The position numbers were made by a program, and so were the translations under genes. From Myxococcota bacterium (lineage in GTDB: Bacteria > Myxococcota_A > UBA9160 > UBA6930), in NCBI GenBank assembly GCA_965223415.1, contig OZ245002.1:2272001-2336000 (forward strand): a stretch of 64,000 nt of DNA, given 5' to 3'. Positions within the stretch are counted from its first letter, which is position 1. Each line of letters starts with the position of its first letter. The notes below the pieces were generated by a model. That model had not been told where the DNA came from, made no database searches, and worked only from the letters and a program-made list of their open reading frames with translations. Positions 1 through 64,000 of this stretch are shown one piece after another.

Positions 1-530
<530 letters not shown>

Positions 531-550
531 CCGCTCCGGGAGAAAGAGAG

Positions 551-1471
551 ATGGGAATCCTCGACGGAAAGGTCGCCATCGTCACTGGCGCCGGGCAGGG
601 CCTCGGGCGCATCGAAGCCTTGGAGCTGGCCCGCCACGGCGCCAGTGTGGTCGTCAACGATCTCGGCACGCAGGCCGACGGCACGGGCTCGAGCGAAGAG
701 CCGGCCCGGAACGTCGTGAGGGAGATCGAGGCCCTCGGCGCCAAGGCCACTGCCGCCTTCGGGGACGTTGCCGATTGGGAGGACGCGGAGCGGATCGTCC
801 GCGCGGCCGTCGGCACCTTCGGCGATCTCAACATCATGATGAACAACGCGGGCTTCTCCCGCGACGGCATGATCGTGAAGATGACCGAGGACATGTGGGA
901 CTCGGTGATCCGGGTCCACATGAAGGGCCACTTCAACATGATCAAGCACACCATGGACTACTGGCGCGAGAAGTCGAAGGCCCAGGGGGGCGAGCCCCTC
1001 TACGGCCGGCTGATCAGCACCGCGTCGGACTCCTTCCTGATGGGCAACGTCGGCCAGCCGAACTACGCGGCGGCCAAGGCGGGCATCACCTACCTCACGA
1101 TGTCCGCGGCCCGCGAATGCCAGCGCTTCGGTGCCACCGCCAACGTGATCCTGCCCCGCGCCCGCACGCGCATGACGAACACGGGGCCCTGGGCGGCGAT
1201 CTTCGAGAAGCCGGAGGAGGGCTTCGATACCTTCTCCCCCGAGCACATCGGGCCGCTGGTCGCCTGGCTCGCCTCGCCCCAGGCCGGCCACGTCTCGGGC
1301 CACGTGCTGCAGCTCTGGGGCAAGCACATCCGGGTCTACGAGCGTCCCCAGCCGGCTCTCGACCACGAGAACGAGAACGAGTGGAGCGTCGAGGAGCTCG
1401 ACAAGGTGCTCGGCAGCTTCTTCGACGGGAAGAAGCCGATCGACGACGGGTTCCTGCTGCCGATGGCCTAG
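551..1471 (+). CDS. SDR family oxidoreductase (3-oxoacyl-ACP reductase-like)
   Basis: TGAGQGLG, VVVNDLG, NNAG, YAAAK; ATG at 551 after purine-rich RBS. Confidence 0.92.
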   Translation: MGILDGKVAIVTGAGQGLGRIEALELARHGASVVVNDLGTQADGTGSSEEPARNVVREIEALGAKATAAFGDVADWEDAERIVRAAVGTFGDLNIMMNNAGFSRDGMIVKMTEDMWDSVIRVHMKGHFNMIKHTMDYWREKSKAQGGEPLYGRLISTASDSFLMGNVGQPNYAAAKAGITYLTMSAARECQRFGATANVILPRARTRMTNTGPWAAIFEKPEEGFDTFSPEHIGPLVAWLASPQAGHVSGHVLQLWGKHIRVYERPQPALDHENENEWSVEELDKVLGSFFDGKKPIDDGFLLPMA

Positions 1472-1475
1472 CATC

Positions 1476-2501
1476 GTGCGGGTTTACGCGGCCGTCGACG
1501 ACGTCCATCTCCCGCTGACGGGCTACCCGGCCCATGCCCAGCGCGCGGAGAGGCTGGGCTTCGACGGGCTGATCGTCCCGGAGGCTGTGAACGACGGCAT
1601 CCTCGGCTCGCTGCTGGCGCTCGAGCACACCGAGCGCCTGCAGGTGCTGACCGGCGTCGTCGTCGCCTTCGCCAGGAGCCCGATGCTCCTGGCCCAGGAC
1701 GCCTGGGCGCTCGCGAAGATGAGCGGCGGTCGCTTCGGCCTCGGCCTCGGCCCCCAGGTGAAGGGCAACGTCGAGAAGCGCTTCGGCATGCCCTGGTCGG
1801 CGCCGGCCGCGCGGATGCGCGACTACGTCGGCGCCCTGCGCGCCGTCTTCGACTGCTGGCAGAACGGAACGCCGCTGCGGTACGAGAGCGAGAGCTACAC
1901 GCTCACGCGCATGCAGCCCTTTTTCAGCCCCGGCCCGATCGAGCACCCGGAAATCCCGATCGTGCTCGGCGCGATCGGGCCGAAGATGACCCGGGTCGCC
2001 GGCGAGGTAGCGGACAAGGTGGTCGCGCACCCGACGAACTCGAGCCCGGGATACCTGCGCGACGCCTTGCAGCCGGCTCTCGCCGACGGCGCCAAGGCGG
2101 CGGCGCGCGACGCGGCCGGCATCGAGATCATCGCCAACCCGATGACCGCGACCGGCGTGGACGCCGAGGCCGTCGCCGCCGAACGCGAGGCCGCCCGCGA
2201 GGTGCTCACCTTCACCTACTCGACTCCTGCCTACTGGGCGACCCTCGAGCACCACGGCTGGGGCGACGTTGGGCGCCAGCTCCTCGAGAAGACCCGGAGT
2301 GGAGACTGGGCCGGCATGAACGGGCTTGTGACCAACGAGATGCTCGACGTGCTCGTGCCGTCGGCGCCCTACGACGAGATCGCGGCGACGCTCCGCGAGC
2401 GCTACGCGGGCGCGGCCTCTGCGATCAGCCTGCGCATGCCGCGGGACCCGGCCGACGACGCGCGCTTCGCCGGGGTGGTGGCGACCTTGCGGGAAGGCTA
2501 G
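1476..2501 (+). CDS. LLM-class, probably F420-dependent oxidoreductase (TIGR03617-like)
   Basis: VAFARSPM, GRFGLGLGPQVK, YSTPAY motifs. Confidence 0.85.
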   Translation: MRVYAAVDDVHLPLTGYPAHAQRAERLGFDGLIVPEAVNDGILGSLLALEHTERLQVLTGVVVAFARSPMLLAQDAWALAKMSGGRFGLGLGPQVKGNVEKRFGMPWSAPAARMRDYVGALRAVFDCWQNGTPLRYESESYTLTRMQPFFSPGPIEHPEIPIVLGAIGPKMTRVAGEVADKVVAHPTNSSPGYLRDALQPALADGAKAAARDAAGIEIIANPMTATGVDAEAVAAEREAAREVLTFTYSTPAYWATLEHHGWGDVGRQLLEKTRSGDWAGMNGLVTNEMLDVLVPSAPYDEIAATLRERYAGAASAISLRMPRDPADDARFAGVVATLREG

Positions 2502-3079
2502 GCGTTCGGAACCGCCTCGAGGAAGCGCTCGAGGTTTGCCCAGAGCTCGTCGCTCTCCAGGTGGAAATCCGCCGAAAAGACCACGAGGGCGGCCCGGTGC
2601 TCGTCGAAATCCCGGGTGAGCAGGTATTCGGTCGCGCTTCTCTCCATGCCGTGGCGATCGGTCAGGTCGATCTCGTACGCCTCGAAGGTCTCCGGCTGCG
2701 CACCGACCTGGAAATCGATCTCGCCGATGTTCCGTGCCTGGAACGCCTGCATCCCCATGCCCTCGCGCATGATCCGTTCGAGGAGCGCCTGGATCTTGAA
2801 GCGCGGATAGGCCTCCGGCAGCTCGAGGAGGTAGACCGACAGCCGCTGCTCGACGTCGCCGGCCGCTTCGAGGCAGGTGAACTGGATCATCCGGAACGCG
2901 CCCGTGTAGCCGACGGTGGGTACGAAGCACTCGCCCCCCGCGATGCCCGGCCAGGCGCGCTCGGCCATCGGGCCTAGCCGGTGCGTCCCGGTGACGGGAA
3001 GGATCGGGCCGCTGATCTCCTTGGCTCCGGAGCCGCAGCCCAGGGCGAGGAGCAGCGGGATCGTGGCGAAAGAGCGCAT
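2498..3079 (-). CDS. Hypothetical lipoprotein
   Basis: MRSFATIPLLLALGC lipobox-like N-terminus; convergent 4-bp overlap with LLM gene. Confidence 0.6.
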   Translation of the reverse strand: MRSFATIPLLLALGCGSGAKEISGPILPVTGTHRLGPMAERAWPGIAGGECFVPTVGYTGAFRMIQFTCLEAAGDVEQRLSVYLLELPEAYPRFKIQALLERIMREGMGMQAFQARNIGEIDFQVGAQPETFEAYEIDLTDRHGMERSATEYLLTRDFDEHRAALVVFSADFHLESDELWANLERFLEAVPNA

Positions 3080-3194
3080 GGGTCTCGTATCGGCGCGCCA
3101 GTCCTCGGGGCTGAGCGGGTGCGGCACCCGGGTCCGTCGGCCGCCGGTGCCAGAGCGGCTTGCGCCGCCCCGGCGGCCGTGGTTGAGTGCAGCG

Positions 3195-4445
3195 ATGGCA
3201 CGCCCGTCCCGGCTGCTCGCGGCTTCGCTCGTCCTGGGCCTGTGCGCCGCCCCCACCCACGCCGATCTCCCCGTCGAGCCCACTGGTCGCGTGCTCACCC
3301 TTCCCGCACCGAGCTCCCACTGGGCCTGGGTCGGCGACCCGGTGCTGCGCCGCTCGACCCTCGTCGATCTCGAGAGCGGTCGCATGCTGGGGATGCTCTC
3401 GGCCGGCTTCGGACCGGTCATGCCGCTCACCGCCCTGGGCCGCGGCGAGGTGTACGTCCCCGAGACCCACTACTCCCGCGGCAGCCGCGGCGAGCGCACG
3501 GACGTGCTCACGATCTACGACGCCACCACACTCGGGCCCGTCGGCGAGGTGGTACTCCCGCCGAAGCGCGCGATCAGCGCCGTGCCCGGCCATCACGCCG
3601 CCCTCACCGATGACGAGCGCTTCGCGGTGGTCTTCAATCTGACCCCGGCCCAGTCCATCAGCGTGGTGGACGTGGCCGAGCGGCGCCTGGCCGGGGAGAT
3701 CGCGACGCCGGGCTGCAGCCTCGTCTACCCAGCAGGCCCGCGGCGCATCGCCATGCTCTGTCTCGACGGCGCCCTCCTGCTGGTGACCCTCGACGAGCGG
3801 GGTGCCGAGGCCGCTCGCCTGCGCACGGAGCCGTTCTTCGATCCGGAGGCGGACCCGATCACGGAGAAGGGCGTTCGTGTCGGCGATCGCTGGCTCTTCG
3901 CCTCCTTCGACGGCTGGCTGTACGAGGTCGACTTCTCCGGCGCCGAGCCCGCCTTCTCCGAGCCCTGGTCGTTGCTGACCGGCGGCGAGAGAGCCGACGA
4001 CTGGAAGGTGGGCGGCACCCAGCACCTGGCCGTGCACCAAGAGAGCGGCCGCCTCTTCTCCCTCTTCCATCAGGGCGGGCTGGATTCGCACAAGGACCCG
4101 GGCAGCGAAATCTGGGTGTACGACCTGGCGAGCCGGGAGCGCGTGCAACGCATCGAGGTGAAGAGTCCGGGCGTCACGGTGATGGGGGTGCCGATCGAGG
4201 CGCCCGAGAGCTGGATCTGGCCCTTCGGCGCGATGGCGAACGGGATGATCGGCGCAGTCGGTGCGGGCATGGGCACCGACGAGATCCGGGTGACCCGCGG
4301 CGAGGATCCGCTGCTGGTCGGCGCGTCCAACTTCACCGGCGGCCTCGCCCTCTACGATGTGGCGACCGGCACGTTCCTGCGCCGCATCTACACCGGCAAC
4401 ATGACCAACATGGGAGTGCTCGCGCCGTTCGGGGGCGCCCGATGA
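3195..4445 (+). CDS. mauB: Amine dehydrogenase large (beta-propeller) subunit, MauB/AauB family
   Basis: Signal peptide; ETHYSRGSRGERTD, FNLTPAQSISVVD, PGC, HKDPGSEIWVYD motifs; followed by mauE/D/A. Confidence 0.9.
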   Translation: MARPSRLLAASLVLGLCAAPTHADLPVEPTGRVLTLPAPSSHWAWVGDPVLRRSTLVDLESGRMLGMLSAGFGPVMPLTALGRGEVYVPETHYSRGSRGERTDVLTIYDATTLGPVGEVVLPPKRAISAVPGHHAALTDDERFAVVFNLTPAQSISVVDVAERRLAGEIATPGCSLVYPAGPRRIAMLCLDGALLLVTLDERGAEAARLRTEPFFDPEADPITEKGVRVGDRWLFASFDGWLYEVDFSGAEPAFSEPWSLLTGGERADDWKVGGTQHLAVHQESGRLFSLFHQGGLDSHKDPGSEIWVYDLASRERVQRIEVKSPGVTVMGVPIEAPESWIWPFGAMANGMIGAVGAGMGTDEIRVTRGEDPLLVGASNFTGGLALYDVATGTFLRRIYTGNMTNMGVLAPFGGAR

Positions 4446-4975
4446 GCGTCGATCCGCTGGTCCACCACCTTCTGCAGCTCGCTGGCGCGCTGCTCTTCGC
4501 CTCGGCGGCGCTGCACAAGCTGCGCGATCCGGCGGCCTTCCGCTCGGCGCTGGCTGGCTACCGGCTACTTCCGGACGCGCTGGTTCCGGCCACGGCTCGC
4601 GGGCTCCCGGCGGCGGAGCTCGGGGTCGCGGCGGCCCTGCTCGTTCCGGCGCTCACGCCGGTGGGGGCTGCCGCCGGTGCGGCGATGCTGGCACTGTACG
4701 CCGCCGCCGTGGCGATCAACCTCCTGCGCGGGCGGCGCGAGATCGATTGCGGCTGCGGGGGTGTCGGTGGCTCGCGCCCGCTCGGCGCCTCCCTCGTCGC
4801 GCGAAACGTGCTGCTCGTGCTCGCCCTGTCCGCGCTCTTCGCTCCCGTCGTCGAGCGCCCCTTCTCGCCGCTCGACGTCTGGGTCCTGGGCCTGGCCACC
4901 GGTACGTTCGCCCTGCTCTACGCCGCCGTCGACGTCGCCCTCGCCAACGCCGCCCGGCAGCGGGAGGCCTTCTGA
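4442..4975 (+). CDS. mauE: Methylamine utilization membrane protein MauE
   Basis: Hydrophobic; NLLRGRREIDCGCGG and ARN motifs; ATGA overlap with mauB. Confidence 0.9.
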   Translation: MSVDPLVHHLLQLAGALLFASAALHKLRDPAAFRSALAGYRLLPDALVPATARGLPAAELGVAAALLVPALTPVGAAAGAAMLALYAAAVAINLLRGRREIDCGCGGVGGSRPLGASLVARNVLLVLALSALFAPVVERPFSPLDVWVLGLATGTFALLYAAVDVALANAARQREAF

Positions 4976-5589
4976 TGGATCCGCTGGTCGCCTCGAACGC
5001 GGTGCTGTGGGTGCTGGTGCTCGCGCTGGCGGGCGTCGTGCTCGCCCTGCTGCGGCAGGTCGGCGTGCTGCATGAGCGCATCGCACCGGCGGGCGCGCTC
5101 GTCGGAAGCGAGCGTCCCGCGGTCGGGGAGGAGGCGCCGGTCCTCGAGCTCACGGACTGGAACGGTGAGATCCTCCGGCTCGGCGGCGCGGCCCCGGACG
5201 GCGCCGACACGCTGCTCTTCTTCGTCTCGCCGACCTGCCCGGTGTGCAAGAGCCTGCTGCCTGTGGTGCGCTCGGTGCGGGATGCCGAGAAGCTCCGCCT
5301 CGTCGTGGCCAGCGACGGCGAGCGCGAGGAGCACGCGCCCTTCGCCCTGGCCCACGGGCTGGCGCAGGAGCGCTACGTGCTCTCGGCCCCGCTCGGTCTC
5401 GCCTATCAGGTGGGCCGACTGCCCTACGCCGTGCTGATCGGCGCCGACGGCGTGGTGAAGGCGCGGGGGCTCGTGAACCAGCGCGAGCACGTGGAGAGCT
5501 TGCTCGAGGCCCGCGACCGCGGCGTGGCCTCGCTCCAGGAATTTCGGAAGGAAGCGCGCAATGGCACCCATCGACGACTGGTTCGCTGA
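4975..5589 (+). CDS. mauD: Methylamine dehydrogenase accessory thioredoxin-like protein MauD
   Basis: LRQVGVLHERIAPAGAL, SPTCPVCK, GLVN..EHVESL motifs. Confidence 0.92.
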   Translation: MDPLVASNAVLWVLVLALAGVVLALLRQVGVLHERIAPAGALVGSERPAVGEEAPVLELTDWNGEILRLGGAAPDGADTLLFFVSPTCPVCKSLLPVVRSVRDAEKLRLVVASDGEREEHAPFALAHGLAQERYVLSAPLGLAYQVGRLPYAVLIGADGVVKARGLVNQREHVESLLEARDRGVASLQEFRKEARNGTHRRLVR

Positions 5590-6094
5590 GCTCAGCCGCA
5601 AGGTCGCGCGGCGCACCTCGCGTCGCGGCTTCCTGGCGGGCCTCGGCGCGGCCCTGGTCGGCGGTGGAGCCGCGCTGCCGGTCGCCCGCGCCGGCGCCCA
5701 GGAGCGGGAGGCCGCACCCGGCGAGCCTTCCTTGGATGTTCCCGAGGGCGACCCGGAGGCCTGCACCTACTGGCGCTACTGCGCCGTCGACGGCTTCCTG
5801 GCCAGCTGCTGCGGCGGCAGCCACACGGCCTGCCCGCCCGGCACCGAGATGTCGCCGATCACCTGGCTCGGCACCTGCCGCAACCCGGAGGACGGCAAGG
5901 AGTACGTGATCTCCTACAACGACTGCTGCGGCAAGGAGACCTGCGGCCGCTGCTTCTGCCGCCGCACCGAAGGCGACAAGCCCATCTACTACACCCACAA
6001 GAACAACGACATCGACTGGTGCATGGGGACGTCGAGCGTGATCTACAACTCGACGGTGGCGATCGTGGTCGGGGTCTCGACCAAGAAGGGATGA
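5561..6094 (+). CDS. mauA: TTQ amine dehydrogenase small subunit, MauA/AauA family
   Basis: Tat signal SRRGFL; CTYWRYCAVDG, CPPGT, both TTQ Trp (ITWLGTC, NDIDWC), YNDCC. Confidence 0.95.
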   Translation: MAPIDDWFAELSRKVARRTSRRGFLAGLGAALVGGGAALPVARAGAQEREAAPGEPSLDVPEGDPEACTYWRYCAVDGFLASCCGGSHTACPPGTEMSPITWLGTCRNPEDGKEYVISYNDCCGKETCGRCFCRRTEGDKPIYYTHKNNDIDWCMGTSSVIYNSTVAIVVGVSTKKG

Positions 6095-6519
6095 GGGCGG
6101 CCCTTCCCCTCGTCGTCCTGCTGCTCGCCGGCCTCGCGGGGGTCGCCTCGGCCGAATCGACCAACCCGCCGGCGATCGACTACATGCTCCAGTGTCAGGG
6201 CTGCCACCTGGCCGATGGCAGCGGCGCACCGGACCGGGGGGTTCCCGTGCTGAAAGGCTCGGTGGCGCGCTTCACGGCCGTGCCCGGGGGCCGCGAGTAC
6301 CTGGTGCGGGTGCCGGGCGCCTCGGGCTCGCCGCTCTCGGACGCGGAGCTCGCCGCGGTGCTCAACTGGATGGTCGTCTACTTCGGCCCGGCAGAGCAGG
6401 CCCGGGCCTTCGCGCCCTACACCGAGGAGGAGGTGGCCGCAGTGAGGCGGCCGCCCTACGCGAAGGTGGAGGAGCTGCGCCGGACGCTCCTGGAGCGCTT
6501 CGAGGCCGATCGCCGCTAG
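6091..6519 (+). CDS. Periplasmic monoheme cytochrome c
   Basis: Signal peptide, CQGCH heme motif; ATGA overlap with mauA. Confidence 0.88.
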   Translation: MRAALPLVVLLLAGLAGVASAESTNPPAIDYMLQCQGCHLADGSGAPDRGVPVLKGSVARFTAVPGGREYLVRVPGASGSPLSDAELAAVLNWMVVYFGPAEQARAFAPYTEEEVAAVRRPPYAKVEELRRTLLERFEADRR

Positions 6520-6528
6520 TCTCTCGCC

Positions 6529-7737
6529 ATGGCTACCTGGCTCCGTCAGCAGCTCGGTCGCCGGCCGGGCTGGATGAACCTCCTGATGTTGTTCTGCGCC
6601 TACATGGCGCTGGTCTACGTGCCCTGGGACCTGTTCGTGAAGCCCGCCGCCCTCGACGAGGAGGTGTGGTTCGGCGTGCGCTTCCACGGCGCCTGGGCCA
6701 AGGCGACGGCGGTTCCCCATTGGCTCGTGTACGCCGCCGGACTGGTCGGCTTCTGGGGGATGCGCTCCTGGATGTGGCCGTGGGCGGCGGTCTACGCGGC
6801 GCAGGTCGCCCTCTCGATGTTGATCTGGCCCATGCTCTACACGGAAGGCGCTTCCTCGGTGCTGGTCGGGGTCGTGGCGGGGGCGATCTTCCTGCTGCCG
6901 ACGCTCGGTCTGTGGAACGCCCGCGAGCTCTTCGAGGGCTCGCGTCCGTCGCTCCGCGAGCGCTACGGGGAATGGGCGCTCGTGACCGGCGCGTCCGCCG
7001 GGATCGGCGTGGAGTTCGCCCGCGCCCTCGCCCGGGACGGGGTCTCCTGCGTGCTCGCGGCCCGTCGCGAGGATCGCCTGAAGGAGCTGGGCGAGGAGCT
7101 GGCCCGGGATCACGGCGTCGCCGTTCGAACCGTCCCGGTGGATCTCGCCACGGCCACGGGCGTCGAGCTCCTGCTCTCCCAGGTGGCGGATCTCGAGATT
7201 GGCATCCTCGTGAACAACGCCGGCGTCGGCTACTCCGGGCGCTTCGACAAGCAGGAGCGCGACCGCCTCCAGCAGATGGTGCAGCTGAACTGCGCCGCGC
7301 CGGTCGCGCTCACGGCCGAGCTGCTGCCGGCCATGCGCGAGCGCGGCCGCGGCGCGGTCGTCTTCACCGGCTCCGTCGCCGGCTCCCAGCCGCTCCCCCT
7401 CCACGCCCTCTACAGCGCCACCAAGGTCTTCGACAACTTCCTCGCCGAAGGCCTGTGGGGCGAGCTCCAGGGAACCGGCGTCGACGTCCTCGCCCTCCAG
7501 CCGGGCTCGACCGAGACCGAGTTCATGGAGGTCGCCGGGGAGATCCCCCACGCCGGCGAGCCCGCGGACCGCGTCGTCGCGGTCGCGCTCGATGCCCTCG
7601 GCCGCCAGCCCTCGGTGATCTCCGGCTGGTTCAACTGGCTCCGGGCGAACGCCGCCTTCCGGCTGCTTCCCCGCAGCTGGCTGGCGCTGATCGCGAAGGG
7701 CGTGATGGAGAAACAGACGCCCGAAGAGATGCGATAG
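6529..7737 (+). CDS. N-terminal membrane domain fused to SDR oxidoreductase
   Basis: About four hydrophobic helices, then TGASAGIG, NNAG, YSATK. Confidence 0.85.
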   Translation: MATWLRQQLGRRPGWMNLLMLFCAYMALVYVPWDLFVKPAALDEEVWFGVRFHGAWAKATAVPHWLVYAAGLVGFWGMRSWMWPWAAVYAAQVALSMLIWPMLYTEGASSVLVGVVAGAIFLLPTLGLWNARELFEGSRPSLRERYGEWALVTGASAGIGVEFARALARDGVSCVLAARREDRLKELGEELARDHGVAVRTVPVDLATATGVELLLSQVADLEIGILVNNAGVGYSGRFDKQERDRLQQMVQLNCAAPVALTAELLPAMRERGRGAVVFTGSVAGSQPLPLHALYSATKVFDNFLAEGLWGELQGTGVDVLALQPGSTETEFMEVAGEIPHAGEPADRVVAVALDALGRQPSVISGWFNWLRANAAFRLLPRSWLALIAKGVMEKQTPEEMR

Positions 7738-7744
7738 GTCCGCC

Positions 7745-9292
7745 TTGGCCGAGCGCGCTCCCTCGCCCCTGCGGCCCGTCGTGGCCTTCTTCGCCGCCCT
7801 TACGCTGGTGTCGCTGCTGCTCTTCCTGGTGATCCTCGTCGCCGAGGGCGCCCTCGAGCTCGTCCTTCACCCCCTCGAGTGGCTGGCGCGCCTCGAGGCG
7901 AACGCCGCCCTCGACACCCTCTCCAACGCCGCCGAGGTGGTGGCCGGCGTGCTGGCCATCGCCATCACCGTGGTCGCGATCGTCATGGAGCTGGCCGCGA
8001 CCCGCTACACGCACCGCATCACCCAGCTCTTCATCCGCGAGCCGACCAACATCGCGGTGATGACCCTCTTCGTGATCACCACGATCCAGTGCCTCTGGAC
8101 CGGCGCCACCTTCGGCGGGCAGCTCTCCGGCGGCGACGAGTGGAGCTACGCCGGGCTCGTGATCTCCATGGGTCTCGTCACCCTGTGCCTGCTGGTGCTG
8201 CTCCCCTACTTCGCGTTCGTCTTCTTCTTCCTCTCGCCTCCGAACGTGATCACGCACCTGCGGGACGGCGCCCTGCGCTCCATCGAGAAGGCGAGCGATT
8301 CGCGGCTGCCCGTTCGGCGCGCCCAGGTGGTCGAGGCCGTCGACGAGCTGGAGGACGTGGCCCGCGGCGCGATGAGTCACGGGGATCGCGGCATCGGCAT
8401 GGCCGCCGTGGACGCCCTCGGCGGGCTGGTGCGACGCTATGCGACCCGCAAGGAGGGGCTCCCGGGCGCGTGGTTCGTCCCCGACGACGCGGTGAGCAAG
8501 GATCCGGACTTCGTCTCCCTCGCGACCTCGTCCCTCGACGAGATCCGCAACGAGCACAGCTGGCTCGAGTTCAAGGTGCTGCGTCAGCTTCACGGCCTCT
8601 ACGTCCGCGCCCTCGAGGAGGCGCGGGAGCTGTGCGACCGCATCGCCCTCGAGGTGTGCCGGGTCGGCGAGACGGCGCTGCACGGCGGCGACGCGGGCGC
8701 GATCGCCCAGGTGGTGCGCGCCTTCAACAGCCTGCTGCGGGCTGCGGTGAACGCCGGGGACCTGCGCTCCGCCTACTTCGTGCTCGACCAGTACCGGAGC
8801 TTCGCGGGCATCGCCCAGGAGCTGGGGCGCCACGAGACGGTCGTCGAGGTGGCGGACCATCTGGTCGAGTACGGGCGGCTGGGCCAGGACCGCGGCCAGG
8901 CTTTCCTGCTCGAGATCGCCGCCTACGACCTGGTGCAGCTGGTCCAGCAGGCGGCGGAGCGGGCGCCGGATCGGGTCGCGCCGTTGCTCGGCCGGCTCTT
9001 GGCGGTGGACGAGGTGGCCGGCCGCCAGGCCGGCAAGCTGCGCGGCGTGCGGCGGGCCCAGGCCCAGCTCGGCGTCTTCTTCCTCGCCCGGGGCGAAGGC
9101 CAGCACGCGGCGGCGATCCAGCGCGACATGGCCCGCGAATCGCCGGAGCTGCTGGCGGGCATCCAGCGGGAGCTCGCCCTGGAGACCCGGGACCAGTACT
9201 GGGAGTTCACCGATCGCGGCGTCAACTTCGGCTACCTGCGGCCCGAGGAGCGTGCCCAGCTCGACACCTTCTTCGCGGCCATCCCGGTCTAG
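7745..9292 (+). CDS. Membrane protein, DUF2254-like N-terminus with helical C-terminal domain
   Basis: ELAATRYT after TM helix; four TM segments; start codon uncertain. Confidence 0.65.
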   Translation: MAERAPSPLRPVVAFFAALTLVSLLLFLVILVAEGALELVLHPLEWLARLEANAALDTLSNAAEVVAGVLAIAITVVAIVMELAATRYTHRITQLFIREPTNIAVMTLFVITTIQCLWTGATFGGQLSGGDEWSYAGLVISMGLVTLCLLVLLPYFAFVFFFLSPPNVITHLRDGALRSIEKASDSRLPVRRAQVVEAVDELEDVARGAMSHGDRGIGMAAVDALGGLVRRYATRKEGLPGAWFVPDDAVSKDPDFVSLATSSLDEIRNEHSWLEFKVLRQLHGLYVRALEEARELCDRIALEVCRVGETALHGGDAGAIAQVVRAFNSLLRAAVNAGDLRSAYFVLDQYRSFAGIAQELGRHETVVEVADHLVEYGRLGQDRGQAFLLEIAAYDLVQLVQQAAERAPDRVAPLLGRLLAVDEVAGRQAGKLRGVRRAQAQLGVFFLARGEGQHAAAIQRDMARESPELLAGIQRELALETRDQYWEFTDRGVNFGYLRPEERAQLDTFFAAIPV

Positions 9293-9332
9293 GGTCGAGT
9301 CTTAACTACCTGTTTTTGTTTCGGTTTTCGGG

Positions 9333-9361
9333 TGGACAACCGAAATGAAACGTGTTCTAAT
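9333..9361 (+). promoter_or_regulatory. Sigma70-like promoter (TGGACA-17-TCTAAT) overlapped by KstR operator TGAAACGTGTTCTA (9346-9359)
   Basis: Exact match to TnnAACnnGTTnnA directly upstream of a KstR-like gene. Confidence 0.8.
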
Positions 9362-9368
9362 TCAGGCC

Positions 9369-10007
9369 GTGAGCCAGCCCCTCGAAGCGCCTGCGGCCAC
9401 CGGTCTGGCGGCCAGCCAGCTCCGCCGCATCCGCCGCATCGTCGACGCCGCCATCGAGCTGGCAGAGCAGGGCGGCTTCGACGGCGTGCGGCTGCGGGAC
9501 GTGGCCGAGAGCTCCGGCGTCGCCCTTGGCACCCTCTACAAGTACTTCCCGAGCAAGGAGGCGATCCTTCTCTACGCCGTCAACGAGGGCAACGAGGGGC
9601 TCGAGCGCCTGATGGTGGAGGAGCCGCCGCGGGGCGAAACCGCCGCGGAACGGGTCGCCGACTTCTTCGCGCGCGCCACGGGCACCTTCACGCGCCGGCC
9701 GAACTTCGCGCGGGCCGTCCTGCGCGCCATCGCCGCCTCGGACCAGGCGACCGCCGCCCAGCAGGCGGGCTTTCATCTTCGCATCGGACGGATGATCATC
9801 TCCGCGCTGCGCGGCGAGGCGCCTGACGTCTCGCGGCCGCTCAGCGAGACCATCGGCAGCGAGCGCGAGCAATCCATCGCCCTGATGCTGAACCACGTCT
9901 GGTTCGCGGCGCTGCTCGGCTGGTCGAGCGGGCTGCACAGCGCCGAGGCGGTCGCCGACCGCATGACCCAGGCCATCGATTTGATGCTCGGAGGAACCGC
10001 CCCATGA
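9369..10007 (+). CDS. kstR: TetR-family repressor, KstR-like
   Basis: HTH RDVAESSGVALGTLYKYFPSK and KstR-like C-terminus (HVWFAALLGW); GTG 9369 preferred because ATG 9345 lies in the operator. Confidence 0.82.
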   Translation: MSQPLEAPAATGLAASQLRRIRRIVDAAIELAEQGGFDGVRLRDVAESSGVALGTLYKYFPSKEAILLYAVNEGNEGLERLMVEEPPRGETAAERVADFFARATGTFTRRPNFARAVLRAIAASDQATAAQQAGFHLRIGRMIISALRGEAPDVSRPLSETIGSEREQSIALMLNHVWFAALLGWSSGLHSAEAVADRMTQAIDLMLGGTAP

Positions 10008-10468
10008 GTCAAGTGACCGAAGGCGCGCTCACTGCGCCCCACACGCTCCAGTACACGTACAAGCGTTCGCTGGGGCCGGTGCTCAGCCGCTTCTTCACCG
10101 GCATCCGGGATCGCAAGATCCTCGGCGCCAAGCGCGCCGATGGCACGGTGCTCGTCCCGCCCCGGGAGTACGACCCGGACACCGCGGCCGCCATCGACGA
10201 GCTGGTGGAGGTGGGCCAGAGCGGCGTGGTGAAGAGCTGGGCCTGGGTGTCCGAGCCGCGCAAGCAACAGCCCCTGGATCGTCCCTTCGCCTACGCGCTG
10301 ATCCAGCTCGAAGGTGCCGACACGGCCTTCCTGCACGTGGTCGACGCGGGCCGCGAGGACGCCATGCAGACTGGCATGCGCGTCGCGGCGAAGTGGGCCG
10401 ACGAGGCCACGGGTGCGATCACCGATCTCACTTTCGTTCCCGAGGGTGGGAAGAGGGAGGGTGCGTGA
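10004..10468 (+). CDS. DUF35/OB-fold protein (Rv3521 N-terminal half-like)
   Basis: YKRSLGPVLSRFF, VLVPPREYDP, PLDRPFAYALIQL. Confidence 0.85.
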   Translation: MSQVTEGALTAPHTLQYTYKRSLGPVLSRFFTGIRDRKILGAKRADGTVLVPPREYDPDTAAAIDELVEVGQSGVVKSWAWVSEPRKQQPLDRPFAYALIQLEGADTAFLHVVDAGREDAMQTGMRVAAKWADEATGAITDLTFVPEGGKREGA

Positions 10469-10974
10469 TGAGCGAAGCCACGAACGAGCGGGTCGAGCTG
10501 CTGCGCTGTCCCGTCGAGCTCGAGTACAACTACACCGCCGGGCGATCCGCCTCGCGCTTCCTGCGCGCCTTCGAGGAGGGCAAGCTGCTCGGCCAGCGCT
10601 GCCCCGTGGACGGCCGGGTCTACTTCCCGACCCGTGGTGCCTGTCCCCAGCACGGCGTGCCCATGGCCGACGGCGACGCGGTCGAGCTGCCGGACAAGGG
10701 CACCCTCGTCACCTACGCGATCGTGCGGGTGCCGTCGGAGAACATCCCCCTCGAGCTGCCCTACGTGGCCGTGCAGGTGCTGCTCGACGGGGCCGACACG
10801 GTGATGATGCACGTGCTCGGCGAGTGCGATCTCGAGAACGTCCACATGGGCATGCGCGTCGAGGCCAAGTGGAAGCCCAAGGAGGAGTGGGAGACCTCGG
10901 TGGGCAACATCCTCTACTTCGTTCCCTTGGACGAGCCGGACGCTCCCTACGACAGCTACAAGGAGCACATCTGA
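10468..10974 (+). CDS. DUF35 Zn-ribbon/OB-fold protein (Rv3521 C-terminal half-like)
   Basis: GQRCP..GRVYFPTRGACP, GMRVEAKW, EPDAPYDSYKEH. Confidence 0.85.
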   Translation: MSEATNERVELLRCPVELEYNYTAGRSASRFLRAFEEGKLLGQRCPVDGRVYFPTRGACPQHGVPMADGDAVELPDKGTLVTYAIVRVPSENIPLELPYVAVQVLLDGADTVMMHVLGECDLENVHMGMRVEAKWKPKEEWETSVGNILYFVPLDEPDAPYDSYKEHI

Positions 10975-12026
10975 TGAGAGACGTCGCCGTCGTCGCCTTC
11001 AGCCAGTCGCCCTCGATGCGCCGCGAGCCGAACCGCAACGAGGTCGAGATCCTGATCCCTGTGATCCAGGAGCTGCGCGAGAACGCCGGGATCACCAACG
11101 AGGACGTGGACTTCGTCTGCTCCGGCTCCAGCGACTACCTGGCCGGGCAGAGCTTCGCCTTCGTCGCCGGGCTCGACGCGGTGGGCGCCTGGCCGCCGGT
11201 GTGCGAGAGCCACGTCGAGATGGACGGTGCCTGGGCGCTCTACGAGGCCTGGGTGAAGATCCAGATGGGCTACGCGGACGTGGCCCTGGTCTACGGCTTC
11301 GGGAAGCCCTCGATGGGGGACCTGCCGCTCACCATGGCGCTGCAGCTCGATCCCTACTCGGTGATGCCGCTCTGGCCCGACGCGGTGAGCATCGCAGCGC
11401 TGCAGGCCCGACTGCTGCTGGATGGCGGGGTGGTCTCCGAGCGGGACATGGCCGAGGCCGCTGTTCGCGACCGGGCGAACGCCAAGGACAACCCGGCGGC
11501 CCAGGTGAAGGGCGACTTCAGCGCGGACCAGATCCTGGCGGAGCCGTATCTCGTCTCGCCGCTGCGCAAGCACGACTGCTCGCCCATCTCGGACGGCGCG
11601 GCGGCCGTGATCCTCGCCGCCGGCGACAAGGCAAAGGAGATCTGCAAGCGGCCGGCCTGGATCCGCGGCATCGAGCACATCTGCGAGCCGCAGGATCTCG
11701 GCGTACGCGACCTGCTGCGCTCGCGCTCGACGGAGATCGCCGCCGAGAAGGCGGGCGTCAGTGTCGGGAAGGTCGACGTGGCCGAGCTCTCGGCGCCCTT
11801 CAGCCACCAGGAGCTCCTGGTCGAGCGAGCGCTCGGGCTGGCTGGCGACACGAAGGTGAACCCGTCCGGCGGCGCCATGGCGGGCAACCCGCTCATGGCC
11901 GTCGGCCTCGCCCGGGTCGGCGAGGCGGCGCGCCGCGTCTGGGACGGAAGTGCGGACCGGGCGGTAGCTCACGCCACCTCGGGCCCGTGCCTGCAGCAGA
12001 ACCTCGTCTGCGTGCTGGAGGGCTGA
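10974..12026 (+). CDS. ltp4: SCP2-type thiolase-like aldolase, Ltp4-like
   Basis: CSGSSDYLAG, ESHVEMDGAWALYEAW, HATSGPCLQQNLV. Confidence 0.85.
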   Translation: MRDVAVVAFSQSPSMRREPNRNEVEILIPVIQELRENAGITNEDVDFVCSGSSDYLAGQSFAFVAGLDAVGAWPPVCESHVEMDGAWALYEAWVKIQMGYADVALVYGFGKPSMGDLPLTMALQLDPYSVMPLWPDAVSIAALQARLLLDGGVVSERDMAEAAVRDRANAKDNPAAQVKGDFSADQILAEPYLVSPLRKHDCSPISDGAAAVILAAGDKAKEICKRPAWIRGIEHICEPQDLGVRDLLRSRSTEIAAEKAGVSVGKVDVAELSAPFSHQELLVERALGLAGDTKVNPSGGAMAGNPLMAVGLARVGEAARRVWDGSADRAVAHATSGPCLQQNLVCVLEG

Positions 12027-12029
12027 GTC

Positions 12030-13187
12030 ATGGCAGAGCTCTGCGGAGTCATCGGAATCGGACAGACCCACTACGCCGCCAAGCGGCCCGAGCTCTCCAT
12101 GCCGGGCCTGCTGCGCGAGGCGGCCGAGCGGGCCCTCGAGGACGCGGACTGCACCTGGGCGGACATCGACGCGGTGGTGATCGGCAAGGCCCCCGACATG
12201 TTCGAGGGCGTGATGATGCCGGAGCTGTTCCTGAACGACGCCGTCGGCGGCGCCTACAAGCCGATGCTGCGCGTGCACACCGCGGGCAGCGTGGGTGGCT
12301 CGACCGGCATCGTGGCGGCCAGCCTGGTGCAATCGGGTATCCACGATCGCGTGCTCACCGTCGCCTACGAGAAGCAGAGCGAGTCGAACGCCACCTGGGC
12401 GCTCTCGATCGCGCTGCCCTTCTCGGTGGCCACGGTGGCCGGCGCCGGCGGCTACTTCGCGCCGCTGGTGCGCGGCTACATCCGCCGCTCCGGCGCGCCG
12501 GAGGACACGGGCATCCGCGTGGCGGTGAAGGACCGGCAGAACGCGCTCAAGAACCCGCTGGCGCACCTCCACCTCGAGGACATCAGCTTCGAGATGGTGG
12601 CCAACTCGCCGATGCTGTGGGATCCGATCCGCTACCTCGAGACGTGTCCGTCATCGGACGGGGCCTGCGCCATGGTGATGGCGAAGGAGAGCATCGCCCA
12701 GCAGAGCGCCAAGCCGGTGGCCTGGGTCCACGCCACCGAGATGCGCAGCGAGCCCACCATGTTCTCGGGCCGCGACCAGGTGATGCCCCAGGCGACCCTC
12801 GACAACGCCAAGTCTCTCTACAAGAAGGCCGGCATCCAGAACCCGCGGGAGGAGATCGACTGCGCCGAGATCTACGTCCCCTTCAGCTGGTTCGAGCCGA
12901 TGTGGATGGAGGGCATGCTCTTCGCCCCGACCAACGAGGGCTGGAAGATGACCTACGAGGGCGCCACGGCCCTGGACGGCGACCTGCCGGTGAACATGTC
13001 CGGCGGGGTGCTCTCGTCGAACCCGATCGGCGCCTCCGGCCTGATCCGCTTCGCCGAGGCAGCCCTCCAGGTACGCGGCATGGCCGGCGAGCACCAGGTC
13101 GACGGCGCCCGGAAGGCCCTCGGCCACGCCTACGGCGGCGGCTCTCAGTACTTCTCCACCTGGATCGTCGGCAGCCAGAAGCCCTAG
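12030..13187 (+). CDS. ltp3: SCP2-type thiolase-like aldolase, Ltp3-like
   Basis: GKAPDMFEGVMMPE, RVHTAGSVGGST, ETCPSSDGACA, GHAYGGGSQYF. Confidence 0.88.
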   Translation: MAELCGVIGIGQTHYAAKRPELSMPGLLREAAERALEDADCTWADIDAVVIGKAPDMFEGVMMPELFLNDAVGGAYKPMLRVHTAGSVGGSTGIVAASLVQSGIHDRVLTVAYEKQSESNATWALSIALPFSVATVAGAGGYFAPLVRGYIRRSGAPEDTGIRVAVKDRQNALKNPLAHLHLEDISFEMVANSPMLWDPIRYLETCPSSDGACAMVMAKESIAQQSAKPVAWVHATEMRSEPTMFSGRDQVMPQATLDNAKSLYKKAGIQNPREEIDCAEIYVPFSWFEPMWMEGMLFAPTNEGWKMTYEGATALDGDLPVNMSGGVLSSNPIGASGLIRFAEAALQVRGMAGEHQVDGARKALGHAYGGGSQYFSTWIVGSQKP

Positions 13188-13194
13188 GGAGTCG

Positions 13195-14325
13195 ATGGAC
13201 TTCGCGTTCTCGGAAGAGCAGGATGAGTTCCGCGAGATGCTGCGCCGCTTCTTCGAGGAGAAGGCGCCCAGCATCGAGGTGCGCCGGATGGCGGAGCGCC
13301 CGGAGGGCTTCGACCGGGCGCTGTGGGCGCAGATGGCCGAGGAGCTCGGGCTGCAGGGCGTGCACGTGCCCGAGGCCTACGGGGGGCAGGGCTTCGGCTT
13401 CCTGGAGCTCGGGATCGTGCTGGAGGAGATGGGCCGGGTGCTGCTGCCCGGGCCGTTCTTCGCCAGCAGCGTGCTCGCGACCGGCGCCATCCTGAACGCC
13501 GGTGCCGAGGAGCAGCGGGCGGCCCTGCTGCCCGCCCTGGCCGGCGGCGAGCGCATCGCGACCCTGGCGACCGAGGAGACGAAGAGCGCCTGGGACCCGG
13601 ACGCCATCCGCATGGAGGCCGCACCCGACGGCGACGGCTTCCGGCTCTCCGGCGCGAAGGAGCTGGTCCTCGCCGGCGACGTGGCGGACACGCTGATCGT
13701 CGCCGCCCGCCTGCCCGGCACGAGCGGCAGCGACGGCCTCACCCTGTTCGTCGTCGGCGGCGCCGACCCGGGCCTCAAGCGGACGCCCGAGGCCCCTCTC
13801 GACGCGACGCGCCGCCTCGCTCGCATCGAGCTCGACGGCGCGCGGGGCGAAGCCCTCGGCGTCCCCGGCGAGGCGGCCATGCCTCTCGCCCGCACCCTCG
13901 CCCAGGGCGCCATCGCCCTCGCCGCCGAGATGGTCGGCGGTGCCGCCCAGTGCCTCGACGCGGCCGTCGAGTACGCGAAGGTCCGCGTCCAGTTCGGCCG
14001 GCCTATCGGCACCTTCCAGGCCGTCAAGCACAAGGCCGCCGAGGTGCTCCTCGATCTCGAGTTGGCCCGCTCGGCCGCCTACTGGGCCTGGTGGGTTGCC
14101 GACGAGGACAAGGACGAGCTCTTCCAGGCCGCCTCCCTCGCCAAGGCCACCTGCGCCGACGCCTTCCACCACGCGGCCCGCGAGAACATCCAGATCCACG
14201 GCGGCATCGGCTTCACCTGGGAGCACGACGCGCACCTCTACTACAAGCGCGCGACCGCCAGCGACGCGCTGCTCGGCGACGCGGGGGAGCACCGACTGCG
14301 GTTGGCGGGGCTGCTGGGGGCCTAG
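13195..14325 (+). CDS. Acyl-CoA dehydrogenase family protein
   Basis: RVQFGRPIGTFQAVKH, QIHGGIGFTWEH. Confidence 0.92.
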   Translation: MDFAFSEEQDEFREMLRRFFEEKAPSIEVRRMAERPEGFDRALWAQMAEELGLQGVHVPEAYGGQGFGFLELGIVLEEMGRVLLPGPFFASSVLATGAILNAGAEEQRAALLPALAGGERIATLATEETKSAWDPDAIRMEAAPDGDGFRLSGAKELVLAGDVADTLIVAARLPGTSGSDGLTLFVVGGADPGLKRTPEAPLDATRRLARIELDGARGEALGVPGEAAMPLARTLAQGAIALAAEMVGGAAQCLDAAVEYAKVRVQFGRPIGTFQAVKHKAAEVLLDLELARSAAYWAWWVADEDKDELFQAASLAKATCADAFHHAARENIQIHGGIGFTWEHDAHLYYKRATASDALLGDAGEHRLRLAGLLGA

Positions 14326-14334
14326 CGCGCGCCC

Positions 14335-14994
14335 TCAGCTCGCGAGTCGCGTCGTCACGTACTCCGCCAGCGCCCGGCGCGTCGTCTCCGGAATCGCCTC
14401 GTCGAACACGAGGCCCGTCCGATCCCCCGCGGTGTAGCTCGGCTGTGCCGGGATCTGGACCAGCCCCTGGTCGGCCAGCGGGAAGCACAGCTCGACGGGG
14501 GCATCCTCCTGCAGCGGGGACGTGCTCTGGAGCAGGCAGCCCTTCTCGGAGATCGAGCGGATGGCACCGGCCCAGCTCTCCGCGCCGTGGGTGGCGCGAG
14601 CCGGCAGCGCGTCCGCCACGCGCGGCACGCTCCGCGGGCGCGGCTCGAAGGCGGCCTGGAGCAGCTCGTAGACCGCAGCCAAGCGCGCACGCCGACGCAC
14701 CACGCCGATCACGAGGCTCTCGAGCCCGCTCCCCCGCAGTGCTGCGTCGCCCCGGGCCCCGGTCAGCAGGATCACCGGCAGGTCGTCGCGGTTGCTCAGC
14801 AGCTCCTCGGTCCGCCGGTCGTCCACGATGCGCAGGCGCGGCGCCAGCGGCCCGTTCTCGCCGTCCTGGCGGACGGCCGTCTTCAGGGAGACGAGGTTGT
14901 ATCCCAGCCGCGTCAGCGCCGTCAGCACTCCGGGCGCGAAGGCGCGGTCCGGCGCATGGACCGCCACGCTGGTGCGGGGTCGCGATTCGCCCAT
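14335..14994 (-). CDS. PilZ-like domain protein with receiver-like N-terminus
   Basis: RPRSVPR and SISEKG motifs, C-terminal GLVF; start at ATG 14994 inferred. Confidence 0.6.
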   Translation of the reverse strand: MGESRPRTSVAVHAPDRAFAPGVLTALTRLGYNLVSLKTAVRQDGENGPLAPRLRIVDDRRTEELLSNRDDLPVILLTGARGDAALRGSGLESLVIGVVRRRARLAAVYELLQAAFEPRPRSVPRVADALPARATHGAESWAGAIRSISEKGCLLQSTSPLQEDAPVELCFPLADQGLVQIPAQPSYTAGDRTGLVFDEAIPETTRRALAEYVTTRLAS

Positions 14995-15565
14995 GGCGGA
15001 CGTATCGGATGTCGCCTCTTGCGGTTGAGCGGGCTCGACCACGACACCGGACCGAAGCGCAGAGCGGAGCGGGAACAGACAATTCTGGGGTGAGAGCACC
15101 ACATGGGCGGCTTGGGACTCGCCCTGTTCTCGGCTCCCAGCGGGATGCAGCTCCGGTTTCCTTCGGTTTGATCCAGGCCATCCGCGCCGGGACGATCCGT
15201 TCCCAGCACGTCCCGACCCATCGAAGACGCCGGTCCCCCGCCGTACCTGCCTCGGGCCAGATCCGTTGAACGGCGGGCGGAACACGCCAGGCCACGAGAA
15301 CCCGCCCGGGGCGGGCGACCTCGCCAGAACGTCCCCGGCAGCCAAGGGAAGGACCCGAGCCGGGTTGCCGGCCTTCGGCGCCGCAATCAATCTCGAACTC
15401 GCCCCGGCGGGCCGCAAGGGCCTGAAGGGACGGGATTCCTCACGCACCGCGGGGTGGGGAGCGGGTACCATGGGAATGGTGATGCTGCCCCGGCCTGGCT
15501 CGGTGGTTGTGCACCTAACGACTGCCACGTGGGGCAATCTCCTTGGGCGGTGCGGGAGGAGACCC

Positions 15566-16360
15566 ATGGGCGACTCTGGGCAGGTGATCGCAAACGCGGC
15601 GGAGGTCTACGACGAGTTCTTTCTGCCGGCGCTCTTCGAGGCGTGGCCACCGGAGTTGATTTCCAGGGCACGAGTCGGCCCGGGAATGCGAGTTGTGGAT
15701 GTCGCTTGCGGGACGGGCGTTCTGGCAATCGAAGCAGGCAAGGCGACCCGACCGGGTGGGAGCGCGGTAGGGGTAGATCTCAACCCGGGAATGCTCATGG
15801 TTGCCCGCAGGAAGGATCCCAGTGTCGATTGGCAGGAAGCACCCGCCGAAGCTTTGCCTTTCGATTCCGACGAATTCGATGCAGCGCTCTGCCAGTTCGG
15901 GTTGATGTTCTTCCACGATCGCAACGCGGCCATTCGCGAAATGCTGAGGGTTCTCCGTCCCGGCGGCCGTCTGGCCATCGCCGTCTGGGATTCCCTCGAC
16001 AACACCCCTGGCTACCTCGCGATCACGCAGCTCCTTTCGCGTCTCTTCGGGGATGAGATCGCCGACCTTCTGAGAGCGCCCTACGTTCTCGGCGATGCCG
16101 AGAGGCTGAGCCGTCTTCTCGTCGAATCCGGCGTCCAGAAGCCCACGGTGTCTCGAGTTGCCGGCGAAGCGCGTTTCTCTTCGATCCGGTCTTGGATGCA
16201 CACGGATATTCGCGGCTGGACCCTTGCCGACAAGCTCGACGACGAGCAGTTCGAGCATCTCGTGAAGAGCGCAGAAGACGCGCTGAGTGACCTGGTTTCT
16301 GCGAATGGATCGGTCAGATTCGATCATGCGGCCCTGATCGCCACGGCGCAGAAACCGTAA
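15566..16360 (+). CDS. Class I SAM-dependent methyltransferase
   Basis: VDVACGTG, CQFGLMFF, LRVLRPGG; GGAGGAG RBS before ATG 15566. Confidence 0.92.
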   Translation: MGDSGQVIANAAEVYDEFFLPALFEAWPPELISRARVGPGMRVVDVACGTGVLAIEAGKATRPGGSAVGVDLNPGMLMVARRKDPSVDWQEAPAEALPFDSDEFDAALCQFGLMFFHDRNAAIREMLRVLRPGGRLAIAVWDSLDNTPGYLAITQLLSRLFGDEIADLLRAPYVLGDAERLSRLLVESGVQKPTVSRVAGEARFSSIRSWMHTDIRGWTLADKLDDEQFEHLVKSAEDALSDLVSANGSVRFDHAALIATAQKP

Positions 16361-16543
16361 CGCGCGCTCGCAACAAGGTGTCGCTGCGAACCTCCACCTG
16401 TACATCACGAGGCGCGAGGAATCCGTCCTGGTCGAGCGGTTCGGGGGGGCTATCTGGCGTACTGTAGGCAGGTCCCCCGATGGGGTCTTGGCAGGCCCCG
16501 CCCACCGCGCAGCTGACGTCAGGCCCTGGCCATTGGAGTGCTT

Positions 16544-17356
16544 GTGCTCGTTCTCTACGACAACCCGTTCAGTCCGTTCGCTCGAAAGGTCAGGATGGTG
16601 CTGCGATTCAAGGGCTTGGAGCACCGCTCGGTCGATGCCCTGGCGCTGGAGGAGCACGATCACCTCGTCGCCGTCAACCCCCGCGCCGAGGTGCCCGTCC
16701 TGGTCGACGGCGATGTGGTCGTGGCCGATTCGTCCGACATCGTCTCCTACCTGGAGGATCGATTCCCGGAGCCCGCAGTCCTTCCGGCCGGCCCCGAGCT
16801 GCGGGCGAAGGCGCGTCGGTGGCAGCGAGTCGCCGACACGACATTCGATTCCATCGTCCACGATATCTCCATCTGGATCTGGCCTACCCACCGTCGATCG
16901 GACCCACCGCCGGAAGGGCTGCTCGATGCGGGCCGCCGGGAGCTGCACGAGCTCCTCAGCGAGCTGGAGCGCTCGATCGACGCCTCCGGCTTCGTATGCG
17001 ATCGGCTGTCGATCGCGGACTTCTCGCTCTTTCCACACATTTCTTCACTGAAGCCACTGAACGTCCTCCTCGATGAGACCGCTCATGCGAAGCTCCTTCG
17101 TTGGAATCGACAGATGCGGACCGAGACGGCCGTGCGCGAGGACCTCGAATACGTGAAGCGAAGCGCGATCGAGAAGTTCGGCTCCGGTCGATCGCCCTAC
17201 GAGGGGGAGAAGATCGTCTGGCGAGGCGACCGGATCGAGTGGCTTCTCGCTCACGGCTACCGGGATTGGTTCTTCGCGGAGCTGGCGAGCGGTCGCGCCG
17301 TCGTTCCAAAGGGCGGTCGCGGGCCCGCACGACCCCCGCAAGCGCAGCGCTCCTAG
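16544..17356 (+). CDS. Glutathione S-transferase family protein
   Basis: SPFARKVR, NPRAEVPVL, DSSDIVSYL, SIADF. Confidence 0.9.
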   Translation: MLVLYDNPFSPFARKVRMVLRFKGLEHRSVDALALEEHDHLVAVNPRAEVPVLVDGDVVVADSSDIVSYLEDRFPEPAVLPAGPELRAKARRWQRVADTTFDSIVHDISIWIWPTHRRSDPPPEGLLDAGRRELHELLSELERSIDASGFVCDRLSIADFSLFPHISSLKPLNVLLDETAHAKLLRWNRQMRTETAVREDLEYVKRSAIEKFGSGRSPYEGEKIVWRGDRIEWLLAHGYRDWFFAELASGRAVVPKGGRGPARPPQAQRS

Positions 17357-17700
17357 GGGGCCTCGAGATGTTTCCGATAACGGACTTCTTCCAACGCCCC
17401 CGGGCCGAACAGGGTCGTTCTGGATCCACCATCCGGTCGCCACGCAGCTGCTCGTAGGTCTGGCGGGCGCGGCCGTTGCCCGCCAACACCCACAGCACGG
17501 CCTGCTCGGCGCCTCTGGCGGCCAGGCCAGCCTCCGCCCGGGCGAGGAGGCCTCGCCCCAGACCCAGCCCCCGATGTCCAGGGTCGACGAAGAGCGAGAA
17601 CACCTCGAAGCCCGGGCCGTTCGCTCCCCCCGCGTCTCCGAACTCGACGAACGCTAAGGAAGCCCTGCACTTCGCCGGGTCCCGCTCGCCAGCGGCTGAT
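17353..17700 (-). pseudogene. Decayed GNAT acetyltransferase
   Basis: LFVDPGHRGLGLGRGLL...LWVLAGNGRA in one frame; GEVQGF and EEVRYRK segments in another frame; no N-terminus. Confidence 0.6.
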
Positions 17701-17719
17701 CCCGCCTCCCGGCGCCCGG

Positions 17720-18529
17720 CTAGCGCCCCTTGAACACCGGCGGCCGCTTCTCCAGGAACGCCCGGGGCCCCTCCGCGGCGTCCTCCGAGCTCATCACCTG
17801 CATGCCGTACCTCTGCTCGATCGCGAACGCCTCCTCCTCCGGCAGCGTCTCGGTCTCGCGCAAGGTGGCGACGATCGCCTTCACGGCGAGGGGCCCATTG
17901 GCGGCGATGCGGTCGGCGATCTCGCGGGCCTTCGCCAGGGCCTGGCCGTTCGGGACGACGTGGTTCACGAGGCCGAGCTCAAAGGCGCGTCGGGCCGGGA
18001 GGTCCTCGCCGGCGATCAGCATCTCGGCAGCCACCGCATAGGGGATCTGGCGGCGCAGGCGCACGGCGGAGCCGGCCATCGGGAACAGGCCGCGCTGCAC
18101 CTCGGTGACGCCGAACTTCGCGTCCTCGCCGGCGACGCGGATGTCGGTGCCCTGGAGGATCTCGGTGCCCCCGGCCCGGGCGAAGCCCTCGGCGGCGAGG
18201 ATCACGGGCTTGGCTGGGCGGTAGGTCTTGAGCCACGCGCCGTAGATCACGTGGCCCTCCTTCATCACCCGCTCCATGTACTCGTTCTCCGGCTTGCCGG
18301 TGCGGAGCTTGCCGATCTCCGAGAGGTCCATGCCGGCGCAGAAGGTGTCGCCGTTGCCCGTGAGGATGCCGACGCGCAGGTCTTCGTCTTCGTCGAGCTG
18401 CACCCAGGAGTCATACAGCCGGCACATCACTTCGCAGTTGACGGCATTTCTCTTTTCGGGTCGGTTCAGGGTGACCGTGAGGACGTGGCCGTCCTTCTCG
18501 ACGACGACGGCGGGCTCTCCAGCGGGCAT
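17720..18529 (-). CDS. echA19: Enoyl-CoA hydratase, EchA19-like
   Basis: AGGTEILQGTDIRVAGE, GSAVRLRRQIPY, ANGPLAV recalled as close to M. tuberculosis EchA19. Confidence 0.82.
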   Translation of the reverse strand: MPAGEPAVVVEKDGHVLTVTLNRPEKRNAVNCEVMCRLYDSWVQLDEDEDLRVGILTGNGDTFCAGMDLSEIGKLRTGKPENEYMERVMKEGHVIYGAWLKTYRPAKPVILAAEGFARAGGTEILQGTDIRVAGEDAKFGVTEVQRGLFPMAGSAVRLRRQIPYAVAAEMLIAGEDLPARRAFELGLVNHVVPNGQALAKAREIADRIAANGPLAVKAIVATLRETETLPEEEAFAIEQRYGMQVMSSEDAAEGPRAFLEKRPPVFKGR

Positions 18530-18540
18530 GAGTGGCTCCT

Positions 18541-19728
18541 TCAGCTCCGGGGCAGCTGGTCGAAAGGGATCTTGCGGTCGCGGCTGGCCTCGCGGGGCAT
18601 GCCGAGGACGCGTTCGGCGCACACGTTCTTCTGCACCTCGCTGGTGCCGCCGGCGATGTGGAAGGCCGGCGCGAAGAGGTACTCGTTCTGCCAGTAGCCC
18701 GGGCGCAGGAGCGCCTTCGGGCCGAGGGCGCGCATCGCCAGGGCGTTGGCCTTCGTCATCATGCGTGCGAGCGCGAGCTTCATCACCGACGACTCGGAGG
18801 TGGGGATCACGCCACGACCGAGCTTCGAGACCATGCGGGCGTTCAGCAGCTCGAGGCAGCGGAGCTGCGTGTACACCTCCGCCAGCTCCTCGCGCTGGGT
18901 GGCCGAAGGTCGGCCGTCGCTCTCCTCGAGCACCAGCGCCTTCAGCTCGCCCCAGCGAAGCAGGTTCGAGAGCCCGCCCATCGCCATGCGCTCGTTCATC
19001 AGCGTGGTCTGGGTGACGGACCAACCGCCGTTCAGGGGGCCGAGGCGCGCCGAGTCGGGCACGCGCACGTCGTTCAGGAACACCTCGTTGAAGTGGGACT
19101 CGCCGGTCATCTCGACGAGGGGCCGCACCTCGAGGCCCGGGGTGCTCATGTCGAGCAGGAAGTAGCTGATGCCCTCGTGCTTCGGCACGCTCGGATCGGT
19201 GCGCGCGATCAGGATGCCGAAGTGGTTGTGCTGGGCGCCCGAGCACCAGGTTTTCTGGCCGTTCACGATCCAGTCGTCGCCGTCGCGCACGGCGCGGGTG
19301 GCCAGGCCCGCCAGGTCCGAGCCGGCGCCGGGCTCGCTGAAGAGCTGGCACCAGGTCTCGTCGGCCTGGAGGAGCGGCTGGAGGAAGCGCTCCTGCTGCT
19401 GCTTCGTCCCGTGGGCGATGATCGTCGGCCCGACCATGCCGATGCCCACCGCGAGCATGGAGTGGCCGACACCGCGCCGGTTCAGCTCCTCGTTCCAGAT
19501 GATCTGCTCGATGGGCCCCTTGCCGCGGCCCCCGTAGGCCTCGGGCCAGGTGATGGCCCCCCAGCCGTGGGAGGCCAGGGTCTTCTGCCAGCCCTTGTGC
19601 TGCTCGAAGACCAGCTCCTGGTCGTCGCCGGAGGTGTAGCTGCCGAACTCCTCGGGGGCGTGCTCGTCCAGGAAGGCCACCGCCTCGGCCCGGAAGGCCG
19701 CCTCGGTCGCGGAGTCGTCGAAATCCAT
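18541..19728 (-). CDS. Acyl-CoA dehydrogenase
   Basis: WCQLFSEPGAGSDLAGL, FNEVFL, IAGGTSEVQKN. Confidence 0.92.
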   Translation of the reverse strand: MDFDDSATEAAFRAEAVAFLDEHAPEEFGSYTSGDDQELVFEQHKGWQKTLASHGWGAITWPEAYGGRGKGPIEQIIWNEELNRRGVGHSMLAVGIGMVGPTIIAHGTKQQQERFLQPLLQADETWCQLFSEPGAGSDLAGLATRAVRDGDDWIVNGQKTWCSGAQHNHFGILIARTDPSVPKHEGISYFLLDMSTPGLEVRPLVEMTGESHFNEVFLNDVRVPDSARLGPLNGGWSVTQTTLMNERMAMGGLSNLLRWGELKALVLEESDGRPSATQREELAEVYTQLRCLELLNARMVSKLGRGVIPTSESSVMKLALARMMTKANALAMRALGPKALLRPGYWQNEYLFAPAFHIAGGTSEVQKNVCAERVLGMPREASRDRKIPFDQLPRS

Positions 19729-19759
19729 GGGAGGCACCTCGCCGGCGAAGGGCCAAAAT

Positions 19760-19773
19760 TAGAACACGTTTCA
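19760..19773. promoter_or_regulatory. KstR operator TAGAACACGTTTCA, inside a minus-strand TTGAGC-17-TAATTT promoter
   Basis: 19-bp reverse complement AATGAAACGTGTTCTAATT identical to the site upstream of kstR. Confidence 0.82.
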
Positions 19774-19834
19774 TTCTTGCTCAAGCCGGGCCTTCGCCTA
19801 GGATTCCGCGGCCTCGACCCCATGGGAGCCCGCC

Positions 19835-21019
19835 ATGGACCTGTTCCGGAAGTGCGCGGAAAACGACCGCGTGGCCCAGATCCGCGCCGCCGACGCCTAC
19901 AGCTACTACCGGAGCCTCGACTCGCCCCAGGATCCGGTCGTGCGCCGGCCGGGCGGGCCTCCGCTCGTGATGCTCGGCTCGAACAACTACCTGGGGCTCA
20001 GCAGCCACCCGGAGGTGGTGAAGGGCGCGGCCGAGGCGTTGGAGCGCTTCGGCACCGGCTGCGCCGGCTCCCGGCTGCTGAACGGAACCACCCGCCTCCA
20101 CGAGGAGCTCGAGGAGCGGCTGGCGGCCTTCACCGGCCGCGAGGCGGCGCTCACCTTCGCCACCGGCTTCCAGGTGAACCTGGGCGTGCTCTCGGCCCTC
20201 CTCGACCGACACAGCACCGTGTTCCTCGACGCCCTCGACCACGCGAGCCTGATCGACGGCGCCCGGCTCGGCTTCGGAACGCTGCGTCGCTACAAGCACA
20301 ACGACATGGCCGATCTCGAGGCGAAGCTCGCGCGCACGCCCGAGCATCACGCCCGGCTCGTCGCGGTGGATGGCGTCTTCTCGATGGAGGGCGACCTGGC
20401 GGACCTGCCGGAGATCGTGCGGCTGCTCGAGCGCCATCCGGCTCGCCTGCTCCTCGACGACGCCCACGGGGTGGGCGTGTTCGGCGCCCACGGGCGCGGC
20501 GTGGCCGAGCACTTCGGGCTCGAAGACCGGGTCGACCTGGTCATGGGCACGTTCTCCAAGTCGCTGGCGGCGGTGGGCGGCTACGTTGCCGGGCCCGAGG
20601 AAGTGATCGACTTCCTGCGCCACCACGCCCGGGCCGAAGTCTTCTCCGCGGCGCCGCCGCCTCCCTCGGTGGGCGCGGTGCTGACCGCCCTCGGCATCGT
20701 GGAGCGCGAGCCGGAGCGGCGCGAGCGGCTCTGGGAGAACACCCGCTTCATGCAGGAGGAGCTGCGCAGCCTCGGCTTCGACACCGGCGCCTCCGCCTCG
20801 CCGGTCGTTCCTGTGCACGTCGGCCGCGACGAAGTCTGCTTCGCGATGGTGAAGCGCCTCGAGCAGGAGGGTGTGTTCGCGAATCCGGTCGTGAGCCCGG
20901 CGGTGCCCGAGGGCCAGGCGATGATCCGCACCTCGTACATGGCCACCCACACCCGCGCCCACCTGGAGCAGGCGCTCGCGGCCCTCGCGCGGGTGGGCCG
21001 CGAGTTCGGCGTGATCTGA
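19835..21019 (+). CDS. PLP-dependent alpha-oxoamine synthase, serine palmitoyltransferase-like (BioF/Kbl family)
   Basis: GSNNYLGL, GTGCAGSRLLNGT, DDAHG, MGTFSKS, MATHT. Confidence 0.85.
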   Translation: MDLFRKCAENDRVAQIRAADAYSYYRSLDSPQDPVVRRPGGPPLVMLGSNNYLGLSSHPEVVKGAAEALERFGTGCAGSRLLNGTTRLHEELEERLAAFTGREAALTFATGFQVNLGVLSALLDRHSTVFLDALDHASLIDGARLGFGTLRRYKHNDMADLEAKLARTPEHHARLVAVDGVFSMEGDLADLPEIVRLLERHPARLLLDDAHGVGVFGAHGRGVAEHFGLEDRVDLVMGTFSKSLAAVGGYVAGPEEVIDFLRHHARAEVFSAAPPPPSVGAVLTALGIVEREPERRERLWENTRFMQEELRSLGFDTGASASPVVPVHVGRDEVCFAMVKRLEQEGVFANPVVSPAVPEGQAMIRTSYMATHTRAHLEQALAALARVGREFGVI

Positions 21020-21058
21020 GCCGCGGGCTGGGCCGTCCGGGTCCGGTCCGGGGAGCCC

Positions 21059-21646
21059 TCAGAGGTCCTCGGAGCGCTCCACGATCCGGCCCACGATGCC
21101 GTACTCCTGGGCCTCTTCCGGGGACATCCAGTAGTTGCGGTCCGTGTCCTGCTCGACCTTCTCGAGGGGCTGCCCCGTCGCCTCGGCGATGGTCTGGTTC
21201 AGCCGGTCGCGAGCCTTCACGATCTCCTCGGCCTCGATGCGGATATCGCTGGCACGGCCGCCGACGCCGCCGAGGGGCTGGTGGATCATGAAGCGCGTGT
21301 TCGGCAGGCAGTAGCGATCCTCCTTCGGTGCCGCGAGATAGATGTGCGTGCCCGCGCTGGCCACCCAGCCGGTGCCGACCATCTTCACCCGCGGCTTCAC
21401 GAAGCGGATCATGTCGTGGATGGTGTCGCCGGCCTCGACGTGGCCGCCCTCCGAATGGATGAAGATCGTGATCGGGTCGTCGCCCTCCGCAGCGAGCGCC
21501 AGGAGCTGGGCCGTCACCTGCTGCGCGAGCTGGGACGTGACCTCTCCGTGGATCAGCAGGGTGCGCGCCTCGAACAGGCGATCGGCGAGGCGGAAGAAGG
21601 CGTTCGGGAGGGACGGGTCGTCCGGCTTGTTGGCGTCGTTCGTCAT
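21059..21646 (-). CDS. clpP: ATP-dependent Clp protease proteolytic subunit
   Basis: GWVASAG (Ser), FMIHQP (His), DTDRNYW. Confidence 0.92.
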   Translation of the reverse strand: MTNDANKPDDPSLPNAFFRLADRLFEARTLLIHGEVTSQLAQQVTAQLLALAAEGDDPITIFIHSEGGHVEAGDTIHDMIRFVKPRVKMVGTGWVASAGTHIYLAAPKEDRYCLPNTRFMIHQPLGGVGGRASDIRIEAEEIVKARDRLNQTIAEATGQPLEKVEQDTDRNYWMSPEEAQEYGIVGRIVERSEDL

Positions 21647-21675
21647 AGGAGGAGGAGCCTACCCGCTCGCTGCGG

Positions 21676-24288
21676 CTAGGGCAGCCCCGGCGGGGTCCAG
21701 CGCCCGTCCTCGTCGGCGTCCACGTAGATGGGGTTGGTGAAGGCGAAGGGCACGAAGCCCGGGAGGACCTCCGCGTAGACGCCGCCGGGCTCGCCTTCGA
21801 CCTCGACGGTGACGAAGGCGTCGGCGGGGAAGTGCAGGGGGAAGCGGAGATCCTCCGGCCCGTCGAGGGACTGGCGCTCGGCAAGGACGCCGTTGACGAG
21901 GACGCGGACCTCGCCGAGCGGCACCCACGGTGCGGCGTCGATCCCCACCCGCAGCTCCGCCTCGGCGCCGGCGTGCAGCCCGCCGAGGCCGGCTTCGCCG
22001 AGGCGCACGTCCAGGAGCGGGCCCGTCGTGCCCCAGAGCTCGCCGCTCCGGATGGCTTCGCCGAAGGCCGCCTCCTCCGCCACGCCGCCGGGCAGCCGCA
22101 CGTAGCTGCGCGGGAAGGCCGCGGGTGCGCCCAGGCTGTGGGAGTCGCTGTTGGCGGTGGCGGTGCGCCGCTCGCCCTGCAGCAGGAACGAGAACCAGTC
22201 GGTGCGAACGCGCTCGTAGGCCCCGTGGCCGCGCCCGTTCAGGAGCTCCATCGCATCGAAGTCGAGATCGCGAAGCCCGTGCTCGCCCCGCTCCGAGAGC
22301 GGCCGGTTGACCGCCTCGCCGAGGGGCCGGCTCGGGTCGTACCCGGCGCCCACGCCCAGGTGGTCCAGAAAGGCGCCGTCGTCGTCGCCCTGGTCCCGAC
22401 CCACGCGCGGATGGTTGAGCTGGAGGATCGGTGCGCCCGCGGCGCGCAGCTCGGCCCACACGTCCCGCCATCGGCGCCCTTCGGCCATCGGCGCGCCGCC
22501 CCGGAACGTCGCTCGTTGCTCTCGCACGGGGAAGGCGTTGGCGTGTCCCGCGGTCGTCGGCGTGACGCCGCCCCGGTAGCCGGTAGTGATCTCCACCCCC
22601 GTCACGCCGAGGATGCGATCCGTGAGGCCCAGCGACGCCAGGGCGGGGCGAGGATCCACGATCCGGTCGTGCTCGGTGGCCACCAGGATCTCCGCATCGG
22701 CGGCGGCAAAGGCGCGCAGCTGTCGCTCCTGGGGCAGGGAGGAATCGAAGCTCCAGCCGCTGTGTACGTGCAGGTCGGCGGAGACCCACCCGGGCGTCTC
22801 CCGGACGCGCCCGGGCGCCGGGATCTCGAGTGTCGTCTCCTCTCCGGCCCGCACCGCGAGGCGAGCCTCGGTCACTTCGTGCTCGGGGCCGCGCACGGCC
22901 AGCACCCGATAGGCGCCGGGCCGCAGCGTGACGAAGGCCGGATCGCCAGCGATCCCGGCGAGCGCGACGTCGTTCGAAGAGAGGCTCGTCGGGACCGGCT
23001 CGTCGTCGATGGCGAGGTCGAGGCCGTCGGAGCCGAAGCCCGGCGTCTGCGATCCCTCCGCACCCAGGAAGACCAGCCGCATCGGCTCGCCGCGGGGCAG
23101 CCGCACCCGCGTGCCCGGGGCGAGGGCGAGCTGCACGGCGACTCCGGGGTTGTGATGGGTCACTTCCGCGCGCGCCTCGCGGCCCGCTTCGCCGCGCGCT
23201 CGCAGGCCGTAGGGGCCCGCGGGCAGACGCAGGGCGAAGTCGCCGCCGGCGTCGGCCCGCACCGCACTGACCGGCTCGCCCGCCTTCGTGCTCACGTGGA
23301 CGACGGCCCCGGGCTCGTCGACCTTCCCGCGGAGGACGGGCTCCGCCGGCCACAGCCGATCCGTCACGGAGGCGACGTCGGCCCGATCGCCGACCCACAG
23401 GCGTCGCTCGAGCACGAGGGTGTCGCCCGTGGCCAGGTCCATGAGCGGTGTCTGGACGAGCTCGAGCAGGCCCGGATCCGCGTCGTCGCCGATCCAGAAA
23501 GGGCGCGGGAAGGCGCCGGTGAGGGTGTAGTGTCCGCCGCTGATCGAGAGCTCGGGCAGGGGCCTTTGGTTCCCCTCCGGGTCCACGCGCAGCGAGCGCA
23601 CCAGGTCGAGGCCGTAGCTGATCCCCGGCCCCATCCGGTCGCTTCCGACCCACACGATGAGATCGGCCTGTACGATCGCCGAGAGCATCGAGGTCGTCTC
23701 CGCCGGATCGCCGCCCGGGTGGGCGAAGCCGACGGAGCGGCGCGGATCGCGCCGATCCACCTTGAACGGGCGCAGCGAGCCGTTCGGGTGGAGCACGACG
23801 TTGCCGTAGGCGAACAGCCGCTCGCCCTCCTCGCGGCGGGTGATGCGGGTGACGAGCTCGAGGGCGCGCGGCTCCTTCGCGTCGAGCGCGTAGGTGATCT
23901 CGATGTCGAGGCCTCGGGACGCACCGCTCGCGACGAGGGCAGCGCGGGTCTCGCTCCGCTCGGCGCGCACCTCCGAGAACGGCATCACCTCGGACTGGGA
24001 GAGGTTCAGGAGCGGCTGGATGACGTTCCACTGGTCGTCATCGCGGCCGCAGTGGCCGAGATCGATCAGCAAGCCCCCCCGGTGGCTGAGCCCCGATTCG
24101 TGGGACGGGTCGGAGACCGCGGCGCACAGGACGCCGTTGCCGAGCGCCCAGTCGCCGACGCCCGCGATGGCGTCCGGGCCGCCGACGCGCAGTGCTTCGT
24201 AGCGCTCCGGGGTGATCTGCTCTGCGATCAGCTCCGCACGGGTAGAGGCAGGCACGAGGATGAGGATCGCGAGGACGAGCCAGTGCAT
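21676..24288 (-). CDS. Secreted CehA/McbA-like PHP-fold metallohydrolase
   Basis: Signal peptide; ADLHVHS, ATEHD, NHPR, ANSDSH, AFTNPIYVD. Confidence 0.8.
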   Translation of the reverse strand: MHWLVLAILILVPASTRAELIAEQITPERYEALRVGGPDAIAGVGDWALGNGVLCAAVSDPSHESGLSHRGGLLIDLGHCGRDDDQWNVIQPLLNLSQSEVMPFSEVRAERSETRAALVASGASRGLDIEITYALDAKEPRALELVTRITRREEGERLFAYGNVVLHPNGSLRPFKVDRRDPRRSVGFAHPGGDPAETTSMLSAIVQADLIVWVGSDRMGPGISYGLDLVRSLRVDPEGNQRPLPELSISGGHYTLTGAFPRPFWIGDDADPGLLELVQTPLMDLATGDTLVLERRLWVGDRADVASVTDRLWPAEPVLRGKVDEPGAVVHVSTKAGEPVSAVRADAGGDFALRLPAGPYGLRARGEAGREARAEVTHHNPGVAVQLALAPGTRVRLPRGEPMRLVFLGAEGSQTPGFGSDGLDLAIDDEPVPTSLSSNDVALAGIAGDPAFVTLRPGAYRVLAVRGPEHEVTEARLAVRAGEETTLEIPAPGRVRETPGWVSADLHVHSGWSFDSSLPQERQLRAFAAADAEILVATEHDRIVDPRPALASLGLTDRILGVTGVEITTGYRGGVTPTTAGHANAFPVREQRATFRGGAPMAEGRRWRDVWAELRAAGAPILQLNHPRVGRDQGDDDGAFLDHLGVGAGYDPSRPLGEAVNRPLSERGEHGLRDLDFDAMELLNGRGHGAYERVRTDWFSFLLQGERRTATANSDSHSLGAPAAFPRSYVRLPGGVAEEAAFGEAIRSGELWGTTGPLLDVRLGEAGLGGLHAGAEAELRVGIDAAPWVPLGEVRVLVNGVLAERQSLDGPEDLRFPLHFPADAFVTVEVEGEPGGVYAEVLPGFVPFAFTNPIYVDADEDGRWTPPGLP

Positions 24289-24321
24289 GGCGGCCCAGGG
24301 TATCACTCGCCCCGGAGGAGC

Positions 24322-24506
24322 CCTAGCCCGGACGATTCATGAGCGCCCTACTGCGGACGCCGATAGCGCCGCATTTTCGCGACCTTCTCCTTCCAGCCAC
24401 CTCGACGTACGGCAAGTACGCCTTCGGTGGCTTCCAGTCCGAGGGTCGCGAAACTGCAGCGCTCTCGACGTCCTCGCTACGGGCTTCATGAATCGTCCGG
24501 GCTAGG
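24322..24506. mobile_element. Non-autonomous MITE-like element, 185 bp
   Basis: Perfect 21-bp terminal inverted repeats CCTAGCCCGGACGATTCATGA, CTAG at both ends, long internal imperfect hairpin. Confidence 0.8.
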
Positions 24507-25766
24507 ATGGGCGCCATGCGCGTGGGCGAGGTCCGACATCCGGAGCGTGGCGGCTCGGGCAAGCCCTTGGACGGCGTGCGCATCCTCGCCGCCGAGCAGA
24601 TGCAGGCGCTGCCCTACGCCACCCAGCTGATGGCTCACTTGGGCGCCGAGGTGGTGAAGGTCGAGCACCCGGAGCGGGGCGATACCGGCCGCGCCTCGAA
24701 CCCGGCGCTCGTCGACGAGCAGGGTCAGCGGGTCGGCGCCACCTTCCTGCGCAACAACCTCTCGAAGCAGAGCGTGGGCCTCGACCTGAAGAGCCAAGCG
24801 GGTCGCGACCTCTTCCGGCGGCTCGTCCCGCGCTTCGACGTGGTGGCCGAGAACTTCCGCGCCGGTTCGATGCAAGCCATGGGGCTCGGCTACGAGGCGC
24901 TGGCGGATCTCCATCCCCCGCTCGTCTACGTCTCGCTCTCCGGCTTCGGCAACCTCGAGCCCTCGCCCTACGCGAGCTGGCCCGCCTACGCGCCGATCGC
25001 CGAGGCGATGGGGGGGCTCTACGAGCCCAGCCGCAGGGAGGGGCAGCCGCCGCCGGTGGTCGTGGCCGGTGCGCTGGGAGACAACGCGGCGGCGCTCTTT
25101 GCCGTGATCGGAACCCTCGCGGCCCTTCGGCACCGGGATCGCACGGGCCTGGGCCAGCACGTCGACGTCGCCATGTACGACTCGATGGTCGCCATGACCG
25201 ACATGGTTCCCTTCCTCTGGTCGATGGACGCGCCGGCCCACATGGCGGCCGCCGGCACCACCGCCCTGGTCGCCGCCTTCGCGGCGAAGGACGGACACTT
25301 CGTGGTGGCCGTCTTCCGCGAGCACATGTTCGAGAAGCTCTGTCACACCGTCGGCCACCCGGAGTGGCTGGGCGACCCACGCTTCGCCGACCGCACCGGC
25401 TGGGCCGCCCACACCGAGGACGTGATCCGCCCCGCGATCGAGGCCTGGGCGCGCCGCAAGACCAAGCTCGAAGCCTGTCGGGAGCTGTGCGAGCAGGGCA
25501 TCGTCGCCGGCCCCAGCCACACTGCCGCCGACATCCACGGCGATCCCCACGTCGCCCTCCGCGACATGCTGATCGAGGTCCCGCGCCCCGACGCCGACCG
25601 CCCCTACCTCGTCGTCGGCAACCCCGTGAAGATGTCCCGCCTCGCCGAAGGCCCCGTCGCCTCCTTCCCCCGCCTCGGCGAGCACACCGACGAAGTCCTC
25701 CGCCGCGAGCTCGCCCTCACCGACGAAGACCTCGCCACCCTCCGAAACGACGGAGTGTTGCGTTAG
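24507..25766 (+). CDS. Family III (CaiB/BaiF) CoA transferase
   Basis: LGAEVVKVE, SVGLDLK, ENFRAG, GALGD, PRLGEHT. Confidence 0.92.
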   Translation: MGAMRVGEVRHPERGGSGKPLDGVRILAAEQMQALPYATQLMAHLGAEVVKVEHPERGDTGRASNPALVDEQGQRVGATFLRNNLSKQSVGLDLKSQAGRDLFRRLVPRFDVVAENFRAGSMQAMGLGYEALADLHPPLVYVSLSGFGNLEPSPYASWPAYAPIAEAMGGLYEPSRREGQPPPVVVAGALGDNAAALFAVIGTLAALRHRDRTGLGQHVDVAMYDSMVAMTDMVPFLWSMDAPAHMAAAGTTALVAAFAAKDGHFVVAVFREHMFEKLCHTVGHPEWLGDPRFADRTGWAAHTEDVIRPAIEAWARRKTKLEACRELCEQGIVAGPSHTAADIHGDPHVALRDMLIEVPRPDADRPYLVVGNPVKMSRLAEGPVASFPRLGEHTDEVLRRELALTDEDLATLRNDGVLR

Positions 25767-25803
25767 TGTTGCGTTAGGGGCCGGTTCCGTTTGTTGCGTT
25801 GTT
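25755..25803 (+). repeat. REP-like repeat copy
   Basis: GTTGCGTTAG (x2) GGGCCGGTTCCGTTTGTTGCGTTG; related copies elsewhere in the window. Confidence 0.7.
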
Positions 25804-25822
25804 CTTCGCTCTTGGAGGTTCC

Positions 25823-26437
25823 ATGGCCATCGACCTTCGGCAGCTTCTGGATCCGGACCGCACGGCGCTCGTGACCCAGGAGATCCAGCGCGGCGTGATG
25901 GGAGACCTGTCGGCGCTGCCGGAGCTGGCGGCGGAGGGGGCGAAGGTGATCCCCCGGATCGCCACCCTCGTCGACGCGGCGCGGGCGGCCGGCGTGCCGG
26001 TGATCCACGCCACGGCGGAGCGACGCGCCGACGGGCTCGGCGCCAACACGAACGCGCGCCTCTTCCAGTACATGGCCAAGGCCGAGCCCAAGCTGATCCC
26101 CGGATCCGACGCGGCGGCGATCGTTCCCGAGGTGAAGGTGGCCGAGAGCGACCTCGTGCTGCCCCGGCTCCACGGGCTCTCGCCCTTCCAGGGCACCGAG
26201 CTCGACTTCGTCCTCCGCAACCTCGGCGTCTCCACCATCGTCGGGGTCGGCGTCTCCCTGAACGTGGCGATCCCCAACTTCACCTTCGACGCGGTGAATG
26301 CCTCCTACCAGGTAGTGATCCCCCGGGACGCCGTTGCCGGCACGCCGGCGGAGTACGCGCAGCAGGTCCTCCAGCACACCCTGCGCAATGTGGCGACCCT
26401 CGTGACCGCGGACGACGTGGTCGCGGCCTGGAGCTGA
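25823..26437 (+). CDS. Isochorismatase/cysteine-hydrolase-fold protein
   Basis: TALVTQEIQ, AARAAGVPVIH, FQGTELDFVLRNLG, DAVAG. Confidence 0.85.
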   Translation: MAIDLRQLLDPDRTALVTQEIQRGVMGDLSALPELAAEGAKVIPRIATLVDAARAAGVPVIHATAERRADGLGANTNARLFQYMAKAEPKLIPGSDAAAIVPEVKVAESDLVLPRLHGLSPFQGTELDFVLRNLGVSTIVGVGVSLNVAIPNFTFDAVNASYQVVIPRDAVAGTPAEYAQQVLQHTLRNVATLVTADDVVAAWS

Positions 26438-26438
26438 G

Positions 26439-27113
26439 ATGCCCGAGGCACCGGAGCCCATCCCCTCCGCCACCGTCGTGCTGCTGCGCGACGGTGCCCG
26501 CGACCTGGAGCTCCTGCTGCTCCAGCGCTCGTCTCGCAGCGACAAGCCCGGGCCCTGGGTGTTCCCGGGCGGGCAGGTCGAGCCCCACGATGTCGCTGCA
26601 GGCGACCCGCGCTCCGAGGCGAGTGCCCGCGCCGCCGCCATCCGCGAGACCCACGAGGAGGCCGGCCTGCGCATCGAGACGGCGCGCCTCGACACGATCT
26701 CCCGCTGGATCACCCCCGAGGTCTCCCCCAAGCGCTTCGATACCTGGTTCTTCGCCGGCGTGGCGCCCATGGACGAGTCGGTGCGCGTCGACGGCGACGA
26801 GATGTGCGACCACCGCTGGCTCTCGCCCGCCGGCGTGCTGGAGGCCTTCGGCCGCCGGGAGCTGCGCCTCGCGCCGCCGACCTTCGTTACCGTCACCTGG
26901 CTCAGCGAGTTCGCCCGCGCCGACGAAGCCGCCGCGCGGCTCGCCGCGCGCGAGTTGATCACCTTCCGCCCCCGCATCACGCGCACCGCAGAGGGAACCG
27001 TGGTGATGCTCTACCCGGGCGATGCGGGCTACGAGGCCGCCGACCCCGAGGCGTCCGGCCCGCGTCATCGCTGCCACGCCCTGGAGAGCGGCTTCCGCTA
27101 CGAACGCTCGTAG
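26439..27113 (+). CDS. NUDIX hydrolase
   Basis: VFPGG...AAIRETHEEAG, WITP..SPKRFDTWFF. Confidence 0.9.
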   Translation: MPEAPEPIPSATVVLLRDGARDLELLLLQRSSRSDKPGPWVFPGGQVEPHDVAAGDPRSEASARAAAIRETHEEAGLRIETARLDTISRWITPEVSPKRFDTWFFAGVAPMDESVRVDGDEMCDHRWLSPAGVLEAFGRRELRLAPPTFVTVTWLSEFARADEAAARLAARELITFRPRITRTAEGTVVMLYPGDAGYEAADPEASGPRHRCHALESGFRYERS

Positions 27114-27116
27114 CTG

Positions 27117-29075
27117 CTAGGCGTCTTCGACGTCGAGGACGACCGAGGTGTAGAGGCTCGGATCCGGGAAGGTCGAGAAGTTCGGCTCGCCGCGTGCCGC
27201 GGCCAGGTCGGGCAGGGGCTCGGCGCCGCTCGCCTCCAGCAGCTCGGTCACGAAGCGGCGGAAGAGGTCCAGGGCCTCGCCATCCCCCGGCAGCAGGCGG
27301 CGCGGATCGAACTGGTCGCTGCGCAGGCGGATGACCTGAAGTGTTTCCGCCTCCATGTCGCGCCAGTTCAGCGCCAGGTCGATGAGCAGCACCGCCCGCT
27401 CGCCCAGCCCGTGCACCGCACCGGCTGCGATCGCCTGGATGCGCCCGTAGGCGAGGGTGTGCCGCCGCCCGCTGCGCCGGAGCACGAGGCCTTCCCCCGA
27501 AAGCTCCACCGGGATGCCTTCCACGACCTTGGCGTCCCGCCAGCGGGGGCCGCTGCCGAGCTCGGGGGCGATCGGCTCCACCATGGGATCCGTCTCCTCC
27601 GAAGGCGCCTCGAAGGCCGGAGGCTGCGGCTCCGCACGCAGCGGCTCCGAGACCGGCTCCGTCGCGAGATCGATCGGCTCGTCCAGCTCGATCGCGCGCG
27701 CGTCGATGCCCTGCCAGCCCTCGCTCCGCGCGTCCGGGTCCGGTGCCTCCGCCCGCGCCTTGGCCAGATCGAGCGTGCCGAGATCCGCCTGGATGTCGCG
27801 CCGGCGCTCTTCGGGAAGCGCGTCCCAGGCCAGCACGCGGCGCGCGGCTTCGCCGGCCAGCTCCGGCGCCCGCCGCCGCGCCACTTCGTAGAAGCGCAGC
27901 GCCAGACCCGGCTCCAGGTCCTCGGCGCCACGACCGATCGCGTGCTCCAATGCGCGCCGCGCTTCGAGCGGACGATCCCGCTCGTCCAATGCCCGCGCCA
28001 CCGTCAGCAGCACGCGCGGGTCGCACTCCGCATCGGGGACCAACAGGGTGAGCTCGCACCAGTAGTCGGAGGCCGCCTGGAGCTCGCCGCTCGCGATCCA
28101 GCGCTCGATCTGGCGGGTCAGCTCCGTGGCCATCTCCTCGGGACGCTGCAACGCCGCGGCCGCGTCCCAGGTCGCGATGACCACGTCCGGATCTTCCGGG
28201 AACTGCCGCATCGCACGGCGCAGGCGCTCGTAGGCTTCCTCGAAGCGCCCCTCCTCCCGCAGAGCGTGCACCTCCTCCACGACGGGGTTCCCCTGGGCGA
28301 GGGTGAGCTTCGCCTCCAGGCTGGATTGGAGGTAGCGCGTCTCGATCCCCCCGACGCGGATCACGCCGGCGAAGACCGCGCCGTAGAGGAAGCCGCCGAC
28401 GTGCGCCCAGTAGGCGACGCCGCCCTGCTGTCCCATCGTGTCCGCGAGGTTCGCGTTCAGGAGCTCGGTCGCGAACCAGAAGGGCAACATCAGCCAGGCC
28501 GGTGCCTCGAAGGTGCCCATCCTGATCCAGATGAAGTAGAAGTAGCGGAGCTTGCTCTTGAACAGACGGACGAGGAAGGCGCCCATCACCGCGGCGATGG
28601 CGCCCGAGGCGCCCACCAGCGGGATGTCCGCGTTGGCCGGCGACATCGCCGCGAAGAACAGGGCGGCGAAGACGCCGCCGGTCAGGTAAAGGCCGAGAAA
28701 GACCGGCCGCCCCCAGCGATCCTCGATCGGCGGCCCCAGCAGGAAGAGCAGCAGCATGTTGCCGAGCAGGTGCAGCCAGCCGGCGTGCATGAACTGGTGG
28801 CTGAAGACGCTCGAGATCCGCACGTCCGAGGGCACGAGCCCGAAGCGGTCGTAGGGCGTGGGCGGGAGCTCGAACTCCACCTCGTCGCCGTCGGCCGCCG
28901 CGGCCTCCGCCCGCTCCATCTCCACCTGCACCCGCGCCTCCCATTCCGGGAGGGAGCCGTCGCAGGAGGTCGTGCCGGTACCGAAGAGGGTCAGGAGGCA
29001 CAGAGCCATCAGGGTGAAGGTTACCCAGGGGAGGCGCCGGACCTCCGACTCGTCGTGGCCGATCGGGAGCAGCAC
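27117..29075 (-). CDS. Rhomboid intramembrane serine protease with long helical/TPR-like C-terminal extension
   Basis: FMHAGWLHLLGNM, VGASGAI, AYWAHVGG. Confidence 0.88.
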   Translation of the reverse strand: MLLPIGHDESEVRRLPWVTFTLMALCLLTLFGTGTTSCDGSLPEWEARVQVEMERAEAAAADGDEVEFELPPTPYDRFGLVPSDVRISSVFSHQFMHAGWLHLLGNMLLLFLLGPPIEDRWGRPVFLGLYLTGGVFAALFFAAMSPANADIPLVGASGAIAAVMGAFLVRLFKSKLRYFYFIWIRMGTFEAPAWLMLPFWFATELLNANLADTMGQQGGVAYWAHVGGFLYGAVFAGVIRVGGIETRYLQSSLEAKLTLAQGNPVVEEVHALREEGRFEEAYERLRRAMRQFPEDPDVVIATWDAAAALQRPEEMATELTRQIERWIASGELQAASDYWCELTLLVPDAECDPRVLLTVARALDERDRPLEARRALEHAIGRGAEDLEPGLALRFYEVARRRAPELAGEAARRVLAWDALPEERRRDIQADLGTLDLAKARAEAPDPDARSEGWQGIDARAIELDEPIDLATEPVSEPLRAEPQPPAFEAPSEETDPMVEPIAPELGSGPRWRDAKVVEGIPVELSGEGLVLRRSGRRHTLAYGRIQAIAAGAVHGLGERAVLLIDLALNWRDMEAETLQVIRLRSDQFDPRRLLPGDGEALDLFRRFVTELLEASGAEPLPDLAAARGEPNFSTFPDPSLYTSVVLDVEDA

Positions 29076-29117
29076 CCATCCCGGATCGGAGGAACGCAGG
29101 AGAGCCTTGACCGGCCC

Positions 29118-32100
29118 TCAGACCCGCCGCCGGAACGCCTCCAGCAGCTCCTGCTCCTTGCTGCGGACCTGCTCCAGCTGCTGGTCCTTCACCGTGCCGT
29201 AGCCCCGGATTCCCTCCGGAAGGCTGGCGATCTCCACTGCGAGGGCGTGGTTCTCGGCGTTCAGGCCGTCGACCAGCTCCTGGAGCCGGTGCTCGTAGTC
29301 CCGCGGCAGCTGGCGCTCGAGGCGGCGGTCCGCGGTCCAACCGAAGGGATCGAAGGGCGTGCCGCGCAGGAAGGCGAAGCGCCGGATCGTCTTCCACACG
29401 CTCAGCATGAACCAGGCGGGGAAGGTCCACTTGGGCGCGCGGCCCGTGTCCGGATCGCGGGGGATCAGGAAGGCCGGCACGAACTGCATGGTCACGTGGA
29501 ACGCGAGCTGCGGGTCGCCGTCGAACTGCTGGCGGACCTGCTCCAGGAACGCGCCGTCCGTGTAGAGGCGGGAGACCTCGTACTCGTCCTTGTAGGCGAG
29601 CAGCTTGAAGTGGTAGCGGGCGACGGCCCGCGCCAGCTCGTCGCGGCCGAGCTGGCTCTTCTCGCGCTCGGCCACCTTGCGCACGAACGTCTCGTAGCGG
29701 CGGGCGTAGCGGGCGTTCTGGTACTCGGTGAGGAAGGGGATGCGGGTCGCGAGCAGCTCGTCCAGGGTGCGCTCCGCGGGTGCCGACTCCGCGCCCCGCA
29801 AGAGCGGCTTCACCGCGGCCTCGACCTTCGCCGGCTCGTGGGCCGCGAGCCGGCCCCAGGCGAAGGAGCGCCGATTGAGCTCGATGCCGCGCCCGTTCAG
29901 CTGGATGGCGCGATCCAGGGCCTCGCGGCTCACCGGGATGCGGCCCAGCTGCCAGGCGAAGCCCAGCAGGAACATGTTGGAGGCGATGGTGTCGCCGAGC
30001 AGGGCCTGGGCCCAGGGCGTGGCGGGCACGAAGTGCGCGTGGCCGTCGCCCACGGCGCTGCGGATCGCCTCCTCCATCGCGTCGGGCGTGAGATCGAGGT
30101 CCGAGTCGAGGGCGAACTCGAAGGTGGGGGCGACGTGATGGTTCATCACGGCCGTGGTTCCCGGCGCGAGCTTCGGCAGGTGCTCGGGATTGGTGGCGAC
30201 GACCGGGTCGCAGCCGATCAGCACGTCGGCGCCGCCCACGCCGATGCGCGTCGCGTGGATCTCCTCCGGCGCCCGCGCGATGCGCACGTGGCTCGAGACC
30301 GGGCCGTTCTTCTGGGCGAGGCCCGTCACGTCGAGCTCCGACGCGCCCTTGCCTTCGAGGTGCGCCGCCATGCTCAGGATGGCGCCGACGGTGACCACGC
30401 CCGTGCCTCCGATGCCGGCGAGGAGCACGTCGAAAGGCGCGTCGAGCTCCGGGGGGGTCGGCTCCGGCAGGTCGGCGAAGACGCCGTCGTCGCCAGTGTC
30501 CGTCCTGGGCGCCACCGCCTTGCGCAGGGTGCCGCCGGTCACCGAGACGAAGCTCGGGCAGTAGCCCTGGACGCAGGAGTAGTCCTTGTTGCAGCTGCTC
30601 TGGTTGATGCGACGCTTGCGGCCGAACTCCGTCTCCAGCGGCTCGATGGAGATGCAGTTCGATTGCACGCTGCAATCGCCGCAGCCCTCGCAGACGCGCT
30701 CGTTGATCACGATGCGGCGGTCCGGGTCCGGGAACTCGCCGCGCTTGCGCAGGCGCCGCGCCTCGGCGGCGCAGGTCTGGTCGTAGATCAGGGCGGACAC
30801 GCCGGAGAGCTCTCGCAGCTCCTTCTGCACCTGGCCCAGCTTCGCGCGGTCGTGGACGGTCACGCCACTCGGGAACAGGCCGCGCGCGTAGCGCTCCGGC
30901 TCGTTGGAGACGACGGCGATCCGCTTCACCCCCTCGGCCGAGAGCTGCCGCGCGATCTCCGGGCAGGTGATCTCGCCCTCCATCGGCTCGCCCTCGATGG
31001 GCTGCCCCCCGGTCATCGCCACCGCGCCGTTCACCAGGATCTTGAAGGTGATGTTGACGTCGGCGGCCACGCAGGCGCGGATCGACAGAAGGCCCGAGTG
31101 GAAGTAGGTGCCGTCGCCCATGTTCTGGAAGACGTGGGGCAGGTCGATGAAGGGCGCCTGGCCGATCCAGTTGGCGCCTTCGCCGCCCATGTGGGTGGCG
31201 CCGAAGGTGCGGCGCTCCGGGAAGAAGGCGGCCATGCCGTGGCAGCCGATGCCGCCGAAGGCGATCGAGCCGTCGGGCAGCTGGGTCGAGGTGTTGTGGG
31301 GGCAGCCGGAGCAGAAGCTCGGCATGCGGCTCAGCTGGCCGGGCGGCGTCACCGCCGGCGGCGTCGGGGCCGGGCGCAGGAGCCGCGCCTGCTCCGGCAG
31401 CCGCCGCGCGAGCCAGCTCCGGATCGCCTCCCGCACCGCCGCCGGCGCCAGCTCCCCGGTCCGCGAGAGAAGCGGCGTCCCGTCGTCCTCGTGCTTGCCC
31501 GCGAGCCGCGGCCGCTCGCGCTCGTTGTAGAGCAGGTGCGCCAGCTGCTCCTCGACGATCGGGCGCTTCTCCTCGACGACGAGCACGTCTTCGCGCCCCC
31601 GGCAGAAGGCCCGCGCCGCCTCCGGCTCGAGGGGCCAGGGCATCGCCACCTTGTAGATCGCCAGGCCGAGATCGCGGGCCCGGCCTTCGTCCAGGCCGAG
31701 CTCGTCCAGAGCCTGGCGCACGTCCAGGTAGGCCTTGCCGGTGGTGACGATGCCGAGGCGCCGCGCCTCGCCCTCCCAGATCGTGCGATCGAGGCCGTGG
31801 GCGCGCACGAAGGCCTGGGCTGCGGGCAGCTTCACCTGGTAGAGCTGCTGCTCGATCAGGACCAGGGTGTTGGTCATCGTCACGTGGTGGTCGTGGGCCG
31901 GGAAGGCGAAGCCCGGGTCGACCCGGTGCGCCCGCTCCGGCCCCACCTCGACGGAGGCGCCGCTGTCGACGGTGTCGGTCAGGCACTTCATCCCGACCCA
32001 GCAGCCGGAGTAGCGGGAGAGCGCCCAGCCATGGAGCCCGAAGTCCAGATACTCCTGCACGTTCGACGGGTTCAAGATCGGGACGCCCGCGTGGATGAGC

Positions 32101-32591
32101 GCCTGCTCGCTCTGGTGTGCGATCGAGGAGGACTTCGCGCCCGGGTCGTCGCCACACAGAGCCAACACACCGCCGTGTCGCGCCGTGCCCATGTAGTTGC
32201 CGTGCTTGATCGGGTCCATCGAGCGGTCGACGCCGGGGCCCTTGCCGTACCAGATCGCGAACACACCGTCGTGTCGGGCCGTCGCCTGGAGCGAGGCCTG
32301 CTGGGAGCCCCACACCGCCGTGGCGGCCAGGTCCTCGTTCACGCCCGGCTCGAAGCGCACCTGGTGCTGCTCGAGCAGCTCCTTGGCCTGCCACAACGCC
32401 ATGTCGTAGGTGCCGAGCGGCGAGCCCCGGTAGCCGGAGATGAAGCCCGCCGTGTCGAGGCCGGCGGCCCGGTCGCGTTGGCGCTGGAGCATCGGCAGAC
32501 GCACGAGCGCCTGGACGCCGGACAGGTACACCCGGCCCGTCTCCCGGGTGTAGCGGTGCTCGAGCTCATAGCTCTGGTCGACGGGGGGCAT
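29118..32591 (-). CDS. Fused indolepyruvate:ferredoxin oxidoreductase family protein
   Basis: SGYRGSPLG, WYGKGPGVDR, FCSGCPHN, MGDGTYFHSG, CEGCGDC, GIGGTGV, AYKDEYEV. Confidence 0.93.
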   Translation of the reverse strand: MPPVDQSYELEHRYTRETGRVYLSGVQALVRLPMLQRQRDRAAGLDTAGFISGYRGSPLGTYDMALWQAKELLEQHQVRFEPGVNEDLAATAVWGSQQASLQATARHDGVFAIWYGKGPGVDRSMDPIKHGNYMGTARHGGVLALCGDDPGAKSSSIAHQSEQALIHAGVPILNPSNVQEYLDFGLHGWALSRYSGCWVGMKCLTDTVDSGASVEVGPERAHRVDPGFAFPAHDHHVTMTNTLVLIEQQLYQVKLPAAQAFVRAHGLDRTIWEGEARRLGIVTTGKAYLDVRQALDELGLDEGRARDLGLAIYKVAMPWPLEPEAARAFCRGREDVLVVEEKRPIVEEQLAHLLYNERERPRLAGKHEDDGTPLLSRTGELAPAAVREAIRSWLARRLPEQARLLRPAPTPPAVTPPGQLSRMPSFCSGCPHNTSTQLPDGSIAFGGIGCHGMAAFFPERRTFGATHMGGEGANWIGQAPFIDLPHVFQNMGDGTYFHSGLLSIRACVAADVNITFKILVNGAVAMTGGQPIEGEPMEGEITCPEIARQLSAEGVKRIAVVSNEPERYARGLFPSGVTVHDRAKLGQVQKELRELSGVSALIYDQTCAAEARRLRKRGEFPDPDRRIVINERVCEGCGDCSVQSNCISIEPLETEFGRKRRINQSSCNKDYSCVQGYCPSFVSVTGGTLRKAVAPRTDTGDDGVFADLPEPTPPELDAPFDVLLAGIGGTGVVTVGAILSMAAHLEGKGASELDVTGLAQKNGPVSSHVRIARAPEEIHATRIGVGGADVLIGCDPVVATNPEHLPKLAPGTTAVMNHHVAPTFEFALDSDLDLTPDAMEEAIRSAVGDGHAHFVPATPWAQALLGDTIASNMFLLGFAWQLGRIPVSREALDRAIQLNGRGIELNRRSFAWGRLAAHEPAKVEAAVKPLLRGAESAPAERTLDELLATRIPFLTEYQNARYARRYETFVRKVAEREKSQLGRDELARAVARYHFKLLAYKDEYEVSRLYTDGAFLEQVRQQFDGDPQLAFHVTMQFVPAFLIPRDPDTGRAPKWTFPAWFMLSVWKTIRRFAFLRGTPFDPFGWTADRRLERQLPRDYEHRLQELVDGLNAENHALAVEIASLPEGIRGYGTVKDQQLEQVRSKEQELLEAFRRRV

Positions 32592-32601
32592 GGACAAGAA
32601 T

Positions 32602-32615
32602 TAGAACATGTTCTA
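32602..32615. promoter_or_regulatory. KstR operator, perfect palindrome TAGAACATGTTCTA
   Basis: TnnAACnnGTTnnA in a 60-bp divergent intergenic gap. Confidence 0.82.
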
Positions 32616-32651
32616 GTCCCATGGGCCAGCCCGCGATCCCAGGAGGCCCTC

Positions 32652-33491
32652 TTGAAGATCGGACTCGCCTTTCACGCGACGGACCTCGCAATGGATCCCG
32701 TCGAGGTGGCCCGGGAGGCGGAGGCGCGGGGCTTCCACTCGCTCTACATCCCGGAGCACACGCACATCCCGACGAGCCGGCGCACGCCGGCACCGACCGG
32801 CACGCCGGAGCTGGGGGACGAGTACCGGCGCAGCCCGGACCCCTACGTGACGGCGGCGGCGATGGCGACGGCGACAGAGCGCATCCTCCTCGGTACCGGT
32901 ATCGCGCTGGTGGCGCAGCACGATCCGATCGCCCTGGCCAAGGCGATCGCCACGGCGGACTGGCTCAGCGGCGGGCGCTTCGTGCTGGGCATCGGCTACG
33001 GCTGGAACCACGAGGAGATGGAGAACCACGGCGTCGACGTGAAGCGGCGGCGCGCCCACGTGCGGGAGGTGATGCTGGCGATGCAGGCGCTCTGGTCCCG
33101 GGAGGAGGCGTCCTTCGACGGCGAGTTCGTGCGCTTCGAGCTCTCGTGGATGTGGCCGAAGCCGGTCCAGCAGCCGCGGCCGCGGGTGCTGATGGGCGGC
33201 GCGCCGGGGCCGACGCTCTTCCGCCACATCGCCGAGTACGGCGACGGCTGGATGCCGATCGGGGGGGCGGGCATGCGGCAAGCCCTCGAGGAGCTGCGAC
33301 GCGCCATGGACGAGGCCGGCCGGGACTTCGCGAGCCTCCACCTCGTTCCCTTCGGCGTCTTCCCGGACACGGAGAAGCTCGACTACTATCGCTCGAACGG
33401 CATGACCGAGGTGGCTCTGCGCATCCCGTCGGCGCCGCGAGACCAGGTGCTGCCCGTGCTGGACGACTACACGAGGTACCTCGACCCATGA
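32652..33491 (+). CDS. LLM-class, probably F420-dependent oxidoreductase (Rv2161c-like)
   Basis: PEHTHIP, SGGRFVLGIGYGWN, DGWMP; TTG after AGGAGG. Confidence 0.88.
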   Translation: MKIGLAFHATDLAMDPVEVAREAEARGFHSLYIPEHTHIPTSRRTPAPTGTPELGDEYRRSPDPYVTAAAMATATERILLGTGIALVAQHDPIALAKAIATADWLSGGRFVLGIGYGWNHEEMENHGVDVKRRRAHVREVMLAMQALWSREEASFDGEFVRFELSWMWPKPVQQPRPRVLMGGAPGPTLFRHIAEYGDGWMPIGGAGMRQALEELRRAMDEAGRDFASLHLVPFGVFPDTEKLDYYRSNGMTEVALRIPSAPRDQVLPVLDDYTRYLDP

Positions 33492-33859
33492 CCCCCAGCG
33501 AAGTCGCCCGCGCCCTCATCGGTCGCATCGAAGCCGGCGACGTGGAGGGTGCCCTCGCCCTCTACGCCGACGACGTCGTCACCTGGCGCAACCTCGACGG
33601 CCGCGAGCTCGGCAAGAAGCAGGTCCGCACGATCCTGGCCTTCCTCGCCGGCCTCCCGGACCTGCAGTACCGCGACGTCCGCATCCAGGACACCGGCGAC
33701 GGCCGGGGCTTCGTCCAGCAGCACGTCCTCACCTGCAAGAGCAAGCAGGGCGAGCCCGTCGAAGCCGCCGCCTGCCTCGTCGCCCGCGTCGAGCAGGGCC
33801 AACTGAAGCGCCTCGACGAATACCTCGACTCCGCCGCCATGGCACCCCTGTTGGGCTAG
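33488..33859 (+). CDS. NTF2/SnoaL-like protein
   Basis: LYADDVVTW, GFVQQH, RLDEYLDS; ATGA overlap. Confidence 0.82.
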   Translation: MTPSEVARALIGRIEAGDVEGALALYADDVVTWRNLDGRELGKKQVRTILAFLAGLPDLQYRDVRIQDTGDGRGFVQQHVLTCKSKQGEPVEAAACLVARVEQGQLKRLDEYLDSAAMAPLLG

Positions 33860-33914
33860 CCCGGATCGTTCGTGAAGACGTCGACCCCTGAATCGAAGCA
33901 GGCCCCACCTGCGA

Positions 33915-33942
33915 GGGGCGGCCACCCTGCTGTGACCGCCCC
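33915..33942. terminator. GC-rich hairpin between convergent genes
   Basis: GGGGCGGCCAC-6-GTGACCGCCCC; no U tract. Confidence 0.4.
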
Positions 33943-33951
33943 TGTCGGGAG

Positions 33952-34751
33952 CTAGCTCCGGGGGCCCCGACCCACCGCGGCGAGTGCGGCCAGGCCGGCG
34001 CCGAGGAGGAGGAAGGGGCCCGGCTCGGGCACGGAGAAGTTCAGGGTCAGGCTGGTGGCGCCCGCCGTGCGGTAGCTCCAGGTCGAGCCGTCGCAGGTCG
34101 GATAACCGCCCACGCACACCGCCGTGACGGTCGGCGACACGAGTCTGACGCTTCCGGCGCCCCCGGCGGTCAGGTTGAACGAGCCCATGAACGTGAAGTT
34201 CGGCAGGGCCACGGTCATGTTCGTCGCGCCGTTCGGCGTCGTGGTGGTGCCGAACAGGCTGCTGATGGTGCCGGAGCCCGGCGTCCAGGGCAGAAACGTC
34301 GCGGTGACGTTCTGGACGCCCACTATCGGGTTGGTGGTCGCGATGACGGTGGTGCCCGACACGCCCACCGACAACGGGACGGTCAGGAACGGAAACCCGG
34401 GGCCGACGAACAAGAAAACACTCACGACGCCGGGGATGCCCTGGTTGGCCGCCGCGCCACCGGGGGTGGCCGTGATCGTCTGGATGCCGCCGAGCGTCTG
34501 GTTAACGGTCAGCTGCGGCGGCCCGGGGCTGTCCCCGAAGAGGAGAAGGAGACGGAAACCGACACCGTGATGCTGCCGCCCGTGCTGGTGCCCGAAGCGA
34601 CCAGGCTGCCACCGCCGGTTGTCAGCGTGAACGGGGTGCCCTGGAGGGCCCCGTTCCAAGTCGCCGACGACAGCGTGCCCGCCGCGGCCGTGGCCGCGCA
34701 GAAGACCACCATCACGGCGAGGATTGATGCCTTGCCCATGATGGAACCCAT
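33952..34751 (-). pseudogene. PEP-CTERM surface protein, frameshifted near 34525-34545
   Basis: Signal peptide and Thr/Gly-rich N-terminus in one frame; VPEPGPFLLLGAGLAALAAVGRGPRS C-terminus in another frame. Confidence 0.72.
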
Positions 34752-34781
34752 CTATCTGAGTGGTTTCGGTGTCGGCACGCC

Positions 34782-34799
34782 AAAGCCCCGCTTCGGGGC
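34782..34799 (-). terminator. Possible intrinsic terminator after LLM gene
   Basis: Minus strand GCCCCG-AAG-CGGGGC-TTT. Confidence 0.35.
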
Positions 34800-34971
34800 G
34801 CCTCTCGCACGAATCGTAGCACGATCGGCTGGCTGCAGCGGATCTCCGGTGCGCTCCGAGGCGATTGTCAACGCGTGGCCATCGCCTTCGGCGCGGTCGC
34901 GGCTGACGGTCCTCCCAGAAATCTCGATCCGTCCGGGTTGTGGCCGGCGTCCTCGACGCAACACCGTTGCA

Positions 34972-35889
34972 TCAGGGGCCGGTTCCCTTGCGCAACACGT
35001 CCTCGCCGAAGCGGGCGATGGCGTCGCAGAACTCGGCGCGGTCGCGGTGGGGTAGGCCGATGACGAGCCAGGTGACGCCGGCGTCGGCGAGCTCGGCGGC
35101 GAGGTCGAGGAGTGCTGTGGGCTCCGGCAGCGGCTCGTGGTAGGCGACCGGTGAGAAGGCGACGTCCAGCGGGGCGCTGCGGCCGACCTTCTCGGCATGC
35201 TCGCGGGCGTAGGCGAGGAGCGCCCGCAGGTCACCCAGGCCTTCGAGCTTCGCGGTGCCGACGCGGCTCGCCATCTTCGCCGGCGCGGGGAAGGGGAGCC
35301 AGCCGTCGCCGAGCTCGACGGCCCGGCGCAGGGCCCGCCTGCTGTTTCCGCCCACCCAGATCGGCGGCCCGGGCCGTTGGATCGGACGCGGCCGCGCGGT
35401 GTTGCCCGCGGCGCGGAAGTGCAGCCCGTCCATCTTCAGGCTCTCTCCGCTCCAGGCGGCGCGCATGGCGTGGATCGTCTCGTCGCACACCTCGTTGCGG
35501 TGCGCGAAGTCCGCGCCGATCGCGTCGAACTCCGCCTCCAGGTAGCCCGCAGCCACGCCGGCGATCACCCGCCCGCCCGAGAGGACGTCCAGGCTGGCGA
35601 GGGACTTCGCCGTGATGAAGGGGTTGCGGTAGGGCAGCACCAGCACGTGGGTCTGCAGTCGGATCGTCGTCGTGGCCGCTGCCACGAACGAGAGCGCCAC
35701 GAAGGGATCGAGGGCGTGGTGGCCACCGGTCGCGAGCCAGCGGTCCTCCGGGATCGGGTGGTCCGTGACGAAGCAGCTCTGGAAGCCCGCCGCCTCGGCC
35801 CCGCGGCCCATCTCGGCCAGGGCTTCGGGCGTCAGGAACTCCCCGGGCTGGTCCACCTTGTCGGTCGGGAGCTGCACGGTGTACCGCAT
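34972..35889 (-). CDS. LLM-class, probably F420-dependent oxidoreductase (TIGR03619-like)
   Basis: VTDHP, LDPFVALSF, PYRNP, IWVGGNS, GDGWLP. Confidence 0.88.
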   Translation of the reverse strand: MRYTVQLPTDKVDQPGEFLTPEALAEMGRGAEAAGFQSCFVTDHPIPEDRWLATGGHHALDPFVALSFVAAATTTIRLQTHVLVLPYRNPFITAKSLASLDVLSGGRVIAGVAAGYLEAEFDAIGADFAHRNEVCDETIHAMRAAWSGESLKMDGLHFRAAGNTARPRPIQRPGPPIWVGGNSRRALRRAVELGDGWLPFPAPAKMASRVGTAKLEGLGDLRALLAYAREHAEKVGRSAPLDVAFSPVAYHEPLPEPTALLDLAAELADAGVTWLVIGLPHRDRAEFCDAIARFGEDVLRKGTGP

Positions 35890-35978
35890 GGGTCGATGCT
35901 ACCGGCCCTGGCAGAATATCGAAACGGTCCGTATCATAATCCCCCTTCCGGTCCCCTTCGCCCGAGGAGCCGCCTCCC

Positions 35979-37172
35979 GTGGATCTCCGCTACTCCGACG
36001 CCGACGAGAAGTTCCGCAAGGAGCTGCGCGACTGGCTGGCCGAGGAGGTGCCGAAGCACGGCACCCCGCCCCATCGCGACGACTGGGAGGCCCGCCGCGT
36101 CTACGACACGGGCTGGCAGCGCAAGCTCTTCGACGCGGGCTACGCCGGCGTCAACTGGCCCAAGGAGTACGGCGGCCGCGGCGCCACCCTCACCGAGGAG
36201 CTCGTCTACTACGAGGAGCTGGCCCGGGCCAAGGCCCCCTACATCGGCATGAACTTCGTCGGCGTCCGCCACGGCGGCCCCACCATCATCGCCGAAGGCG
36301 ACGAGCGGCAGAAGAAGGCCCACCTGCCGAAGATCCTGCGCGGCGAGGAGGTCTGGTGTCAGGGCTTCAGCGAGCCGAACTCCGGCTCGGACCTGGCGTC
36401 GCTCTCCTGCTCGGCGGTTCGCGATGGCGACCACTACGTCCTGAACGGCCACAAGATCTGGACGTCCTTCGCCCACGCCGCCGATTTCTGCGAGATGCTC
36501 GTCCGCACCAACCCGGACGGCCCCAAGCACAGGGGCATCTCCTGGCTGATCATGCCGATGGACCTGGACGGTATCGAGATCCGCCCGCTCCCCACGCTCC
36601 TCGGCGAGATCGACTTCAGCGAAGTCTTCCTCAGCGACGTTCGCGTGCCGGTCGAAGGCCTCGTCGGCAAGGAGAACGACGGCTGGCGCATCACGAACGT
36701 CACCCTGCGCTTCGAGCGCGGCAGCGCCTGGGCCGCCGACATCATCGAGCTACAGGCGTTCCTGGAAGAGCTGGCGGCGCTCGCGAAGAAGATCACCCGG
36801 GACGACGCCAGCGCCTGGGAGGACCGCGCCCTGCGTCGCGACATCGGCCACCTCTCGGCGGAGGTCGACTCGCTCTGGGCGTGGATCAAGTACTCGATCT
36901 CCGAGACGGCGAAGAGCGGCGTGCCCGGCCTCGACGGCTCGGCCATCAAGCTCGGCTTCACCGAGCTGAATCAGCGCATCTACGAGCTGGGGACGCGGCT
37001 CCTCGGCCGCGCTGGCCTGGTGCGCGAGGACGTGGACGACGATCTCCCGAGCGAGCGCATCGTCGACAAGTTCCTGAACACGCTCTCGCTGACGATCGCC
37101 GCGGGCAGCTCGCAGATCCAGCGCAACATCATCTCCGAGCGCATCCTCCAGCTGCCGAAGGAGCCCCGCTAG
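35979..37172 (+). CDS. Acyl-CoA dehydrogenase
   Basis: WCQGFSEPNSGSDLASL, IAAGSSQIQRNIISER. Confidence 0.92.
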   Translation: MDLRYSDADEKFRKELRDWLAEEVPKHGTPPHRDDWEARRVYDTGWQRKLFDAGYAGVNWPKEYGGRGATLTEELVYYEELARAKAPYIGMNFVGVRHGGPTIIAEGDERQKKAHLPKILRGEEVWCQGFSEPNSGSDLASLSCSAVRDGDHYVLNGHKIWTSFAHAADFCEMLVRTNPDGPKHRGISWLIMPMDLDGIEIRPLPTLLGEIDFSEVFLSDVRVPVEGLVGKENDGWRITNVTLRFERGSAWAADIIELQAFLEELAALAKKITRDDASAWEDRALRRDIGHLSAEVDSLWAWIKYSISETAKSGVPGLDGSAIKLGFTELNQRIYELGTRLLGRAGLVREDVDDDLPSERIVDKFLNTLSLTIAAGSSQIQRNIISERILQLPKEPR

Positions 37173-38147
37173 ATGGACTTCCAGCTCAGCGAAGACCAGC
37201 AGGCTCTCCAGGAGGGCATCCGCGCCTTCGTGGACGGGAACTACGCCTTCGACCGCACGCCGGAGATCGAGAAGGAGCCCCTCACCCGGGAGGCGTGGAG
37301 CGAGCTGGCGGAGATGGGGGTCTTCTCCCTGCGCCAGCCCGAAGCCGAGGGCGGCGTCGGTCTCGGCTCCGTCGAGGCGGTGGTCGTGTTCCAGGAGCTC
37401 GGTCGGCGGCTCGTGCCCGGACCGCTGGTCTGGAGCCATCTGGCCGCCGGCCTCGTCGACGGCGCCGCCGGCGGCGAGCAGATCGTCGGAGGCCTCGACC
37501 TCACGCGGCCCAGCTCGGATCCGCTGCTGGTCGAGTACGGCGACGCGCTCGACGCGCTCCTCGTGCTGCGGCCCGAAGGCGTGTTCCGTGTCGACCCGGA
37601 GGCGCTGGAGACGAAGCCCGTGGCGACGCCGCTCGATCCGCTCACGCCGATGCAGCTCGCCGCGTCGCTGCCCGAGGGCGATCGCCTCGCCGGCTCGGAC
37701 GAGGCCATGCGCTTGCGCACCGAGGGCGCGGCCCTGGCCTCGGGACTGCTGCTCGGAATCGCCGAGTCGACGCTCGACTATGCGAACGAGTACGCCAAGA
37801 CCCGCGAACAGTTCAACCGCCCCATCGGCTCGTTTCAGGCCATCAAGCACTTCCTCGCCGACATGTACGTGCGGGTCGGTCAGGCCCGCTGCGTCAGCTA
37901 CGCGGCCGGCGCCACGCTCGACGATCCGGCCATCGGCGACGTCGTGCGCGCCGTCGCCTCCGCCAAGGTGGTTGCCGGCGAGGCCGCCATGAAGAACGCC
38001 CGCTCCTGCGTCCAGATCTACGGCGGCATGGGCTACACCTGGGAGCTCCCGCCCCATTATTACCTGAAGCGCACCTTCGTCCTCGAGCAGGCCTTCGGCA
38101 CCGTGGACGAGCACGCTGAACGCATCGCCGACCACCTCGCCGCGTAA
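37173..38147 (+). CDS. Short acyl-CoA dehydrogenase (probable heteromer partner)
   Basis: REQFNRPIGSFQAIKH, QIYGGMGYTWE; abuts upstream ACAD. Confidence 0.9.
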   Translation: MDFQLSEDQQALQEGIRAFVDGNYAFDRTPEIEKEPLTREAWSELAEMGVFSLRQPEAEGGVGLGSVEAVVVFQELGRRLVPGPLVWSHLAAGLVDGAAGGEQIVGGLDLTRPSSDPLLVEYGDALDALLVLRPEGVFRVDPEALETKPVATPLDPLTPMQLAASLPEGDRLAGSDEAMRLRTEGAALASGLLLGIAESTLDYANEYAKTREQFNRPIGSFQAIKHFLADMYVRVGQARCVSYAAGATLDDPAIGDVVRAVASAKVVAGEAAMKNARSCVQIYGGMGYTWELPPHYYLKRTFVLEQAFGTVDEHAERIADHLAA

Positions 38148-38148
38148 C

Positions 38149-38183
38149 AACTTAACAAAGGTGCCGGTTCTGTTTGTTAAGTT
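38149..38183. repeat. REP-like palindromic repeat copy
   Basis: AACTTAACAAA-GGTGCCGGTTCTG-TTTGTTAAGTT. Confidence 0.7.
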
Positions 38184-38195
38184 CCGGAGGTCTTC

Positions 38196-38993
38196 GTGAA
38201 CGACAAGGTTCGATTCGAGAAGAGCGAGCGGGTCGCGACGATCACACTCGACCATCCCTCCGCGCGCAACGCCTTCGACTACGAGATGACCCAGGAGCTG
38301 CGGCGTCTCTGGGGCGAGATCAAGGCGGATCCGGAGGTGGTGTGCGTGATCGTCACCGGCGCGGGGGAGAAGGCGTTCTGCACCGGGTGGGACATCAGCT
38401 CGACGGCCGCCGGTGAGAGCCAGCAGTTCGCGAAGCTGGCGCGGCAGGAGGCACCCTATGGCCAGATCACCGCGATCCAGAACCGCTGCTGGAAGCCGGT
38501 GATCACCGCGGTGAACGGCATGTGCATCGGGGGCGGCTTCCACTTCGTGGCGGACAGCGATCTGGTCCTCGCCTCGGAGACGGCGACCTTCTTCGACACC
38601 CATGTGAAGGTCGGCACCGTGGCCGGGCTCGAGCCGGTGGGCCTGGCTCGCCGCATCCCGCTGGAGAGCGTCCTTCGCCTGGCGCTGCTCGGCGGCTCCG
38701 AGCGCATGAACGCCGAGGAGGCCCTGCGCATCGGCCTGGTCGGCGAGGTGCTGCCCCCGGACGAGCTCCTGCCCCGCGCCCGAGCCCTCGCCGCGATGAT
38801 CGCCGAGCACTCGCCCACCGCGTTGGCCCGTACCAAGCAGGCCATCTGGGAGAGCCTCGACCACGGGCTCGAGGCCGGTCTCGACGCCGCCTACGCGCAC
38901 ATCGACGCCCACGCCGACCACCCGGACCAGCTCGAAGGTCCGAAGTCCTTCTTCGAGAAGCGCAAGCCGAAGTGGGCGCCGCAGTCGGAATGA
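38196..38993 (+). CDS. Enoyl-CoA hydratase/isomerase
   Basis: AFCTGWDI, KPVITAVNG, FFDTHV, FFEKRKP. Confidence 0.9.
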   Translation: MNDKVRFEKSERVATITLDHPSARNAFDYEMTQELRRLWGEIKADPEVVCVIVTGAGEKAFCTGWDISSTAAGESQQFAKLARQEAPYGQITAIQNRCWKPVITAVNGMCIGGGFHFVADSDLVLASETATFFDTHVKVGTVAGLEPVGLARRIPLESVLRLALLGGSERMNAEEALRIGLVGEVLPPDELLPRARALAAMIAEHSPTALARTKQAIWESLDHGLEAGLDAAYAHIDAHADHPDQLEGPKSFFEKRKPKWAPQSE

Positions 38994-40954
38994 CGCGTCT
39001 TCTCGCCTTCGCCGCCGCAGCGGCGCTGCTCGGCTGCAGCGCTCCCCCCTCCCTGGACCACGCCGGGCCCACGGCGGAGTGGCCCGAGTGGGGAGGCGAC
39101 AAGGGTGGCTTGCACTACTCGCCTCTCGACCAGGTGAACGCGCGCAACGTCCGTCACCTCGAGCTGGCGTGGGAGCACCGCAGCGGCGACTTCAACGCGC
39201 CCTCCGCCGAGAAGATGCCCACCGGTCTCCAGGTGACGCCGATCGTCACGAACGAGACCCTCTACTACTGCACGCCTTACATGCGCGTCTTCGCTCTCGA
39301 CCCGGAGACCGGCAAGGAACGCTGGTCCTTCGACCCGGAGCTACGCGCGAGCGGCGTCGGCGGGCCCTACCCGCTCACCTGCCGCGGCGTCGCCTACTGG
39401 GAGGCCGATCCGCCCGCCGCCGGTGAGCGCTGCCAGAAGCGCATCCTCTACGGAACGAAGGACTCGGAGCTCTGGGCCCTCGATGCCGATACGGGCAAGC
39501 CCTGCGACGATTTTGGAGAGGGCGGCAGGGTGTGGCTGCGCGAAGGCCTCGAAGGTGATCTTCCGCCTTGGGAGTACTACGTCACCTCGCCACCCCTGGT
39601 CCTGGGCGACCGCCTGATCCTCGGCGCCCTGGTCGCCGACCAGCTGCGCACCGATGCGCCCTCCGGCGTGGTGCGCGCCTTCGACGTTCGGACCGGCGAG
39701 CTTCTCTGGGCCTGGGATCCGGTGCCGCCAGGCTGGGGCAAGGGCCTCCCGGCCAGCGAGCGCTACCACCGCGGCACGCCGAACGTGTGGTCGATCCTCT
39801 CCGGCGACGAGGAGCGCGGCCTGGTCTTCGTCCCCACCGGCAATCCCTCGCCGGACAGCTACGGGGGCGAGCGCGAGGGCGTCGACTTCTACGGCTCCTC
39901 CACCGTCGCGCTGCGCGCCGAGACCGGCGAGGTCGCCTGGCACTTCCAGACCGTGCACCACGACGTCTGGGACTACGACGTCGGCACCCAGCCCGAGCTC
40001 TTCCAGATTGAGGGCGTGGGCGGCGGGCGCCCGGGCGTGCTGCAGGCGACGAAGATGGGCCACGTCTTCCTGCTCGACCGCGAGACCGGCGAGCCCCTCT
40101 ACCCGGTGGAGGAGCGCCCCGTTCCCCAGGACGGCGTGCCCGGCGAGCAGCTCTCGCCCACCCAGCCCTTCCCCACCCATCCGCCGCCGCTCCATCCGAC
40201 CGAGCTGACACCGGAGAATGTCGGCTACACCTTCGCGGATCGGGGCTCCTGCGTGGAGATGCTCGAGAAGCACCGCTGGGACGGCATCTTCACGCCACCC
40301 ACCCTCCAGGGCTCGATCCAGTACCCGCACACCGCCGGCGGGATGAACTGGGGTGGCGTCGCGGTGGACCCGGTGAACGGCGTCATGTTCACGAACCAGA
40401 CCCACATCTCGATGATCGTCGAGATGATCCCGCGGGCGGACTACGAGACGATCCCGCCCGGCGCCGTCGCCTACCCGGACGAGCTCTACCCGATGAGCGG
40501 GACGCCCTACGGCGTGAAGCGCTCGGGCTTCTTCTCCAGCGCCGGCGCGCCCTGCAACCCGACACCCTGGGGCTCGCTGCAGGCCGTCGACCTGAAGAGC
40601 GGCGAGGTGAAGTGGAAGGTGAACCTCGGCACGACGAAGCACCAGGCGCCCTGGCCCCTCTACCTCGTCCCCGGCCTCGGCGACGTGGGTGCGCCGAACT
40701 TCGGCGGCGGCATGGTCACCGCCGGCGGCCTCTTCTTCATCGGCGCCACCACCGATCGCGCCTTCCGCGCCTTCGACGTGGAGACGGGCGACATCGTCTG
40801 GGAGATCGAGCTCCCCTACCAGGCCAACGCCTCGCCCATGAGCTACCGCCTCCGTCCGGACGGACGCCAGTTCGTGGTGGTCGCCGCCGGGGGCAACGCC
40901 ATCTCGAAGCAGGGCGACGCGATCATGGCCTTCGCCCTGCCGGAGCCGCGATGA
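38990..40954 (+). CDS. PQQ-dependent dehydrogenase (glucose/quinate type), lipoprotein
   Basis: LLGC lipobox; HYSPLDQVN, CRGVAYW, HHDVWDYD, GGMNWGG, ASPMSY. Confidence 0.9.
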   Translation: MTRLLAFAAAAALLGCSAPPSLDHAGPTAEWPEWGGDKGGLHYSPLDQVNARNVRHLELAWEHRSGDFNAPSAEKMPTGLQVTPIVTNETLYYCTPYMRVFALDPETGKERWSFDPELRASGVGGPYPLTCRGVAYWEADPPAAGERCQKRILYGTKDSELWALDADTGKPCDDFGEGGRVWLREGLEGDLPPWEYYVTSPPLVLGDRLILGALVADQLRTDAPSGVVRAFDVRTGELLWAWDPVPPGWGKGLPASERYHRGTPNVWSILSGDEERGLVFVPTGNPSPDSYGGEREGVDFYGSSTVALRAETGEVAWHFQTVHHDVWDYDVGTQPELFQIEGVGGGRPGVLQATKMGHVFLLDRETGEPLYPVEERPVPQDGVPGEQLSPTQPFPTHPPPLHPTELTPENVGYTFADRGSCVEMLEKHRWDGIFTPPTLQGSIQYPHTAGGMNWGGVAVDPVNGVMFTNQTHISMIVEMIPRADYETIPPGAVAYPDELYPMSGTPYGVKRSGFFSSAGAPCNPTPWGSLQAVDLKSGEVKWKVNLGTTKHQAPWPLYLVPGLGDVGAPNFGGGMVTAGGLFFIGATTDRAFRAFDVETGDIVWEIELPYQANASPMSYRLRPDGRQFVVVAAGGNAISKQGDAIMAFALPEPR

Positions 40955-41697
40955 GCTACGAGCACATCCTGACGGACACGACGGACGGCGTCGCCACGAT
41001 CACCCTGAACCGGCCCGACAAGCTGAACGCCTACACCACCGAGATGGGCGAGGAGGTGGTCGACGCATTCCGCAGGCTGCGGGACGACGATGGGGTGCAC
41101 GCCGTCATCCTCACCGGCGCCGGCCGCGGCTTCTGCGCCGGCGTGGACCTCGACCACCTGAAGGCCCACCAGGCCGGTGGCAACGCGTCGAAGGGCCCGA
41201 AGCTCGGCGAGGAGGACTTCCTCAAGGTCTTTCCGCTGGAGATGGTGACCTACCCGAAGCCGATCATCGCCGCCGTGAACGGCCACGCGATCGGCGTCGG
41301 CGTGACGATGATCCTGCCCTGCGACATCCGCATCGCCGCCGAGGGCGCGAAGATCGGCCTCACCTTCGTGAAGCTCGGCATCCTGGCCGGCCTCGGCAGC
41401 ACGCACCTGCTGCCGAAGATCGTCGGGCGGGCGCGGGCGATCGAGCTGCTCACCACCGGGCGCGTGCTGAAGGCGCCGGAGGCCTTCGAGATGGGGCTCG
41501 TGAACCGCGTCGTTCCGGCGGACGCGCTGATGGACGAGGCGCGCGCCCTCGCGGCGTCCTTCTCCGACAGCCGCCCCGAGGTGGTCGCGGCCGCCAAGGC
41601 TGCCGTGACCTTCGGTGAGGACCACACGATGGAAGAGGCCATGCGCAACGAGGAGCGCGTGAGCGCCGAGCTGCGCAAGGCGAGGGAGGAGGGCTGA
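40951..41697 (+). CDS. Enoyl-CoA hydratase/isomerase
   Basis: LNRPDKLNA, FCAGVDL, KPIIAAVNGHAIGVG. Confidence 0.9.
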   Translation: MSYEHILTDTTDGVATITLNRPDKLNAYTTEMGEEVVDAFRRLRDDDGVHAVILTGAGRGFCAGVDLDHLKAHQAGGNASKGPKLGEEDFLKVFPLEMVTYPKPIIAAVNGHAIGVGVTMILPCDIRIAAEGAKIGLTFVKLGILAGLGSTHLLPKIVGRARAIELLTTGRVLKAPEAFEMGLVNRVVPADALMDEARALAASFSDSRPEVVAAAKAAVTFGEDHTMEEAMRNEERVSAELRKAREEG

Positions 41698-42872
41698 TGG
41701 ATTTCGAGCTCACTCCGGAAGAGCAGGCCTTCGAGGCCGAGGTCGAGGCGTTCCTGAGCGAGCACCACTCGCCGGAGGTCATGGACGCCCACCCGGAGCA
41801 GCTCTCCCAGACCGTGGAGACGCCGGCCAAGCGCGCCTTCATGCGCAAGCTCGCCGAGAAGGGCTGGCTCGGCATGTCCTGGCCGAAGGAGTACGGCGGC
41901 CAGGAGAAGTCCGGCATCTACGACTTCATCCTCACGGAAGCGCTCTCCCGCCACGGAGCGCCCCAGCCCGGCAAGGGTGTGGGCATCGTCGGCAAGACGA
42001 TCATCCGCAACGGCTCGGAGCGCATGAAGCGGGAGTTCCTGCCCCAGATCATCCGCGGCGAGATCGAGTTCGCCATCGGCTACAGCGAGCCGAACGCCGG
42101 CTCCGACGCCGCCAACATGCAGCTCAAGGCCGAGAAGGTCGAGGGCGGCTGGCTGCTGAACGGCCAGAAGACCTGGACCACCTCCGCCCACTTCGTCGAC
42201 TGGTACTGGGTCGGAGCGCGCACCGACCCGAGCCACAAGCACAAGGGCATCACGCTCTTCCTCATCCCGATGGACCACGAAGGCTTCACGATCCGCCCCG
42301 TGCACACCATCGGAGACGAGCGCACGAACGAGGTGTTCTTCGACGCCGTGTTCGTCTCGGACGACTACGTGGTGGGCGAAGTGAACCGGGGCTGGACCTA
42401 CATCTGCGAAGCCCTCGACCTGGAGCGCTTCGCGATGATGCCGGTCGGGCCGTTGGAGATGAAGGTGGGCGCCCTCTGCGACTGGGTTCGCACCGCCCAG
42501 CGGGACGGCGAGCCCGTGAAGGATCGTCCCGATGCCCGGGAGGGCGTCGCCGACGCTGTCACCGAGCTCGAGGTATCGCGGATGCTCCAGCGCCGCGTCA
42601 TCTCCGCCGCCCTGGAAGGCGGTGTCCCCACCATCGAGTCGAGCCAGTACAAGCTCTTCATGAACGAGACCGGCCAACGCGTGGCCGACGCCGCCCTCGA
42701 CCTGATGGGTCCCGAAGGCCAGCTGGGGCCCGACCAGCCCGGCGCCCCCCTGAACGGCCGCTTCGAGCGCAGCTACCGCTACACCGTCGTCGACACCATC
42801 GGCGGCGGCGCCAGCGAGATCCAGAAGAACATCATCGCCCGCCGCGGCCTGGGCCTCCCCCCCACCTTCTGA
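41697..42872 (+). CDS. Acyl-CoA dehydrogenase (FadE26/FadE29-like)
   Basis: EIEFAIGYSEP, KHKGITLF, IGGGASEIQKNIIA. Confidence 0.9.
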   Translation: MDFELTPEEQAFEAEVEAFLSEHHSPEVMDAHPEQLSQTVETPAKRAFMRKLAEKGWLGMSWPKEYGGQEKSGIYDFILTEALSRHGAPQPGKGVGIVGKTIIRNGSERMKREFLPQIIRGEIEFAIGYSEPNAGSDAANMQLKAEKVEGGWLLNGQKTWTTSAHFVDWYWVGARTDPSHKHKGITLFLIPMDHEGFTIRPVHTIGDERTNEVFFDAVFVSDDYVVGEVNRGWTYICEALDLERFAMMPVGPLEMKVGALCDWVRTAQRDGEPVKDRPDAREGVADAVTELEVSRMLQRRVISAALEGGVPTIESSQYKLFMNETGQRVADAALDLMGPEGQLGPDQPGAPLNGRFERSYRYTVVDTIGGGASEIQKNIIARRGLGLPPTF

Positions 42873-42880
42873 CCACCGAA

Positions 42881-42963
42881 TGAAGAAACGGGGCCAGAGT
42901 TAAGAATGAAGTTCTCGCCCCTCGGGGCCTTTCTTCATTCTTAACTCTGGCCCCGTTTCTTCA
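42881..42963. repeat. Perfect 31-bp inverted repeat with 21-nt spacer (REP doublet or bidirectional terminator)
   Basis: TGAAGAAACGGGGCCAGAGTTAAGAATGAAG at 42881-42911 and its reverse complement at 42933-42963, between convergent genes. Confidence 0.85.
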
Positions 42964-43009
42964 CGCGATCACGCTGGAAGGAGCGAAGCGCGGCTCGTCG
43001 AGAGAGCCG

Positions 43010-43729
43010 CTACGCCCCGTCCTGGAGCTGGCAGACGTAAAGGATGTGGGGGTAGGGAAGCCAGTCCCGCATGCGGTGGGTCTTGACGTCGAAGCCGAGC
43101 CCTTCGAGGAGCGCCTTCATTTCGGACGGCGGCCAATAACGGATCGGTTCCTTCCAGCCGACCATCAGGCGGTCGAGCAGGAGGGTGAACCACATCTTCC
43201 AGCGCGGGCGGTCCTCCACCTCCTTGACGAGCAGCGTTCCGCCCGGGCGCAGGCAGCGGCGTAGGCGGGTGAGGAAGGGCGCGACCTCGTCCTGGGGAAG
43301 GTGGTGGAGCAGGTCGAGGACGTAGGCGGCGTCGAAGCTCTCGTCCGTGTCCCACTCGGCGGCGTCGGCCACCTCGTAGCGGGCGTTGTCGAGGCCCATG
43401 CGTCGCACGGCCTCGTTGGCGTCGGCGATCCGGCGCTGGTTGATGTCGATGCCGAACATCTGCCGGCCCGGCTCGCGGGCGGCGAAGTACAGGGAGAAGA
43501 AGCCGAAGCCGCAGCCCAGGTCGAGCACCCGGCCGTGCGCCGGAAGGTACTGGCCGATCTCCTCCAGAAAGATCTCGCGCAGGATGGTGAAGCGGCCCCG
43601 GGAGTAGAGGCGGATGACCCAGCTGTCGAAGGCGCCGATCACGTTTTCGATCGGGTCGCCGATGGGAGTCAGGGCGTCGCTCCCGGCGTCCTGCTCATGA
43701 GCTGCGCTTTGCTGCACGTCCGACCCCAT
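43010..43729 (-). CDS. Class I SAM-dependent methyltransferase
   Basis: VLDLGCGFG, DLLHHL, LRPGGTLLVKE. Confidence 0.88.
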   Translation of the reverse strand: MGSDVQQSAAHEQDAGSDALTPIGDPIENVIGAFDSWVIRLYSRGRFTILREIFLEEIGQYLPAHGRVLDLGCGFGFFSLYFAAREPGRQMFGIDINQRRIADANEAVRRMGLDNARYEVADAAEWDTDESFDAAYVLDLLHHLPQDEVAPFLTRLRRCLRPGGTLLVKEVEDRPRWKMWFTLLLDRLMVGWKEPIRYWPPSEMKALLEGLGFDVKTHRMRDWLPYPHILYVCQLQDGA

Positions 43730-43857
43730 GCCAAGATGGTAACGCCTTCGTGGGTGGCGCCTGTGGCCTCGTCGGTGTCGCCGGCCGTTCGGCCGGGGTG
43801 CCGAAGCCCATTGTGTCCGCACGGCTGGAGAGCCCGTTGCCGATTCCCGATGCATCC

Positions 43858-45552
43858 GTGAACGGCCAGGGGAAGGGCCGCCTGCTGGGCCCCGCCGTGC
43901 TCGCGGCGGCCCTGGCCTGTGCCGCAGTGATCCTCGGGATCCACCGCGAGAGCCCTTTCACGCTGGTTTCCGCCCACGGTCTCCTTCACTCGGCCATCGC
44001 CGAACGCTTCTTGATCGCGCCGGGCGTGTTTCCGCCCGAGAACCCCTTCTTCGCCGGCGAGCCCCTCGCCTACTACTGGACCCTGCACGCGCTGGCGGCC
44101 GGGCTCGCGAGCGCCACCGGCCTCGACGTGCTGCGCGCGATCGAGGCGATCGTGGTCGCCGGGGCGATGGCCCTGGTGGTGCTCGCCGCCGGCCTCGGGC
44201 GCAGCTGGCACGGCCGGGTCGGCTTCGGGCTGGTGGTGGCCTTCCTGGTGCTGGCCGGGGCCCACGCCCAGGCGCCGCTGGTGCTGGCCGGCCGGGCACT
44301 CCTCGCCGGCGGGCTCCCGGTCGACGACGGCACGTACCTGTGGGGTCTCGTGCACCCCGCGTCCCATTGGATGCGGATCGGCGATCCCTACGGCCAGCTC
44401 GGCCCCCTGGTCAACTACTTCCTGAACACGACCTCCCGGCCGCTCGCCCTCGCGACCCTGGTCGGCGTGCTGTGGGCGCTCGGCGCGGCGCTCCGCGGTG
44501 TGCGGCGGGCGTGGCTCGCGCTCCTGCTCGCGACGGCGCTGCTCTCCCTGTGGAGCCCGATCGTCGCGATCGCCGGCGGGCTCTCGCTGGTCGGCGCGTT
44601 GGCGGTCGTGGCGGTGGCGCGACACGTCGGGCTCCTCGGGCTCGACGAAGCGGCCCGCTTCTCGGCGCTGTTCGCCGGGGCGGCGATCCTGGGCGGGATC
44701 GCCCTCGGCTTCCCCAGCTACGGTCACCTGCTCGGCGGCGTTGGCGGCGAGGGCAACGGGCTCCTCGGCGGAGGCTGGCTCACGGCGCTGCACAATGCGC
44801 TCGGCGCCTTCGCCTCCGGATGGGCCGTGGCCGCGCTGGCCGCGCTGGGGTGGTGGCGTGCACCGAAGGCGCGCCGGGCGGAGCTCGCGGTGTGCCTGGT
44901 GGCGGCGGCGCCCCTGCTGCTCGCGACGGCGCTCATCGTGCTGCCCGCCGGCAACTTCGTGAACTTTTACCACGTGGCCCTCGTGCTGCTCGCCGTGCCG
45001 GCGGCCGGTGCGCTCCGTGCGGCCGACGGCAGCCTCGCCTGGCGGCCCCTGGCCGTCGTGCTGCTCCTCTTCGGCCCGACCCTGCTGCTGGTCCTGTGGA
45101 CCTACACCGGGCGCCCGCCCACGGAGGTCGCGGTTCGCGAAGGTCGGCTGGTGCAGCGGGACGGGCCTCGCGCGGTGGTCTACGACTGGCTCCGGGATCG
45201 CTCGCCCGCCGACTCCGTGGTCGTGATCGATCCCGGCCCGCCGACCCGGGCCTCCCAGGGCAATACGGCGGAGCTGCCCGCGCTGACCGGGCGCAGCCTG
45301 TGGACCGAGCGGGCGCATCACTACATCGTGTCGCCCTACCCGGACGTCGCCCAGCGCGTGGAGATCGCCCAGAGGCTCGCGGCCGGCCACCCAGCGAAGC
45401 CGGACGGCGAGGCCCGGCTCTCCGCTCTGGGCCGACCGCTCTTCGTGCTGGTGGAAGGGCCCGCTCGCACCGGAGCCGCGCTGAGCTGGGGCGAGCCGGT
45501 CGTCGAGGCCGGAGAGCTGGCCCTCTTCCAATGGCGGCCGACCGCGCGCTGA
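43858..45552 (+). CDS. Polytopic membrane protein, DUF2298/GT-C glycosyltransferase-like
   Basis: NPFFAGEPLAYYW loop followed by many TM helices and a C-terminal soluble domain. Confidence 0.55.
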   Translation: MNGQGKGRLLGPAVLAAALACAAVILGIHRESPFTLVSAHGLLHSAIAERFLIAPGVFPPENPFFAGEPLAYYWTLHALAAGLASATGLDVLRAIEAIVVAGAMALVVLAAGLGRSWHGRVGFGLVVAFLVLAGAHAQAPLVLAGRALLAGGLPVDDGTYLWGLVHPASHWMRIGDPYGQLGPLVNYFLNTTSRPLALATLVGVLWALGAALRGVRRAWLALLLATALLSLWSPIVAIAGGLSLVGALAVVAVARHVGLLGLDEAARFSALFAGAAILGGIALGFPSYGHLLGGVGGEGNGLLGGGWLTALHNALGAFASGWAVAALAALGWWRAPKARRAELAVCLVAAAPLLLATALIVLPAGNFVNFYHVALVLLAVPAAGALRAADGSLAWRPLAVVLLLFGPTLLLVLWTYTGRPPTEVAVREGRLVQRDGPRAVVYDWLRDRSPADSVVVIDPGPPTRASQGNTAELPALTGRSLWTERAHHYIVSPYPDVAQRVEIAQRLAAGHPAKPDGEARLSALGRPLFVLVEGPARTGAALSWGEPVVEAGELALFQWRPTAR

Positions 45553-45597
45553 GGCCCGCGGGTCAGTCTCCCCCGCCGTTTCGCCGATGCGTCCGTC

Positions 45598-46050
45598 ATG
45601 CCCGCGCAACGACCGCCCGGCGAGCTGCTCCTCCAGATGCTGCGCGATCGCAGCCCGCTGATCCGCTACGCGCCGGGGGTCCTCGCCGCCTTCTTCGCGA
45701 TCTGTGTGATCGGCGCGTTCACGAAGGAGGGCAAGGAACGCGGGGAGCTCCTCTTCTATGCGGTGATGATCGCCGCCGTCGCCTCGCCGTTCGTGCTGCG
45801 TCGCCACCCACGTCTCCAGGGCGCAGCGATGGTGTTCAAGTTCCTGGTCGGCTTCGCCCTGTGTCTCGCGGGCGTCGCGGGATTCGTGTTCTCGATCGTG
45901 CTCTTCAAGGCTGGGAGCTACGGAATCCTGGGCGGGATGGTGTTCCTGCCCCTCTCGCTCGGCGCCCTCGTGTTCGGCTGGACCCTGATGATGCTGCCGG
46001 CGGTGCCGCCTCCCACCGCAGGGGCCCAGAACGCTCCAGAAGGCTCCTGA
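45598..46050 (+). CDS. Hypothetical membrane protein
   Basis: Four hydrophobic segments. Confidence 0.6.
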   Translation: MPAQRPPGELLLQMLRDRSPLIRYAPGVLAAFFAICVIGAFTKEGKERGELLFYAVMIAAVASPFVLRRHPRLQGAAMVFKFLVGFALCLAGVAGFVFSIVLFKAGSYGILGGMVFLPLSLGALVFGWTLMMLPAVPPPTAGAQNAPEGS

Positions 46051-46132
46051 ACGTCCGGACAGGCGTTTTTGACGGTCTTTCAAATACGCGGCCGGGGTGG
46101 TAGGATCGGGCTTCCGACCAGGAGGCTCCCCC

Positions 46133-47308
46133 ATGACCGATCTCGGCTACCCGGTCTACGACGCGGACAACCACTTCTACGAGACCGAAGAGGCGATGAC
46201 CGCCCACCTTCCGAAGAAATACCGGAAGGAGTTCCAGTACGTCGACGTGAACGGCCGCCGCAAGCTCGCGGTCGGCGGGTTCATCTCGGAGTACATCCCC
46301 AACCCCACCTTCGAGGTAGTGGCGGCGCCGGGCGCCCACGAGGCCTGGTACCGGGGCAAGAACACGGAAGGGCTCTCCTTCCGGGAGCTCTCGGGCACGC
46401 CGATCCGCTGCCCCGAGTCCTATCGCAACGGCGAGGATCGCCTCGAGCTGATGGACGAGCAGGGGATCCACGCGACGCTGGTGTTCCCGACCCTCGCCAG
46501 CGTGGTCGAAGAGAACATGAACCACGACCACGAGCTGGTGAATGCGGTGATCCACTCGCTCAACATCTGGATGGACGAGCAGTGGGGCTTCCACGAGCGG
46601 GAGCGCTTGTTCACCGTGCCCTTCGTGACACTGATGGACGTGGATATGGCGGTGGCCGAGCTGGAGTGGGCGCTCGAGCGCGGCGCGCGAACCGTGGGCG
46701 TTCGGCCGGCGCCGGTGCCGGGCTACCGGGGCTCGCGCTCCTTCGGTTTCCCGGAGTTCGATCCGTTCTGGGCGCGGGTGCAGGAGGCCGGGATCTTCGT
46801 GTCGATGCACGCGTCGGATTCCGGCTACGACCGCTACTCGCGCATGTGGCAGGGCGGCAAGGAGTTCCTGCCCTTTCAGCCGGATCCGTTCAAGCTGTGT
46901 ATGGGCGGTGGCAGCCGCGCGATCGCCGATTCGATGGCGGCGTTCATCTGCCACGGCGTCTTCGAGCGCTTCCCCGGCATCAAGGTGGCGAGCGTCGAGA
47001 ACGGCTCGAAGTGGGTGAAGCCGCTGCTGCAGACCTTCGAGCACGTCTACGGCCAGATGCCCAAGGAGTTCGCGCAGCACCCGGTGGAGCAGTTCCGGGA
47101 GCACGTCTACGTGGCGCCCTTCTACGAGGAGCCCATCGGCGAGCTCGCCGAGCTGATCGGCGTGAGCCAGATCCTCTTCGGCTCCGACTACCCGCACCCG
47201 GAAGGTCTCGCGGATCCCGTCGGCTTCGTCGACGAGCTCGGCGACCTCTCTCCCGCGGATCAGCGAAAGGTCATGAGCGACAACCTTCGAGAGCTCCTCG
47301 CCGCCTGA
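46133..47308 (+). CDS. Amidohydrolase 2 family protein
   Basis: YDADNHFYE, MHASDSGY, FGSDYPHPEG; AGGAGG RBS. Confidence 0.9.
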   Translation: MTDLGYPVYDADNHFYETEEAMTAHLPKKYRKEFQYVDVNGRRKLAVGGFISEYIPNPTFEVVAAPGAHEAWYRGKNTEGLSFRELSGTPIRCPESYRNGEDRLELMDEQGIHATLVFPTLASVVEENMNHDHELVNAVIHSLNIWMDEQWGFHERERLFTVPFVTLMDVDMAVAELEWALERGARTVGVRPAPVPGYRGSRSFGFPEFDPFWARVQEAGIFVSMHASDSGYDRYSRMWQGGKEFLPFQPDPFKLCMGGGSRAIADSMAAFICHGVFERFPGIKVASVENGSKWVKPLLQTFEHVYGQMPKEFAQHPVEQFREHVYVAPFYEEPIGELAELIGVSQILFGSDYPHPEGLADPVGFVDELGDLSPADQRKVMSDNLRELLAA

Positions 47309-47323
47309 TCGCAACCCAACCAA

Positions 47324-47358
47324 CAACTTAACAAACGGAACCGGTCTCTAGCTTAACA
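47324..47358 (-). repeat. REP-like repeat copy
   Basis: Minus strand TGTTAAGCTAGAGACCGGTTCCGTTTGTTAAGTTG. Confidence 0.7.
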
Positions 47359-48067
47359 GGGTGTCGGGGTTGGTGGTGAAGTCGCGGTAGGAGTCGGGGA
47401 CGCGGAGGGCGTGCTCGGGGCGGCCGGGCTGGAAGGTGTAGCAGACGGGGCCGTTGCCGATGTCGCTGGCGCGTTGCCATTGGGCGGTGTCGAAGTGGCG
47501 CACGGGGGAGACGAACCAGGCTCGGCGCAGGACGATGGCGGCCTCGGCGAGCTCCGGGTCGAGGTTCTCCTGGCACCAGGCCATGAAGCGGCGTTGGAGG
47601 GGGACGCCGGTGAAAGGGGCCGGACCGGCGATCTCTGCTTCGCCGATCTGCCACTCGAGAACGGGCTCACCGTCGCGGACGCAGCGCGCGATCGTTCGGC
47701 CCGCCTCGTCGTCCTGCACCGTACAGTGGTACTCGCGCCGCGGCGTGCCGCGGGCGGCCTGGGCTACGACCAGGCCCGCCAGGTCGAACTGATGGGTGCA
47801 GGCATGAGTGGGCTCGGCGTGGCGGCCGACCGCGGTGCTGCTCTCGGAGAGCGGCATGCCGACGAGCTTCTGCAGCTCTCCCGCTGCGTGGGGGCAGCTC
47901 GTCCACGGATGGCGCACAGCCTCGCCGCGGATGGCGGTCACCCGCTTGCCGTCGTGGGCGAGCCAGACGCGGAAGTGATGCGGGTTGTCGGCGACGTCGC
48001 CCTGGAGCTCGCGCCCCTCCACGACGATGCGGATCTTCCGGTGGTAGGCGGGTGTGCCCAGGGTCAG
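47348..48067 (-). CDS. DUF2889-like protein; start uncertain
   Basis: YHRKIRI, DNPHHF, PWTSCP, CTHQFDLA, CYTFQP. Confidence 0.7.
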   Translation of the reverse strand: MTLGTPAYHRKIRIVVEGRELQGDVADNPHHFRVWLAHDGKRVTAIRGEAVRHPWTSCPHAAGELQKLVGMPLSESSTAVGRHAEPTHACTHQFDLAGLVVAQAARGTPRREYHCTVQDDEAGRTIARCVRDGEPVLEWQIGEAEIAGPAPFTGVPLQRRFMAWCQENLDPELAEAAIVLRRAWFVSPVRHFDTAQWQRASDIGNGPVCYTFQPGRPEHALRVPDSYRDFTTNPDTLLS

Positions 48068-48861
48068 CGTCCCTTGAAGACCGGATCCCGGCGCTCGACG
48101 AAGGAGGCCACGCCTTCGGCGGCGTCCTCGCTATTCGCCAGCCGGCGCTGGGTCTCGCGGAACTCAGACACCGCCGCCTCCTGCCCCTTCAGGGCGTAGA
48201 GTCGCGACGAAGCCTTGGTCGCCTGGATCGCGAGCGGCGCCAGGGCGCAGATCTTCTCGCCCAGCTCGATCGCCCGGTCGAGCTCCGTTCCCGCCGGCAC
48301 GACCTCCTGCACGAGTCCACAGCGCAGGGCCTCCGCCGCGTCGAACTCTTCGACCACCAGCAGGTGGTACATGGCGTTGCCCCAACCGCCACGCTCGACG
48401 AAGCGGATCGTCGCGCCGCCGGTCGCCATGATCCCGCGCTTCGGCTCGAGCTGGGAGAAGCGGCAGTCGTCGGCCGCCACCACGATGTCCGCACCGAGCA
48501 TCCACTCGATGCCCGCGGTGAAGGTGATGCCGCGCACCGCGACCACGACGGGCTTGCGGCAGCACCGTCCGCTGAGCCCCGTGGGATCCACTCGTGCGCT
48601 TCCACGTTCCGCCCCGCCGGACTCCTTCATGCGGTCGTGCCACTTCGGCAGGTCGAGACCCGCCGTGAAGTGATCGCCGTGGCCGAAGAGCACACCGACG
48701 CGCAGCTCCTCGTCCTCGTCGAGCCGGGTGTAGGCATCCACCAGCTCGTCCCACATCTTCGGCGTGATGCCGTTGCGCTTCTCGGGCCGGTCGATGCCGA
48801 TCAGCAGGAGATGCCCTCGCTGCTCGACGCTGATGCCGCCCTCCGGATCCCGCCCGCTCAA
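48064..48861 (-). CDS. Crotonase/enoyl-CoA hydratase
   Basis: DRPEKRN, FTAGLDL, GWGNAM, FVERRDPVF; TTGA overlap with SDR. Confidence 0.9.
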   Translation of the reverse strand: MSGRDPEGGISVEQRGHLLLIGIDRPEKRNGITPKMWDELVDAYTRLDEDEELRVGVLFGHGDHFTAGLDLPKWHDRMKESGGAERGSARVDPTGLSGRCCRKPVVVAVRGITFTAGIEWMLGADIVVAADDCRFSQLEPKRGIMATGGATIRFVERGGWGNAMYHLLVVEEFDAAEALRCGLVQEVVPAGTELDRAIELGEKICALAPLAIQATKASSRLYALKGQEAAVSEFRETQRRLANSEDAAEGVASFVERRDPVFKGR

Positions 48862-49760
48862 GACTTCGGCCTCGCGAAGGGGTTGGGCTGGTAGATGGCC
48901 TCGCGGAAGGCCGTCTCCATCTCGGCGATGGCGACGTCGTGGTCCCACAGGCCGTCGGTCATGATCTGGCGGGTCATCACCGGGTTCGAGAACAGCCCGA
49001 TCTTGCCGTTGCCCGCCTCGATCACGCGCCCGTTGATCCAGTCGCTCTGCTCCATGGCGAGGTAGAGGACCGGCGGCACCACGTTGGCCGCGGAGATGCG
49101 CGGGTTGTCCGCGCTGTAGTCCATCACGGTGCTCTTGCCCTCCAGGCTCGCCGTCATCCGGGTGAAGGCGATCGGCGCCACGCAGTTGGCCGTCACGCCG
49201 TAGCCCCCCAGCGAGTTGGCGCACGAGAAGGTGAGACCGACGATGCCCATCTTGGCGGCGGCGTAGTTCGGCTGGGTGGGTGAGCCGTAGAGCCCCGACC
49301 CGGAGACGAAGTTGATGATGCGGTACTGGCCGCCGCGGTTCTCCCGCCACCAGGCCGAGGCGTGGCGAATCGTGTTGAACGTGCCCTTCAGGTGCACGCC
49401 GATCACCGCATCCCAGTGCTCCTCTTCGAGCTTGAAGATCATGCCGTCGCGGATGATCCCCGCGACGTTCACGAGCACGTCGAGGCGGCCAAACTCGTCG
49501 ACGGCGCGCTGGATCATCGCCTGGACGGCCGCGAAGTCCGTCACGTCGGTTCCGTCCGCGATCGCCTTGCCACCGGCCGCGCTGATCCGTCGGGCGACCT
49601 CCTGGGCGGGGCCCGCATCGGAGCCGCCCCCTTCCATCGGCGCGCCCAAATCGTTCACGAGCACCGAGGCACCCTCGGCCGCGAAGCACTCGGCCACCGC
49701 GGCGCCGATGCCGCGGCCTCCACCGGTGATGACGGCGACCCGTCCGTCGAGCTTTCCCAT
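48858..49760 (-). CDS. SDR family oxidoreductase
   Basis: TGGGRGIG, VLVNDLG, NYAAAK. Confidence 0.92.
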   Translation of the reverse strand: MGKLDGRVAVITGGGRGIGAAVAECFAAEGASVLVNDLGAPMEGGGSDAGPAQEVARRISAAGGKAIADGTDVTDFAAVQAMIQRAVDEFGRLDVLVNVAGIIRDGMIFKLEEEHWDAVIGVHLKGTFNTIRHASAWWRENRGGQYRIINFVSGSGLYGSPTQPNYAAAKMGIVGLTFSCANSLGGYGVTANCVAPIAFTRMTASLEGKSTVMDYSADNPRISAANVVPPVLYLAMEQSDWINGRVIEAGNGKIGLFSNPVMTRQIMTDGLWDHDVAIAEMETAFREAIYQPNPFARPKS

Positions 49761-49833
49761 GTCGTCTCCTGCCGTCCGTGGGGTTCGGAAGCGGCGCATG
49801 GTAGCGGTTCCCCTGCGGTAGCATCCACACCCG

Positions 49834-51012
49834 ATGATCTACGACCCCTACTCGAGGGCGATGCAGGAGGACCCGTTCCCCGTCTATCACCATTTCCTCG
49901 AGAACGAGCCCTGCACCTGGAACGCGAAGATGGACTTCTACGCCCTCTTCCGCTTCCAGGACGTCTGGGACGCGACCCTCGATTGGGAGACCTACAGCTC
50001 GCGGCTCGGGCCCTCCCTCGAGAATCGCGGCGAGCTGCCCGGCGAGCTGATGTCGATCATCGGCATGGACCCGCCGCGGCACGTGCGGCTGCGCACGTTG
50101 ATCTCGAAGGGCTTCACGCCCCGGCGCATCGCCGCCCTCGAAGCGGAGATCCGCGCCATCGCCGCCCACTATCTCGACGCCTTCGTGGCCGCCGGCGGCG
50201 GGGAGATCCAGGAGGCCTTCTCGAGCAAGCTGCCGATGGACGTGATCAGTGCGTTGCTCGGCATTCCGGAGGAGGCGCGGGAGGAGTACCGGGTCGGCGT
50301 CGATCTCATGCTCCGGCGCGACCCGGAGACCGGGGCCATCCCCGAAGAAGCCGGGCCCGCCAGCGCCCGCAACCGCGAGACCCTGGTGCGCCTCCTCGAG
50401 GAGCGGCGGCGGCGCCCCCGGGAGGACCTGATCACCGTGCTGGCGAAGAGTGCGCTCGAGGACGCCGACGGAACGAAGCGGCCGCTCCGCGACGACGAGG
50501 TCGCCGCCTTCGTCGGCCTCCTCGCCGCCGCCGGCTACGAGACGACCACCAAGCTGCTCGGCAACTGCTTCGTCTACCTGGCCCGCCACCCGGACCAGCG
50601 CCGGGTGCTGTGGGACGACCCCTCCCTGATTCCGAACGCCGTGGAGGAGGTGCTTCGCTACGACGCGCCCTCCCAGTTCCAGGGACGCGTGGCGGAGCGA
50701 GACGTGACCGTCTACGGCGTGACCATCCCGAAGGGCGCCCGGGTCGCACTCGTCACCGGTGCCGCCTGCCGGGACCCGCGCGAGTTCGACGAGCCCGATC
50801 GTCTCGATCTCCGCCGCCGCGCGCCGCGCCAGCTCTACTTCGGCTACGGCCATCACGTGTGCATCGGCAAGTCCCTGGCGCGTCTCGAAGCGCGACTCGC
50901 CCTCGAGGAGGTCGCCGCGCGCTTTCCGGACTACGAGGTCGACGAGGCAGGCCTGACGCGCACCTATCAAGCCCACGTTCGTGGCTTCGCCACCGTTCCG
51001 CTGCGGGTCTGA
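49834..51012 (+). CDS. Cytochrome P450
   Basis: MDPPRH, AGYETT, EEVLR, FGYGHHVCIG heme motif. Confidence 0.95.
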   Translation: MIYDPYSRAMQEDPFPVYHHFLENEPCTWNAKMDFYALFRFQDVWDATLDWETYSSRLGPSLENRGELPGELMSIIGMDPPRHVRLRTLISKGFTPRRIAALEAEIRAIAAHYLDAFVAAGGGEIQEAFSSKLPMDVISALLGIPEEAREEYRVGVDLMLRRDPETGAIPEEAGPASARNRETLVRLLEERRRRPREDLITVLAKSALEDADGTKRPLRDDEVAAFVGLLAAAGYETTTKLLGNCFVYLARHPDQRRVLWDDPSLIPNAVEEVLRYDAPSQFQGRVAERDVTVYGVTIPKGARVALVTGAACRDPREFDEPDRLDLRRRAPRQLYFGYGHHVCIGKSLARLEARLALEEVAARFPDYEVDEAGLTRTYQAHVRGFATVPLRV

Positions 51013-51017
51013 AAGAA

Positions 51018-51821
51018 GTGGCCGAGGCCGTGTACCGGCGCGACGGGGAGCTCTACGTCCCGACCGAATGGGCCGGCGGGCCGTGGTCGACCGAGAGCCA
51101 GCACGGCGGTCCGATCAACGCGCTCCTCGCGCGGGCCGTCCTCGAAGCCGCCCAGGAGACCGGCTTCGTGCCGGTGCGGATCACGATCGATCTGCTCGGC
51201 CCCGTGCCGATGCAGGCCCTCCGCGCGGCGCGGAGGGACGCGCGAAGGGGACGGCGCCAGGCGGTCGTGGAGACCGCGCTCCTGGCCGGTGATCGCACGG
51301 TCGCCTGCGCCACCGGCGTGCTCCTTCGTCCCAACCCGGAGTTGCCCCCCTCCTGGGAGGTCGACGACACGCCGCTCCCTCCGCCCGACGGTCTCGAGAG
51401 CACGCCGCTCATGCACAAGGCCTACCGGGAGCACGCGCCGCCGGGCTTCCACTGGTCCCTCGAAGTGCGTGTGGTGCCGGGCTCGTCCCCCGCGGCGTGG
51501 ATCCGCACGCCCCTCGAGCTCGTCGAAGGCGAGCCGACGCACCCGCTGCTGCGCGCCGCCGCGGTCTCCGATCTCACCTACGGCCTCGCGGCGCGCACGC
51601 TCCTCAAGGGCGGCTTCACGCCGGCAGACCGCCAGCGGGTGATGCTGATCAACACGGACACGAGCCTCTACTTCGAGCGCCCGCCTGTCGGCGAATGGTT
51701 CGGCTTCCGCCACGAGCTCGTCACCGATCGCCACGGCGTGGGCGTGGCCGAGGTGACGCAGTACGACGTGGAGGGCCGGTGGGGGCGCGCGCTGCAGGTA
51801 CTGATCGCGCACGATCGCTAG
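51018..51821 (+). CDS. TesB-like thioesterase family protein
   Basis: GPWSTESQHGGP, LINTD..LYFERPP. Confidence 0.82.
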   Translation: MAEAVYRRDGELYVPTEWAGGPWSTESQHGGPINALLARAVLEAAQETGFVPVRITIDLLGPVPMQALRAARRDARRGRRQAVVETALLAGDRTVACATGVLLRPNPELPPSWEVDDTPLPPPDGLESTPLMHKAYREHAPPGFHWSLEVRVVPGSSPAAWIRTPLELVEGEPTHPLLRAAAVSDLTYGLAARTLLKGGFTPADRQRVMLINTDTSLYFERPPVGEWFGFRHELVTDRHGVGVAEVTQYDVEGRWGRALQVLIAHDR

Positions 51822-51875
51822 TGGCAGCCGCTCGGAGGCTGGCGCACTTTTCCCGGAAGCGAACGGAGCCCCCAC

Positions 51876-53519
51876 GTGGATTCCTTCACCACCCACGAAG
51901 TCACGAACCAGCCGCCCGCCCTGGAGGACGTGAGCCTCTTCACGTCGGACGTGGCACTGCGCGAGGGGGTGATCGCGGCCGGCGGCAAGTGGGCGTTGCC
52001 GCGCCTCGAGGCCTTCGGGGAGCTGGCTGGATCGGCTTCGTTCCGCGAGCTGGGGCGGCTGGCCAATCGGCACACGCCGGAGCTCCGCAGCCACGACCGC
52101 TTTGGCCACCGCATCGACGAGGTGGAGTTCCATCCCGCATGGCACGAGGTGATGCGCCTCGCGATGGAGCACGAGGTCCACAACCTGCCGTGGCGCGAGC
52201 CGCACGCCGGGGCCCAGCCCGCGCGCAGTGCCCTTCACTCGATGCTCTCCCAGGTGGAGAGCGGATCGTGTTGTCCGCTCACGATGACCTTCGCCTGCCG
52301 GCCGGCCCTGGCCCGGGAGCCGGAGCTCGCGGCTCGCCTCGAGCGGGGCCTGCTCGGCACGACCTACGATCCGGCCCTGCGGCCCGCATCCGAGAAGCCG
52401 TCCCTCCTCGTCGGCATGGCCATGACCGAGAAGCAGGGCGGCAGCGACGTGCGATCGAACTCGACGACGGCGCGGGCCGTGGCCGGAGCCGGCCGGGAGG
52501 TCGAGCTCGTCGGTCACAAGTGGTTCTGCTCGGCGCCGATGTCCGACGCCTTCCTGACCCTCGCCCAGGGCGAACGAGGTCTCACCTGCTACCTGGTGCC
52601 CCGCGTCCTCGACGACGGATCCCGCAACGCCATCCGCATCGAGCGCCTGAAGGAAAAGCTCGGCAACCGTTCGAACGCCTCCAGCGAGATCGAATACACG
52701 GGAGCCCGGGCCTACCGGGTCGGCGAAGACGGCCGGGGCGTGCCGACCATCCTCGAGATGGTGCAGCACACCCGCCTCGACTGCGTCTCCGGCAGCACCG
52801 GCCTGATGCGGCAGGCCTTGGCCCAGGCGCTCCACCACACCGCCCACCGGGAGGCCTTCGGCAAGCGTCTGGTCGACCAGCCCTTGATGCGGGCGGTGCT
52901 CGCCGATCTGGCACTCGAGGTCGAGGCGGCGACAGCGCTGATGCTGCGACTGGCCGAGGCCTTCGACCACGCCGGCGACGACGAAGGCGAGGGCGCCTTC
53001 GCGCGCATCGCCACCGCCGTCGGCAAGTACTGGGTGTGCAAGCGGGCGCCCGCGATGATCTACGAAGCCATGGAGTGCCTGGGCGGTCCCGGCTACGTCG
53101 AGGAATCGATCCTGCCCCGGCTCTACCGGGAGGCGCCGGTGAACGCCATCTGGGAGGGCTCCGGCAACGTCATGTGCCTCGACGTGCTGCGGGCGATGGT
53201 GCGCGAGCCGGATTCGCCGGAGGCGCTGATCGCTGAGCTCCGCTGCGCGAAGGGCGCCGATCGCCGCCTCGACGCGGCCGTCGAAGACCTCGTCGCGGAG
53301 CTCGCACGCACGGAAGACGCGGAGGCTCGCGCGCGCCGCAACGTCGAGCGCATTGCCGTCGCGCTCCAGGCGTCCCTCCTCTTCCGCCGCGCGCCCACTC
53401 CGGTCGCCGAGGCCTTCGTCGCCGGGCGTCTGGGCAAGGGCGGGCTTCTCTTCGGTACGCTGCCTTCCGGCCTCGATCTGGAGGGGATCCTGGAGCGTGC
53501 CCGGCCCGTTCCCCGCTGA
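51876..53519 (+). CDS. aidB: AidB-family acyl-CoA dehydrogenase
   Basis: THEVTNQPP, EFHPAWH, MAMTEKQGGSDVR, IWEGSGNV. Confidence 0.9.
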   Translation: MDSFTTHEVTNQPPALEDVSLFTSDVALREGVIAAGGKWALPRLEAFGELAGSASFRELGRLANRHTPELRSHDRFGHRIDEVEFHPAWHEVMRLAMEHEVHNLPWREPHAGAQPARSALHSMLSQVESGSCCPLTMTFACRPALAREPELAARLERGLLGTTYDPALRPASEKPSLLVGMAMTEKQGGSDVRSNSTTARAVAGAGREVELVGHKWFCSAPMSDAFLTLAQGERGLTCYLVPRVLDDGSRNAIRIERLKEKLGNRSNASSEIEYTGARAYRVGEDGRGVPTILEMVQHTRLDCVSGSTGLMRQALAQALHHTAHREAFGKRLVDQPLMRAVLADLALEVEAATALMLRLAEAFDHAGDDEGEGAFARIATAVGKYWVCKRAPAMIYEAMECLGGPGYVEESILPRLYREAPVNAIWEGSGNVMCLDVLRAMVREPDSPEALIAELRCAKGADRRLDAAVEDLVAELARTEDAEARARRNVERIAVALQASLLFRRAPTPVAEAFVAGRLGKGGLLFGTLPSGLDLEGILERARPVPR

Positions 53520-53531
53520 ACAGGAGAGACG

Positions 53532-54971
53532 ATGTCCCAGCTCATTCGACCCGCTGCCCAGCAGACGCACTGGGACGAGGAGGCGGATGTGCTCGTGGTC
53601 GGCCTCGGCGTCGCCGGCGCGGCCACGGCGCTCGAGGCCGCCGCCCGCGGCGCCGAGACCCTCGTCCTCGAGCGCGCGGGAGGAGGGGGCGGAACCTCCG
53701 CCATGTCCGGCGGCGTGCTCTACCTGGGCGGCGGGACCCGCATGCAGAAGGCCTGCGGCTTCGAGGATTCCGCCGAGGAGATGTTCAAGTACCTGATGGC
53801 CTCCAGCGGTCCGGCTCCGGACGAGGTCAAGATGCGCCTCTACTGCGAAGGCAGCGTGGAGCTCTACGAGTGGGTGCTGGCCCAGGGCGTCCCCTTCAAG
53901 GAGACCCACTACTTCGGCACCAGCGGAGAGCCGCCGACGGACGACGGCCTCGTCTACTCGGGCTCCGAGCGCCACCACCCCTTCAGGGACCTCGCCGTTC
54001 CGGCGCCGCGCGGGCACGTACCCGCCAAGACCTTCCAGGCCGGCCCGCTGTTGATGCAGAAGCTGATCGAGGCAGTCGACGCGAGCCCGGCAGACATCCG
54101 CACGAACCACCGCGTGACGGCGCTGGTGCAGGAGCCCGACGGGCACGTGGTGGGCGTGGTCGCCGAGGTCTTCGGCGACGAGCGCGCGCTGCGCGCGCGT
54201 CGCGGCGTGGTGCTGACCACCGGCGGCTTCGTCCTGAACGACGAGATGCTGGCCGCCCACGCGCCCCTTGCGCTTCGCTGCGGCGTACGCGTGGCAGCCG
54301 ACGGCGACGACGGCAGCGGCATCCAGCTCGGCATGGCGGCCGGTGCAGACGTGCAGCACATGGACGCCGTCTCGATCTCCCTGCCGATCACCGAGCCATG
54401 GGGGCTGAAGCGGGGCCTCCTCGTGAACGAGCAGGGTCAGCGCTTCATCTCCGAGGATCTCTACATGGGCCGCCTCGGCGAATGGGCGCTCTTCCACGCC
54501 GGTGGGAGGGCCTGGCTCGTCGTGGACGACGAGGTCTTCGAGAAGCCCGCCTATTGGCGCGAGCCGGTGGCCGTGGGTGAGACGCCGGCGGAGCTCGAGG
54601 AGGAGATCGGGCTCCCGCCCGGCAGCCTCGAGGCGACCCTCGCCCTCTACAACCGACACGCGGAGCGAGGGGAGGATCCCGTCCACCACAAGATCGCGGA
54701 CTACGTGAAGCCGCTGACGCACCCGCCCTACGGTGCCTTCGACTGCACGGTCGACGGCGGGGCCGCGATCTATGCAGCCTTCACCCTCGGCGGTCTGCGC
54801 AGCGACGTCGATGGCCGCATCCTCGATCCCGCCAGCGACCCCATCCCTGGCCTCTACGGAGCCGGCCGCGCGACGTCCGGCCTGGCGGTGGGGAGCTACA
54901 GCAGTGGCCTCTCCCTGGGCGACGGCGCGTTCTTCGGCAGGCGGGCTGGGCGGGCTGCGGCTTCCGCCTAA
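53532..54971 (+). CDS. FAD-dependent oxidoreductase, 3-ketosteroid dehydrogenase-like
   Basis: VVGLGVAG, GGGTSAMSGG, FTLGGL, YSSGLSLG. Confidence 0.8.
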   Translation: MSQLIRPAAQQTHWDEEADVLVVGLGVAGAATALEAAARGAETLVLERAGGGGGTSAMSGGVLYLGGGTRMQKACGFEDSAEEMFKYLMASSGPAPDEVKMRLYCEGSVELYEWVLAQGVPFKETHYFGTSGEPPTDDGLVYSGSERHHPFRDLAVPAPRGHVPAKTFQAGPLLMQKLIEAVDASPADIRTNHRVTALVQEPDGHVVGVVAEVFGDERALRARRGVVLTTGGFVLNDEMLAAHAPLALRCGVRVAADGDDGSGIQLGMAAGADVQHMDAVSISLPITEPWGLKRGLLVNEQGQRFISEDLYMGRLGEWALFHAGGRAWLVVDDEVFEKPAYWREPVAVGETPAELEEEIGLPPGSLEATLALYNRHAERGEDPVHHKIADYVKPLTHPPYGAFDCTVDGGAAIYAAFTLGGLRSDVDGRILDPASDPIPGLYGAGRATSGLAVGSYSSGLSLGDGAFFGRRAGRAAASA

Positions 54972-55765
54972 CGAGGGATCCCCAGGAAGTCGCCCACGAC
55001 CCGGTTCCAGGCGCCGGCCCGCTCGAAGTAGGGCGAGTGGCCCGTGTCGAGTTCCTCGACGCGGGCTCCCGGCACGAGCGCGGCGGTGGCCCGGATCAGC
55101 TCCGGCGGGAAGAGGGCGTCTTCCGTCCCGGTCGTGAAGAGCACGGGACAGGAGAGCTGGGTGAGCTCCTCCCGTCCCACCACGCTGGTGACGAGGCTCG
55201 GCGCGATCTTGCCCAGGTCCGGCTCACCGAAGCGGCTCAAGGCCTGGTAGAGATAGGCCAGCTCCGGGCGCCTCTCTCCCAGGCTCTCGGCGAGGGCGGG
55301 GTGGCGACCGAGTGCGTCGGGCGCGTCGAGACTTCCGGCACCGAGCTGTCGCCAGGCCTCCTCCAGTGCTGGGGTCTGGATGCCGCCGGGGGTATTCGAG
55401 AGCACGAGCCGCCGCACCCGCGCTGCGTTCCGGAGCGCCACCCGGAGCACCGTCCACCCGCCCATGGACTGGCCGACGAGGTCGGCCTGGCCGATGCCCC
55501 GATGGTCGAGCAGCGCGAGCAGGTCGTCCGCTGCGAGCGCCGGCGTCGTGGGCCCGCCGTGGGCGGTCGAGCGTCCGAACCCCCGGTGGTCCCAGGCGAT
55601 CACCCGCCGGTGGCGCGCGAACACCGGCACCTGCTGGAACCACACCGCGTGGTTGCCGCCGGCACCGTGGCAGAGAACGAGCGCGTCGCCCTCGCCCACG
55701 TCTTCGAAGTAGACGCGCTCGCCATCGCGCTCGAGGAAGCCAGTCTCCCGTCGGATGGCCGTCAT
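54968..55765 (-). CDS. Alpha/beta hydrolase
   Basis: HGAGG, DHRGFGRS, GQSMGG, GHSPYFE. Confidence 0.9.
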   Translation of the reverse strand: MTAIRRETGFLERDGERVYFEDVGEGDALVLCHGAGGNHAVWFQQVPVFARHRRVIAWDHRGFGRSTAHGGPTTPALAADDLLALLDHRGIGQADLVGQSMGGWTVLRVALRNAARVRRLVLSNTPGGIQTPALEEAWRQLGAGSLDAPDALGRHPALAESLGERRPELAYLYQALSRFGEPDLGKIAPSLVTSVVGREELTQLSCPVLFTTGTEDALFPPELIRATAALVPGARVEELDTGHSPYFERAGAWNRVVGDFLGIPR

Positions 55766-55786
55766 GGCCGGGAGCGTATCACGCGT

Positions 55787-56533
55787 TCAGGGGCGCTCGG
55801 CCTCGATGCGGCGCAGGTACGCCTTCGGCGGGAGGAAGGCGAGGTAGAGGGCGACGGACGTCGCGGAGCCCCCCAGCCCCACGCAGGTCAGCACCCACGG
55901 CTGGCCCATGAAGTCGACGCCGCGCAGGCCGGCGATGAAGGGGCCGATCATCGTCAGGAGCGAGAAGACGGCGACCACGCCCCACAGGAAGAAGCGGTTC
56001 GCGACGACCGGGCTCGCCAGGCCCAGGGCGAGGCGCCGGCGGAGCAAGCCCCAGTAGCGGAACGACTCGATGCCGGTCCACACGAAGAGGACCATGGTGT
56101 TCGCCTGGTGGCCGAGGGCGCCCCAGGTGGGGATCAGCACGTCCTGGGGGTGCACGAAGGTGAGGCTGGAATGGAGGCTCTCGGCCAGGCAGACCGCGAA
56201 GCCGGCGTAGGCGGTGAGGGCCAGCGCGCGGGCCCAGCCCGCTTCGGGCCGGAACACCCGCCAGGTGAAGGTCCAGACCATGCTCCAGCCGAGGCTCATG
56301 GAGAGCAGGGCGACGCACATGACGAGGGGGCCCGCGTCCCGGCCCTGCTCGCTGACGACGCGGCCCGCCATGAGGATCGGGTAGCCGATGCCCACGACCA
56401 GGAGGAGGCCGGGGCCCAGCATGGCCTCCGGCAGCTCTCTCGTTCGCCGGGCGAGGAGGGCGATCCGCCCGCCCGCCACGCACCCGGAGAGGATGAAGAA
56501 CAGGGTCGAGAGGCCGGCGGCGAGGGTCAGCAT
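55787..56533 (-). CDS. Hypothetical membrane protein, about 7 TM
   Basis: Seven hydrophobic segments. Confidence 0.7.
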   Translation of the reverse strand: MLTLAAGLSTLFFILSGCVAGGRIALLARRTRELPEAMLGPGLLLVVGIGYPILMAGRVVSEQGRDAGPLVMCVALLSMSLGWSMVWTFTWRVFRPEAGWARALALTAYAGFAVCLAESLHSSLTFVHPQDVLIPTWGALGHQANTMVLFVWTGIESFRYWGLLRRRLALGLASPVVANRFFLWGVVAVFSLLTMIGPFIAGLRGVDFMGQPWVLTCVGLGGSATSVALYLAFLPPKAYLRRIEAERP

Positions 56534-56578
56534 GCGAAAGGGCTCATCGGAGCCCCGCAGCGGCAGCTTGACGAGGGC

Positions 56579-58771
56579 TCAGCCGGGGGGGCGCAGCCAG
56601 ATCGGCGAGGACCAGGCCCGCTCGCGCACGGGCGCGAGGCAGTCGTCCTCCGGGTCGAAATCCGGGCCGGACGCCGGACACGCGCGCCCGCGGAGGCAGC
56701 GCCCGGCGGCGTCGCGTTCGCAGCGCAGCGGGTCGCCGTTCACCGCCGGCGTGGCGGTCTGGAGGGCCCGGACGTAGTAGAGGGTCTCCCGGGAGCCGTC
56801 GTGCTCCGGATCCTCGAAGTGCACCTCGCAGCCCCCGCCGTCGGCGGGGCAGGGGAAGCTCCGCCACGGGTCGTCGATGCGCTCGGCGATCGGCTCGTCG
56901 CCGGTCACCTGGGGCCGGATGCGCACGACCTCGATGCGCTCGATCGGTGTGCGCGTGTCGGACGGGTGGTAGCACTCGTCCAGGCACAGGCGTTCGAGGC
57001 GCTCGGGGGAGAGGCGCTCCTTCGTGTGGGCCGGGCAGCCGGGGAGCTGCTCGAAGGCGCCGGCCGCGCGCACCACGAAGCGGGGAGACTCCGTGAACGT
57101 GACCTCGCTGCCCATCGGCGCCGGGCCGTTGGGCCCGTTCTCGAGATCGAACCACAAGAGGATGCGCGGGCCGCTGGTCGCGTAGGCGTGGCGCCGGTCG
57201 AGGGCGTCGAAGATCGCGCCCCGGTCCCTTCCCGTGGCGTGGACGGCCACCAGGCCCGCCGTGTAGTAGAAGGACGCGCCGCGCTCGAAGCCGACGCCGA
57301 CGAATGCCAGGGCCCCGGCCGGCTCGCTCACGGGCTCCCGCGCCGGCGTCTGCGCCGGGACCAGCCGGTCGTACCAGTCGCGGCGGAAGCCGTAGGCGTC
57401 GCCGAAGGCCTTGCGCGCGGTCTCCTTGTAGCCCGGGCCGGGCCTGGCCTTGTGGTTGTCGCTGGATCCGATCAGCCCGAAGCGGAAGGCGCCCGCCTCG
57501 CCCGCCTCCGGGTTGCGGGCGGTCAGGCCGTACTGGGCGCTCATGTCCGGCCGGTACTCGAAGGCACCGAAGTCGCCGGCCGCAAGCTGGCCGCATTCCA
57601 GCCAGTCTTCCGGGCGCGTCCCCGCCACGACGACGTAGTGGCTGCCGTCGAGCGATCGCTCGCGCGTCTCTCGCACCCGTTCTTCGCACACCTCGGGCGC
57701 CGCGTCGCCGCAGCGGGAACGGATGATTTCCCCGGCCTGCCAGCAGCACGGCAGGTAGCCGTCCCGCGGCGGTGCGCACTGGCGGTTGCCGTCGGCGTCG
57801 ACCACGGCGTCCGTCCACTCCCGGTAGAGCTCCGAGGCGCCGTGCCCGGAGTAGACCTCGATCAGTCTCTGGCGAGACGGGTCGTGGCGCCCGGCTTCGA
57901 GCTGCAGGCCCAGCTGGGCCGACGGCGGCGCGTGGATGCCCCAGGACGTGCCGTGGGGGATCACGAGGCTCGGAAAGCCCCAGTCGTCGAGCTTGGCGAA
58001 GAGCTCTTCGGGCGTGGCAGCGCCCTCGAGGCAATCCTCCGGGAGCTCCCGGACCGGAGCACCTGCGGGACACACTTCCGTGTCGCGCACGTCCCGGGTG
58101 AAGCGGTTGAAGTCGAGGTAGGGACGCAGGTTGCCGAGATCGCCAAGGGTGATGCCGGCGCGGAGCAGCGCCCAGACCGCGCCGGGGACCGGGGCGGAGA
58201 AGAGGCCGCCGCCACCGGCGCCGATGGGTCGGCTGGGCACCGCATCGTCGGCAGTGTCACGGAACACGACGTTCTTGTGCCCGAAGTGGGCGGCGGTCGC
58301 GCCCATCCAGGCCGGTGCGGACTGGGTCCACTCCCAGCCGAGGAACGAGACGAGATCCGGGTTGGCCGGATCCCCGGCCACCTCGTTGCACTCGCGGATG
58401 GCCTGCTTCGTCTCCTCCCACTGCCAGGGCAGGAGGCTCTCGGCGTGATCGTTGATGCTCCAGAAGTCGAGCTCGGCGCAGAAGCGCGCGAAGTCGCAGG
58501 CGTCCGCCGGCGGGTGCACGCCCTCGCCCTGCATCAAGGGCAGGCTGAAGACGAAGGCGTCCCCGGAGTAGGTGGTGTGGACGTGGAGGTCGCCGAACAG
58601 GATCTGCCGCTGGCGGCTCTGGCGGGCGGCGACGGCCGGCGCCGGGATCGGCGAGGCGGCAGGCTCGCCCCGGCCGTGGCGGCGGCCGGTGACGCCCTCG
58701 GAGAGGAAGGTGATCGCTCCCACGAGGCCGAGCGTGACCACCACCAGGCCGAGCAGGAGGCGTCGCAGCAC
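56579..58771 (-). CDS. DUF3604 PHP-like metallohydrolase, membrane anchored
   Basis: FGDLHVHTTYS, SINDHAE, GSSDNH, YATSGPRI, ERAWSSPIW. Confidence 0.85.
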   Translation of the reverse strand: MLRRLLLGLVVVTLGLVGAITFLSEGVTGRRHGRGEPAASPIPAPAVAARQSRQRQILFGDLHVHTTYSGDAFVFSLPLMQGEGVHPPADACDFARFCAELDFWSINDHAESLLPWQWEETKQAIRECNEVAGDPANPDLVSFLGWEWTQSAPAWMGATAAHFGHKNVVFRDTADDAVPSRPIGAGGGGLFSAPVPGAVWALLRAGITLGDLGNLRPYLDFNRFTRDVRDTEVCPAGAPVRELPEDCLEGAATPEELFAKLDDWGFPSLVIPHGTSWGIHAPPSAQLGLQLEAGRHDPSRQRLIEVYSGHGASELYREWTDAVVDADGNRQCAPPRDGYLPCCWQAGEIIRSRCGDAAPEVCEERVRETRERSLDGSHYVVVAGTRPEDWLECGQLAAGDFGAFEYRPDMSAQYGLTARNPEAGEAGAFRFGLIGSSDNHKARPGPGYKETARKAFGDAYGFRRDWYDRLVPAQTPAREPVSEPAGALAFVGVGFERGASFYYTAGLVAVHATGRDRGAIFDALDRRHAYATSGPRILLWFDLENGPNGPAPMGSEVTFTESPRFVVRAAGAFEQLPGCPAHTKERLSPERLERLCLDECYHPSDTRTPIERIEVVRIRPQVTGDEPIAERIDDPWRSFPCPADGGGCEVHFEDPEHDGSRETLYYVRALQTATPAVNGDPLRCERDAAGRCLRGRACPASGPDFDPEDDCLAPVRERAWSSPIWLRPPG

Positions 58772-58804
58772 CGGCTCAGCATGCCACAGCCCCCCGAAGG
58801 GGCA

Positions 58805-58833
58805 TTTACAATACGCAACGTATCGTATATGAT
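58805..58833 (+). promoter_or_regulatory. Sigma70 promoter TTTACA-17-TATGAT with palindrome ATACG-CAA-CGTAT in the spacer
   Basis: Near-consensus hexamers; GTG start 6 nt downstream with no RBS. Confidence 0.7.
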
Positions 58834-58839
58834 TTCGGG

Positions 58840-60012
58840 GTGCCCGCCGCTACCCCCGCGCTCGACGGCGTCCTCGTGCTCGACTTCTCCACGGTCGGCC
58901 CGGGCTCCCGCTGCACGCGCATCCTGGCGGACTACGGCGCCACGGTGGTCAAGGTGGGCGTGCCGCCGAACAAGGCCGCCCTGCAGACCCAGCCCGCCTT
59001 CTGGGCCTACTCCGCCAATCGCGGCCTGCGCCAGGTGCGCCTCGACCTGAAGGACGCGGACGCGAAGGCGGCCTTCCTGCGGCTGGCGGCGACGGCGGAC
59101 GTGATCCTGGAGAGCTTCCGCCCGGGCGTGGTCGATCGGCTGGGGATCGGCTTCGAAGACGTGCGGAGGGTCAACCCGCGCATCGTCTTCTGCTCGACCA
59201 GCGGCTACGGGCAGGACGGGCCGGCCGCCCGCTGGGCCGGACACGACATCAACTACCTCGCCATGGGCGGCTACCTCGCCTGCACGGAGCCCGGCAAGGG
59301 CGGCAAGCCGCCGATCCCCGGCGCCACCATCGCCGACAGCACGGCCGGCGGCATGCACGCGGCGCTAGCGATCATGGCCGCGTTGCTGCGACGGGAGAAG
59401 ACCGGGGAGGGCGAACTCCTCGACGTGTCCGTCGCCGACGGCGTGCTGACCCTGATGTCCCTCTACGTCGACCAGCACCTGGCCACTGGCGCCCAGCCCG
59501 GCCCGGGCCACGACGTGCTGACCGGGCGCTACGCCTACTACGACACCTACGCGTGCGCGGACGGGAAGTGGGTGGCCGTGGGCGCGATCGAGCCGCCCTT
59601 CTACGCGAACCTCTGCAAGGCGCTGGGCTGCGAGCAGTGGCAGGGGCACCAGAACGACGACGCGGTGCAGGACCGGGTGCGCGCCGACTTCGCCGCCGCG
59701 TTCCGTCGCCGCAGTCGCGACGAGTGGGTCGCTGAGCTGGCGCCTGCGGATACGTGCGTCGCGCCCGTCTACGAGATCGCCGAGCTGGTGAACGATCCCC
59801 AGTTCCGCGCCCGCGGCGCCTTCGCCGAGGCGAAGCACGCGACCGAGGGTGCCTTCGAGCAGCTCGCGCCCGTGCTGGCCGGGCAGACGCGCGCCGACGG
59901 GCCCGTCCCGGCCGGTGACGCGACCCGAAGCGATACCGAGGAGCTGCTCCGCGAGGCGGGCCTAGGCTCGGAAGAAATCCATGCGCTCCGCGAACGCGGC
60001 GCCATCGCCTGA
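58840..60012 (+). CDS. Family III CoA transferase (AMACR-like)
   Basis: ESFRPGVVDRLG, SGYGQDGP, GHDINY, GAIEP. Confidence 0.92.
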   Translation: MPAATPALDGVLVLDFSTVGPGSRCTRILADYGATVVKVGVPPNKAALQTQPAFWAYSANRGLRQVRLDLKDADAKAAFLRLAATADVILESFRPGVVDRLGIGFEDVRRVNPRIVFCSTSGYGQDGPAARWAGHDINYLAMGGYLACTEPGKGGKPPIPGATIADSTAGGMHAALAIMAALLRREKTGEGELLDVSVADGVLTLMSLYVDQHLATGAQPGPGHDVLTGRYAYYDTYACADGKWVAVGAIEPPFYANLCKALGCEQWQGHQNDDAVQDRVRADFAAAFRRRSRDEWVAELAPADTCVAPVYEIAELVNDPQFRARGAFAEAKHATEGAFEQLAPVLAGQTRADGPVPAGDATRSDTEELLREAGLGSEEIHALRERGAIA

Positions 60013-60023
60013 ACGGAGGAGAG

Positions 60024-60530
60024 ATGTCGGACCTACCGGCGGAAGTCGAGAGCTGGATCGGAGAGCGTCGCTACGAGGAGTGGGGCGAGTTCGAGGTGGA
60101 GAAGGGCTACGTTTTCACCTCCTGCTCGTCGGTGCAGAACGGCAACCCGCTCTTCTGGGACGAGAAGGTCGCCAACGAGATCACCGACGGCCCGATCGCG
60201 CCGCCCTCGATGATCTCGGTGTGGTTCCGGCCGCACTACTGGTCGCCGGGTCGCACCGAGGAGGCGGTGCCCATGCAGCTCCACTTCGACCTGAAGGAGA
60301 AGCTGGGCCTTCCCGAGGCCGTGATGACCGACAACACCATCACCTTCTACGAGCCCGTCCGCATCGGCGACCGCCTGAAGACCGTGCAGATCCTGCGCTC
60401 GGTCAGCGATCCCAAGACCACCAAGCTCGGCACCGGTCGCTTCTGGGTGCTGGACATGGAAATCTCGAACCAGATTGGTGAGCTCTGCGCGATCGAGAGC
60501 TACACCGGCTACGGATACAAGAGGGGCTGA
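60024..60530 (+). CDS. MaoC/FAS1-like hot-dog dehydratase subunit
   Basis: GNPLFWDE, IAPPSM, PVRIGDRL, KTTKLGTGRF. Confidence 0.82.
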   Translation: MSDLPAEVESWIGERRYEEWGEFEVEKGYVFTSCSSVQNGNPLFWDEKVANEITDGPIAPPSMISVWFRPHYWSPGRTEEAVPMQLHFDLKEKLGLPEAVMTDNTITFYEPVRIGDRLKTVQILRSVSDPKTTKLGTGRFWVLDMEISNQIGELCAIESYTGYGYKRG

Positions 60531-61024
60531 TGATGGACGCCAACGGACCCACCCTGGAGCAGGTCGAGGTCGGCAGCGAGCTGCCGGAGCTCTCCATCGA
60601 TGTCACGCCCACGACCGTCGTGCTCGGCGCCCTCGCCACCCGCGATTGGCGGCCCATGCACCACGACAAGGACTTCGCCGTCGAGCGCAACGGCGTGCGG
60701 CACGTCTTCATCAATACGCCCCACAACGCGGCCTACTTCGAGCGTTACATCACCGATTGGACCGGGCCGAAGGGGCGGCTCGGCAAGATCCAGTTCCGGA
60801 TGAGCGACTCGGTCTTCCCCGGCGACACCATGGTCTTCCACGGCAAGATCGAGGGGAAGGGCACCGACGACGTGGGCTGCGGCTGGGTCGACCTGGCCGT
60901 GTGGCTGACCGTCGGCGAGAAGACCACCACCAGCTGCAAGGCGCGGGTGGCCCTTCCCACCGACGGGCAGGACAACCCCTGGAAGCGCAAGGGCGCGGAC
61001 TGGAAGCCCGCTCCCGACGCCTGA
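60530..61024 (+). CDS. MaoC dehydratase, ChsH1-like
   Basis: GALATRDWRPMHHD catalytic motif, DWTGP. Confidence 0.85.
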   Translation: MMDANGPTLEQVEVGSELPELSIDVTPTTVVLGALATRDWRPMHHDKDFAVERNGVRHVFINTPHNAAYFERYITDWTGPKGRLGKIQFRMSDSVFPGDTMVFHGKIEGKGTDDVGCGWVDLAVWLTVGEKTTTSCKARVALPTDGQDNPWKRKGADWKPAPDA

Positions 61025-61030
61025 GGCTGC

Positions 61031-62149
61031 ATGGACCTGGCCTTCACCGAAGAGCAGCAGGCGCTGCGCGATCTGGCTCGCGATCTGTGCGAGGACCTCT
61101 GCCCCCTCGAGACGGTCCGGGCGATGGAGAGCGACCCGAAGGGGGTGCCCGAGGCGCTCTGGAAGCAGCTCGGCGAGCTGGGCCTCCTGGGCCTGCTCGT
61201 GCCCGAGGCCTTCGGCGGCGCCGGCCAGGGGATCCTCGACGCGGTCGTCCTCCACGAGGAGCTGGGGCGGGCCCTGGCGCCCGTGCCCGCCTTCGAGAGC
61301 GGCGTCGTCGGCGTCTCGGCCTTGCTCGCGGCCGGGAGCGAGGCGCAGCAGGGGGAGTGGCTGCCCCGGATCGCCTCCGGCGAGGCGATCCTCGCACCGG
61401 CCTGGCTCGAGCCCGGCGGCGGCTTCGGCGCCCGGGGCGTGCGCCTGCGCGCCGAACGCGCGGGCGATGGCTGGGTGCTCGACGGGGCCAAGCGCCACGT
61501 GCCCTTCGCGAGCAGCGCGACGCGGCTGCTCGTACTGGCCCGCAGCGGCGAGGCGGACGAGGAGGTGACGGCCTTCCTCGTCGATCCGGCGGCGCTCTCG
61601 CCCCGCCGGGTGGAGAGCCTCGGCTCCGACAGCCAGTTCGACGTCGCCTTCGACGGTGTCGCGGTCTCCGACGCCGATCGCCTGGGCGAGGTCGGCGCGG
61701 GCTGGCGGCTGTGGGAGCACGTCATGCACGACGCGATCGTCGTGCTTGCGGCTCGCGCGATGGGTGGCGCGCGCCGCGCCCTGGAGATGACGGTCCAGTA
61801 CGCCAAGGACCGCAAGCAGTTCGACAAGCCCCTGGGCGCCTTCCAGGCGATTTCCCATTACCTGGCGGACGCCCTGACGGCGATCGACGGTGGCACCACC
61901 CTCGTCTACGAGGCGGCCTGGGCGCGGGACCGGGGAAAGGACGTGGCGAGGCTCGCGCCGATGGCCAAGCTCTTCGCCTGCGACACCTTCCGCGACGTCA
62001 CGGCCACCTGCCAGCAGGTGTGGGGAGGCGTCGGCTTCACCATCGAGTACGACATCCAGCTCTTCTTCCGCAGGGCAAAACAGCTGCAGATCACCTGGTG
62101 GGACGCGAAGTTCCTGAAGGAACGGATCGCAGCCGACGTCCTCGACTGA
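61031..62149 (+). CDS. Acyl-CoA dehydrogenase family protein
   Basis: RKQFDKPLGAFQAISH, WGGVGFTIEYD. Confidence 0.9.
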   Translation: MDLAFTEEQQALRDLARDLCEDLCPLETVRAMESDPKGVPEALWKQLGELGLLGLLVPEAFGGAGQGILDAVVLHEELGRALAPVPAFESGVVGVSALLAAGSEAQQGEWLPRIASGEAILAPAWLEPGGGFGARGVRLRAERAGDGWVLDGAKRHVPFASSATRLLVLARSGEADEEVTAFLVDPAALSPRRVESLGSDSQFDVAFDGVAVSDADRLGEVGAGWRLWEHVMHDAIVVLAARAMGGARRALEMTVQYAKDRKQFDKPLGAFQAISHYLADALTAIDGGTTLVYEAAWARDRGKDVARLAPMAKLFACDTFRDVTATCQQVWGGVGFTIEYDIQLFFRRAKQLQITWWDAKFLKERIAADVLD

Positions 62150-62160
62150 CAGGAGTTCCC

Positions 62161-63405
62161 ATGCCCCATACCACCCCGCCCCTCGGCAGCCTGCGCGTGA
62201 TCGAGAGCTCGCTGCTCGGTCCCGGCGCCATCGGAACCCACCTGGCCGATCTCGGCGCCGAGGTGATCAAGGTCGAGTCGCCGTCCGGCGACTACATCCG
62301 CGAGATGACCTGGCCGATCATCGACGGCGTCTCGCTGCTGCACCTGCACGTGCACCGCGGGAAGAAGAGCATCACCCTCGACCTGCGCACGCCGGAGGGG
62401 GTGGACATCTACAAGGATCTCGTGCGCGGTGCCGACGTGGTGATCGAGGCGATGCGCCCCGGCGCCCTGGCCCGGCGCGGCCTCGGCTACGACGACCTGA
62501 AGCAGGTCAACCCGAAGATCGTCTTCTGCAACATCTCCGGCTACGGCGCCACGGGCCCCTACCGGGACCTCCCTTCCCACGGCATCGCCTTCGATACCTG
62601 GGGCGGCGTGGTGAAGGCCGAGGTCGACGAGGAGGGCTTCAGCGTCATCCCCGAGCACGCCTCGATCGGCATGCACGCTGGGCCGATGTTCGGCGCCCTG
62701 GGCATCCTGGCGGCGGTGATCCGCGCGCGAGAGACCAGCGAGGGCTGCGAGCTCGAGATCGGCCAGTCCGACTCCACCGCCTACATGGACTGGTATCGGA
62801 TCGAGTCCTGGATGGCCTACGAGCGCCCCGAGGACGTGGTCACCGGCAACAAGGCCGACGACTACGTGCGCCGCGCCCCCGGCACGGCGGGGATGAAGGA
62901 GGGCGTGCGTTACCAGATGTACGAGTCCTCCGATGGGCACGTGCTGTTCATGGCCTCCGAGCAGGCTTTCTGGAAGAACTTCTGCGAGTGCATCGGACGG
63001 CCCGAGCTGTTCGAGAAGTGGCCGGGCTCGAAATTCGCGGATCACGCGCGCGGGAACCGGGAGCTGCAGGCCATCCTGCGCGACGTGTTCAGAACGAAGA
63101 CCTCGGAAGAGTGGATCCGCCTGGGCGACGAGCAGGAGTTCCCGATCGCACCGGTCAACACCCCGAAGACGATCGCCGAGGACCCGCAGTTCCAAGAGCG
63201 CTTCCCGCTCTACCCCCACAAGGACCACGGGGCCGACATGCTGCCCTTCCCGGTGAAGTACCCGGGTGAGACCCTGCCGGCCCCGAGCTGGGCCCCGACC
63301 GTCGGCCAGCACACCGACCAGGTGATGACGAAGGTGCTGGGCTACGACGCCGACCGGCTGGCTCAGCTCCGCGAGAACGGCGCCTTCGGCAAGCCGAAGG
63401 CCTGA
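62161..63405 (+). CDS. Family III CoA transferase
   Basis: LADLGAEVIKVE, RGKKSITLDL, EAMRPG, APTVGQHT. Confidence 0.92.
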   Translation: MPHTTPPLGSLRVIESSLLGPGAIGTHLADLGAEVIKVESPSGDYIREMTWPIIDGVSLLHLHVHRGKKSITLDLRTPEGVDIYKDLVRGADVVIEAMRPGALARRGLGYDDLKQVNPKIVFCNISGYGATGPYRDLPSHGIAFDTWGGVVKAEVDEEGFSVIPEHASIGMHAGPMFGALGILAAVIRARETSEGCELEIGQSDSTAYMDWYRIESWMAYERPEDVVTGNKADDYVRRAPGTAGMKEGVRYQMYESSDGHVLFMASEQAFWKNFCECIGRPELFEKWPGSKFADHARGNRELQAILRDVFRTKTSEEWIRLGDEQEFPIAPVNTPKTIAEDPQFQERFPLYPHKDHGADMLPFPVKYPGETLPAPSWAPTVGQHTDQVMTKVLGYDADRLAQLRENGAFGKPKA

Positions 63406-63409
63406 GCCC

Positions 63410-63769
63410 GTGCCCGTCGGGCTCCGCATCGCCTCCGCCGTGATGACGGCCGTCTTCCTGCTCTCGGTCGCCGTCCAGTGGAACGATCCGGACCCGCTCT
63501 TCTGGATGACCGTCTACGGGTTGGCCGCCGCGCTCGCTGCGCTCGGCGCGGCGGGCCGCGTTCCCTTCGCGCCGAACGCGGCGGCCCTGGCGCTGTTCGC
63601 CGGCCTCCTGCTCGCGTGGCTGCCCAGCCTGGCCGAGAGCCGCCGCGAGGCCTTCATCTCCTTCGAGATGAAGGCCCCCGAAGACGAAGCGCCCCGCGAG
63701 ACCGGCGGCCTCTTCCTCTGCGCCCTCTGGTCCGCAGTGCTCACCCACCGGGCCCGGCTCTTGCGTTAG
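63410..63769 (+). CDS. Transmembrane 220 (TMEM220) family protein
   Basis: QWNDPDP..W..Y and RE.GGL motifs. Confidence 0.78.
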   Translation: MPVGLRIASAVMTAVFLLSVAVQWNDPDPLFWMTVYGLAAALAALGAAGRVPFAPNAAALALFAGLLLAWLPSLAESRREAFISFEMKAPEDEAPRETGGLFLCALWSAVLTHRARLLR

Positions 63770-63832
63770 AGGCCGGTTCCGTTCCTTGCGTTGCCGGTGT
63801 TGAGTTGGGGACCGGTTCCGTTTGTTAAGTTG
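63761..63832 (+). repeat. Two tandem REP-like repeat copies
   Basis: TTGCGTTAGAGGCCGGTTCCGTTCCTTGCGTTG and TTGAGTTGGGGACCGGTTCCGTTTGTTAAGTTG. Confidence 0.72.
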
Positions 63833-64000
63833 TCTCGAAGAGCTCGCGGAGCCGCGGCTTGACGACCTTGTTCATTGCGTTTCGGGGCAGCGCGTCGACG
63901 AAACGGATGGCCTCCGGGACCTTGTAGCGCGCGAGCCTCTCCCGCGTGTGCTCGCGGAGGGCCTCCTCGTCCGGGGTTTCGCCGGGCAGGGGCTGGACGA
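63825..64000 (-). CDS. AMP-binding acyl-CoA synthetase C-terminus (partial)
   Basis: RLARYKVPEAIRFVDALPRNAMNKVVK. Confidence 0.85.
   Translation of the reverse strand, partial: VQPLPGETPDEEALREHTRERLARYKVPEAIRFVDALPRNAMNKVVKPRLRELFETT

Follow-up and report, generated by a model that had tools for sequence, protein, structure and literature searches.

The window, a stretch of 64 kb within a contig of 5.83 Mb, carries three exact copies of the operator motif TnnAACnnGTTnnA (14 bp long, with 8 specified bases), all of them intergenic. They are surrounded by genes for a KstR-like TetR-family regulator and for enzymes resembling those of actinobacterial steroid clusters. The features discussed below are as follows, in window coordinates.

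3-530, + strand: 3' part of a FadA5-like thiolase gene, 63% identical to a Tsukamurella 'steroid 3-ketoacyl-CoA thiolase'
563-1471, + strand: SDR at the Hsd4A position, 47% identical to the SDR beside the Tsukamurella thiolase
9293-9368: gap holding site 1, GC 0.45
9346..9359, + strand: operator site 1, TGAAACGTGTTCTA, exact match; 9 nt separate its end from the start codon of TetR
9369..10007, + strand: KstR-like TetR-family repressor, 212 aa (Pfam TetR_N and TetR_C_20)
10004..10468, + strand: DUF35/OB-fold protein a, ChsH2-C type (Pfam OB_ChsH2_C)
10468..10974, + strand: DUF35/OB-fold protein b with zinc ribbon (Pfam OB_ChsH2_C and zf-ChsH2)
10974..12026, + strand: Ltp4-like thiolase-fold protein, lipid-transfer protein subfamily (NCBIfam PRK07937)
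12030..13187, + strand: Ltp3-like thiolase-fold protein (NCBIfam PRK08313)
13195..14325, + strand: acyl-CoA dehydrogenase, closing the operon (Pfam ACAD domains)
17720..18529, - strand: EchA19-like enoyl-CoA hydratase, the second of the two genes behind site 2 (start ATG at 18529, with AGGAG ahead of it)
18541..19737, - strand: acyl-CoA dehydrogenase, reading away from site 2; it shares 42% identity with the N-terminal half of a FadE34-like protein
19738-19834: gap holding site 2, GC 0.63
19760..19773, - strand: operator site 2, exact match; the - strand reads TGAAACGTGTTCTA and then ATT, like site 1
29118..32591, - strand: fused indolepyruvate/2-oxoacid:ferredoxin oxidoreductase (IOR) family protein (Pfam POR and DUF6537)
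32592-32651: gap holding site 3, GC 0.58
32602..32615, no strand: operator site 3, perfect palindrome TAGAACATGTTCTA, exact match, between divergent genes
32652..33491, + strand: F420-type LLM-class oxidoreductase, on the + side of site 3 (NCBIfam TIGR03619)
33488..33859, + strand: SnoaL-like, ketosteroid-isomerase-related small protein (Pfam SnoaL_2), ATGA-coupled to the LLM gene
33952-34659, - strand: putative PEP-CTERM protein (Pfam PF07589, 19.5 bits, cut-off 20.7, E 0.001)
35979..38993, + strand: heteromeric-type acyl-CoA dehydrogenase pair and an enoyl-CoA hydratase (Pfam); the first gene has PDB 4x28 as its top match, E 7.8e-59

Operator sites and the genes behind them

Three exact sites in the 64 kb window compare with 0.04 expected from 100 dinucleotide-preserving shuffles; in these, TNNAACNNGTTNNA was found 0.04 times on average and at most once, and none of the 100 had three matches. 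Allowing one mismatch gave 7 sites against 2.53 expected. The four sites added in this way are at chance level, and all lie inside coding sequences, at 932 (SDR gene), 12882 (ltp3-like gene), 29968 and 32062 (IOR gene). The first-pass annotation had placed the three sites in AT-rich promoter gaps, and we found exact matches at these positions, in gaps that are all below the window GC of 0.704. Likewise, the 19 bases said to be shared by sites 1 and 2 (AA, the 14-mer and ATT, consecutive) are identical once site 2 is reverse-complemented, and the operator assigned to the promoter of the KstR-like gene is site 1, 9 nt ahead of the TetR GTG. The motif had been taken for the mycobacterial KstR operator, and it matches the core given in the excerpts consulted of Kendall et al. 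2007 (PMC1995591), which report KstR sites at Rv3520c/Rv3521, before ltp4-ltp3 and at Rv3515c/Rv3516 (echA19). Nocardia farcinica has the 14-mer of site 3 as well, 109 nt ahead of its kstR. Scanned with the sigma-70 consensus, none of the three sites gave a promoter call.

The genes behind site 1 form a translationally coupled operon in the order TetR, DUF35a, DUF35b, ltp4-like, ltp3-like and acyl-CoA dehydrogenase. The start of DUF35a overlaps the TetR stop as ATGA, hence the coupling of these two genes, and DUF35b has a TGATG overlap at each end. Tsukamurella has a single OB-fold protein at the Rv3521 position; DUF35a shares 57% identity with its N-terminal half and DUF35b 46% with its C-terminal half. 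The Ltp4-like protein scores 535.5 bits against PRK07937 (cut-off 419) and the Ltp3-like protein 658.8 bits against PRK08313 (cut-off 514), with 55% and 65% identity to the Tsukamurella thiolases at the ltp4 and ltp3 positions. Both therefore belong to the Ltp3/Ltp4 subfamilies by score and have the adjacent DUF35/OB-fold partner, in the form of two OB_ChsH2_C proteins directly upstream. In the part consulted of PMC6273163, which cites Wilbrink 2012, Ltp3 and Ltp4 are described as aldol-lyases that are required when the sterol side chain is branched and dispensable when it is straight.

For the hydratase behind site 2 the best PDB match is EchA19 (6wyi, E 5e-82), and another EchA19 structure, 4f47, is also among the best. 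It reaches the cut-off of PRK07799 (352.8 bits, cut-off 316), misses that of the EchA19 equivalog model (347.4 bits, cut-off 400) and is 53% identical to the Tsukamurella hydratase at the echA19 position. The homologues of Rv3521, ltp4, ltp3 and echA19 announced behind the sites were thus recovered behind sites 1 and 2 through NCBIfam models, PDB matches and identity to Tsukamurella proteins. Orthologues of the site 2 acyl-CoA dehydrogenase stand next to a site in related loci L002, L004, L053, L056, L068, L075 and L079. On the + side of site 2 lies a serine-palmitoyltransferase-like gene and no steroid gene.

At site 3, the IOR-type protein matches PRK13030 with 1587 bits and its ATG (32591) is 10 nt from the site; an IOR-type gene was not found near TetR among the 80 related loci described below. 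The LLM gene scores 235.5 bits against TIGR03619 (cut-off 166.9) and has a TTG start with AGGAGG 6 nt upstream, and the SnoaL-like protein matches TIGR02096 weakly (27.9 bits, cut-off 97). An open reading frame listed mechanically at 32621-33859 was discarded as being in the wrong frame, the real genes being those of the LLM and SnoaL-like proteins.

The KstR regulon comprises genes for the uptake of sterols, for their side chain and for rings A/B (mce4, ltp2-4, echA19, fadE26-29, kshA, hsaC and others). Within the window, the genes preceded by an operator are the Rv3521-, ltp4-, ltp3-, echA19-, FadE34-half- and LLM-like genes, and no mce4, kshA, hsaC or other ring-opening gene was seen in its 64 kb. 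The FadA5-like/SDR stretch (3..1471) has no operator in view. Five further steroid-like promoter regions of the window, including that upstream of 35979, have none at up to two mismatches, which leaves the steroid-like operons at 35979, 40612, 49834 and 58840 outside operator control. The proposal of a regulon consequently stands for three promoters and does not extend to the other steroid-like operons of the window.

The regulator, its host and its relatives

The probable start of the TetR gene is GTG 9369, as relatives begin at the equivalent MSSP... position; the ATG at 9345 of the open reading frame list was rejected, since it would overlap the operator and relatives support GTG 9369. By sequence, the closest solved structure is Mycobacterium tuberculosis KstR (5cw8, E 4.6e-18, full length). 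The AlphaFold model (pLDDT 91.1) has KstR 5fmp as its top Foldseek match (TM 0.94 on the target, rmsd 1.4 A), and ranks 1-11 are all KstR save one RHA1 TetR (TM on target 0.87-0.95), followed by acyl-CoA-binding FadR proteins at TM 0.74 or less. The protein thus has the N-terminal HTH, the C-terminal ligand domain and the overall fold of KstR, and the operator TnnAACnnGTTnnA is present in its own promoter. Its top NCBIfam match is the KstR model NF033703, at 117.3 bits against an equivalog cut-off of 280 that Tsukamurella KstR, used as a control, passes with 306 bits. Among the 75 nearest 50%-cluster representatives, 74 match NF033703 alone (74-269 bits) and none reaches 280. Some relatives already bear the JGI automatic annotation "cholesterol catabolism regulator".

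Identity of the window TetR to true KstRs is 28-36% (36% for Tsukamurella KstR). A search of 72,556 plasmid-collection records returned 8 TetR matches at E <=1e-8, all from Actinobacteria, the best annotated kstR and the highest identity being 36%. A quick IQ-TREE analysis of 107 rows (the window TetR, 30 of the 80 related loci, the 74 representatives and 2 actinobacterial KstRs), with SH-aLRT support only, midpoint-rooted and without outgroup, put the window and all 30 Myxococcota-type loci in a clade of 67 rows and the KstRs in the other clade of 40 rows (support of the split 99), so that the window protein did not group with bona fide KstR in this tree. Upstream of TetR, on the same strand, lies a DUF2254 gene in the window and an SDR gene in relatives; the divergence from a fadE34 orthologue that the excerpts of Kendall et al. 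2007 (PMC1995591) give as kstR synteny was not seen at the window TetR. Combined, these sequence comparisons indicate that the regulator is KstR-like and belongs to a sister clade, not that it is a KstR equivalog: the likeness to KstR that had been claimed is borne out by the best PDB, NCBIfam and fold matches, and the identity with KstR is not.

We assign the window to the genome of an uncultured bacterium of the Myxococcota type ('Deltaproteobacteria'). Its positions 1-20868 are syntenic with four independent 'Deltaproteobacteria' or 'bacterium' MAGs at 77-82% nucleotide identity, and MAGs of this kind also hold the closest named relatives of the ClpP encoded nearby. TetR and ClpP are carried by one contig of 5,833,097 bases, and GC is even over the window (0.67-0.74). 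All 80 related loci are, by their record titles, from Myxococcota-type MAGs. An actinobacterial host or a chimeric contig had been named as findings that would overturn the earlier proposal; the four-MAG synteny, the 80 loci and the ClpP relatives speak against both, and on these comparisons the host is non-actinobacterial and this part of the contig is no chimera. The first-pass annotation had also read a PEP-CTERM gene as a marker of a diderm host. The gene is present and its translation ends in VPEP, a hydrophobic stretch and a basic tail; at 19.5 bits against a cut-off of 20.7 it is a weak argument on its own, and no exosortase was seen in the 64 kb window.

Relatives of the TetR were collected from at least 80 species-level genomes, with 240 confirmed stretches in the genome collection. 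The motif lies at the TetR promoter in 74 of the 80 related loci (76 sites within -200..+60 of the TetR match start). Over the 1.263 Mb of these loci there are 115 sites, compared with 2.05 expected and at most 4 in 20 first-order Markov simulations. An exact site near TetR is missing in six loci, one of which (L040) has just 3 upstream bases. The promoter consensus is GGACA-N7-TGAAACgTGTTctAAT, and in 67 of the 74 loci 6-14 nt separate the operator from the first in-frame start codon. Ltp3-like homologues (at least 45% identity) are present in 42 of the 80 loci, mostly directly behind TetR, and homologues of the operon-end acyl-CoA dehydrogenase (at least 50% identity) in 16. The claim that repressor, operator and side-chain genes are conserved jointly outside Actinobacteria therefore finds support in these 74 and 42 loci. 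A set of 44 open reading frames examined beside non-promoter sites includes 22 acyl-CoA dehydrogenases, 3 DUF35 proteins, 3 enoyl-CoA hydratases, 2 NMO proteins and 7 AMP-binding proteins; in 6 of these 7 the match is confined to the C-terminal part, and the sites beside them are probably intragenic. An LLM gene is divergent from TetR in 8 loci, and the one examined is a member of the Rv3520c subfamily (455.6 bits, cut-off 335).

Proposed regulation and alternative readings

We consider it likely that a Myxococcota-type KstR-like TetR, using the operator of actinobacterial KstR, runs an ltp/echA19-like regulon, probably for a sterol or a sterol-like substrate. The 14-bp palindrome that actinobacterial KstR recognizes would also serve as operator for the TetR of this lineage. 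At site 1, judging from promoter anatomy, the operator would be placed between the conserved GGACA and the start codon, with TetR as first cistron, and the bound dimer would block transcription initiation of the TetR operon itself. The same repressor would act through site 2 on the acyl-CoA dehydrogenase/EchA19-like operon, and through site 3 on the IOR-type gene and the divergent F420-LLM-SnoaL pair. As in KstR, the repressor may leave the DNA once its C-terminal domain has bound the pathway substrate as a CoA thioester. DNA binding, repression and ligand are predictions. Since the controlled enzymes are closest to the actinobacterial set for C24-branched sterol side chains, the substrate is most likely a sterol or a sterol-like branched alicyclic acyl-CoA.

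The regulon might instead serve general lipid or branched acyl-CoA beta-oxidation of the FadR/PsrA type, with a TetR sensing ordinary or isoprenoid-type acyl-CoAs and Ltp/DUF35 aldolases acting on another branched substrate, unrelated to sterols. Operator-adjacent genes in relatives are indeed mostly generic acyl-CoA dehydrogenases, hydratases and ligases, the window is devoid of ring-opening and mce4 genes, and four steroid-like operons escape operator control; the regulator falls below the equivalog cut-off in a clade sister to KstR proper, and its second-tier fold matches are FadRs that bind fatty acyl-CoA. 'Lipid degradation' was also the first label of the KstR regulon in the excerpts of Kendall et al. 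2007 (PMC1995591). However, the controlled operon is specifically DUF35-ltp4-ltp3, 46-65% identical to an actinobacterial steroid-cluster copy that has the same operator, among solved structures EchA19 matches the site 2 hydratase best, and FadA5-like, Hsd4A-position SDR and 4x28-like acyl-CoA dehydrogenase genes lie within the same 64 kb. We regard this general-lipid function as rather unlikely.

Far less probable is that the block is actinobacterial DNA, through chimerism, contamination or a transfer so recent that it would be uninformative on the host lineage. The identity of the enzymes to actinobacterial ones (up to 65%) is unusually high across phyla, and F420-type LLM enzymes are typical of Actinobacteria. 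Yet four MAGs, each assembled independently, have the same gene order, dozens of the 80 Myxococcota-type species genomes contain a TetR-ltp operon, the TetRs form a clade of their own at no more than 36% identity to actinobacterial plasmid-collection proteins, and even GC and the single contig with ClpP point the same way; this origin is already largely refuted. That the three sites are functionless chance palindromes has nothing in its favour except the shortness of a motif with 8 specified bases. It is refuted by the conservation of the site in front of TetR, and the excess over shuffles, the intergenic position of all three sites and the 19 bases common to two of them also argue against it; we give it practically no weight.

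Beyond the likely KstR-type regulation, we put forward tentatively that a globally distributed Myxococcota-type lineage degrades sterol side chains with actinobacterial-type enzymes, controlled by a clade sister to KstR in which the operator has stayed the same. The substrates would then perhaps be C24-branched phytosterols, algal sterols or the sterols of Myxococcota themselves. Aerobic sterol catabolism would reach beyond Actinobacteria and Proteobacteria, and the KstR operator code would either predate the clade of KstR proteins or be more mobile than it. On this tentative reading, the short spacing of operator and start codon (6-14 nt in 67 of 74 loci) would also imply leaderless repressor mRNAs, which are unusual for the phylum. 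With a sterol as substrate, a new phylum of sterol degraders would enter marine and soil carbon cycling, and the question of sterol turnover would arise in a phylum that also makes sterols (10.1101/2024.11.01.621555, in the part consulted). The system would also be a natural experiment in TetR-operator co-evolution, with a 14-bp site unchanged at 29-36% protein identity.

Comparison with known systems

Aerobic steroid catabolism and its control by KstR are regarded as traits of Actinobacteria, the proteobacterial version being regulated separately. In the excerpts of a 2018 metagenome survey the 9,10-seco pathway is restricted to Actinobacteria and Proteobacteria, and the consulted sections of reviews and surveys discuss KstR for actinobacteria only, Deltaproteobacteria and Myxococcota being unmentioned there. 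Our literature search for KstR with Myxococcota or Deltaproteobacteria found no prior description. By sequence comparison, a KstR-like repressor, the exact operator and Ltp3/Ltp4/EchA19-type enzymes travel together in many uncultured diderm genomes, which suggests that this type of sterol breakdown extends past the bacterial groups known for it.

The system resembles the KstR (Rv3574/MSMEG_6042) regulon of Mycobacterium, Rhodococcus and Nocardia in the TetR fold with its TetR_C_20-type ligand domain, in the operator core, which is also present in the regulator's own promoter (autoregulation) and overlaps the promoter region, and in operators before Rv3521-ltp4-ltp3-type, echA19-type, acyl-CoA dehydrogenase and F420-LLM genes. 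In the Tsukamurella steroid cluster the same motif precedes the OB-fold-ltp4-ltp3 operon, the LLM gene, the acyl-CoA dehydrogenase pair and P450/fadA5. It differs in a regulator that is only 28-36% identical, scores 117 instead of 280 bits and falls in a sister clade of the quick tree. This regulator heads the ltp operon and is neither divergent from fadE34 nor followed by mce4, whereas mce4 follows in Tsukamurella. Furthermore, the OB-fold protein is encoded in two separate parts, the host belongs to the diderms of Myxococcota type, three promoters are covered in 64 kb while several steroid-like operons are not, and an IOR-type oxidoreductase is a putative target.

With the actinobacterial Ltp3/Ltp4 aldol-lyase system (Rhodococcus rhodochrous; Rv3521-Rv3523) the window shares the order OB-fold, ltp4, ltp3, a KstR-type operator upstream, 55-65% identity and NCBIfam scores above the subfamily cut-offs. 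The window Ltp3/Ltp4-DUF35 proteins are putative aldol-lyases that would cleave the CoA esters of C24-branched sterol side chains by a retro-aldol reaction. Unlike in that system, the OB-fold partner is split, the operon begins with the TetR gene and ends with an acyl-CoA dehydrogenase gene, and no fadD19-type ligase gene is divergent from it. Finally, FadR of Thermus thermophilus and FadR/YsiA of Bacillus subtilis are TetR repressors of beta-oxidation genes that are released by acyl-CoA, as is predicted for the window protein. Their folds are second-tier matches (3ang, TM 0.74; 3whc, TM 0.66), and the likeness of the window regulator to these repressors, in structure and in sequence, is much weaker than its likeness to KstR.

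Operator sites in the window and the genes that follow them

The motif TnnAACnnGTTnnA has exactly three matches in the window, at 9346-9359, 19760-19773 and 32602-32615 (sites 1, 2 and 3), as the first-pass annotation had reported; dinucleotide-preserving shuffles of the window gave a mean of 0.04 matches and none of 100 reached three. Its assignment as the operator of mycobacterial KstR agrees with the passages of Kendall et al. 2007 (PMC1995591) that define the KstR motif. Allowing one mismatch added four sites over the whole window (seven in total vs 2.53 expected), all of them intragenic and therefore regarded as noise. The gaps between genes that hold the three exact sites are 76, 97 and 60 nt long and have a GC content of 0.45, 0.63 and 0.58, respectively, compared to 0.704 for the window, which bears out their description as AT-rich promoter gaps. 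The 19 consecutive bases said to be common to sites 1 and 2 are found when site 2 is reverse-complemented; read toward the gene that each most closely precedes, all three sites run on as GTTCTA-ATT, and site 3 is a perfect palindrome. When another 19 gaps between genes were scanned across the window with up to two mismatches, 18 contained no operator and the single two-mismatch match, in the unassigned 51013-51875 gap, was taken as a chance occurrence. Genes were called by codon-position GC and checked with Pfam and NCBIfam.

Genes adjoining the three operator sites
9369-10007: KstR-like repressor (TetR), domains TetR_N and TetR_C_20, behind site 1
10004-10468 and 10468-10974: two DUF35/OB-fold genes, downstream of TetR
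10974-12026: Ltp4-like (PRK07937, 535 bits, cut-off 419)
12030-13187: Ltp3-like (PRK08313, 659 bits, cut-off 514)
13195-14325: acyl-CoA dehydrogenase, after the ltp3-like gene
17720-18529, minus strand: enoyl-CoA hydratase, behind site 2; best solved relatives EchA19 (6wyi, E 5e-82)
18541-19737, minus strand: acyl-CoA dehydrogenase, behind site 2
19835-21019, plus side of site 2: serine-palmitoyltransferase/BioF-like PLP enzyme, not a steroid gene
29118-32591: fused indolepyruvate/2-oxoacid:ferredoxin oxidoreductase (IOR), 1157 residues (PRK13030, 1587 bits)
32652-33491: F420-type LLM oxidoreductase, TTG start (TIGR03619, 235 bits, cut-off 167), with site 3 lying 37 nt upstream
33488-33859: SnoaL-like gene, coupled to the LLM gene

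Site 1 ends 9 nt before the GTG of TetR at 9369, which aligns with the MSSP... start of 19 relatives; this is the site described as sitting on the promoter of the KstR-like gene. The ATG at 9345, proposed as TetR start by automatic ORF calling, would fall on the operator and was rejected. The successive junctions after TetR are ATGA/TGATG overlaps, and the Rv3521-type OB-fold/DUF35 protein, a single protein of 309 residues in Tsukamurella (an actinobacterial plasmid-collection record with kstR and a steroid cluster), is encoded here by a pair of translationally coupled genes (10004-10974). Homologs of ltp3, ltp4 and echA19 had been proposed to follow the sites, and the Ltp3- and Ltp4-like proteins indeed pass their NCBIfam cut-offs while EchA19 is the best solved match of the hydratase. 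At site 3, the ATG of the IOR gene (32591) is 10 nt from the operator; the gene appears to be operator-controlled, and it has no known counterpart in the published descriptions of the KstR regulon consulted. An automatically called ORF at 32621-33859 was discarded as a wrong frame, with no PDB match and a SnoaL match in its tail only. The PLP enzyme scores 507 bits on the serine palmitoyltransferase model (cut-off 640); it is kept on the far side of site 2 in the related locus L004, and an acyl-CoA dehydrogenase is found instead in L002.

Several other genes of the window were recorded. A methylamine dehydrogenase-like cluster (heavy chain 2916-4445, MauE 4442-4975, light chain 5561-6094) lies just upstream of the steroid-like genes, and the window of this non-actinobacterial genome carries three F420-type LLM-class oxidoreductases (1476-2501, 32652-33491 and 34972-35889). 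Between the operator-controlled units lie a large metallohydrolase of the CehA/McbA type, which includes a CarboxypepD_reg-like stretch (21676-24306), and a 652-residue rhomboid-domain protein (27117-29075), both unrelated to the finding. In the segments 38994-40611 (1.6 kb) and 62150-63409 (1.3 kb), no ORF matched a protein family or had a convincing codon bias.

Identity of the regulator and of its host

The best solved relatives of TetR are M. tuberculosis KstR structures (5cw8, 3mnl, 5aqc and 5ua2; E about 5e-18), residues 20-217 aligning to KstR 14-199, followed by a Rhodococcus RHA1 TetR and then by Mce3R (HTH only). An AlphaFold model built with 20 sequences (pLDDT 91.1) had the DNA-bound KstR 5fmp as its best fold match, with 28% identity, a TM of 0.94 on the target and an rmsd of 1.4 A; Thermus FadR (TM 0.74) and Bacillus FadR (TM 0.66) were the families that came next. 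The NCBIfam KstR equivalog model was the top match at 117.3 bits, below its cut-off of 280 (next best model 37 bits); Tsukamurella KstR, used as a control, scored 306 bits. A HMMER search of 1.84 billion cluster representatives returned 7381 relatives at E≤0.001, 593 at ≤1e-10 and 42 at ≤1e-30. Seventy-five full-length representatives chosen from 150 listed were scanned: 74 matched the KstR model only, at 74-269 bits, and none of the 75 reached 280. A quick maximum-likelihood tree of 107 sequences, midpoint-rooted with no outgroup, separated two clades with 99% SH-aLRT support for the split. The 40-member clade contains both actinobacterial KstRs and all high-scoring representatives, and the 67-member clade contains the low-scoring representatives, the window TetR and every one of the 30 Myxococcota-type TetRs that were sampled. 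As KstR is the top match by sequence and fold, the score is below the cut-off and the clade is separate, the window TetR has a KstR-like frame and is a member of a sister subfamily, not KstR proper. Some JGI automatic annotations call its relatives "cholesterol catabolism regulator".

A single contig of 5,833,097 bases carries both TetR and, at a distance of 11 kb, a ClpP gene; for either gene, the closest relatives with a name come from MAGs designated "Deltaproteobacteria bacterium", "Myxococcota bacterium" or "bacterium". Eighty related loci around TetR relatives (L001-L080) were returned from a species-representative genome collection; they are MAGs labelled mainly Deltaproteobacteria, Myxococcota, Myxococcales or Polyangiaceae, a few are labelled "bacterium", Proteobacteria, Thermodesulfobacteriota, Desulfobacterales, Spirochaetales/Spirochaetaceae, Binatia or Gammaproteobacteria, and none is actinobacterial. 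Positions 1-20868 of the window are in the same order in L001-L004 at 77-82% nucleotide identity, except for two window-specific insertions, at 7745-9292 (a DUF2254 membrane protein gene) and about 14971-17732 (the end of a PilZ gene, a methyltransferase, a GST and a GNAT fragment). GC content is even throughout the window. Combined, the single contig, the MAG relatives, the synteny and the even GC show that the host is not an actinobacterium and that the contig is not chimeric here, two of the outcomes that would have refuted the first-pass annotation. The gene at 33952-34659, which had been read as PEP-CTERM and a pointer to a diderm, fits such a host; its score is just under the Pfam threshold.

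Conservation of the operator and its targets in related loci

The 80 loci (1.263 Mb) contain 115 copies of the motif, compared to 2.05 in 20 first-order Markov simulations (maximum 4). Seventy-six of these sites, in 74 loci, are within -200 to +60 of the TetR match start; an exact site near TetR is absent from the other six, including L040, which has only 3 upstream bases. The aligned TetR-promoter sites read GGACA-N7-TGAAACgTGTTctAAT, with the conserved GGACA 8-12 nt before the operator, and in 67 of the 74 loci the distance from the operator to the first in-frame start codon is 6-14 nt, most often 8-10; the 10-nt spacing of the IOR start (32591) resembles that of these TetR starts. GGACA(A) may serve as -35 and TCTAAT as -10 element, the operator extending across the spacer and the -10 box; with the start codon only 6-14 nt further on, the TetR mRNA would then be leaderless. 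Since a consensus scan called no sigma-70 promoter at sites 1-3, we only infer these promoter elements and leaderless transcripts, from sequence conservation.

The OB-fold, ltp4-like and ltp3-like genes were found in 52, 47 and 42 of the 80 loci, respectively (45% or more identical to their Tsukamurella counterparts), mostly directly behind TetR; many loci end at contig edges. This arrangement, together with the prevalence of the TetR-promoter site, supports the earlier proposal that repressor, operator and side-chain genes are kept together outside Actinobacteria.

A further 39 sites lie away from the TetR promoter. Their flanking ORFs were picked by codon bias, the rest being dropped as likely shadow frames, and the 44 retained comprise by Pfam 22 acyl-CoA dehydrogenases, 7 AMP-binding proteins, 3 DUF35 proteins, 3 enoyl-CoA hydratases, 2 nitronate-monooxygenase-like proteins, 1 aminotransferase and 6 others or without a match. 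Six of the seven AMP-binding ORFs match by their C-terminal part only, so that the adjoining sites are probably intragenic. Of 27 scanned genes divergent from TetR, 8 encode LLM oxidoreductases (in L057, L060, L061, L064-L066, L070 and L071), 6 encode SDRs and 3 encode acyl-CoA ligases, the other 10 being miscellaneous or unassigned; the L061 LLM, the single one tested, falls in the Rv3520c subfamily (455.6 bits, cut-off 335). When 12 window proteins were compared with the 80 loci by tblastn (50% identity or more across half of the query or more), no match was obtained for IOR, the LLM at 32652, the acyl-CoA dehydrogenase pair at 35979/37173, the MaoC pair, the FAD protein, the P450 or a CoA-transferase. 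A motif-like site in L072 was considered as a possible marker of a KshA/KshB pair and dropped as a chance intragenic match: it falls within the ORF of an FNR-type reductase, and the 11 ORFs scanned nearby include no Rieske protein.

Probable function of the regulon and comparison with the actinobacterial KstR system

Passages of PMC6273163 describe Ltp3 and Ltp4 as aldol-lyases that branched, not straight, sterol side chains require (citing Wilbrink 2012), FadD19 as needed for the degradation of beta-sitosterol (C-24 branched) and not of cholesterol, and EchA19 as non-essential. Also encoded in the window are an acyl-CoA dehydrogenase resembling 4x28, which has a short partner, as well as CoA-transferases, a MaoC pair, a KstD-related FAD protein, further hydratases and a P450 whose closest relatives are CYP130, CYP125-type and vitamin D hydroxylases. 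The repressor may sense a CoA-thioester intermediate and thereby open a module for branched side-chain cleavage, the substrate of which is most likely a sterol or sterol-like. A general role of the regulon in branched-lipid metabolism is a less likely but serious rival reading, in favour of which speak the absence of mce4, kshA, hsaC and other ring genes from the 64 kb window, the other steroid-like promoter regions of the window, which have no operator even at two mismatches, and the sister-clade position of the regulator. The same three observations are evidence against a full KstR-type regulon; the sterol side-chain module remains the reading preferred here.

A full-text literature search returned no report of KstR together with Myxococcota and, judged by titles and abstracts, no relevant report of KstR with Deltaproteobacteria; the motif string was found in an actinobacterial context only. 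Term searches of a 2016 comparative-genomic survey (PMC4810484) found neither Deltaproteobacteria nor "myxo", KstR/KstR2 being mentioned there only in an actinobacterial context, and those of a 2018 metagenomic survey (PMC5790920) likewise found no KstR, Deltaproteobacteria or "myxo"; a passage of the latter restricts 9,10-seco degraders to Actinobacteria and Proteobacteria.

In M. tuberculosis, according to passages of PMC1995591, KstR sites are located at fadE genes, at Rv1894c, at Rv3515c/Rv3516 (echA19) and between Rv3520c (LLM) and Rv3521, the latter lying upstream of ltp4-ltp3, and the kstR operator overlaps the kstR -10 region. Among 72,556 plasmid-collection records, the window TetR had only 8 matches at E≤1e-8, all actinobacterial; the best, annotated kstR (35.9% identity), is that of the Tsukamurella record. 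Identities to Tsukamurella proteins are 65% for Ltp3, 63% for a FadA5-like thiolase, 55% for Ltp4, 53% for the EchA19-like hydratase, 47% for an SDR, 42% for a FadE34 half and 36% for KstR, and the two DUF35 proteins are 57% (DUF35a) and 46% (DUF35b) identical to the two halves of the fused OB-fold protein. Exact motif sites in Tsukamurella precede the OB-fold-ltp4-ltp3 operon, an LLM gene, an acyl-CoA dehydrogenase pair, hsaE and P450/fadA5; in Nocardia farcinica, the exact 14-mer of window site 3 is present 109 nt before kstR. Operator and target genes are thus paired in the same way in both phyla, and it is the repressor that has diverged most. The window system is the same as the actinobacterial KstR system in its operator and target logic and differs in the clade of the protein, the phylum, the fusion of the repressor gene to the ltp operon, the split OB-fold gene and the 6-14 nt spacing from operator to start codon.
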